A program made the position numbers and the translations under genes. The notes under the pieces were generated by a model. That model searched no databases, had not been told where the DNA came from, and saw only the letters and a program-made list of their open reading frames with translations. Source: Octopus bimaculoides (Eukaryota). From it: 48,509 nt of DNA. Positions 1 through 48,509 of this stretch are shown here, in pieces; positions within the stretch are counted from its first letter, which is position 1, and each line of letters starts with the position of its first letter. Location: assembly GCF_001194135.2 (NCBI RefSeq), contig NC_068998.1:50291995-50340503 (forward strand), in the 5' to 3' direction.

Positions 1-499
1 ATATATATATATATATATATATCATTATCATCATCATTTTGAACAGTTATTCCCTAAACATTTCCTCAACTCTCTTTGTGTTTTCTCCCTCTCTCCATTT
101 TTTCTGCTCAGTACTTCCTGTCAAGGAGCGTTCGCTCGATACGTCAAAGACTTTTCCATTATTCTCTAGCATTAAACTAATACACCTTCATGTTCCCTTA
201 TCTATCTTCTTTTGTTTTCTATAAATTTGAATCTTTTTTTTTAATGTGAGTGTATAAATCTATATTGGTGTGTACAAAAGCCTCTTTGGAAAAATCAATA
301 AATAAGATTCAGTATAAAACTAAATCAAATATATAATTTTTTTTTAATATTAAAGATTTACGATAACAGAGATTGAGAGGTAGTTATATAACATTTTTGA
401 AGAATATGTATATATAAAATCTTCACGAACAAAGTTTTCTTTGGATTATTGTTTCAGAAAACAATAGTAAAACTAGTACATCTATTTCATATTACTTAC

Positions 500-535
500 C
501 AGCTACAAGGAGACTGAGAAAATGACAGACTTTAT
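500..535 (-). pseudogene. Degenerate copy of the family signal-peptide exon 1
   Basis: Minus strand reads ATA AAG TCT GTC ATT TT CTC AGT CTC CTT GTA GCT G|gtaagt. It aligns to the 37-nt exon 1 of G1-G3 (restored reading MKSVIFL(S)LLVA-G) but has ATG>ATA and a 1-nt deletion (36 nt). The donor site is intact. Confidence 0.7.
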
Positions 536-606
536 ACTCGGTTGCATAAATATTTAATGTTCAAACATCACAAATTATAGCCGCAAAGATTTTCANNNNN
601 NNNNNC

Positions 607-688
607 GGCGGAATATGAACTCGGATCGTAACGGCAGACAAAATACCGCTAAGCATTTCGCCCGGGGTGCTAACGATTCTATCAGCTG
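607..688 (-). mobile_element. Octopus SINE family B, 5' part, truncated by gap
   Basis: Minus strand ctgatagaatcgttagcaccccgggcgaaatgcttagcggtattttgtctgccgttacgatccgagttcatattccgccg matches other copies in this window (e.g. 46200-46428). Confidence 0.75.
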
Positions 689-700
689 TGTGTATGTATG

Positions 701-753
<53 letters not shown>

Positions 754-947
754 GTTAGCATTTGGGCATCATATATAGTTAGAAATCTTTCTTGGGTTTA
801 AGAAACAATGTTTTTTTTTACATTATACTTATTTGTGAGCGTCGAAGGAATACATAAACGCGTCAAAGGTATACAAAGTCAAGTGTGACAGATAATAAAA
901 TATAATAATCAATATTAGGAGTAAGAATTTTACTCGTAAAAACTTAC

Positions 948-987
948 CAATAAGTACAAAGCAAAGAAATAGCACCGATTTCATCAT
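948..987 (-). CDS. G1 exon 1: signal peptide (M)MKSVLFLCFVLI-G of a secreted Cys-rich family paralog; remaining exons are presumably beyond the left edge
   Basis: ATG ATG AAA TCG GTG CTA TTT CTT TGC TTT GTA CTT ATT G|gtaagt. It is 37 nt from the second ATG to a phase-1 donor, the same length and phase as G2 and G3 exon 1. TATA box and E-box lie upstream. Confidence 0.8.
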
Positions 988-1057
988 TGTTGAGTAAGAA
1001 TTCGTATGATTAAATACCAAGCACAAGCACTAGTTTCTTATTTTGAGTAACTAAATC

Positions 1058-1091
1058 TTATATACGTAGAATATACTAGCGCAGGTGCTCA
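1058..1091 (-). promoter_or_regulatory. G1 core promoter: TATATAA box (1058-1064) and E-box TGAGCACCTG (1082-1091)
   Basis: TATATAAGA lies about 75 nt upstream of the ATG. The same arrangement occurs in G2 and G3. Confidence 0.7.
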
Positions 1092-1470
1092 TTCTCAGCA
1101 CCATTCAATAAAGCGCCGGGTCTTGACCATATATGTATTGGGTGAATACATTTTTCTATGGTTACAAATTTGTTTGCTTTCTACGTTGAATAAAATCGAC
1201 TATTTTTTCATCAATAACTTCTGACTCTTGTGTTGTAATATATTTATTATGCTGTTATAATTTTTTTTTTTAATTTTTTGTTTTTACTTTTGATAGACAG
1301 AAGTTTAGATCATTTTTCAATACATACGTTGGATGTCATACACGTGCTGTTAAATATGCGATTGGAAAAACATTTACATGAAATATTGGATACACATCAT
1401 GCTCATTATTATATAGTTAACATCAGATATATATATATGAGTGTGTGTGCGTGCATGTATGTGGGTATAT

Positions 1471-1745
1471 TGGCGTAGACATGGCTTTGTGTTAAGAAGG
1501 GAGATTCACTAAGACATAACTCCAGGTTCAGCACCACTCCTTGGCACCTTGGACAAGTGTTTTCTGCTATAACCTCGGACTTACCAACGACGGATATTGA
1601 AAGAATCCCGACGTACATATATACGTATATATTTGTGTGTGTGTGTGTGTGTGTGTGTACTTTGTGTCTGTGTTTGTCCGTTACCGCTTGACAATCGATG
1701 TTGAAAGGTTTGCATTTCCATAACTTAGCGGTTCAGCAAAAGAGC
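1471..1745 (+). mobile_element. Octopus tRNA-derived SINE family A (diverged), with internal TA/TG microsatellite
   Basis: Head ggcgtagacatggct...ggttcagcaccact..ggcaccttggacaagtgt and body cttgacaatcgatg...taacttagcggttcagcaaaagag are similar to the copies at 30186-30600 and 35480-35677. Confidence 0.7.
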
Positions 1746-2552
1746 TGCAAATGTTATTTTAACTACAATTAAATTATGACCATTTAATACGAATTATAAA
1801 CTTCTGATTGTTAATTGCTACTCAANNNNNNNNNNNNNNNNNNNNNNNNNNNNNNNNNNNNNNNNNNNNNNNNNNNNNNNNNNNNNNNNNNNNNNNNNNN
1901 NNNNNNNNNNNNNNNNNNNNNNNNNNNNNNNNNNNNNNNNNNNNNNNNNNNNNNNNNNNNNNNNNNNNNNNNNNNNNNNNNNNNNNNNNNNNNNNNNNNN
2001 NNNNNNNNNNNNNNNNNNNNNNNNNNNNNNNNNNNNNNNNNNNNNNNNTATATATATACATGTGTGTGTGTGTGTGTGTGTGCGTGCGTGTGCGTGTGTG
2101 CGTGTGTGTGTATACGTCTTCGGAAATAATGACGTCAGTACATCAGTGGCAAAACCGTTGATATATGACTTCATGGAACAGAAAAACAAAAACGAAATCT
2201 ATTATGTACGAAAGCTTTCAAAATACTTGTCATTAAAATCTACATATTCATTAATGTGTTTGCAATTTAATTCAACCTAAAATATTTATCAATTAGCTAA
2301 GGCAAAAGAAGTGATTTAATGAATAAATTACTCAACAATTGTAAGTAAAAACACGACGCATTTCTACAGACTCAACATAAACAAACTCATTAACGCTAAA
2401 ATCTCTGTGATAGATTTTATTAAAGGAATACGTATAACATTGAGTGATAGTATAATTTAATTTTCTCTCAATATATCTCCATTTCAATGGACACCGGTGA
2501 ATCAAAAGCTTAACACATTATATACTATCAATATCAAGAGGGAATATGTGAA

Positions 2553-2692
2553 AGCAATAATTTCAAGACATCCATTGCTTTGAAAATATTGTTGAGGCAA
2601 CAGGTACGTTTTCTCGATGTTAACCTCCATGGCAATAGTACTTGTTCTATTATATAAATATTCCGATTATAATTATCTAAATGGAGTAAGTG
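2553..2692 (+). mobile_element. Possible decayed Penelope-like reverse transcriptase fragment
   Basis: Translation SNNFKTSIALKILLRQQVRFLDVNLHGNSTCSI, then (frameshift) YKYSDYNYLNGVS. This resembles the PLE RT C-terminal pattern NxFxxxIxFT..FLDV..YRK..YL. Judged by eye only. Confidence 0.35.
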
Positions 2693-3244
2693 GAGCAGGA
2701 GCATACACGAAGACGGAAAGCGTCTCTGAAGAGGTCACAGATGTCTGACGAAAGATTTCCGGACAATGGAATGAGTTAAAATAAGAACAGTTATAAACGA
2801 GTGAAGAACGAATACATAGTGCGTGTGTTAATTTGGCAAAGAAATGACCAGCCCGAAATACAACAATATCTGTTTCAACACCCGGTTCCACAACAGGAAT
2901 CTTGCAAATTTATGAACCTAAATTAAAATGTTCTGTGTTGTGCAAAATCACTTATTGTCTTCATAAAATACTCAACCAATATGGTAACAAACGCTCAGTT
3001 GATATATATTTCTAGAAGCACATCACAATTAATACATTATTTCCCAAGACCAGTATAAACCAATGAGTTATGAATGGGCTACTGGCAATAAAATAATTCC
3101 AATCGCTTCCATTTCTTATTTCATGTAAATTTTCCACTGGCAAACATTTTCGTTACTTTTAATTTGATTTTGCAGTCTTGGTCAAAGGTTTGGACCGTTG
3201 TGACCAATTATATAATATTGTTTATTATTATCTCATTTATCAAT

Positions 3245-3420
3245 CCGGTGAGCTGGCTGAAACTTTAGTGCGGCGAACAAATTTCGTAGCGCTCTTTCGG
3301 CAGTCTAAACGTTCTTAAGTCAAATGCCACCGAAGCCACTTTCGCTTTTTAGCCTTTCTGAGTCAATAAAATATCTATTTGTGTAGCACTGGGGTTGATG
3401 TAATCGACTTATACCCTCGC
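3245..3420 (+). mobile_element. Octopus SINE family B (diverged)
   Basis: ggtgagctggctgaaactttagtgcggcgaacaaatttcgtagc...gtcaaatgccaccgaagccactttcgc...actggggttgatgtaatcgactta. Confidence 0.65.
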
Positions 3421-3839
3421 ACGAAATTTCATTCTGTGTGCCTCTGGTTGAAGGAATTAGAATTTCTATGAAATAACGCAATGACAGTTTTTTACCATTG
3501 TAATCTCTTCATCCCACATGCTAGTTCCTAATGTTTCTCTACTTTCTCATTTTCGTTAATATCAACTCACTTAATGTCGATATCAACTTCAATCTATCAG
3601 CTCACCTAACGTTCGTACCGCGTTTTTATAATTTCAAATGCAGAAAGACGTTTAACATCACAAGACACATGTTACCCGCTGTATCATGTCCTGTGTTATA
3701 TTCTTTCGTACTTCCCTACTGTACTGTCTTCAAAAATATCCAATGCTTTCACATTTCCATAAACTTTGCGTTTGTTGCTTGACTGAGATTTATCAGTCTT
3801 TCATTTCTATCACATTTTTTTAAATGCATTTTTTCTGAG

Positions 3840-3995
3840 CCACAATCATTTCCTCATTTCAGTCAGTTTGTATTTATGTCGCAGACACAACCAATGTTCT
3901 TCAACACGTAACAACTGTTTTTTATTATTTCACCATGAAGTCATTTTATCCTTTCTCAAAGCAAAACGACCGAAATCTTCCTAGGAACCCCTATT
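3840..3995 (+). mobile_element. Possible Tc1/mariner-type terminal fragment
   Basis: gaagtcattttatcctttctcaaagcaaaacgaccgaaatcttcctaggaacccctat resembles mariner 3' ends as recalled. No partner TIR was found. Confidence 0.3.
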
Positions 3996-5599
3996 TTGAA
4001 AACAATGATTTAATGGGGTGATGGGAATGAATAAGTTAGTATTTTACAAGCCTCTTCCGTATAGAATGTCTAATACTAAAGCCGAATTTCGTCTAAGCTA
4101 TCTGTAATGAAATGCTATAATGAACTGATTAAAATCAGTTGTAAGAGACATTGAGAAATACCTACAGGAAAACAATTAATGCCATTGATGTTTTTGTTTA
4201 CGCACTCCATCTGCTTTTGTTGTTAATGTTGATGTGTAGCTAACGCCGATCTTGAGCGACTAAATCTATAACCAAAAGATTTGCGATATTCCGTTTGTTT
4301 TGAAGATGGTGTTGCGTTCAACTAAATTAAAAGGATGCTCGTTTTGGAGTTAATTATACGTCTAAAAAACAACATAATCATACACACGAATTTATAATAT
4401 TCGATATTATCCATATTAAAATTGGCTATAACCCGGCACAAAAGTCATTATATGAAAACGAAATGGTGTGATAATATGAAACGTAGTTCAATCTTCTAAA
4501 AATCTGATATAAACGTATTGTGATGCAATCATAACCGCTGATTGAAAATAAGACCAAAATATAACTTTCACAGACTGAAATGCCTCTGGTTTTCTTGATG
4601 CTTTCAGCTGGAATGACACTCACCACCATCTGATATTTACTCTGATTTTATTTTAGTATGTCTGTAAGAGTTGTTATCTCGGGAGGTATATAGCTCTGAC
4701 TGGACTATGAAAGGTGTATGTTTTTCTTTCTTTAATACTCTCTCAATGGCGCTTACCGGTTTTATATACAATCGGGATATTCACAACAGCAAAAAATATA
4801 TCTGTCCGCTGCTTTCCATGTACGAGGTGACGATTTCTCCTCTAAGACGTAGGTACTTGTGTGTATACGTCATTGCAAAAGCTCAAAATGGCCGAAATGC
4901 ATGTGCCATTTTCGATGTTTGTTGCTGTCTGACATTTATTCTGTATTACATGTTGTCTAAAATGAATACTGCTGTAACTTTCCTCTCACCGTTATTTATG
5001 CTATAACATCGATACCTAGATTCCTATATTAAATCGTTATTGCTGTGTTACAGTGCGTGAGAGTTTTAATGTTAGTGGGTCGGTATCCGTTGTTAATTAA
5101 TATAAACTTCTTCAGAGTGATGTCCCTGTATCATTTGTTGCTTCTTACCCCGTCCCACAGGCCTTGTAACACTCGAGTATCTAAAAAATGATTTACTTCA
5201 ATGTCTGCGATTTGTAATACGCATCTATATGAAGAAGCATGAGGATCGCTTATGCATACTAGATTCATGAGTTGCATCTAAAGTGTACATTTACAGTGTG
5301 ACATCTTGTGTCACCAAATACTTAAATATATGTAACACATGAAATAAAGTAGTACCAATCTCAAATCCATGTTTCATATTCCACAGCACATCACGAATAG
5401 AGTTTGTAATATTTGCATATGTCTCCGACCGCCGATACGGATCATTTCGGGTGTATTGGAGAATAATGACCGGAATAGGTAAAAAGCTAACGAAATATCG
5501 ATATGCACCGTTTTTATTCAACGTAGGGGCGAGTTGCCTTTTATGGTGTGAGACATTAAATTTTCATTAATACTCGGCGTCGTAAAAAGATAGTTCCCA

Positions 5600-5796
5600 C
5601 CAGTGTTATCTAAGGGATGACACTTGTGGCGTGGCACTTGTGACGTCGCAACTCATTTCTACTGCTGAGTGAACTGGAGCAATGAGAAATAAAGTGCCTT
5701 GCTCAAGAACACAACACGCAGCCCGGTCCGGGATTCGAACTAAGAACATCATGATCGTAAGCAGGACACTCTAACCACGGAGCCATGCGCCTTCCC
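5600..5796 (-). mobile_element. tRNA-derived SINE family C with a V/Meta-SINE-like central domain
   Basis: Minus strand gggaaggcgcatggctccgtggttagagtg (box A) ... gttcgaatccc (box B), then gtgttcttgagcaaggcacttt...ctccagttcactcagc..aaatg. Confidence 0.7.
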
Positions 5797-6316
5797 ATGA
5801 TGGTATTCCCCAGATATTGGACGTATAAACAAAGCATACACGCTACGCATGTGTCATCGACAATGTTTACATTATTAAAACTGTCTTTATACAAAATATA
5901 ATTTTCTCTAACATAAGCCAGGGCGTGGCATGTCAGGGAATAGACTTTACGCTCTCTTCTTGCAGATATGTCTCCGACCGGCAATATGCTCCGTTTCAGG
6001 GCGAGTGGCATGTAATATCACTTTGACATAAGNNNNNNNNNNNNNNNNNNNNNNNNNNNNNNNNNNNNNNNNNNNNNNNNNNNNNNNNNNNNNNNNNNNN
6101 NNNNNNNNNNNNNNNNNNNNNNNNNNNNNNNNNNNNNNNNNNNNNNNNNNNNNNNNNNNNNNNNNNNNNNNNNNNNNNNNNNNNNNNNNNNNNTACATAT
6201 ATTTCTTCACTCGCTAATTACTGTTCTTATTTTACAAATTTTATTTCATTATTTTAAGATGCGTTAAATGTATATATATTTATTTGGCCAAGAAATGACC
6301 ATCCCGAAGCACACCA

Positions 6317-6318
<2 letters not shown>

Positions 6319-6376
<58 letters not shown>

Positions 6377-6500
6377 ATATATATGTATATATATATATAT
6401 AGATAGATAGATAAATAGATAGATAGATAGATAGATAGGTAGATAGATAGATAGATAGATAGATAGATATATAGATAGATAGATAAATAGATAGATAAGA
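6319..6500. repeat. Compound microsatellite (TA)n(TG)n(TAGA)n
   Basis: Directly visible. Confidence 0.95.
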
Positions 6501-6579
6501 AAGTCTATAGATATTTATGCAAGCATGTGTGTGTATATTAGGTGGACACCAAATTTATGGAAATTAATAATATAACACA

Positions 6580-6661
6580 TATAAAAAGAGAAATTGTTTT
6601 ATTTCTGTAATGGCTGATGATATCTTCCAGATTGAATATATTGGATTGATTCTAATAAGAT
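6580..6661 (-). other. G2 putative non-coding terminal (3' UTR) exon with poly(A) signal at 6598-6603
   Basis: Strong acceptor tatatttttctattcacag| at 6662. GAAATAAAACA occurs about 60 nt in, and the same 11-mer occurs in the G3 terminal exon. The 3' end is approximate. Confidence 0.5.
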
Positions 6662-7509
6662 CTGTGAATAGAAAAATATAATGTTTATTATAGTAGTAAT
6701 TATTGTTTTGTATCAAATATTAGATATCAAAACGAAAATCAGTTCGCAGGTGTTACACTGTAGACAATTGCAATATCATTTTTTTCACCGAAAATAAAAT
6801 AACTTGATACAATACAATAGTATATCGATATCCTTTCTAGCAACATATTTACAATAATATATACAAACCGACATCTTAGTATACAATTGTCTCTACTGTC
6901 CTTCGATAGACTTAAATCAGTGTATATTCATTTGGGATTTCCAAAGTGTTTTACATTGTTTTGTTTTTTTTTCAATTATATTACATGGAGGGTAGAACAA
7001 AAATCAGCAAAGCACATAACACATTTAGCAAGTAAGATTATATACTATCAATATATACGTTAAAAATGAAGACATGCGACAGATTACTTTTCAAATGTAA
7101 ATAATTATATGATGGCTTTACTGAAGATGTAAACGCATTGACAATGTGGAATAAATTTTATGGTACCTAATCTTCGTGCTATGTAACATTATTGATTTCT
7201 ATGTATCATTAGAAATTTAATGATCATCATTTTAACACTAAGATATTTTAAATATGTCATTTCGAATTATTAATTACATACGCCAAATGATTTGTGTGAG
7301 ACGTTGTCCTGGTATTACGTTTTCAACAGTCTGTTGTAAAGATACGCAATTATTTACCTTTATGACAGAATATAATCACATAAACTAGTCACGGTAACAC
7401 AATGCATTTTTATTTTACGTGATTTATGAAATATGGCTATAAAGCATAGATATTTAAAATCACATTCTAAATATTGATTTAATTTTTTTTTTTACAGGGC
7501 AAGCAAGAT

Positions 7510-7670
7510 CTGGGGAGGCGGAGAACCCATTATATCGAACCCAATGTTCAACAGGCAATTATTTTAGCAATCACGAACCTATGAAAATGAAAATCCACCT
7601 CAGCGGAATTCGAACAAAAACGGTAAAGACGGACAAAACTTCACAAACGCATTTTCCCCAGCTTTCCATC
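7510..7670 (-). mobile_element. Octopus SINE family B (diverged), in G2 intron 6
   Basis: tatcgaacccaatgttcaacaggcaattattttagc...cctcagcggaattcgaac..aacggtaaagacggac. Confidence 0.6.
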
Positions 7671-7797
7671 TATGTAGACAGCTGATACGTTATATTCGTA
7701 GACTTATTATAAATATAATGTAGAAACGAATATATGGCATTCAAGATGCAATTATTATTAATTCTCAAATACTACTTACTATTTTTGAAGAAACAAA

Positions 7798-7820
7798 TTA
7801 TGGTCTATACAAGACTCCAA
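7798..7820 (-). CDS. G2 exon 6 coding part: (I)GVLYRP-stop; the exon continues to a donor at 7780
   Basis: ttgtttttattttatttcag|TT GGA GTC TTG TAT AGA CCA TAA tttgtttcttcaaaaata|gtaagt. Phase 1 matches the upstream exon, and it parallels G3 exon 4. Confidence 0.7.
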
Positions 7821-8929
7821 CTGAAATAAAATAAAAACAATATATTTAGAACAACGTCGAATATATAATGAAATCTAATGTGAAAGCGAATAGGCCAATT
7901 TGTAGCTTCTACACTATTTTAAAATGATTATCTTATTCAATGTCATCACTCATATATCGTTATTACTGTATATAAGGAAGAGTCTACTAAATTTTACATA
8001 CTCATCAGGTAATCTAAAACTAATTATAGTGACAGAAAGAATGAAAATATCTATTGATGTGTGATTATCTTTTATTTGCTGTGCAAGCTTCACGATTATG
8101 TAGATATCTATACATAAATTGAAGCAAACACATAGTTGTTGCTATTCTCTATATTGATACCACATAAATATTAGCATATGTAGTATTTTTGTATCTCAGT
8201 TGGTGCAGTTCAATTTCCAATACCTGGATCTGGTTCTCAAGTTCTGTATCATTTGATCTTAGCATATTATAAATTTGTTGCATGTGTAATAAACAATACA
8301 GAACAGCGGCCACATTACTATCTATACTGTAGTAAATCATGTGAGATCGCTGTTGAAATACGTTCTGATTTCACCACTACGTCTTCTCGAAGTCCATCTT
8401 GGTCTCATTACTGCTTAACACATCCAGGTAAATAAAATGATTCAGTTTTTTTTTTCTGTTGCAGCTCCACCTCAAAATATTAGCACTTCTTCGTCGTACA
8501 ATTATCTCTAATTTGTCTTCCGTATAAGTTCGACAATCCACACAATTCATTTTAATTATTGGTACTCCGGGGACCTTATATTCTTTGAACTGCGAAAGCC
8601 CGATGTTTACTGCATGGATTTTGACTCTTTGTTTTCTCCAAGTAAAACTGCAGTCATCCTGGTTTTTGCTGCCATGGTGTAACAGCATTTTACCATTCCC
8701 TTGGATAGCATAGGTGACGTGCGGAGGTGAAAACATGGGTGACTGCTTCTCTTTAATATACAACTTTGCTTGGACTTGTGATTAGAAGAGGGACTTTCTA
8801 CGTGCAATCTCATAGACATTCATAGAGACAGAGATACACACCCACATACATATACTTAAAGGTATGTTTGTAGCTATACATATTCATAGGTTTATGCACG
8901 AACATTTTTCTGTGTTTTTTCCACACCAA

Positions 8930-9085
8930 TACTTGAGAACATTTGTTGGTTTGTTTATGTCTCCATAATACAGTGGAGCAGCAAAGGAGGTCAATATAAT
9001 AAGCACGAGTTTTTTAAAATAATACATGTCTCCGAATTGAGTTCTTCGACGCAAGCCTTCCAAAACATGCTGCAGCATGGTCATA
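8930..9085 (+). mobile_element. Highly diverged SINE family A body in G2 intron 5
   Basis: ttggtttgtttatgtctccataatacagtggagcagcaaaggagg...catgctgcagcatgg is homologous to 36885-37010 and to the family A 3' half. Confidence 0.55.
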
Positions 9086-9540
9086 TTTTAACGACGAAAC
9101 CAAGTACACGATAAATGATGAGAAATTAGAACATGACTCAACTCTGCACATCAAAGACCATTAGTTAATTTGGGGGTAAAATTACGAGTTTTGTTATCGG
9201 TGACATATAATTTAAAATTTTTTTTTTAAAAACTGCTTTCGTCTGCAATATATTTGTTACTCTTAACCTGATTAATGATTACAAACAAACATTCGGTCGG
9301 TCCGGACATCTTAATAATCTTCACATTGACAGAAAAATTACGACGGCAAAAGCCAGACATTGTAAGGGATGCAGCAATCGTTTAAAAAGTTATTTAAACA
9401 AACGCTTGAGGGAAGCTAAAGAACACGTCGGTACATTTTGTCCAGAGTTGTGTAGATTATAACATTTCACATTAAAATCATTGAATAATTATAGAAAAGT
9501 ATTAATAATGATGAATACATATAGAAATAATATATCTTAC

Positions 9541-9629
9541 TACTGCATTGTTTCTCAATTAGATCACGGAAGAAATCGTGGCATACTGTATTTTTCGGTT
9601 GCATGCAGCTACGAAACATGTGGAGACGA
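9541..9629 (-). CDS. G2 exon 5 (B2): RLHMFRSCMQPKNTVCHDFFRDLIEKQCS, second half of Cys module 2
   Basis: ttcttgttttccag|T CGT CTC CAC ATG...TGC AGT A|gtaag. 89 nt, phase 2 to 1, the same length as B1 and the G3 B exon. Confidence 0.9.
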
Positions 9630-10465
9630 CTGGAAAACAAGAATACGATAAAACAAATAACGAAACCAAAATATTTGATCTTTATTTTTTTAGATTCGTT
9701 CTCTGAGATCCGCTTACCAGGGAGAATGCTGGCATCATAATCTATAGCATCACCTATTTTTGTTCAAACCTATGTGGTATTGATAGTAATAAGTACTGCG
9801 GGTGAGAAGAGTCGGATGTTTTAATGCTAATCACTCAGCAGCTAACTACCTTGGAATAAATACCTTCTAGCGGCTATATTACTGTCATTATCTGTTTTAA
9901 ACACATAGGCTACGTTTCAAGTTCTACTCATATCAAGAAAATTTCAGTGCATTCGACTTTAAACATGAGTGAAACTCAAAGGATGTCATCGGATTTACTC
10001 CAAATCGTTGAGATCACCAAACCCGAACATGAGTTCAAAGGAACTTTAGAACCAGTAGATGTTATTTCAGCACTCAGCACCTATTAATTCTACAACACTC
10101 CAGTGAGAACTGCAATATAATTTTGCTCCTACTTCTAGGACTTTTATGCCCTTACGCAAACTGATATCATACAGAAGAAAAAAAAAGCAATACTATGACA
10201 TAGTGAATTTTCACTAAGGGCATTTCTTCCATATCATATGAATAAGAAGCTGTCGCAAATTTTGAGTTGCATTTCTGTTATGGAATTTAGATCGATCGAA
10301 AGCATATTTACGAGCGGTCAGATTTCAAATTAGGACCGTCGCTCAAATCTTCCTTAAAGGTACTATTTTTCTGGAATGAAAAATCAAATATTATATTATA
10401 TATTCGTTATATTAGAAATGATACATTTCTAAATCTCTCAGAGAGACTTAAGCAGTAGTGATGCG

Positions 10466-10622
10466 ATAAAGTAGTTGTATGATGTCAGCTTAACGTGACA
10501 GTCTCAATAAGGGAATCATATTGGCCGACAGGAAGCCGTACAGCTTCCTATGGCTAAATAGCAGTAGTATGATTCCCTTATTGGGACTGTCACATTAAGT
10601 TGACAACATACAACTAATTTAT
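10466..10622. repeat. Long inverted repeat / hairpin in G2 intron 4
   Basis: Arms 10472-10520 and 10568-10616 match at 45/49 nt. A nested inner stem AGGAAGC-cgtaca-GCTTCCT sits in the loop. Confidence 0.9.
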
Positions 10623-10654
10623 TCATTATATTGTTTTTCGTGAATGATACTTAC

Positions 10655-10757
10655 TGGCAAAATTTCAAGGTTGAAGGTATTGTTGGGTAAGTACCCATAG
10701 CGTCACCGCAGTTCTTTTCGGCATCAGCGACACAGCTGTGTTCTGGTAAATCTACCT
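10655..10757 (-). CDS. G2 exon 4 (A2): (K)VDLPEHSCVADAEKNCGDAMGTYPTIPSTLKFC(H), first half of Cys module 2
   Basis: ctcttaaacttacag|AG GTA GAT...TTT TGC CA|gtaagt. 103 nt, phase 1 to 2, with DAMGTYP shared with A1. Confidence 0.9.
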
Positions 10758-10861
10758 CTGTAAGTTTAAGAGTTAGGGTTTATTAAAAGACTTGTATTAC
10801 GAAAAATACCTTTCCAAATTTCTGAGTCATTAAAAATGCTGTATAATCATATGAATATGTA

Positions 10862-10923
10862 CATACATGCATGCATACATACATACATACATACATACAT
10901 ACATACATACATACATACATACA
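10862..10923. repeat. (TACA)n microsatellite
   Basis: Directly visible. Confidence 0.95.
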
Positions 10924-11202
10924 TAGCATGGCTGAAACTGGGGTGAATACTGCAGTGGTTTCGCGTAGCCTTCTCCGAGATGGTGGGATTTGAAATCCCA
11001 TTGTAAGATTCTGCCAGTCTACCATCCGCAGAGCAATGTGGAATTAAATGTTTTGCTCCTGAGTGCGAGGCGATTCTCTGAATGGAAAACGAATTCACGA
11101 TAACGTAGCGTTCTACTACTTGTTCTACTACCACTACTACTGCTGCTTCTGCCACTACAGCTGCTATTACTACGACTAATAATAATACTGATGATGATGA
11201 TG

Positions 11203-11247
<45 letters not shown>

Positions 11248-11680
11248 ACATTGTTACTTCTCTTGAAAATGTGTGTAATGTATATTCATGTTTTTAATAT
11301 TTGAAAACACTTGATTTATTTTAGTAGCATGTTATTGATCTTTTTTAATAATTATATAACGCTCGTGTGACAAATCTCCATTTTGATTTTACAAGTCTTA
11401 ATCAATAGTAAGATCAACAAATCCTATGTAAGAGATATTTGTGGCTGATATCTGTAAAGGACCTTGCCTGTTTTTTTGTTTTTTTTATGGATCAAAGCAA
11501 GAGACAGAAACATAATAAAGGTCTGAGTTGATTAAAAATACAATCATAAATATATACAATGCAATATTTTAAAGCTTTTATGACCAACAGGGATTATTCC
11601 AATTCCAATTGGAATTATTTAATTAATATTTAAATACAACAACAAACACTGCAAATAATGTTACTTTAAGTATTTCTTAC

Positions 11681-11769
11681 TTAAGCATTTTCTCTCATAG
11701 TCTGCATCAAAGTATTCGTAACATTCTGATTCGATGTGATCCATACAGGAACGTATCATGGAGAGACGA
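11681..11769 (-). CDS. G2 exon 3 (B1): RLSMIRSCMDHIESECYEYFDADYERKCL, second half of Cys module 1
   Basis: ttttctttatattgtcag|T CGT CTC TCC ATG...TGC TTA A|gtaag. 89 nt, phase 2 to 1. Confidence 0.9.
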
Positions 11770-11894
11770 CTGACAATATAAAGAAAAGCGAGATGTTACA
11801 TTTTAAAGGAAATATTTAAACTGTCTGTGTATTTGACTTACGCTCTCAGCGCATCTGCCTCACTAGCTACGTATCGTACTGTCGACACACACAC

Positions 11895-11926
<32 letters not shown>

Positions 11927-12152
11927 NNNNNNNNNNNNNNNNNNNNNNNNNNNNNNNNNNNNNNNNNNNNNNNNNNNNNNNNNNNNNNNNNNNNNNNNNN
12001 NNNNNNNNNNNNNNNNNNNNNNNNNNNNNNNNNNNNNNNNNNNNNNNNNNNNNNNNNNNNNNNNNNNNNNNNNNNNNNNNNNNNNNNNNNNNNNNNNNNN
12101 NNNNNNNNNNNNNNNNNNNNNNNNNNNNNNNNNNNNNNNNNNNNNNNNNNNN

Positions 12153-12184
<32 letters not shown>

Positions 12185-12737
12185 TGTGTGTGAGAGAATA
12201 TTTATGCGCATGTTACTTCTTTGATGACGTCTAGTACTGAAAAGCTAAGTCGATTATAGTGTTCCAGCATTTCACTCACACTGGATTAATGTTGGTTATT
12301 TTTCCTGAAAATTGTCTGTGCAAATAATGCGGAAAATATTCAAGCATAAAATCATGCAACTGCTTAATCGAAAGCCAGTATCTATGCGTTTTCCTCTTCC
12401 ATATTTATAAACGTCGCCTTTATAATTTATGGCATATCATACGCAGAAATGCACAGATAAATATAAATATGTGTGTGTGTGTTTGTAAGTGTGCGGGCGT
12501 ACATGCGTGCGCATATGTGTGGTTTTATATTTATATGTCTATGACTTATCTTTTTGATTTGATAGTATTCAAGTCCTTGTATTTTTTTTGCTTGCGTTTT
12601 TAATAACAGATCCGAAATATGAAGTGAATTTTTTGCACATCACCCACGATGTTTCTCAACTCTACCGACCTTAAACGGTACAGAAAAAAATATTCCAAAT
12701 AATGGTTATAGTAGATTTGCTAATACATCAGACATAC

Positions 12738-12840
12738 CTGCACATTTTCTTGATTGTATCTACTTTTGGGTAGGTTCCCATGGCATCAAGACATTTTTCT
12801 TTTGCTTCATCTTCACATTTCTTATCTGATAGAACAGCAC
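12738..12840 (-). CDS. G2 exon 2 (A1): (G)AVLSDKKCEDEAKEKCLDAMGTYPKVDTIKKMC(S), end of signal peptide plus first half of Cys module 1
   Basis: ttaacttgccttctag|GT GCT GTT...ATG TGC AG|gtatgt. 103 nt, phase 1 to 2. Confidence 0.9.
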
Positions 12841-12949
12841 CTAGAAGGCAAGTTAATTTACTTAGTTTTGAAATTCCTTAATAAAATGTAAACACCAAGC
12901 AAAACAATCTAAACATTTACACGCATTATAATGGACGCAAAATTAGGAC

Positions 12950-12998
<49 letters not shown>

Positions 12999-13893
12999 NN
13001 NNNNNNNNNNNNNNNNNNNNNNNNNNNNNNNNNNNNNNNNNNNNNNNNNNNNNNNNNNNNNNNNNNNNNNNNNNNNNNNNNNNNNNNNNNNNNNNNNNNN
13101 NNNNNNNNNNNNNNNNNNNNNNNNNNNNNNNNNNNNNNNNNNNNNNNNNNNNNNNNNNNNNNNNNNNNNNNNNNNNNNNNNNNNNNNNNNNNNNNNNNNN
13201 NNNNNNNNNNNNNNNNNNNNNNNNNNNNNNNNNNNNNNNNNNNNNNNNNNNNNNNNNNNNNNNNNNNNNNNNNNNNNNNNNNNNNNNNNNNNNNNNNNNN
13301 NNNNNNNNNNNNNNNNNNNNNNNNNNNNNNNNNNNNNNNNNNNNNNNNNNNNNNNNNNNNNNNNNNNNNNNNNNNNNNNNNNNNNNNNNNNNNNNNNNNN
13401 NNNNNNNNNNNNNNNNNNNNNNNNNNNNNNNNNNNNNNNNNNNNNNNNNNNNNNNNNNNNNNNNNNNNNNNNNNNNNNNNNNNNNNNNNNNNNNNNNNNN
13501 NNNNNNNNNNNNNNNNNNNNNNNNNNNNNNNNNNNNNNNNNNNNNNNNNNNNNNNNNNNNNNNNNNNNNNNNNNNNNNNNNNNNNNNNNNNNNNNNNNNN
13601 NNNTAAACATTTACACGCATTATAATGGACGCAAAATTAGGACGTTTATATATATATATACGTAAATCATTTTACATGCGTGTGGTGGTGTATGCATATG
13701 TGTGTGTGCGGAATGTGTTGCACTCCCTTAATAAGCCAAATGGAAACGAAATGATACTCTACTAAAAGTGCTTTGGGGAGGATCCGTTTAAGTCATCTTT
13801 CCATGTCATGCATATATCGAGAGCACATTTATGACTATAGATATACATGTGCGGGTGAGTGTGTATGAGTGTGTATGTGTATATATATATATG

Positions 13894-13932
<39 letters not shown>

Positions 13933-14016
13933 AAGTGTAAATATGACTATGTATGTACGTGTGTACGTATGTACATATATATGTGTACTTATTTAAAGAA
14001 ACGGTAAGAAAAGAAT

Positions 14017-14120
14017 GAAAGAAAGAAAGAAAAAGCAAAGAAAGAAAGAAAGAAAGAAAGAAATAAGGAAAAAAGGAAAGAAAGTAAAAAGAAAGATGGA
14101 AAGAGACAAAGAAAAAAATA

Positions 14121-14156
<36 letters not shown>

Positions 14157-14160
14157 AACG
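14017..14160. repeat. (AAAG)n-type purine microsatellite
   Basis: Directly visible. It explains the FLSF-rich ORFs in the track. Confidence 0.95.
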
Positions 14161-14303
14161 AAGTGAAAGGAACGAATGAAATGGGAGAAGATTCGCAAGG
14201 AGAATTCTTTGTTTTCAATGTCAGCATTTAGGAAAAAATATAGACAATCACGTCCAATCAGGAAGATTAAACTTCATGACTGCTACTACTTCTAGGAACT
14301 TAC

Positions 14304-14340
14304 CGAAGAGCGCGAAACAGAGAAACACGATTGATTTCAT
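14304..14340 (-). CDS. G2 exon 1: signal peptide MKSIVFLCFALF-G. The full G2 product is a 147-aa secreted protein with two 6-Cys modules
   Basis: ATG AAA TCA ATC GTG TTT CTC TGT TTC GCG CTC TTC G|gtaagt, 37 nt. The joined CDS of 37+103+89+103+89+23=444 nt is one uninterrupted frame. Confidence 0.88.
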
Positions 14341-14410
14341 CCTTCGTCTTTTAGAAAACAATATAGAAGTTAAGGGTATATAGAGACAGTAATCCTGGGT
14401 TATACACGTC

Positions 14411-14447
14411 TTATATATATATTCATGAAATACTCAGCAGATGTTCA
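14411..14447 (-). promoter_or_regulatory. G2 core promoter: TATATAA (14411-14417) and E-box TGAACATCTG (14438-14447)
   Basis: TATATAAGAC lies about 70 nt upstream of the ATG, with an E-box at a position equivalent to G1 and G3. Confidence 0.7.
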
Positions 14448-15136
14448 AGCTCACCGGCTTGGTATAAAATGTATGTTTTAAACAATTATAGACCGGATCA
14501 ATTCTTTGAGATATATTTCTAAGGTTTATAGTGTTTTGCAAAAGAAAAACAAAAAAGAAACTATAAAGTCGTCTCTTGGTTAGCGATATTTTATTTTCTT
14601 TCGTTGTAATATTTTATTTCATTTTTCTTTTGAAAATGCCAGTTGAAACCCGTGTGCCTAGCTATAGATTTCTCAATACACAAAAATGGATTTACAATAA
14701 CATTTGCAAGTAATTATATATATATATACTTATGCATATAAGTATGTATCTATATATTTCTCTCCTCATATATGCATACACATGTCCGTATGCATATAGA
14801 TATGTGTGTGTGTGTGAGTACCCACACAAAAAGGATGAGATCAAATATTGTACAAGATTTCGTAGTCTGCTAATGTAAAGTTGCTATCCAACAAAATAGT
14901 TTTTAAGTGTACATTATTCATTATTATTATTTTCTACTTCCTTTAAACACACACGCGCATATATATATATATATATATATTATTCATTTAAAATACATTT
15001 AAAATACAGAGATGCCTGTAATAGGACATCTAACCCGCTAGAAATAGCAGCAAGACTACATACCACAAAAAGTAGGGATAATTTCGAAAGGGAATGAAAA
15101 ATAAAAACATTTACCGATCTATATTCTGTACCATGG

Positions 15137-15177
<41 letters not shown>

Positions 15178-16920
15178 TGTATATGTATATGTATATGTAT
15201 ATGTATGTACGTACGTACGTACGTACGTATGTATGCATGTATGTATGTATGTATGCATTTATACGTAGAGAGAGGCAGAAAAACATGCAGAAAGGAAAAA
15301 TATTCTTTTTTAATATAATGCCAACGCAAAATTTTGCAGTGTTACTAAATAAATTTAACACATTCTAGCATAAAGAATTTTTGATATCTTTCAAAGGATA
15401 TTGTATTTATTTGGTTGGCGTTTATTTTAATGTTGATAAAGTTACACTGCAACGGTTTCACACACTTTATTCCGCACGACGCCTACGGTTAGACATTAGT
15501 CTTCCTTTGATCGCAAATGAATAAGCCATTTGTACTTTATTGCGACAGTAATTTCAATTTATTCGTGATGTAGAGAGGTAGATTGAAATAGTAACATGAA
15601 ACAGTAAATATTTATTTATAAACGTAAAAGATATTTCAGTGTCACCGCCACGCTAACTCATGTCTATAATGAATCTAATATAAGTTTATTTGTGGAACCG
15701 AACTCTGCCAGTGTCGCCAATGATCGCTTCTCATTAAGTCGTGCGTCAAATCTGCGTCGACACGCCGCCATGTCATACGTACTGTAGTTTCTGTACACAG
15801 GAAGGGCAAGTAACAATGTAATATTTGGTTTGATTTTGAACTCTGAATGTAATTTACTAGAATCTATACTATAATATATTGCGTCACACTCTCTACTAGT
15901 TCTGTTATACAAACGCCCACACATCTACTTATTCAAAATTTCACAAGTCTCAAGAAAAAACATTAAAGAACAAAATATTGATTAAATATTGTTCTGGGAT
16001 AAATGCTGTATGTTAATCTGTTTATTTAAACCAGCTAAAATACGAATTTACAGCCAGCTATGAATAAAAGTCACACATATAAATGAAAACCTTTAAAAAG
16101 TAGAATGTTGAATGCGTTGTGTCCCAAAATAAGATATATAAAATAAGCTATCGCAGAGAGACACACGTTTTCTACTTTGTAAGTGCAATTTTTTTTTTGT
16201 TTATAATCTTGACAGAATCCGGTAGCAGACCAAACTAAATTATATATTTCCGATCAGGAACTCAACATCAGTCGTATATACGTACACATATACGTGTCAT
16301 ATGAGATGCTATTTATTTAAGTGAATAGTTATTCATATAACAATGCTGGAGAGAGAAACAGTTACTAAAATACGAACTGACCTATTGGACTATTATCAAA
16401 TAAATAAAGATTTAGAAATAAGTGAAATTAAAACGCAGTATACAACTTTTTCATTCCGTAATATAGTCTTGCTGTAATATATTTAACATATTTGAAACGG
16501 AAATTTTAGTATCATTTTCAAAGACAAAATCTTTAGTAAGATACAAGGGTACCGCCGTTACTGTGACAGGTAGGCAAGAAGTGGAGAAAAATACAATAAA
16601 CAGAATAAAATAGAATAAAACAGGATAAGGCATCATAAAGTGGAGAAATGAAGGAAATGAAAGAAAGTGAAACAAAATAGAAGACAACCGAGTTAGTAGA
16701 GAACATGAGGGTTTATTTTCTGCAATAAGTTGATAGATATATGTTGCGATGGTGAATTGCACGAAACGTTGAAAATTGTTTAGCAATTGTGAATATTCAG
16801 TGTAAAAAGGAAATATCCTATTTTTAAATTGTATCGCTCTATTTATGTATGTCTGCATGTATATATCTCTTTATCTGTTTATCTATATTATTCTTTCTCT
16901 CTTTCTCATTCCATCTCAGA

Positions 16921-17015
<95 letters not shown>

Positions 17016-17060
17016 TGTGCGTGTGTGTGTGTATGTGTGTGTGTGTGTGTGTGTATGTGT
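16921..17060. repeat. (TA)n(TG)n compound microsatellite
   Basis: Directly visible. Confidence 0.95.
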
Positions 17061-17339
17061 ATATGTACGTATATATTATACATAGATATATTTATATAGA
17101 ATTTCATTTATATATTTAGAAGCACACGTATGACTATGTGTTAATGCTCACCTACACGTGCATGAGAGCGTGTGCATGTTTTTATGAATATGTATATGCA
17201 TACGACAACCAAATATCATTGACAAATTATTATTTAATAATGCAACGGATGTTGTTTCTAATAAGAGATGAAACCATGTTAGGATTTTAATTTACTTGAT
17301 TGGAAGACAACACCAAAGAGAAACTACAAATCACAGGTT

Positions 17340-17424
17340 GACATAAAAATATGTTTTATTTCATTTTCCGATTACATTACATTAATTTCCATATACAAAA
17401 CAAGGTTTTACTTTGAAGGTAGAC
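17340..17424 (-). other. G3 putative non-coding terminal (3' UTR) exon with poly(A) signal at 17355-17360
   Basis: Strong acceptor cattattttcttgtatttttcag| at 17425. GAAATAAAACA occurs about 65 nt in, as in G2. The 3' end is approximate. Confidence 0.5.
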
Positions 17425-17489
17425 CTGAAAAATACAAGAAAATAATGTTATGTGAATATATGTATGCATGCATGTATATATGTATGTAC

Positions 17490-17567
17490 AGAGAGAGAGA
17501 CAGGCAGACAGACAGTCAGACTGACAGACAGACAGACAGACTGAGAGACAGACAGACAGACAGACAG

Positions 17568-17665
<98 letters not shown>
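17490..17665. repeat. (CAGA)n(TAGA)n microsatellite
   Basis: Directly visible. Confidence 0.95.
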
Positions 17666-18125
17666 GTGTATAATTGTGTGTGTGTGTTATATGGTGGATT
17701 TATTTGATGAATAATAACTATATATAAGGACAATGATTATTAGGTTTCACGATTTAGAACTTAACATTGTAATTCATATATAAACAGCGTTTTTATTTAT
17801 TCTTAGAGCCATTAATCGCGCAATATTCTAGCAGGAACGCATATTGCAGAGTATATAAAATTGTTTTACTGCTAGAGTCGTGCTACTGATTACATTGTAA
17901 TATGGCTGTGGGTATCTTCCGATGTCACTCAATATGAAAACATAGAGGAATACTTTTACTTCTTTAAATATATACAAAAAAGAAAAAGAAAAGATTTGGA
18001 ACTAAATCTGGTATTTGATTTCGCCACAACGAAAGACCGAAAGGTTCTAAATATTATCCCAAAACTAATGTTTATGCTATCATAGTGATACAATGGTTGT
18101 ACTTACATATTTACACAAGAGATAT

Positions 18126-18142
18126 TTAGTTGTAGCCAGCAA
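18126..18142 (-). CDS. G3 exon 4 coding part: (V)AGYN-stop; the exon continues to a donor at 18107
   Basis: ttttcctctttttcatttcag|TT GCT GGC TAC AAC TAA atatctcttgtgtaaatat|gtaagt. Phase 1, parallel to G2 exon 6. Confidence 0.72.
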
Positions 18143-18244
18143 CTGAAATGAAAAAGAGGAAAACATAATGAATTTGTAAGTTACAGAAATTAAAAACAAT
18201 CTGATCTTAGCAAGTATTCCTGTGTGATTAAGAAATTCGTTAAT

Positions 18245-18420
18245 CAATTACAACCGGTGCTGGTGGGTTAAGTCCCCGTATCTTAGCATTTCGATGGAAG
18301 AGACCGATAGACGTAAGAGGCTCAAAAAAAAAATAAGACTGTGCACTTGGATTTATACGTTCGACTAAGATGTTTCAAGATGGTGCCCCAATATGGCCTC
18401 ACTCTAATGAATGAAACACT
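18245..18420 (+). mobile_element. SINE family A 3' half (diverged), in G3 intron 3
   Basis: acaaccggtgctggtgggttaagtccccgtatcttagc...gagaccgatag...ttcgactaag...ggtgccccaatatggcc. Confidence 0.65.
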
Positions 18421-19498
18421 TTGGATACAAAAATGTAATATCTATAGTTACATAACAGCTTAAGAGATTAAGAGTAGGGATGTAATAGATTCCGATGTAG
18501 CTACAAGGCCAACAGAAAGCTTAAGCGCTTCTACGTTCACGCAGACTGAGCTGTAGGAGTAATAGACAACAATTAGTGTAATAATTCATCACAATAACAT
18601 TAACATAGTTATTGTGATTACATACTCAAAATTAGAAAGCAAGAAATTAAGCGCAATAATTTTGATTTCAAATTTTGTTAAGTGGATAAGATGATTCAGT
18701 TAATTCCAGAGTTTAATTTCTTCCTATTTTATCGACCCCACCCGCCAAAAATAAAAGGCAACTTGATGTTGGTAGAATTTGAAGTCAGAACGTGAATAGT
18801 CATGAGATGCCTCTAAACATCTATTAAATTTGGTAGATAATTATTAACATACCGGATGAAAAGGAAACAATCAATAGAATATAATAACGAGGTAATAAAA
18901 GAATAATATGAACGATAACACACAAGATATTTTTCTAATTGTTCCGTCTCTAGGGAATGGAAATATTCAAGAAATTATAAAAATGAGGGTCGTGTCTTAT
19001 AACCAATTACTGGATAATAATATAAATTGCAATATTGTTTACGAATAAATAGGATACGACATGCGTAGACCATTACATTTGAGAAAATCATACCATTAGT
19101 ATGATCATTATTCTGTCATTTGTTTGGTAATTAATTGTAAATAAATCAAATAGAAAATCGAAACCTGATTTAGAAACAATAAAATGCAAATTATGCAATG
19201 ATGGCTAAAGAATACAAATAAGCTAATTACTCGTGTTGTTGCATAAATACATAACTTGAACGTGGTAAAGGAGTAACGATGAAAGTAAATGCAGTAGAAC
19301 GGTAAGTATAAATGACGTTGGCATTTTTCCGCAGAGAATATATCATATATTATTAGTCAGACAGAAAGATTTGCTGCATGGTTTAAAGAGAGAATTATGT
19401 GTTATTTTTTGTAGACATTTCAGTCAACCATACATTCATACATACACACATACATCATACAATCATATATACATACATTCACAGACATATATAATGTA

Positions 19499-19553
<55 letters not shown>

Positions 19554-21199
19554 AACATATGCATATACATACACACATAGGTATGTATATGTATATATGC
19601 GTGTAAGTGTGTGCGTGTGTGTGTATGTGTATATGTGTGTCTTTGCTTATGTTTACATGTGTATGCAATATAAAATGAACAATGAAAAGGCAACACAAAA
19701 AAGCAATTTTAGGAAAGATGGTGTTAATCTAATGTTTGAATAGGAAGAATTTGTCTTCCCAGACAGACAGAAACTATACACAACAGTAATCACAAATACA
19801 CACAAATACGTGTATGTGTGTGTGTGTCTTTAAGTATGCGCTTTATTTCTCTGACAAAGCGAAACTTAGTAATAGTTTGGCAATCGCACAAGTGATATAT
19901 TGGTGTGGCGGGGAGAATACACAATATAATTTCATGTGCATATATATATAATATGCTGTATAAACACTGAATAGACACTGAGTAAGAAGAATATATTTTT
20001 TTACAAAAGAAAGTGATCGAAATAAAACAAGACGCCATTACAGATGCATAATGATGTCATAAGAATCCCAAAGCAGGTAAGAAACATTTGTAAGGAGTTA
20101 AACTTTTCTCAGTACTACGAGGTTGTTTGATATAAAGTTATTATGGAAAATTGCAGAGAGTGTCTCCTCTGCTCCGATCATGTTATTAAGATAGTTTTTT
20201 TCTTTTAATTCTCTTAGCAAATGCGTGCAGTAACTAGTAAATTACAGTAGTGTTTCGGACAGCTTTCAAAAATAATCTTTTGAATAATACTGGAAGATAT
20301 ATTTATTTATGTCAACAGCAGTTCATTGGAGATTTACTGTAGTAATACATCATTATCGTTTTCATTGGACATTTAATAATAAATAATCTAGTCGGATACC
20401 AAAGGATACTGAATGATGCCACATCTAATATAGGGAGATCAGACAAAGATGATGTACTGTCCACACAATAAAATATTAAGATCTCAGGAAGCAGCGTTTC
20501 TTTAAATTATTTATCTTTGTTAATACTGATTATAGCACATGGTGTAGTGGTTACAGTTTTGAGGGTTAACATCCGTAATGTCAAGAGAATATGATACGTT
20601 CAGTGTTAAACAGATACTAAGTTTTGCTATTGATCAAGGTACTGCAATTACTGTTGATTCAAACTACATAGCTGAATATGACGAGTAGAAATATACTGAC
20701 ACGGACGCTCAGTCTCCATGTTACATCCTCGATGTTCTGCTAGCTTTGAGTGAGAGCGACGTAATGAACTAATCAAATTTTAGGATTAATTTATTACATT
20801 GAGTCGAGTGCTCGGATGGTATTTTTTTTTTCACAACCTGTAAAAACGAAAGTGAAAGTGGTTTAACTTAGCACATACATACCAGTCCTATGCTGGTACT
20901 TTATGTTAGGATGAAAGGTAATGTTGACTTAAATCCGGTTTTAAATAAGAAAGTGAAGAACCAAGAGAAATGGCGTTAGCAATTTGTTCGACGCCCTAAC
21001 GAATTTGCCAGGCCGTCGCCGCAAGGATTTCATAAATTTGCTCAACGCCAGCAATATAGTGCGGTGTGGGGGACTATATTCGATCACGTCGGATAGTGTG
21101 TTCAGCTGCTGTTTATCTTATCGAAAAACAAATTAGACGTCAGCAGAAATTGAAGTATGAAAGTAAAGAACCGACGGCGTTAGTAAATAAAGTTCTTAC

Positions 21200-21288
21200 C
21201 GCTACATTCCATTTCCATAACATCATTGAAGTATCTTTGGCATCCTGCGTCTTTAGGTTTCATGCAGGAGCGGAACATGTGCAGACGA
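21200..21288 (-). CDS. G3 exon 3 (B): RLHMFRSCMKPKDAGCQRYFNDVMEMECS
   Basis: ataatttcttcatttatag|T CGT CTG CAC ATG...TGT AGC G|gtaag. 89 nt, phase 2 to 1, with 17/29 aa identical to G2 B2. Confidence 0.9.
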
Positions 21289-21560
21289 CTATAAATGAAG
21301 AAATTATCATGTTATTACATTTTGAAGTGTTTCTGTATAATGTATTTCAACAGTGAATCTTGTTTTAATATTGCAATTTCATTTCAGCAACTTTCATTAT
21401 ATTCTTTCCTAGATTATTTATTCATAAATAGTCATAGATGTCAGTTTCTATAAACAATCGGATTTTTTGACTGATATATAAACCACGTCTACGCATTATT
21501 CCTTTACGAATCTCTTACATATTTATCTCTCTCTACTCACTTTCATACTAATATATATCT

Positions 21561-21701
21561 TATTTACATTTGACGGATATTTGTCCTCATCTTGTTTGTT
21601 GTTAACACAACGTTTCGGCTGATATACCCTCCAATCTTCAACAGGTGTCTTGGGGAAATTTCGAACCTGGGTTCTCATTCCTGAGGTATTTTTCAATGTT
21701 G

Positions 21702-21740
<39 letters not shown>

Positions 21741-21813
21741 TCACTGCCTGGACGCGAACTCGGAATCTTGGGGTTAGTAGCCCGCGCTCTTAGCCACTGC
21801 GCCATATGCCCGT
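21561..21813 (-). mobile_element. tRNA-derived SINE family D with (AAT)n spacer and Penelope-like 3' tail
   Basis: Minus head acgggcatatggcgcagtggctaagagcgcgggctactaaccccaagattccgagttcgcgtcc (boxes A and B); tail cctgttgaagattggagggtatatcagccgaaacgttgtg. Confidence 0.7.
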
Positions 21814-23337
21814 AATATATACCTTGTATCTTAATATTCTTTTATACGAGGACATTTTTATCGACATTTACTTTGCCATGAACATGCAGTGTAGTGCTTG
21901 TGTTCTTATCTTATGTTAAATTTTCATCGGTAGTTACATTGTATCAACATGGGATGTGGCGTTACTTAAGACAGTATAGCTTCGATAGCCATACTTTCGT
22001 GATAAACACCTGGCTATGTGCTATATTACATTTTCGAGACGTCCATTCTCTAACACATGCCGAAAACTATTCAAATACACTGATGTTATAGACAAAGAGA
22101 AATTACATAAGAATGAAGAACTACCAGAGATACTGGGGTACAGGTGTGCTTGACGTACCCTAGGTAACCCATGTTGGTTTTAACTTCTTCAGATGCCGGA
22201 ATGTACTAACATGAAATTGCGGCTCCCGAATTGCTTCTTGGGTAACCTGCGACGCAGGTAGAGATTATAATTAGCACTATAATGTGAATGTTTTTGTTTG
22301 TAATATTACTTAACCGGAAATTTATCACAAACACAGGGCATCCATGATCATGTTATCTTGCAAACTCCTGATCGAATTTGATACAGTGACAATCAGTCAT
22401 TGCCTTAAATCGTTTTTGAAAAATGTTTTCTCTGGAAGAATGTTAAGTACGATGAAGCGAAATTATATAAGCAATCTTGGTGATATAACAAATCTCAAAT
22501 AACGCTAATTGGATATTTATATATCCAAATAAAATGGAAAATTATCCAAAATATAATGTAGGGACAAGAAGCGGAAACAAATTTTATTATAATCTTCTGA
22601 ATGATTATAAACTTGAGGATATATGCATAACAAAATTCCAAACTAATGACAAATATACCAGTGTATGCAAAATATCGTTAGCAGTAAATGTACACGTAAT
22701 ATTTAGAGTAACGTCCATACTATGGAAGGCACACAACAAAAGAAAACCGTATCAAAAGCGGACAACAGATTTGTAAACCATTGTGAAACTGAGATTGCGA
22801 AGAAATAATAATACAAATAATATATTCATAGAAAATATCTAGAGATAAATGACGTGTGGATTTTATATTAAAATCAAACTTACCGACATGTCTGGATTTT
22901 AGTACTAGGATTAGGGAAGGTGCTCATGGCATCCAGACAGATTTTCTTGGCTTTGTCGGTACATTGGTGGGACAAAGCAGAACCTTAAATTAAAAATGTG
23001 TAGACTTCAGTTAGTTAATTTTTTACTTATAAACTTGTAGTAAAATAATACACCATACTTAAAAATTGCGCGTAAAATGTATTTCTTAATGTTAAGAATA
23101 TATTTCATTTTAATCCTGATCTTGAAGGTTAATCCGCGATTTATCTGTAGCAATTTATACTAAATTATCTGTTTTAATCATATATACGTCACGTGCCCGT
23201 AATATATGCCTTGTATCTTAATATTCTTTTATACGAGGACATTTTTATCGACATTTACTTTGCCATGAAAATGCAATGTAGTGCTTGAGTTCTTATCTTA
23301 TATTAAATTATCATCGGTAGTTACATTGTATCAACAT
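21807..23337 (+). repeat. 144-bp direct repeat pair (21807-21950 and 23194-23337) flanking G3 exon 2
   Basis: Ungapped comparison gives about 6 mismatches in 144 nt. Confidence 0.9.
22884..22983 (-). CDS. G3 exon 2 (A): (G)SALSHQCTDKAKKICLDAMSTFPNPSTKIQTC(R)
   Basis: cacatttttaatttaag|GT TCT GCT...ACA TGT CG|gtaagt. 100 nt, phase 1 to 2, with the same Cys spacing as the G2 A exons. Confidence 0.9.
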
Positions 23338-23799
23338 TGTATCTCATTTATGCTGCACTGCCACTCTCATTTCAGGAAACATGCAGCACACAAGATCGCA
23401 AGGCTGAATGTTTGAGAGACGCTTCAATAGCCAACATTTGGACCATAATCCACCTTTACAGACATCAAGTAAAGAAATAGTAAAATAGTTTTCATGACTC
23501 GTATGCCTCTTAAAAATCACATCACTACATAAATATTTCCAACTAATTTCGTTTATATTGTACTCTAACAAACTATGTACAGGCTGATTAATGTTGCGTG
23601 AGCCCTCCATTGAAAAAAATATGTCTCCTTCAATGCAAAACATTGGAAGTCGGTATTAACGGAAGATCAGAAATATTGTCTAATTAAGACCACGAATAAA
23701 AATTCAATGTTTAAAACCTTCAGAATAATCTCTCAGCGTAAACATACGCTGAGATCCAAAATTTTCCGACAAGTTATGCGAGAGCCTATATATATATTC

Positions 23800-23980
23800 T
23801 TTCATTATTTTATTATTTTGTTTCAGTAATTTCACTGTGGCCATGCTGAAGCACCGTCTTTAGTCGAACAAATTAAACGCAGTATATATTCTTTGTAAGC
23901 CTAGTAATTATTCTATCGGTTCTCTTTTGACGAACTGCTAGTTTACGTAGACGTACACACACCAGCATCCGTTGTCAACT
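23800..23980 (-). mobile_element. SINE family A 3' half, in G3 intron 1
   Basis: Reverse complement of the 35480-35677 copy (ggccatgctgaagcaccgtctttagtcga...aagcctagta.ttattctatcggt...acaccagcatccgttgtcaa). Confidence 0.8.
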
Positions 23981-24680
23981 TAGCACACTGCCACTCCTAT
24001 ATATATATTGAATGAACGATTGGTTGTGGTGATTAATACAGTGTCCAAAGGGTGTCAACAAAAGAAATGGGATAAGGATAGAAAGGACGAATGAGTGAAA
24101 CATTGGTGAGCAGAGTTTGCAAGAAAGCAGCACCGGTTAGTAAGATATGCTATTATTGTCGCGGCGGAGAAGACAGAGAAGGGGAACAGATAGAATCCAT
24201 GGGGTACAGGAACGGAGGCGCATCTATTATTACATTTACGCTAATCAGTCGGTTGTTACTTTTCTAAATGCAGTCCAAAACATCCCTTTTAGCAGCAGTT
24301 ATAATTTTTGATTTTATAGCTTGCCTCAAACATATGGAGTTTCAGAAACATAAAACGCTTATTTGACTGTGCATACGCATGCACAAACATACACGCATTT
24401 AATTTTGCATAATATATAACAGGACATAGGTGTGTGTGTGTGAGCATACATATACATAATTATATATATATATATATATNNNNNNNNNNNNNNNNNNNNN
24501 NNNNNNNNNNNNNNNNNNNNNNNNNNNNNNNNNNNNNNNNNNNNNNNNNNNNNNNNNNNNNNNNNNNNNNNNNNNNNNNNNNNNNNNNNNNNNNNNNNNN
24601 NNNNNNNNNNNNNNNNNNNNNNNNNNNNNNNNNNNNNNNNNNNNNNNNNNNNNNNNNNNNNNNNNNNNNNNNNNNNNNNN

Positions 24681-24728
<48 letters not shown>

Positions 24729-24935
24729 TGTGTGTGTGTATCTATCAATCTATCTATCTATCTCTCGCTCTCTCTTTCTCTCTCTCTCACACACACTCTC
24801 TCTTAGTGTTTGTGTAAGTGTGCACAGGTGGGTCCCTTTAGAAATATGTTAATAGTCAAATTGATGTTAAGGAATTCGACTCCAAGCTGCGATTCAATTT
24901 CGAACGAAAGGAAATAACTTTGTCAGATAACTCAC

Positions 24936-24972
24936 CGACAATAAGGAGACAGAGAAATACGACAAATTTCAT
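24936..24972 (-). CDS. G3 exon 1: signal peptide MKFVVFLCLLIV-G. The full G3 product is an 80-aa secreted protein with one 6-Cys module
   Basis: ATG AAA TTT GTC GTA TTT CTC TGT CTC CTT ATT GTC G|gtgagt, 37 nt. The joined CDS of 37+100+89+17=243 nt is open throughout. Confidence 0.88.
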
Positions 24973-25053
24973 ATTGGATTTGAGAATGAAACTTTGGTGC
25001 TCAGACAGGAAAAGATGATTGTTGAGATGTGTAGGCCTTCAATTAGACTTGTC

Positions 25054-25086
25054 TTATATAGAAGAATAATTTACACCAGATGTTCA
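25054..25086 (-). promoter_or_regulatory. G3 core promoter: TATATAA (25054-25060) and E-box TGAACATCTG (25077-25086)
   Basis: TATATAAGAC lies about 82 nt upstream of the ATG. The E-box 10-mer is identical to that of G2. Confidence 0.7.
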
Positions 25087-25742
25087 AAATCTCTGTGTCT
25101 CGATAATAAGTTGTTTTGTGTACAAGAAAAGACCTAAATTTTTAAAGTGCAACACGTAGAAATCAATGTGGCATCAGTACTTTTAACAGTATAGTTACCA
25201 TTATATTCTATTGCACGATCAAATTTTGTATTCGTAAGAACCTATATGCAGGTATCATGTGTACATTTGTGCAATTTTCGTATATTCATTTTCAAACGAA
25301 ATATAAAAGTGTTCAGTGGAAATTTCTATAGCACCCAAAATGAGAGTTTAGAATCATTAATGAAAGGGATATATATATGAAAAGGGATATATATATGAAA
25401 ATAAACATAAGGGATATTATGCACGCACAGGTATATACTCACATGTACAGGTGTATACACATATACTTCAACATATGCATTCCATTGGAAAAAAAAAATA
25501 TATATAAAGTATAACCTATACGTATGTAGACTTCTTTCTGTACTTCTACATATACACATTAGTATATATGTGTGTATATATATGTGTGTGCGTATAGGTG
25601 TGTGTATGTTTGTGAGTATACACATGCGCATGTGCATGCATGGGTGTACATAAATATGTTTATATATCTATATATCTATCTATCAATATATACATACATA
25701 GCGGTATACACACACACACACACGCACACACACACACACACA

Positions 25743-25830
<88 letters not shown>

Positions 25831-26619
25831 CATATGTATATATATACATATATATACACACACAAACACATATATGTGTGTGTATAACTGCCCTTAATAT
25901 AATAATGTATAAACAAACATACGTACGTACGTATGTACATACATACATGCAAGCATTCATGCATACAAACATACAGAGAGACATACTGTCTTTACAAATT
26001 TCTCTGTACTCTTCTGTAAATATTCTAGCAAGATTTTTCATTCGATCTCTACACTGTCTTCCACAACAAATCAGCTTCTTCCACCCTGGTCTCTCTTTAA
26101 TTAGAACCGGTTAGTATCAACTTTCGGCTGTTGAGCTATATACATTGGCAACATCTTTCTAGTTCTTCTTGCCATTCCATCCAATACAAATGCAATAGAA
26201 TTTCTTATGCACAGTATTACTACCAAATGTATTAAGAACGTATACTTTTTTAGATAGCTGTAATTTACATTCACAATATATTCGAAACAATGTTATTTCT
26301 TCTGTTTAAATGTCAATTCACACACATAATATCTTCTTGAGTTTTTAGTTCTTTCCAATCTCTTGAAATCAATTTGCATTATTTTACTAAGGTGAATTTC
26401 TTAATAAGTAGTTACATTTCAACAATGTCGGGAAGTGTCAAGACGCAATCGAACGCAATTGAATTCGAAATCCACAAAACCACGTACAAAATGATATTGA
26501 CAAGAAATAACAATCGTCTTGGCGTGATTATTTATTTGGTTATTTTTCAGAAATTTGCTGTACGCATATAATGCCACAAATACATAGGTGCGCACGTGTG
26601 TCTGTCTATATATATAAAT

Positions 26620-26718
<99 letters not shown>

Positions 26719-27049
26719 TGCGTGCGTGTATATGTTCTTATACATGTTTTAACGAATGATTTATATAGCTCCTTCAACACTCCATCTTCGATACATCTAC
26801 TTCGAATAAAATAAGCATTACATTATCAAATATATTTAATATATACGGTGCTCCAGCATGGCTGCAGTCACACGACTGAAACTAAAAAAAGAACACAAGA
26901 ACATATACACAGAAATAGGATCTCACAGAAACATCTGCCTCTACTTGTCTTTCGTCCTCTTTCTCTTTATCTATGTACAAGTAACTATAACTACAAATAT
27001 ATAACATACACATATATGAGAGCCCTTTAAATACGTATATGCCTGTCAT

Positions 27050-27390
27050 TTCTTCTTCATCTTCTATTTATCCTTCTTCTTATTCTTATTATATGAAAAC
27101 TCACAGCTTATTTTGCAGCGTATGATGGAAAGTTTCAGCTGTGCACAGCTAGCAGACTAAGGTAACACTTGTTTACTTGGTGATGCTTCAAGGAACCTGC
27201 GAAGAATTTTGCAGTTCCAGGCAATGCTGATTTTTGCAGGTCTTCTACCTTCACACTTGCACTGATCTTTTTCAGTCATGTTCGTAGTTGAGTGCTGATA
27301 CTTCCAAGCGCACCATTTACTATTGGTATCGCGTCTACTCTCTTCATTGAGTGGAGTACTGGGTCGATGTACCACCTCCCTCAACATTTC
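27050..27390 (-). mobile_element. 3' end of an RLE-type non-LTR retrotransposon (R4/Dong-like), decayed
   Basis: Translation RVDAIPIVNGALGSISTQLRT*LKKISASVKVEDLQKSALPGTAKILRRFLE matches the typical P-I-V-x-G-A-L-G...LQKxALxGTAxILR terminus. A simple-repeat tail follows. Confidence 0.75.
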
Positions 27391-27901
27391 TTTTAGCCAT
27401 CAAAGATAACTTTATCATTGTTGTTGTTCTTGTTGGTATTATAATTATTATTACTACTCTCATCGATAAATGTAGTTCATTATAATTTTTATTGCTGTTT
27501 CAACTGTATTATGTCGAGGATGGTATCTTCGTTTTGATAATCAAATTTATTTTATTGTTGTTACTAAGATTATATTTTTATGAAAGGATATATATTCTCA
27601 TACGTACATGGATGCATAGACATATGCATCTGAGTGTGTATGTATGTGTAGGAATGTGCGTGTGCGTGAGTGTGTATGTGTGTGTGTGTGTGCGTATGTG
27701 TGTGTGCGTGTGTGGCTCCATGCGTAACAGTGAATATTGAAATTACCGACACAAATTTTATTCCGCTCAAAATCGTACAATGTTTAAATTAGAAGACTTT
27801 TTATTGCTGCAGAATAATAATACTAAATGAAAAAGTATCTCCTTCATTGCCATTCTCTGCTTTGAGATTTCCCATAATCTCTCTCCCTTCTTCTACCCAC
27901 C

Positions 27902-27932
<31 letters not shown>

Positions 27933-28348
27933 TCTCTCTCTCTCTCTCCTGTTGTATTTATAAATATCTATTGTGTGCATGGGTTTCTCTCTCTCTCCCT
28001 CTCTTTCTANNNNNNNNNNNNNNNNNNNNNNNNNNNNNNNNNNNNNNNNNNNNNNNNNNNNNNNNNNNNNNNNNNNNNNNNNNNNNNNNNNNNNNNNNNN
28101 NNNNNNNNNNNNNNNNNNNNNNNNNNNNNNNNNNNNNNNNNNNNNATCAATTAGAGAAAAATTTGTAGTTTTTGAATCAGTAGTTCTTTGGCTGCTGTTT
28201 CTGAATTCTCAGTATGTTGGAGAAGCAGGATACTGCTAATCCCTATATATTTATGATTATAAATGGCTTTACCGATAAGGTTTTTTCATACTGAGCTACC
28301 CGGCAAAATTGTTAATTATTAATTTTATTACTAATTGACGATTCCCTG

Positions 28349-28387
<39 letters not shown>

Positions 28388-28585
28388 CATATATATGTGC
28401 ATATAAATATATATATTTCAGTTTGAGTTTGAGGTTGAGTAACCAACTAAGGGATAGTACCTATTCAATATACCGTTGGTAGTGTACCCAGTTATTCATA
28501 CCGAAGTACTAGTTATTGCGTGGCAATCTCGCAATTGAGTGTTATATATGGACCGGGGTAAAAAAAAGTGGTTTACCCTTGATTC

Positions 28586-28723
28586 ATACGGCAAATAAGA
28601 AAGTGGAGAGGATAGAAAACCGATAGACATCAACCGGTAAACGTTCCAGTATGTCTATTTATTACACTGTATTAGATGAATACATACACATGTGTATCCT
28701 CTCCACTTTCTTATTTGCCGTAT
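28586..28723. repeat. Perfect 29-bp inverted repeat with inner 8-bp stem
   Basis: atacggcaaataagaaagtggagaggata (28586-28614) pairs with tatcctctccactttcttatttgccgtat (28695-28723). Inner atagacat/atgtctat. Confidence 0.9.
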
Positions 28724-29612
28724 ATATATATATATATACATATATGAATCCATGTGTGTCTGTGCGCATATTGTTATATATGTTTGTTAGCGAGGCAGAA
28801 AGAATTAACTTTCTTAAGGATATTTTATTATTATTATTCTGTGGCTCATATTTTTAGATTTCGAACTAAATGTTATATGGAAAACGAGAAGTATAAATGA
28901 AGTTAAGAATACAAAGCCAACTATTGCTGGAAGAATGTAATAAAACAAACGAAACTAAAACTCGGAGAATTAATACCGATACAATTGCAGTAATTTGAAC
29001 AGATAGGATTATTTCTGCGATGGAACGATAACCATAATTAAAGTATTTTTTACTGACAGTTGGTAATTGTTGATAAATACGGACCGTTGTTTATAGCTAC
29101 ACAGAACGCCCAGCATGGATATTTCTGTAAAATTCTATGTTTGTGTGTGTGTGTGGGTGGGGTTGTACGTGTGTGGGGGGTTGTACGTGTGGGTGGTTGT
29201 ACGTGGAGGGGGGGTGCGTGTAAGTGTCCGTCACTATATATTTAATGTCGCCGTCTATACCTACATTCATGTGTAAATACTGTTCAACTCTCAAGTATTT
29301 TGTCGAGAACTCAAACTATATACATTAAGACACGGGAGCTGAAATATGCAGACATTTTAATCACACTATTCCAACTCTTTTTCTTTTGCAAATATAACAA
29401 TCCAATATATGATTTACATATGGCATTAATACTAAAAAAGCATGAATAAGAGACACCTAGAGACAATATAATAACATGTGCTGTCATTTCCATCCAATAA
29501 AATAATAAATCCATTCTCGTCAATCAAACAATCTCCAAAACCAATTCACAACATAATGTAAATACTCAGAAATCTAATCATTGTTTTCGACATAAGTTAT
29601 ACGGAATACTAT

Positions 29613-29614
29613 TA

Positions 29615-29672
<58 letters not shown>
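29613..29672. repeat. (TAA)n microsatellite
   Basis: Directly visible. Confidence 0.95.
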
Positions 29673-29675
<3 letters not shown>

Positions 29676-30185
29676 ATGAGTAACATAAATAAATAAAATT
29701 ATTGATGTTGGAATGTGACAACAGTGTACAAATGACTTGGAAAGAATTTACTATTCCATTTGCCGACGTTATCTAAATTGTAATAAGCCATTTGGGGAAC
29801 AAAATATGTTACATTAATTTCTGGAGATTGCCAATAACCTGAAAAAACTTAACGTGATGAAAAGAAAGCTACAACAATGTTTATTAAAATTTATTCATGC
29901 TATTAAATATTAAGTTGATAGATTCGATAACTTCGGGAAATTTGCATTTTAATATTGAGCATAAAATTTGTGATTGTTCATTCGACTGAGAGACGATGTT
30001 AGTAAACAAGCGGTGGTAAAAAAAGAAACATGAATATTATATAAGGTCTTACTACAATAACGATTATGCCACGATGTGCATGGGATTGTGAAAAAAAGAA
30101 TAATTTCGTTCCTTAAAAGGATTAAATCAATGAGCATTTTCATTAGTAATAATGTCAATAATAGTAATACTATAGGCACAGTCAC

Positions 30186-30356
30186 GTGTGTGTGGTACGA
30201 AGCTTGGTTCCCGATCGCATTGTTCCGGATTCAATCTCACTGCGTGGCAACTTGAAGTAGTGTCTTCTTTCGATTATAGTCACAGGCAGACGAAAGTCTT
30301 GTGAGTAAATTTGCAAGACGGAAGCGCATTAAAGCCCGTCGTATATATGTATATAC

Positions 30357-30404
<48 letters not shown>

Positions 30405-30600
30405 GTGTGTGAGTGGTGTTGTTTGTGTGTGCGTCTTTGTGTCTGTCTTTACCTTCTACCCTACCGCTTGACAGTCGGTGGCGGTGTGTTTATTTCCCCC
30501 TATTATAGCGGTTCGGCTAACACAGACCGTTAGGTTAAGTACTAGGTTCGATTTAACCTTTCACGGCGTTGCCCCAGTATGGCCGCAGTGAATATGACTG
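30186..30600 (+). mobile_element. Near full-length SINE family A with internal TA/TG microsatellite
   Basis: Head gtggtacgaagcttg...ccggattcaatctcactgcgtggcaacttg, body aagcccgtcgtatatatg, 3' half gcggttcggc...agtatggccgcagt. Confidence 0.8.
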
Positions 30601-32879
30601 NNNNNNNNNNNNNNNNNNNNNNNNNNNNNNNNNNNNNNNNNNNNNNNNNNNNNNNNNNNNNNNNNNNNNNNNNNNNNNNNNNNNNNNNNNNNNNNNNNNN
30701 NNNNNNNNNNNNNNNNNNNNNNNNNNNNNNNNNNNNNNNNNNNNNNNNNNNNNNNNNNNNNNNNNNNNNNNNNNNNNNNNNNNNNNNNNNNNNNNNNNNN
30801 NNNNNNNNNNNNNNNNNNNNNNNNNNNNNNNNNNNNNNNNNNNNNNNNNNNNNNNNNTATATATATATATATATATATATATATGGGGACGCTTTATTTG
30901 CGTAATAAATTTATACATTCAAAGCCGTCACATCGTTCTGTTAGTTCACATCATATCACTTTTTAATCAGAAATGCAAAATCTAACCTCAACCTATCTCT
31001 ATTATATTACTGAATACCGCAGGAAACCAATTGCGACATTCACCCGACCAATTTCGTCAAATCGGTTTGGAACCTATGACATACAGAAGAACGTAGATCT
31101 ACATAGTTAAGTATATGAAATGATCATTACCTCAATGTATTTGATTATAAACCTGCCTGACTAGATCTCAACTGTGTCAATACATCACCAATTGGAACTA
31201 CTTTAATAACAACATTGTCACCAGTATAGCTAATTCACTTCAGCTTATTACCTAGCATTCTTGTCTTAGCTTTCAGCAATTAATTACAAGCTACACATTC
31301 ATTCATTATAGTTTGACTATTGAATACGTATTAGCAATGATACTCATGTAAAAAAAAAAAAAACACTTTCTCACACCGAAGAACGTTTCACTAATTTTAG
31401 TTTACGGTATTTTCAAACAGGTGCTAGTACAACGCAGTGATTTCGTCTTGTAATGTTGTCCATTATGTTATCTTCGTGTTTCAAATGACATTCCGATGTT
31501 TCACGACTAATTATTGATCAAACTAATTGTTTGCACATCCGTTAATCAAAGGTAACACTAATTGTTATCTGACTTGGATAAATGAATTTATTTCTAACTT
31601 GCCACCTGATTGTCTTTAATAGAATTACATTCTATAATCAGCTGTTCTTCATTGTTTCTTATAGTGATGTTCTCTAATTTAATGCAGAATGTATTTATCC
31701 GCTAAGACTAGCAAATGAACCAACGAATAAGGTTCAATACAACGGAGGGACAATCTAACTCCACAACATTCAGGAACCATTAATGGAGTCTATACGCGGC
31801 CTCTAGGCCAATGGAAAATGTATCTACTTTTTTTCTTGGAGTCACTACTGAACGATGTAATTGTACACAGTAATCGTCTTTATGCACATGGTTTTGATGT
31901 TCCTGGCTGGATTGTCGTTGTTCAAAGGCCTACACGAAAAGGAATGAAGTGGAGCTAAACAACAATAAACCTATCTTAACATTTCTCTATATATAACAGT
32001 CGCTCCTAAAAGTTTGTTCTAAACGTCATATTCAGTAGAATTTCGGTTCGATTCCTTAACCAAGCATACAAGTTATGTTGGATCAAGTCACACAATTTCA
32101 AGTTATTTTATTCTCCACAGGGGAAGATGAATACTAACCTCGTGCTAGTGGGGAATCTCTCTCACTCATTTTCTCTCTCCCCTCTCTCTGTCTCTCAATG
32201 GGGCCGAGAAACATAATTATAAAAAGTAATTTCAGTACCAAGTTGATAATATAGATTTGCGTTATTCAACTTTACAAAAGGCGTGAATAATTTAAAATTC
32301 GCAGAGTGTTTGCATGCACAGCTGGGTCTTCTTTCTGAAACACATGATCCCATGTTAAGTCCCACTGTGTGGCACCTTTTGAAATTCATAAACGAGAACA
32401 ATGAACTATTTTCATAAATGACTGGTTGAGGATTTCAGACCAAAGGCAAAGAACAGATGAGTGTCATTCTTTACGAATTTGTTTTCACTGTTTTTATTCT
32501 ATTCGTTTTCTACTTTGCCTTTGGCATTCTTTATTGATTTTTGCTGAAACCCTCCAGCAATGGTCAACAGAAATTCAGAAACTATAGGATATTCATAAAC
32601 GTTACCGCTACATTGAATCACATTCTAAAATTAGTTATATGGTTCTGTTTTGTGACTACTTCCCAACGATACAATTGTATAACAATCCATTTTCACTTCT
32701 TTTAAACATAAGAACCATTAAACTTAATTCCTTCTGTGTTGGGTCTTTATGTGAAAATTATCAGATTTTCTCTGCGGGCACGGAGCTATTTGGAATCTGG
32801 ATCTGGGAGAAAAAAAATATGCTCGTAATTCAACTTTCAAAGAAAATGTCATTTATGCATATATATATATATATATAAC

Positions 32880-33240
32880 AATACTGAAGGGCGAATTCAA
32901 AGCAGAGACTGAAGGATTTTTAATTGCTGCACAAGACCAGAGCCTCCCCACCAGAAATTACCAAAAATACATAATGAAAAGAAATATAACAAGTAACTGT
33001 AGAATATGTGGAGATGGACAAGAAACAATAAATCATATTATCTCTGGCTGCCCAGTCCTGGCTNNNNNNNNNNTGTGGAGATGGACAAGAAACAATAAAT
33101 CATATTATCTCTGGCTGCCCAGTCCTGGCTAAGAAGGAATATATTCACAAGCACGACAGAGCTGGGACCTATATACACTGGAAGCTATGCCAACACTATG
33201 GAATAACAACAGAAAAAAGATGGTATAAACACACGCCAGA
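32880..33240 (+). mobile_element. R4/Dong-like non-LTR retrotransposon fragment with CCHC zinc knuckle
   Basis: KAETEGFLIAAQDQSLPTRNYQKYIMKRNITSNCRICGDGQETINHIISGCPVLAKKEYIHKHDRAGTYIHWKLCQHYG contains CxxC-x8-H-x4-C. 57 nt are duplicated across the 33064-33073 gap. Confidence 0.85.
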
Positions 33241-33242
33241 AA

Positions 33243-33314
33243 GTGAGAGTGATGAAAATCAAACATCCACTGAACATCATGGTGTTTAGAGTGATCACTA
33301 GTGATGGTAACGTG
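33243..33314 (+). mobile_element. Tc1/mariner transposase fragment
   Basis: VRVMKIKHPLNIMVFRVITSDGNV resembles the KTKHPxxVMVWGVIxSDG motif after the first catalytic Asp. Confidence 0.55.
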
Positions 33315-33417
33315 CTATAGTAGGAAGACACTTGCCTAAGGTGCCACGCAGTGGGAATCAACCCGGAACCATGTGGTTCAGAAGCAAGCTTCTAACCACA
33401 TAACCACACCTGCGCCT
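33314..33417 (-). mobile_element. SINE family A 5' tRNA-like head
   Basis: Minus ggcgcaggtgtggttatgtggttagaagcttgcttctgaaccacatggttccgggttgattcccactgcgtggcaccttaggcaagtgtcttcctactatagc. Confidence 0.8.
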
Positions 33418-34104
33418 GTATATATATATGTGCGTGTGTGTGTGTGTATGTGCGTGTGCGTATGAATCAGTATGTATATATTTACTACCACATCTGTGTA
33501 TATAGGTGTGTGTGTGACTGTTCGCGACAGTGTGTGAAAACTCATGTAACATTATGACGCAAATTTTTAATTGATATTTAAAAAGTGATATGCGTAATCA
33601 TTTGTCAATCGCTGGCCCTCAGTCTACTAAATTCCTGTGAAGAAATAATACGGTATTCATGTGATATCCCTCAAATGGACTGTCTGTAGACAGCTTATTT
33701 CATCAGAACATCTGTAATCAACGGGTAAAAGCTTAATTACATGCATGTGTACTTTTCTGAGATTATGTCTGTGTACCTGAATGTACATGCGATACTAAGT
33801 GGTAAAAAGTTTGAATAAACAGAAATATGTTCACGTGGGCATCGTAATTGAATTTTCTTCCCTGCACAAAAGGAGAATTTTGTGAACTAAACAATATAGG
33901 AAAGATTTCTAAAAGAAGACTAAGTAAATGAGAAAAGAAATAGAATATTCCATATGGTGTGTTTATCTTCAGTTAATGTGTGCTTTCATAACCGTCTGCA
34001 TATATACAATTATAATACATATGTGTGTGTGTGAATGTGTGTGCGTGTATCTGTGTGTGTCTGTATGTGTCTGTGTGTGGGTGCGTGTGTGTGTATACAC
34101 ATAC

Positions 34105-34150
<46 letters not shown>

Positions 34151-35417
34151 CTGTGTGTGTGTGTGTGTGTGTGTATGTGTGTGTGTGTCTGTGTGTGTGT
34201 GTGTGTGTACATATATATACGTATACACTCACACACAAACATATACATACACACGCAGAAAGTGGAAGACATGCAGATGATATACATCATATTTGCCTTA
34301 ACTAATAGGCTTTTACTCTTGGTGCAGATGTTAATGCACCACACTGTCCGTATACACACACATACACCCAGTGTGTATAAATTAGTTCGAATGGATACAT
34401 TAATGCGCATTTATAATGAGACATATATAAGTACAAATGTAATTGTAAACAAATATTTATATCGTGTACTAATTACTAATAACAGTTACAATATGTTTAT
34501 TATTAATGAGACTAATTGTTTCTGATATAGTTAGATGATTGACAATGCTGAATATAAAGTTAGAGATATCAAGTGAATTAAAGTTAGAGATAGCAAAGTT
34601 AACCTCGGCCCGCTTCCAGCATAGAAAACAATAATACGAAACATATACTACATGGCAAATTTCCGAGCGCTAAAAATTCTGACAGCTACACTCTTTAATT
34701 TCTAATGCTAAAAATAATCTTTTTTGCGTGACAATCGACATTGTAATGGCTGACCTTGGCGAAGAATCGGTATACTTACAAGCAAAGGCCAAAAGTTTGC
34801 GGCTCTAAAATGTGTAATTAAGAGAAAAGACAAAGAGATGGAGAGTGTTAGCGGTGAGAGACAGGAGAAAGTGATTACCTTCATTCTTGAAGAAAAAGAC
34901 TAAGGAGAAGAGAACCTGTTTAGGACAGAACTGTGTGATATAGTTTAGAGAGGAGGAAAAGAGAGAGGGAGAGGGCAGGAAGACTGTCTGTCTTTCTGTG
35001 TTTGTGTGTATTTGTACGAGTGCATGTGCATGTGTATCCCCTTATCCATGTGCGTACGTACATATATATATATACGTACTTACGTACGTGGGTAGACAGG
35101 TGGTCTAGGCGAAATGAAACACTGAAGACGAAATACAATACTTATTATTATAATCATGTCCAAAATGGCTGGACCCCTTTGAGATTATATATGCGCAACA
35201 TCTTTTCGACTGTGGCTGTTTTATGTGCTGGCGACTTATTTGAATTTTGCAGACATCAGCACATGTCTGCAAAGAAGGTAAATTCTATAAACAAGAAGAA
35301 CCATGGTTGTATACAATCGTTGATCCGGTGGTAGTTTCAACGAAATAGTCATAAACAACTAGAATCACCGGTGCATCAAAATCTCTGACGTCACTATATA
35401 TATATATATATATGTAT

Positions 35418-35464
<47 letters not shown>

Positions 35465-35479
35465 TGTTTGTGTGTCTAT

Positions 35480-35677
35480 GTTTGCACCCCCACATAGCTT
35501 GACAACCGATGCTGGTGTGTTTACGTCCCCGTAACTTAGCGGTTCGGCAAAAAACCGATAGAATAAGTACTAGGCTTAGAAAGAATAAGTCCTGGGGTCG
35601 ATTTGCTCGACTAAAGGCGGTGCTCCAGCTTGGCCACAGTCAAATGACTGAAACAAGTAAAAGAGTAAAAGAGTAAA
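35480..35677 (+). mobile_element. SINE family A 3' half, young copy with (GAGTAAAA)n tail
   Basis: cttgacaaccgatgctggtgtgtttacgtccccgtaacttagcggttcggc...ggcggtgctccagcttggccacagtcaaatgactgaaacaagtaaaagagtaaaagag. Confidence 0.85.
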
Positions 35678-36192
35678 CAATATAATTATACAAACTAAAA
35701 TCGGCAATCAGGCACAGTTATTTCCCAGCTCACAATATTTATTGTAACCAACTTTAAGCAGCGTTACTAAGTTGTCATAGGCTATCTTTTTGTTCTGACT
35801 TTCTGTAAATGGAAATCATATATGAGCAGCAAGGTATGTGCTGAAAACTTTTCTTCAAGTTCGGGTAAATATGTTTATAGTAAATATAGAAAGTAAATAT
35901 CAAGTTCAGTTACGATGTTTATGAAGAACTGAACCTAAGGGTACGCAAAACTTAGCGTTGGCTCTCTCTTGGTGACAATGAAATATAAGATTACTTAGGT
36001 TATGGCCTCCGGCCTTCGGAATTTGAGAAGATCGAAAATATACATACATCCACAAATACACACACGCACATACACACGAAAACACACACACACACACACA
36101 AATACGCACATATAATCATTTCCAGACACCTTTCTAACACGACTTATCGCTGTGTGATTTAAAGACATGATTGTTGTTGTGTCTCTATACGC

Positions 36193-36230
<38 letters not shown>

Positions 36231-36755
36231 GTTTATATATGTGCGTACATGTTTATATANNNNNNNNNNNNNNNNNNNNNNNNNNNNNNNNNNNNNNNNN
36301 NNNNNNNNNNNNNNNNNNNNNNNNNNNNNNATATATATATATATATACACATGCATATATGGGTACCGGACGTCACCAACTGTGCATGATATGCATAAAC
36401 GAACGAGGGAAAAACGAGGGAAATATGTAAACAATATGTAAAAATAGAGAACAGGACAAGTTAACATATATAGCAAAAATGCTAGTTTTAAAATCTATGT
36501 AACAGATCAACGCAGTAGTTGTTCTGAGATGTAATATTCGTAACGGACAACCATGTAAGAGTGGATATGAATATTACTTATGTTTATATATATATTTCGT
36601 TTTTTATGTGGTTTGCAAAATTCTTTTTGTGAATTCGTGTGTTGAAGCATATTTTATTATAAAGAACTGAAACGACATCAGGAACAGCACCAAAAAGTAA
36701 TTTTGATAGGAATATCTTGATTGAAAAAACAGGAAAATACCACTAGCCACACACG

Positions 36756-36802
<47 letters not shown>

Positions 36803-36884
36803 ACACACTATACATATATGTATGAATTTCTGTGTATCATTTTGTGTTTGTTACTCTCCATTTCTTTTCAAGCAACCAGCCTTG

Positions 36885-37010
36885 GTTTGTTTATGATCCC
36901 GTAATATAGGGGCCGGCGCAAAGAGACTATTGGAATAAGTACCAGAACTTTTTTTCAAAAAGTGACATTTGCACAGATTTATTCGAAATATAACGCCATG
37001 CTGAAACATG
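36885..37010 (+). mobile_element. Diverged SINE family A body
   Basis: ttggtttgtttatgatcccgtaatataggggccggcgcaaagagactattggaataagtacc...ccatgctgaaacatgg. Confidence 0.55.
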
Positions 37011-37902
37011 GCGGAAGTCCAGGAACTGTAAAAAAAAAGAAAAAAAAAACGAAAAAAACAACAACTGAAACAATAAACCTATTGTTTGCACTACTTTCGC
37101 AATATGCTTTCCCTTCCTCGTGTGTCTCACTTATATTTCAACAATTCCCAACATCTAACGAACTATTTGGATTTTAACACGTTGCGGATAGCTTTTTAAT
37201 TCCAGAGTGAAAAAAACAAACAAACAAATAAACATTTAATGTGTGGTTGTAACAAAACACTTGTAGCATATGCTTAATCTCAGTACTTGAATATATCTTT
37301 TTATCGCATTCATTTATGCCGCTATCGTTCTCCTTTCCCTGCTGTTTCAATAACTATTGAACGTGACGCTCTATAGCCTTTTGTTGTGTTATGTTCTGAA
37401 AGTCTGCCAATTTTTCAAAACCACTGTGAATTTTTGTAGTCTTTTTCTTCAAGTATCATAAATAAATCGCCTTTCTTATATTTTGTATTCATAGCAAATA
37501 TCCACTGTGACAGGTGCGTACCTATTTGTATTGCAACCTCCCTGTTACCTTCACCGTTCTCTTGATCTCTAGCTATATATACATGCACATAGATAATTAT
37601 ATGTTTGTGCGTATGCATATCGTTTATATGGTTCGCTTATACACAATAACTATGCCTGTAAGCATACAGATATGTGTACGTGTATATATATATATATATA
37701 TATATATATNNNNNNNNNNNNNNNNNNNNNNNNNNNNNNNNNNNNNNNNNNNNNNNNNNNNNNNNNNNNNNNNNNNNNNNNNNNNNNNNNNNNNNNNNNN
37801 NNNNNNNNNNNNNNNNNNNNNNNNNNNNNNNNNNNNNNNNNNNNNNNNNNNNNNNNNNNNNNNNNNNNNNNNNNNNNNNNNNNNNNNNNNNNNNNNNNNN
37901 NN

Positions 37903-37933
<31 letters not shown>

Positions 37934-38179
37934 ATGTATATATATTCATACATATACATATGAATATACTTATGGATGCGTATGTATATATATGTATGTA
38001 TATATGCTTTTCACATGAAATAGCTTAGCATAGACGTGAATGTGTAGGAGATGAACTTAAGCTTAGAGCATTGATACCGTAATTTAGAATATAGACACAA
38101 CTTCAGCGGAAGTGTTTAGCCTACTATGTGGCCTATGTCATTGCGTAATCGCTGCTAATACTATTACTTTCCTATTCTA

Positions 38180-38372
38180 GGCACAAGGTCCGAAATTTTT
38201 GGGGAAGGGGCCAGTAGACTAGATCGACCACGTTACGCAATTGGAACTTAATTTATCGACTCCGAAAGGATGAAAACCAAAGTCGATTTCGGTGAAATTT
38301 GAAATTAGAACATAAAATCCTACGAAATATGCTAAGTATTTTGCCCGGCGTGCTAATGTTTCTGCCAGCTCA
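38180..38372 (-). mobile_element. SINE family B
   Basis: atttatcgactccgaaaggatgaaaaccaaagtcgatttcggtgaaatttgaaattagaac...ttgcccggcgtgctaatgtttctgccagctc. Confidence 0.75.
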
Positions 38373-40169
38373 ATACCTTACCACACCTAATGCTAATATT
38401 ATGACAACTAATTCAATGTGACGAATTGAAATTAGAACACCCGAATAGAAAATTCGAAGTATTTACTTGTAACTTTCGTGTTTGTATATCAGTTCTTTTC
38501 TAGACATTGTAATAATTGTCCTTCGAAAATGCAACACTTAACTATTTCTATGAAACGTAACTATAGACATTAAGGAAATATTCACAGACATTATGATTAA
38601 AGCTACAGCTTTGGAGAAATTTCCCTGCTGCGATATATTAATTCTTTCTGATCACGAAGTAATCCAAGATGTAATTGATAAACCATGGGAATATGAGAAT
38701 TTACAGGCTGTGCTGTTATAGAGATATTTGTTATTAATGTCTGGGAATTTCGAAATTCAGAGGCATTGCAACCTGAGCACTTTGTTTAAAACGTATAATG
38801 CATACATTGTATGAAATGTTGACTCAACGCCAAATCAATAAATGGAATCGTAGTTATGCTTAAAACTAAACATCGTTCTCAGGTTTCAGTAAAACAAGAA
38901 AAGAAACACCAATAATTCCAGCATAAAACCACAAAAATGTTATCATTGCTTTCATGTTTGAACCAAATGTGTTTCATGTAAGTGAATGGAAATGTGCCAT
39001 TTGTGATTGTGAAGGTATCGTTTTGGTATGAATTTCCTTTACAGTGATTACGTGCAACAAATAATACATCCCGTCGTATCATATATTTTGATCTGATCTC
39101 AGAAGGTTAAATGCGAAGGAAAAGAGTTGAACGGAATTAGAAGTAGAATGGAACAACAACAACAACAACAAAAATCATTAAAACTGAGGGAGACGTGCAA
39201 TTTGTTTTTTCTGGAATGTTCATCGTAAACTATATTGACAATCACGCCTATCACATCAGATTGCGTGCGGTGATCATCACTTTAAGTCGTATTGGTTTAC
39301 CTGTATCTTCTTTCTGCTTTATTAAGCATTTCCGTCACAATTTCCTGAATAGTTTAACTATTATGAGTTATTCACCAGCATGCTGTAGTTTAATATAATC
39401 TAATTTCCCCCTTTATTTATTTATTTTTTAGTTTAGTATAAATCTCAATTTCTATAGCTATGAAATAGAATACATATGAGAAATTTCAGATAGGTGAAAA
39501 ATAATAACGAAAAGAGAAATGAAAATATTGACAATAATTTAGAGATAAAAAAACAGCAACCAGAGATAGTATTTCTTTGCAAAGAACGATTTTAATGTTT
39601 ATGAGAGACTCTTTAGATTAAATATTCAAACTGAATTAACTATGCAAATACGAAACATTCAAGTTACAAAAAAATATGTTCGAAGTTTATTGATTCAGCG
39701 TTCGAAAAAAATACTGTGTGTATTCTATATTAATTTATATTTTGTTCATATTTTCTTCACTAAACAGGACAGATTCGCTCATCTCAAGCAGCCAAGTTAT
39801 TTTCATTTTTTTCGTTTCATGTTGCTATAGGCAAGTCAATACAAAAAAAAACAGGAGTACTGCTGCTGTTGCTGTCGTTGATGATGATGATGATGATGAT
39901 GACGTCGACGACGACGACGATAATATTATTTTCTTTTGTAATTGCCTGGAGTGTCTTCCATACATAATGAATAATTTGTACATAGAAGATCGAAACTTAT
40001 TTGAATGTACAAAACAAATTTAAACTAAAAAGTTAGAGGAGCATCAGAAATACTAATATAGTATTTCTGATACTCCTCTTGTTTTTGGATAAATTTGTTT
40101 TGTACAAGTTACAATAACAATGTGGGCGTATTCAATATTTTGATATGCATTAGCAACAGAATATTTTAT

Positions 40170-40212
40170 GATAATGATAATAATAATAATAACAACGACA
40201 ATAATAATAATA

Positions 40213-40280
<68 letters not shown>

Positions 40281-40375
40281 AAGAAGAAGAAGAAGAAGAA
40301 GAAGAAGAACAACAACAACAACAACAACCACAACAACAACAACAACAACCACAGAAACAACAACAACAACAACAA
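40170..40375. repeat. Compound trinucleotide array (AAT)n(AAG)n(AAC)n
   Basis: Directly visible. It is the source of the poly-N/K/I/R ORFs. Confidence 0.95.
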
Positions 40376-40525
40376 GAATACTGCACACATCCTACGCAAA
40401 ACACTTTCAATACAGTAACCATTAGAGCATCACAGCAAACCACAGCACATACCCAAGGCACACGGAGTTGCACTCGGTAGTAAAGTGAAAGCACGTTATA
40501 AAAATAAAATTACTGAACAATAATA

Positions 40526-40593
<68 letters not shown>

Positions 40594-40630
40594 TATAACA
40601 ATAATAATGATAATAATAATAATAATAATA
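40376..40630 (+). mobile_element. 5'-truncated R4/Dong-like LINE 3' end with (AAT)n tail
   Basis: TAHILRKTLSIQ* terminus (compare GTAKILRR at 27.2 kb), then a 3' UTR and a long (AAT)n tail at 40516-40630. Confidence 0.65.
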
Positions 40631-40684
40631 GAAAAATAAATTGAATACCCACATTCAGTGGTGTTGTATTTTGACACAGTCATA

Positions 40685-40870
40685 AAAGAAATCAAGAAGG
40701 AAAAAAATGTACAAACATCTCGGAATAAATGCGAGCTCTGGCATTCAAAATGCAGCCATGAAAGACAGGATCAGGAAGGAATGTTTGAGGAGATTTCGAG
40801 CAGTCAGATTTAAATGCACGTAACAAGGTTAGCTATAGATTCCTCAGCATTTCCGGTTGTTATTTACGTC
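40685..40870 (+). mobile_element. Decayed R4/Dong-like RT C-terminal fragment
   Basis: YKHLGINASSGIQNAAMKDRIRKECLRRFRA..DLNARNKV..IDSSAFPVVIY matches the YKYLG...MK..I.KEY.RR...LNA.NK..AIN..A.PV..Y pattern. Confidence 0.65.
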
Positions 40871-41984
40871 CATGTTACATAACGCTTCGGCAAAATTCCT
40901 ACAGCACAAGTGCCTGGTTTAAAAAAATACATGAAGCACTGCGGTCGATGCTTTCAATTAAACACTTTCCAAGTAGCGCTCAAGCTTGGCCACAGTCTAA
41001 ATGCTTCAACCAATCAAAATATAAAGATAAAAAAAAAATTGATGGCAAGCGGTAACACATTGAGCATCTTATTGTTTATAATGCACACTGTATAAAATGA
41101 AAACAGAAAAATGTTGCTCAAGGCTTACGATATCAAAAGATGTTAAAAGATGATAATGTAAGATTTACGGAAGCTTTATCTCTTAAAACTAGCAGATCGA
41201 TCGATATCATAGCGGATATCTCATCGATTCGTCTTGTGAAATTAATGTATCGATCTTTGGAGAGAGTAACTGGAGAGGACTTCTTTATATCTGCTTTAAT
41301 ATCATTAATGAAAGATAAAATTATCCGAGCTAACTCAAGACACGAAAACAAGTAATATCTATATATACAATGTATATTACATATGTATAATGTCTATTGC
41401 TTCGGTTACTTAACTTTGTACTACAATCAAGATAAATTAGTACAGAATGGTAATGTCTTATTATTGCAGATAATTATTCATAATTTACGTAAGATTCCAC
41501 AAGTATTCTTCTCTACTACAATCAAAGTTAGCGTAAAAACATTTCACTAACAATTTACATTAATTCTTTTTCGTGCAAACGTGAAGACGAAGTCGTAACG
41601 TATTCGACATTGTCTAGCGAGCCCATGGCTCTCAGTTTGTTGTTATATCTGGTGATATTAATCAAGTACAGTTCAAAGCGACAGGCATTCGTGTAACATA
41701 CCTCAAATCGAATTCTTTTACAAAGCTTGCACCAAACCAATACTATGATAGAAGGCATTTTCCCATGGTAAAAATCTGGAGTTGTTTCTATAATGAGCTT
41801 CTATTGATAAAACACTCGGCATGTATGACCGACATCCATTAATAGACATTTCGTTTGTTGGTAATATTTGATTTTGTATCAACAGTGAAATGCAAAATCA
41901 TTTCCACAATTAATATCTTCCTATTCATATAAAACGATTGAATGCATACACAAAATTATATTTTTCACGGACACAAGCGTAGCC

Positions 41985-42080
41985 TTTTGTTTATTTGTTT
42001 GCGTCTTTCATTGTTTGTTTGTGCCTTTCTTGTTTGTTTGCGTCTTTCATTGTTTGTTTGTGTCTTTCTTGTTTGTTTGT
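41985..42080. repeat. Minisatellite with ~20-nt unit tgtttgtttgYgYctttcWt
   Basis: About 4-5 imperfect tandem units are visible. Confidence 0.8.
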
Positions 42081-42482
42081 GTCCGTGTTTGTTTAAATTG
42101 AAATAGATAAGAAAATAATATTAAGATTGCAGACATTTTCAGCGCTCTGTCGTAGATTTCTGAAGCAGAAATCCAAAATAGCATACTAGGTATGTTATCA
42201 AGATGACCAAAGGAGGCAGTATTAAAACAGATCAAAGAAGTTGAACTCAAAATAGAGATAAGTCGAAAGATGTTGGGAAAATCTGTTGTTGGGAAAATCG
42301 TTTGTATACATTCATCTTGTATTGAAATAACTGCCGATTCTTACCGAAGAAAAAATCGTTTTGATTCAATTGGCTTCAATGAAAGTGGATTAAAATATAA
42401 TCATTTGGGATTTGCTTGGTTTCCAGAAACCAATTCATGGATGAAAGTAAAAGGTAAAATAAAACAAATATTAAAATTAATT

Positions 42483-42863
42483 ACTAGAAAAGCACTCGGA
42501 GAGCGCAGAGCTCCGCCAAATTAATTTTAAGATAGATACGCAAGTAAAATTACTAACAGAGAAACGAAAATAAACTTTGGAAATAGCAACGCCACCATAG
42601 GTTACGTGGAAACGATAAACGTGTTTTCAAGGCAGATAATAAAAGAACATAACATTGTAATACTTCATGTACAGAAAATATAACAAATGAAAAATCCTTC
42701 AAGAATCCATAAAAAAATTCCGGATCACTTTCAAAATTTCATCATCTGTTCCTTCAAGTTACATCAAATACCGTTCACAACTTTTTGAGTTATTTTGCAT
42801 ATAGGCGGACAGACGGACAAACTACTCCGATGAAAACATAACTTCCTTCCTTGGCGGAGGTAA
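42483..42863 (+). mobile_element. Non-autonomous Helentron/DINE-like element
   Basis: Start actagaaaagcactcggagagcgcagagctccgccaa and end cggacagacggacaaac...aaaacataacttccttccttggcggaggtaa, with subterminal inverted repeats ctccgccaa (42511-42519) / ttggcggag (42851-42859). Confidence 0.55.
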
Positions 42864-43844
42864 TAATTNNNNNNNNNNNNNNNNNNNNNNNNNNNNNNNN
42901 NNNNNNNNNNNNNNNNNNNNNNNNNNNNNNNNNNNNNNNNNNNNNNNNNNNNNNNNNNNNNNNNNNNNNNNNNNNNNNNNNNNNNNNNNNNNNNNNNNNN
43001 NNNNNNNNNNNNNNNNNNNNNNNNNNNNNNNNNNNNNNNNNNNNNNNNNNNNNNNNNNNNNNNNNNNNNNNNNNNNNNNNNNNNNNNNNNNNNNNNNNNN
43101 NNNNNNNNNNNNNNNNNNNNNNNNNNNNNNNNNNNNNNNNNNNNNNNNNNNNNNNNNNNNNNNNNNNNNNNNNNNNNNNNNNNNNNNNNNNNNNNNNNNN
43201 NNNNNNNNNNNNNNNNNNNNNNNNNNNNNNNNNNNNNNNNNNNNNNNNNNNNNNNNNNNNNNNNNNNNNNNNNNNNNNNNNNNNNNNNNNNNNNNNNNNN
43301 NNNNNNNNNNNNNNNNNNNNNNNNNNNNNNNNNNNNNNNNNNNNNNNNNNNNNNNNNNNNNNNNNNNNNNNNNNNNNNNNNNNNNNNNNNNNNNNNNNNN
43401 NNNNNNNNNNNNNNNNNNNNNNNNNNNNNNNNNNNNNNNNNNNNNNNNNNNNNNNNNNNNNNNNNNNNNNNNNNNNNNNNNNNNNNNNNNNNNNNNNNNN
43501 NNNNNNNNNNNNNNNNNNNNNNNNNNNNNNNNNNNNNNNNNNNNNNNNNNNNNNNNNNNNNNNNNNNNNNNNNNNNNNNNNNNNNNNNNNNNNNNNNNNN
43601 NNNNNNNNNNNNNNNNNNNNNNNNNNNNNNNNNNNNNNNNNNNNNNNNNNNNNNNNNNNNNNNNNNNNNNNNNNNNNNNNNNNNNNNNNNNNNNNNNNNN
43701 NNNNNNNNNNNNNNNNNNNNNNNNNNNNNNNNNNNNNNNNNNNNNNNNNNNNNNNNNNNNNNNNNNNNNNNNNNNNNNNNNNNNNNNNNNNNNNNNNNNN
43801 NNNNNNNNNNNNNNNNNNNNNNNNNNNNNNNNNNATATATATAC

Positions 43845-43876
<32 letters not shown>

Positions 43877-44697
43877 CTGTGTGTGTGTCTGTGTATGTGT
43901 GTGTGTGTGTGTATATATTTCTCTCTGTTTTCATTTAATTCCTGCAGGCATCTGTATTATAGAACATATTTTCATTTTTTTCTACCATTCGTTTCATTTT
44001 ACTTACAGACATCTTATGAAAGCAATTATATATGCAACTCTCACTAACCATTGTTGTGGTTATGCAAATGAACAACTGTTAGTTTTCGGTCGCTTTCGAT
44101 ATTATAATTATAGTTATTGGAATTATGAAATAAGGCAGAAAAAAATCTGAGATTTTACTAGAAAAAAAAAAATCCATTGTCGCCATGAACACACCGAAAT
44201 ATGCCGAACACGTTAAGCAATCATATTCTGCTTCTTTTCGTACGAATACTGTTGTATACATATACGTAGAAAATTAGTGCACAAAATCACAATTTGGTAT
44301 TCGAAATGATATTTATACCACGGACCTGACATATTTTAAAAATCATATTCCATAGTTATAGTGGCGATTTCATTGCTATTAAATTTATATCCTCCATTTA
44401 CATCTCCGGTTGTGCTCTAAACCAGAGATTTATGTGTACGCCCGGCTTTGTATATGTGTGTGTATGTGTGTGTGTGATTGCATCAAAGTATATATGTATA
44501 AAGATATATGTTTGAGTGCAAATATATGTGCGGGAGAGGGTGTATGAATAGATAGATACATAGGTAAATAGATAGGCAGGTAGGTAAGTAGGTAGGTAAG
44601 TAGGTAGGTATGTAGGTAGATAGACAGATAGACAGATAGAACATTGCATGTATTGGATTTCCTACAATAATCATACGCATATAAATAAATAAATATT

Positions 44698-44751
<54 letters not shown>

Positions 44752-44924
44752 TCTGTGTGTACCTGTGTGTAAACAATCACTGTGCATATTCGCTTCTCTG
44801 TAATATCGATTTGAGTAATCTCCGATAAATGAGAGGAAGAGGAAGGGGAATTGAAAGCAGATTTGAAAGAATATCCATTTGAATGAGGGACAGCATGACT
44901 TCCATTAAAATTCTGATTCGGTGA

Positions 44925-45205
44925 GATGTAAGTCGATTACATTGACCCAGTGTTCCACTGGTACTTGTGTCCTGAAACTTATGGTTAAATATCGGTTTCA
45001 ATTATTCGCACATGGTGAACAATTTCGGAGGAATTTGGTAAGTCAGTTGTGCCGATCCAAGAGTTCAACCGGCACTTATTTTATCGAATCCGAAAGGATG
45101 ACAGGCAAAGTCGACCTCAGCGGAATTTTAACTCAGAACGTAAAAACAGACGAAATGCCGCTAAGTACTATGCACGGCGTGGTAACGATTCTACCAGCTC
45201 GCTGC
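44925..45205 (-). mobile_element. SINE family B, two partial segments
   Basis: taagtcgattacattgacccagtgttccactggtact and ttatcgaatccgaaaggatgacaggcaaagtcgacctcagcggaattttaactcagaacg...ctaccagctcgc. Confidence 0.8.
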
Positions 45206-45356
45206 ATTCCACACCGGACATAATATCATAAACGACATATCACTTGCAATGTAACTTGTCAAACATCTGCATAAACGCCCCAACTGCACACATACACACA
45301 TAAACTCACACACCTACACACACTCGTGTACATTTACAAACACAAACACACACCTA

Positions 45357-45447
45357 CACAGACAAGTAACTACACACACAAGTAACTACACACAGACAAG
45401 TAACTACACACATAGGAACTACACACATAAGTAACTACACACACACA
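45357..45447. repeat. Minisatellite with unit ~acaagtaactacacac
   Basis: About 5 imperfect tandem copies are visible. Confidence 0.85.
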
Positions 45448-46198
45448 GAAATACTCTCACAAGTACCAATATACTTCTGCTTCTCCTCAAGAACCAAATG
45501 TGATTTTAATTATCAAATTACACATTAGAGATCATTAGAACGCATCAATACTCACCACAGTTAATGATATGACAGCAATGATAGGCGTGGGAGTCTCGTG
45601 TTTGGTTGATATCGTAACACTTAGAAAAGTCATAGACAGAATCATATTCTTTATTAGCCTGAGGGCAAAAGTATAATTTTGTCGTAGTATGTTTATGATG
45701 GGATGCAGATAATGAATCTAACCCCTCCAGATACTTCATAGTGCTCTGCAATGATAGTCCGTTCACAGCGTACTATCTGTATCAGCGGCCTTTAACCAAT
45801 TCATTATGATTTATTACTTCGATTTTCTATCATTTATTTCTGTCTTCATCTTCTTGAATAACAATCTACTTGTTAACTCATGTGCAAGCACACGAATATG
45901 GAGAACGTTGTTCACACACATACAAACACACACACATAAATACACGCACAAATACACACACGCATATATATATATATATATATATATATGAGATTTTTTT
46001 CATTACCCACTGTAGTCTAAACANNNNNNNNNNATATATATATATATATAAATATATATATATACAAATCTATATATATACATACATGTGTATGTGTACG
46101 CGCGTGAGTGTATATCCATGTATGCACATAGATATTTATCTATGAGCGTATTCGTGCTTGCAATTTATATGCATATATATATATATATATATATATAT

Positions 46199-46428
46199 GA
46201 GATTTTTTTCATTACCCACTGTAGTCTAAACATAGGGGGAACAAATAAGGACAGACAAAAGGATTAAGTCGACTACAGCGACCCCAGTGCGTAACTGTTA
46301 CTTATCTAATCGACCCGAAAGGATGAAATGCAAAGTCGACCTCGATGGAATTCGAACTCAGAACGTAACAGCAAACGAAATACCTATAAACGTTTTGCCC
46401 GACATGCTAACGATTCTGCCAGCTCGCC
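46199..46428 (-). mobile_element. Near full-length SINE family B
   Basis: cattacccactg..ggacagacaaaaggattaagtcgac..gaccccagtgcgtaactg..gaaaggatgaaatgcaaagtcgacctcg..gctaacgattctgccagctcgccc. Confidence 0.85.
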
Positions 46429-47322
46429 CCTCTAATTGTAACATGAATGATACTTCACAAAACATTTGCGGTTTTTTACGCTGTATTTTTTTCCACCTAT
46501 ATTCTCATCGTACATTTTTAATATTTTATATAATTTTTATTTCTTTCTACGCATTATTTTCTCACATACACAACCGCATAAATTTGTATGCTCAATTTTT
46601 AAAATATATTTCTAATTTGGTAAAAGTTTATACAATTTTTGTGCGTAACCGTTCTGTATTGTTTTTGGAATATTATCCTAGATTATTATCTGTGATATGG
46701 CGGTAATTTTGGGGGTGTATATTTGCCAACATAGTCCAGCAATCAAAACTATATTATAATTCTATATGATAGTAGTCGATATTTACGCTGGTTGGTAGGC
46801 TGGTTGATTTCGCCACTCAGACGTGACATTATATAGAGTGAGTGGGTGAGAGAGTGTGAAGGGGAGAGAGAGTTTAAAAAAGAGATACAAGTGGAAATTT
46901 TACCGGTGAGTGTGTTACATTATAAGGCACCAAAAGAGAATGACTCTCTCCGAACACAACATAATGTAAGATGTTAAGATCGATAAAGAAGCGCTGACAT
47001 TGACAAGCAGTGGTTGGGTGGGAGTAAATATCACGAAGAGGTGCTGTAAATCTCCTGGCTTTGGGAAACAGAAAATACAGGAATATCAGCCAACTATGTT
47101 TTTATTCAGCGTATTCCCCTCCCAGAATCATACACTCATTGCAGCGCTCCTTCAGTTTTTCTAAGCCCTGTAAAATAACACGGACTTTTGGGCCTCAAAT
47201 GAGAAACTATCGTGAAATTTTCTGCACTCTCTTGTATCTATGCATGTATATATGTACGTACCTGACCGTATATAAAATACCAAGGAAATATATGTCTACT
47301 GTAATATATTTATATTTATACA

Positions 47323-47392
<70 letters not shown>

Positions 47393-47415
47393 CTATCTAT
47401 TTATCTATATATATG

Positions 47416-47455
<40 letters not shown>

Positions 47456-47524
47456 NNNNNNNNNNNNNNNNNNNNNNNNNNNNNNNNNNNNNNNNNNNNN
47501 NNNNNNNNNNNNNNNNNNNNNNNN

Positions 47525-47573
<49 letters not shown>

Positions 47574-47863
47574 GTCACATTGTTATATGTCTGTAGGGTC
47601 ATGGCAATTACATACATTGAACATACTATATGATTATTCTGTATTTCAGGAAGTAAGTGCAATTAAATTTATCTCGTTTATCTTGACCAGATGACTAAGT
47701 TCATAGTGCTTTATGAACGTTCTGCCTAATTGTGATTTTCCTTCCTCATTTTCTGAAAAGGAAGCTAGAACGTTTCATATAATTCTATGTAAACCAATCT
47801 TGAACTTAGAAGTGCAGATGTATGTATTTTCTGTGCATTATAATACTTTTCATTGTAATATCT

Positions 47864-47894
<31 letters not shown>

Positions 47895-48458
47895 GCACAA
47901 GTATGATATCTTTCTTACTGATTAAACTCTGATCCGCCCCCTAAAATGAAGTCCGGTCAACAATGGTGTCCTACCATTGGACATTCTTTAATTTCTCGAT
48001 ACATCATTCAGAAGAACAGCACGAATTTCTATGTGTGCGAGACACTGTCCTTGAGTACGTTTGCGCTTGCGTGTGCAACAGTGAATACCTATATATATAT
48101 ATATAGGTATTTGTGAGTGTGAGCGTCTGTGCGTGTATGTGTGTGTGCGTGTTTGAGGCGCTTTGTGTGTGTCTATATAGATAGAAAGATAAACACAAAC
48201 ATACATAAACACATACTTTAACAACTCACACACATATACATGTAACCATATATAGGTACACATTTATATATGAATGTGCATACATAGATACATACAAACT
48301 CACGCATATACGCATATATATATATATATATGTTTGTGTGTGAGTCTGTGTGTGTATGCATACATATGTACATTATACATGTATATATATATATATCTAC
48401 ATCTAACTCCTTTCCTCTCCATGGATGTCTTCGTGTATTTAACCACCCGTATATATAC

Positions 48459-48509
<51 letters not shown>

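Follow-up and report, generated by a model that had tools for sequence, protein, structure and literature searches.

Two octopus proteins originating from the posterior salivary or venom gland, NP2 of O. kaurna (UniProt B6Z1Y9 / GenBank ACJ22658.1) and OvSSCR_21 of O. vulgaris, are the closest described relatives of the genes analyzed here. OvSSCR_21 was identified by mass spectrometry of posterior salivary gland tissue as proteinGroup 511, with 3 unique peptides and a PEP of 6.3e-9, and its best nr match is XP_014779193.1 (LOC106875520), with 83% identity over 147 aa (PMC7693380, Tables S3, S4). The source study, a search for antimicrobial candidates, assigns short secreted cysteine-rich proteins of this kind an 'unknown function' (PMC7693380). 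The accession of NP2 falls in one batch with those of the O. kaurna S1 peptidases, ACJ22640 and ACJ22645. The label NP2 is used ambiguously, since group 673 of PMC7693380, also listed as 'NP2', best matches another gene, LOC106867730. The only other recurrent resemblance, a weak one, is to the RGM N-terminal domain (PF06535; RGMA/B/C; PDB 4UHZ, 4BQ6, 6Z3M), which is also small, six-cysteine, and three-helical, and binds BMP2 and GDF5.

The window, the whole stretch of 48,509 nucleotides of O. bimaculoides contig NC_068998.1 that was analyzed, contains a cluster of three genes related to NP2 and OvSSCR_21, arranged head to tail in the order G3, G2, G1. Every exon is on the minus strand, which the first-pass annotation had left unstated. 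A comparison of 24,340 nt with O. bimaculoides chromosome CM046618.1 gave 0 mismatches. G1–G3 are real genes of a known but uncharacterised family that is restricted to Octopus, and only modestly new; we consider it probable that their products are secreted proteins of the salivary or venom gland. The features of the three genes are as follows.

25082-25053, minus strand: G3 core promoter, with E-box CATCTG at 25082-25077 and TATA box TATATAAG at 25060-25053
24972-24936, minus strand: G3 start exon, coding part, 37 nt, MKFVVFLCLLIV plus 1 nt, the N-terminal part of the predicted signal peptide; donor GTGAGT
22983-22884, minus strand: G3 A exon, 100 nt, phase 1 to 2; HMM E 2.3e-9
21288-21200, minus strand: G3 B exon, 89 nt, phase 2 to 1; HMM E 5.8e-11
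18142-18126, minus strand: G3 stop exon, coding part, ending in VAGYN and the stop; acceptor TTTCAG
14443-14414, minus strand: G2 core promoter, with E-box CATCTG at 14443-14438 and TATA box at 14421-14414
14340-14304, minus strand: G2 start exon, coding part, 37 nt, MKSIVFLCFALF plus 1 nt
12840-12738, minus strand: G2 A exon of module 1, 103 nt; HMM E 2.5e-10
11769-11681, minus strand: G2 B exon of module 1, 89 nt; HMM E 6.5e-10
10757-10655, minus strand: G2 A exon of module 2, 103 nt; HMM E 7.8e-9
9629-9541, minus strand: G2 B exon of module 2, 89 nt; HMM E 1.7e-11
7820-7798, minus strand: G2 stop exon, coding part, ending in IGVLYRP and the stop
1087-1057, minus strand: G1 core promoter, with E-box CACCTG at 1087-1082 and TATA box TATATAAG at 1064-1057
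984-948 (987-948 with the upstream in-frame ATG), minus strand: G1 start exon, coding part, M-MKSVLFLCFVLI plus 1 nt

The genes share one plan: a promoter of their own with E-box and TATA box, a start exon with 37 coding nt for most of the predicted signal peptide, one or two modules each split into an A and a B exon, and a tiny stop exon. The exon phases run 0 to 1 in the start exon, 1 to 2 in A, and 2 to 1 in B. All internal exons are preceded by an AG acceptor and followed by a donor of the GT[AG]AG type, and splice sites are GT-AG throughout. An A+B pair enters and leaves in phase 1, so that modules can be duplicated in frame, which explains why G2 has two modules and some relatives have as many as eight. 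The spacing C-x7-C-x16-C-x8-C-x7-C-x11-C is common to the single module of G3 and the two of G2, and a motif search of the window found exactly 3 sites each for DAM[GS]T[YF]P and RLxMxRSC. When stop-to-stop fragments from all six frames of the window were searched with the family HMM, exactly the six A and B exons of G3 and G2 were matched, with E values of 2e-11 to 8e-9, and the best match beyond them had an E value of only 0.048. The six-exon signal is not chance. The first-pass annotation had described three 37-nt signal-peptide exons leaving in phase 1, A exons of 100–103 nt and B exons of 89 nt with these phases and GT-AG sites, open frames of 147 aa (G2) and 80 aa (G3), and identical cysteine spacing with the DAM[GS]T[YF]P and RLxMxRSCM motifs in all modules; all of these were recovered, both frames being complete in the window. 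Of the three modules, one belongs to G3 and two to G2; that of G1 lies outside the window.

The G3 product is 80 aa long and contains one module. Its start-exon peptide is identical to that of the O. vulgaris ortholog (P0004). The A exon encodes the end of the signal peptide followed by C1-x7-C2-x16-C3 with DAMSTFP, and the B exon encodes RLHMFRSCM followed by C4-x7-C5-x11-C6. The C-terminus of the O. vulgaris ortholog reads VADYN before the stop. A conserved GTAAGT lies 19 nt past the stop of G3 and 18 nt past that of G2. The spliced G2 product, with two modules in 147 aa, is 100% identical to RefSeq LOC106875520 (XP_014779193.1). NP2 and OvSSCR_21 share with G2 the length of 147 aa, the two modules, and the identical cysteine spacing, are 62% and 84% identical to it, respectively, and do not differ from it in kind; their entries give the sequence alone, with no genomic context, structure, or function attached. 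G1 is represented in the window by its start exon, with its A, B, and stop exons beyond the window start. Its N-terminus is identical to UniRef A0A0L8GPE1 (P0005), which the G1 exons A and B, located at L001 25890-26402 beyond a 1306-nt gap, encode exactly. By this sequence identity, G1 is A0A0L8GPE1. G3 is absent from protein databases and thus unannotated in O. bimaculoides. The cluster had been called hidden and missed by the ORF track; this is an overstatement for G2 and G1, which correspond to LOC106875520 and A0A0L8GPE1. What the window contributes beyond NP2 and OvSSCR_21 is the tandem order G3-G2-G1, the modular exon structure, and the unannotated single-module paralog G3.

The assembly of the window is interrupted by gaps at the following positions.

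24480-24680: gap in G3 intron 1
12999-13603: gap in G2 intron 1
11927-12152: gap in G2 intron 2
6033-6193 and 1826-2048: intergenic gaps between G2 and G1
596-605: gap in G1 intron 1

None of the gaps lies inside or adjoins an exon, and the reading frames are therefore independent of gap length. The orthologous loci of O. vulgaris are gap-free (0 N) and have the same exon order, strand, gene order, and GT-AG sites. Coding exon lengths are identical in both species, 37/103/89/103/89/23 for G2 and 37/100/89/17 for G3. Because exon counts and lengths are equal in the gap-free loci, no exon is hidden in the gaps. The dN/dS ratios between the two species, 0.36 for G2 and 0.17 for G3, show purifying selection on both genes. 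The intact orthologs under purifying selection bear out the proposal of real spliced genes, and the head-to-tail order, together with the further extension of the cluster in O. vulgaris, that of a tandem expansion. Ratios this far below 1 are unlike those of an arms-race toxin and count against a venom reading, although negative selection is the general pattern among coleoid venom proteins.

The phase-compatible B-to-A junctions (phase 1) between genes, and the relatives with up to eight modules, would also fit G3, G2, and G1 being exons of one long multi-module transcript. We regard this as very improbable. Each unit has its own ATG, signal peptide, stop exon, and conserved E-box and TATA box; in G3 these boxes lie 110 nt and 88 nt, respectively, 5' of the ATG, and the arrangement is repeated at G2 and G1 and in both O. 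vulgaris orthologs. Moreover, the 147-aa product exists as an O. kaurna cDNA, an O. vulgaris Trinity transcript, and a RefSeq model, and O. vulgaris is annotated with separate 80-, 147-, and 83-aa models.

Candidate cleavage sites read from the sequence follow a hydrophobic h-region and have small residues at -3/-1 (ALS|HQC, VLS|DKK, ALS|SRC). PMC7693380 scores the O. vulgaris G2 ortholog 'Signal peptide Y', in line with the earlier view that the proteins are secreted. The C-termini of G1–G3 are short and polar, without a hydrophobic tail, as expected if the products had no membrane anchor, and the claim that transmembrane and GPI tails are missing was upheld. Cleavage of the signal peptides would yield mature products of ~7 kDa (G1, G3) and 15 kDa (G2), with predicted pI values of 8.9 for G3 and 8.2 for G1, mildly basic, and 6.2 for G2, acidic to neutral. 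Each module is presumably stapled by three disulfides.

A profile search of 1.84 billion representative proteins gave 15 matches at E<=1e-3, and the genuine ones were all from Octopus, which agrees with the suggestion of a lineage-specific module. The wider family (for example LOC128248155 with 8 modules, LOC128249887, LOC128249882/3, and A0A0L8GPX5) is located on the same chromosome as G1–G3, with some members ~350 kb away. Its proteins have a signal peptide each, 1–8 modules with the invariant spacing 7-16-8-(6-8)-11, that is C-x7-C-x16-C-x8-C-x(6-8)-C-x11-C, and the A|B intron between C3 and C4, which is found also in the members 350 kb off. The wider family is, however, only 20–30% identical to module 2 of G2 (the first alignment row), and has YP..PD..YC.RL where G1–G3 carry DAM[GS]T[YF]P. 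Many relatives end in hydrophobic tails resembling GPI signals, in contrast to the short polar ends of G1–G3. We hypothesize that G1–G3 are anchorless secreted offshoots of a neighboring, probably GPI-anchored, cell-surface family.

AlphaFold2 prediction from the 33-module alignment gave a three-helix bundle (helices 7-22, 29-43, and 48-61) with pLDDT 89.7 and pTM 0.77, and we are confident of this predicted fold. RGM_N (PF06535) was matched by 16 of the 33 modules, and every other family by at most two. Two relatives, at 37.9 and 29.1 bits, exceeded the curated PF06535 threshold of 24.2, and hhalign of the family against RGM_N gave P 4.5e-4. PDB sequence matches of the family profile were limited to RGMB and RGMC N-domains (E 0.044–0.27). 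The two domains have the core D-x2-[FY]-C-x2-L-x2-[YF]-x2-C-x7-C in common, with identical C-x8-C-x7-C. The first-pass annotation had found no named family; the uncharacterised labels NP2 and OvSSCR_21 already exist, whereas among well-characterised families RGM_N alone matched, and weakly.

UniRef names of P0005 (G1) and P0008 point elsewhere, to a mitochondrial intermembrane-space CHCH/Cx9C protein for G1 or a GDNF/GAS1 (GFR-alpha-like) domain for the family. These names are almost certainly wrong: neither P0005, P0008, nor any relative had a CHCH/CX9C or GDNF Pfam match at E<=10, the family profile matched no PDB GFR-alpha or GAS1 chain even at E<=10, the x7/x16/x8/x7/x11 spacing is not twin Cx9C, and N-terminal ER signal peptides are present.

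RGM_N is the sole recurrent outside similarity, and it shares with the modules six cysteines in a three-helix bundle and a C-x8-C-x7-C core flanked by D, aromatic, L, and Y/F positions. On this basis the secreted modules could be RGM-N-like traps for TGF-beta/BMP-family or other cystine-knot ligands, either of the prey or of the octopus itself. The matched PDB entries are RGMB-BMP2, RGMB-GDF5, and RGMB-neogenin complexes, and the GPI-signal-like tails of relatives recall RGMs, which are GPI-anchored proteins. Such a function seems improbable, as the resemblance is marginal, with only some 24–32 residues of the central C3–C5 stretch involved, and is weakest in G1–G3 themselves (E 6.4 or no match). 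A Foldseek search with the predicted module gave no significant match, RGMB being 4th with TM 0.45 and E 3.3. The cysteine spacings in helices 1 and 3 differ, being C-x4-C-x22-C...C-x21-C in RGM and x7/x16/.../x11 in the module. G1–G3 lack the RGM_C/vWD-like domain, the GDPH autocleavage site, and the GPI anchor of RGM, and the octopus modules are tandemly repeated whereas RGM_N is not. Returning to the salivary family, its modules would most likely act as non-enzymatic binding modules, because catalytic features are absent from the fold, whose sole outside resemblance is to a ligand-binding domain.

The earlier proposal of posterior-salivary-gland components gained weight from the presence in the O. 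vulgaris gland proteome of OvSSCR_21, which is orthologous to G2, and from the O. kaurna homolog NP2, 62% identical to G2. By analogy with these orthologs, the O. bimaculoides genes are probably likewise expressed in the posterior salivary gland and their products released in saliva or venom. It is less likely, though conceivable, that G1–G3 are general secreted proteins (epithelial, mucus, immune/antimicrobial, or developmental) made in many tissues and detected in the gland incidentally. The purifying selection on G2 and G3 would suit such a role, as would the mildly basic G3 and G1, the antimicrobial aim of the proteomics source (PMC7693380), and a wider family rich in apparently membrane-anchored members, which are unlikely venom components. 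However, the venom or salivary recoveries are independent in two species, as a cDNA in O. kaurna and in the gland proteome of O. vulgaris, and neither the modest net charge nor the pI of G2 is typical of cationic antimicrobial peptides.

A search of all six frames of the window for the quoted motifs finds DAM[GS]T[YF]P and RLxMxRSC at exactly three sites each, on the minus strand only. Reading the surrounding DNA for splice sites delimits three A and three B exons, all flanked by a polypyrimidine-AG acceptor and a GTAAG or GTATG donor. Start exons were located by scanning for ATG, 34 nt and GT[AG], with a hydrophobic translation required. The exons form three head-to-tail genes, G3, G2 and G1.

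Exons of the six-cysteine module genes in the window
Begins 24972, minus: G3 start exon from the ATG-GT[AG] scan, MKFVVFLCLLIV
22983-22884, minus: A exon, 100 nt (G3)
21288-21200, minus: B exon, 89 nt (G3)
18142-18126, minus: G3 stop exon, TTTCAG/TT GCT GGC TAC AAC TAA, completes 80 aa
Begins 14340, minus: G2 start exon from the ATG-GT[AG] scan, MKSIVFLCFALF
12840-12738, minus: A exon, 103 nt (G2)
11769-11681, minus: B exon, 89 nt (G2)
10757-10655, minus: A exon, 103 nt (G2)
9629-9541, minus: B exon, 89 nt (G2)
7820-7798, minus: G2 stop exon, TTTCAG/TT GGA GTC ... TAA, completes 147 aa
Begins 984, minus: G1 start exon from the ATG-GT[AG] scan, MKSVLFLCFVLI

The six-exon pattern is real and well beyond chance. 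When all stop-to-stop fragments of the window are scored with a family HMM, the six A and B exons alone are recovered, at E-values from 2e-11 to 8e-9. The next fragment, an A-exon-like stretch at 4845-4985 on the minus strand, scores E 0.048 and was dismissed for its wrong cysteine spacing. From 25 to 48.5 kb the sequence is mostly microsatellites and gaps, without an additional module exon or a convincing long ORF. An A and a B exon together encode one module, and the pair has phase 1 at both ends; the phases that the first-pass annotation assigned to start, A and B exons are as it stated. Its spliced frames of 147 aa (G2) and 80 aa (G3) are both completed by tiny stop exons, and the identical cysteine spacing that it reported for three modules, C-x7-C-x16-C-x8-C-x7-C-x11-C, is confirmed. 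Of the three modules, one is in G3 and two are in G2; G1 is represented by its start exon only.

The spliced G2 product equals the RefSeq 'uncharacterized protein LOC106875520' in every residue. The G1 start exon encodes the N-terminus of P0005 (UniRef A0A0L8GPE1, 83 aa), and the G1 A and B exons, located just outside the window beyond its start, on the far side of a 1306-nt gap, encode P0005 exactly. The exact G3 product was not found among ~15 billion proteins, and the current chromosome annotation calls no gene at G3 or G1; G3 is thus unannotated in O. bimaculoides. Its O. vulgaris ortholog is annotated (P0004, CAI9735826.1, 88% identity). Their absence from the ORF track, noted in the first-pass annotation, simply reflects exons of at most 34 codons; the family is already present in RefSeq, UniProt and proteomics lists. 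The biology proposed in that annotation is right and the genes are real; the family was catalogued before, though uncharacterised. Nothing is overturned. The proteins had previously been listed as uncharacterised gland components. What the analysis adds is a gene model for G3 in O. bimaculoides, the logic of the modular exons, the promoter motif common to the genes, the predicted fold, a view of how far the Octopus-only family extends, and a faint RGM_N link.

Window positions 1-24340 align to O. bimaculoides chromosome CM046618.1 (GCA_001194135.2, ~50.29-50.32 Mb) without a single mismatch and share its gaps. Six gaps interrupt the cluster, and none touches an exon.

Assembly gaps across the cluster
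24480-24680: within G3 intron 1
12999-13603: within G2 intron 1
11927-12152: within G2 intron 2
6033-6193: between G2 and G1
1826-2048: between G2 and G1
596-605: within G1 intron 1

Every exon has its own splice sites, and the reading frames are therefore independent of gap lengths. In O. vulgaris OX597831.1 (15.37-15.41 Mb), the order and strand of the G3 and G2 orthologs are preserved. Judging by the consecutive accessions CAI9735826, -828 and -829, a G1 ortholog and a three-module relative come next. Coding exon lengths in O. vulgaris are the same as in O. bimaculoides, 37/103/89/103/89/23 nt for G2 and 37/100/89/17 nt for G3, with GT-AG sites throughout. Since these orthologous loci (L002, L003) contain 0 N and show the same exon series with no extra module, they answer the worry that a gap hides an exon. 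By comparison with O. vulgaris, G2 and G3 are protein-coding and under purifying selection (Nei-Gojobori dN/dS 0.36 at dS 0.24 for G2, 0.17 at dS 0.35 for G3). G2 is 84% identical to its O. vulgaris ortholog P0002, and 62% identical to NP2 of O. kaurna (P0003; E 6.8e-50).

A CAYCTG E-box sits 100-110 nt before the ATG, and a TATA box 77-88 nt before it, in G1, G2, G3 and both O. vulgaris orthologs. In all five genes compared, the E-box reads TGAnCAYCTG, and the TATA box, of TATATAAG type, follows ~22 nt downstream.

Promoter and 3' features
25053-25082, minus: G3 core promoter
14414-14443, minus: G2 core promoter
1057-1087, minus: G1 core promoter
L002 and L003, upstream of 10001: core promoters of the O. 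vulgaris orthologs
~18100-18126, minus: GTAAGT after the G3 stop codon
7772-7798, minus: GTAAGT after the G2 stop codon
L002 24291-24315 and L003 17176-17200: GTAAGT after the stop codons of the O. vulgaris orthologs

A rival reading is one long multi-module gene. However, each paralog has its own E-box and TATA promoter, which favors independent transcription units over a single gene, and G1-G3 are shown to be three independently promoted genes. CAYCTG E-boxes are sites of bHLH factors, and the shared element is therefore a candidate that could exert gland-specific control of the cluster. At the 3' ends, a donor-like GTAAGT lies 18-19 nt past the stop codon in the stop exons of G2 and G3. It is kept in both O. 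vulgaris orthologs, so the 3'UTRs of G2 and G3 may be spliced, possibly to a further non-coding exon downstream.

In the 80-147 aa products, the signal peptide is followed by one or two modules and a tail of 5-9 residues, and nothing else is present; their predicted masses are ~7 kDa (G3, G1) and ~15 kDa (G2). The N-termini are hydrophobic, with small residues at -3/-1 as read from the sequence, and the signal peptides look cleavable. G1-G3 have no membrane anchor; their short polar C-termini agree with the earlier claim that a transmembrane segment or GPI tail is absent.

The gland evidence comes from two other species. O. kaurna NP2 (GenBank ACJ22658.1, 147 aa) shares its accession batch with the S1 peptidases of that species. 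This batch reportedly derives from the cDNA survey of posterior venom glands by Fry et al. 2009. The probable venom-gland provenance of NP2 follows from that survey together with the shared batch.

The proteome of the O. vulgaris posterior salivary gland includes proteinGroup 511, whose best nr match is XP_014779193.1 (LOC106875520; 83%, 147 aa; PMC7693380 supplement). The group is labeled 'OvSSCR_21', which places it in the Fingerhut et al. 2018 set of short secreted cysteine-rich proteins; it was identified by mass spectrometry from 3 unique peptides at a PEP of 6.3e-9, and SignalP gives it signal peptide 'Y' (PMC7693380 Table S4). By sequence match, the true G2 ortholog in this table is the OvSSCR_21 row and not the 'NP2' row (group 673), which best-matches the unrelated LOC106867730. 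Presence in the posterior salivary gland is thus shown solely for the O. vulgaris G2 ortholog, and is implied for the O. kaurna cDNA. LOC106875520, B6Z1Y9 and OvSSCR were found in the main text of no paper apart from PMC7693380, and a 2026 cephalopod venom preprint that was considered deals with SE-cephalotoxin and has no bearing here. The text of PMC7693380 describes the OvSSCR-type proteins as minor components related to venom, with unknown function. A less probable reading makes G1-G3 general secreted proteins and not venom. We favor secretion of G1-G3 by the posterior salivary gland, which would deliver them into saliva or venom. Octopus saliva and venom contain many short cysteine-rich proteins of unknown function, and the locus puts one such family on firm genomic ground.

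An exhaustive module-profile HMMER search of 1.84 billion representative proteins yielded 15 matches at E<=1e-3. All genuine matches come from Octopus (bimaculoides, vulgaris and sinensis), and O. kaurna was added from the G2 homolog search. A 2474 aa stick insect protein (P0011) is a spurious match, made up solely of many 3-bit partial repeats. Family proteins carry 1, 2, 3, 4 or 8 modules, and the cysteine spacing is 7-16-8-(6-8)-11 in 33/33 modules. The A+B unit, bounded by phase 1 on both sides, would permit in-frame module duplication, as in G2 and the eight-module relative, and this exon-phase design would explain the changes in module number. Many members are located on the chromosome of the window. 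Two tandem single-module relatives, one of them P0013 (LOC128249882), lie ~350 kb away (CM046618.1 49.93-49.96 Mb, locus L004, 3770-5808 and 11623-13817). Both have an intron at the identical A/B position, between C3 and C4, and the family thus forms an extended cluster on this chromosome.

In most relatives a YP..PD..YC.RL motif is present, and the C-terminus is a hydrophobic tail of 12-20 residues preceded by small residues, which we infer to be a putative GPI-attachment signal. G1-G3, with their short polar tails, are a distinct subgroup of the DAM[GS]T[YF]P / RLxMxRSCM type. They may derive from neighboring paralogs anchored at the surface, having lost the tail. The locus ties gland proteins to a larger family, confined to Octopus, whose members are probably surface proteins.

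UniRef labels G1 (P0005) as a CHCH/Cx9C mitochondrial import protein and the wider-family relative P0008 as a GDNF/GAS1 domain protein. If these names were right, G1 would be synthesized in the cytosol without an ER signal peptide and have two Cx9C motifs in a helix-turn-helix, as twin Cx9C CHCH proteins do. G1, however, has an N-terminal signal peptide, cysteine spacings of x7, x16, x8, x7 and x11 instead of two Cx9C, and no Pfam CHCH/CX9C match at E<=10. Likewise, neither P0008 nor any module matches Pfam GDNF, and the PDB profile matches at E<=10 include no GFR-alpha/GAS1 chain. No scan reproduces either name, and both names conflict with the signal peptide and the cysteine spacing.

G2 and G3 have no Pfam, NCBI-style or PDB sequence match. 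A single-sequence AlphaFold model of G2 was unusable (pLDDT 39) and was replaced by an AlphaFold2 model of G2 module 2 built on a 33-module alignment (pLDDT 89.7, pTM 0.77). The module is confidently predicted as a three-helix bundle (helices 7-22, 29-43 and 48-61) with the six cysteines placed pairwise on the three helices, which is consistent with three stapling disulfides per module. Each module would be a rigid disulfide-stapled scaffold that lacks catalytic features and probably works by binding.

Of the external similarities met in the tests, only that to RGM_N (PF06535, the RGM N-terminal domain) recurs. PF06535 is matched at E<=1 by 16/33 modules (best E 1.3e-4), and any other family by at most 2/33. 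Weak Pfam matches to NPR2, DUF1397 and others do not recur and were judged chance, as was Thioredoxin_9 (E 0.0013-0.15), a sub-cutoff match at an inter-module junction. The curated PF06535 gathering cutoff of 24.2 bits is exceeded by two distant multi-module relatives, P0007 at 37.9 bits and P0009 at 29.1 bits. G2 scores 7.5 bits (E 6.4), below the cutoff, and G3, G1 and their orthologs do not match PF06535. Searched against the PDB, the family profile finds RGMB and RGMC N-domain chains only (E 0.044-0.27), along D..FC..L..Y..C......C. Comparison with RGMA and RGMB by hhalign gives P 4.5e-4 at a probability of 33%. Foldseek places RGMB (6z3m_O) at rank 4 (TM 0.45/0.44, rmsd 4.7 Å, E 3.3), and returns nothing from the PDB at E<=0.001. 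In RGM, a single N-domain is followed by RGM_C, which is vWD-like with an autocleavage site, and a GPI anchor, whereas G1-G3 lack that context. Because the RGM_N score of G1-G3 is negligible, we do not file them as RGM_N; that the wider family is remotely homologous to RGM_N is plausible but unproven.

We consider it likely that G1-G3 are secreted gland proteins with three-helix binding modules. That they still bind growth-factor ligands as RGM does is improbable. It is equally doubtful that G1-G3 are anchorless offshoots of an Octopus-specific, once GPI-anchored RGM-N-like expansion, working as soluble traps or mimics directed at a prey target. If so, a developmental-signaling (BMP co-receptor) fold would have been recruited into octopus saliva or venom, and the targets in prey would be growth-factor-like molecules or receptors.

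Many window gaps are edged by TA/TG/GATA microsatellites (e.g. 1778-2187, 11845-12250, 12908-13110 and 24390-24730), and therefore represent unassembled simple repeats. Long trinucleotide arrays occupy 40.05-40.67 kb (40050-40670). The two introns beside the G3 A exon each contain one copy of a 156-nt direct repeat (21800-21955 and 23187-23342, 93% identical), which may be a transposon pair or the trace of a local duplication. An interspersed repeat of ~100-115 nt occurs at 578-690, 45090-45202 and 46315-46427, and also at 7536-7638 versus 45053-45155, with 62-80% identity. ORFs across two of its copies give similar peptides (KVDL.GI.TQNV...TILPAR), and the repeat is probably what is left of a SINE or another mobile element.
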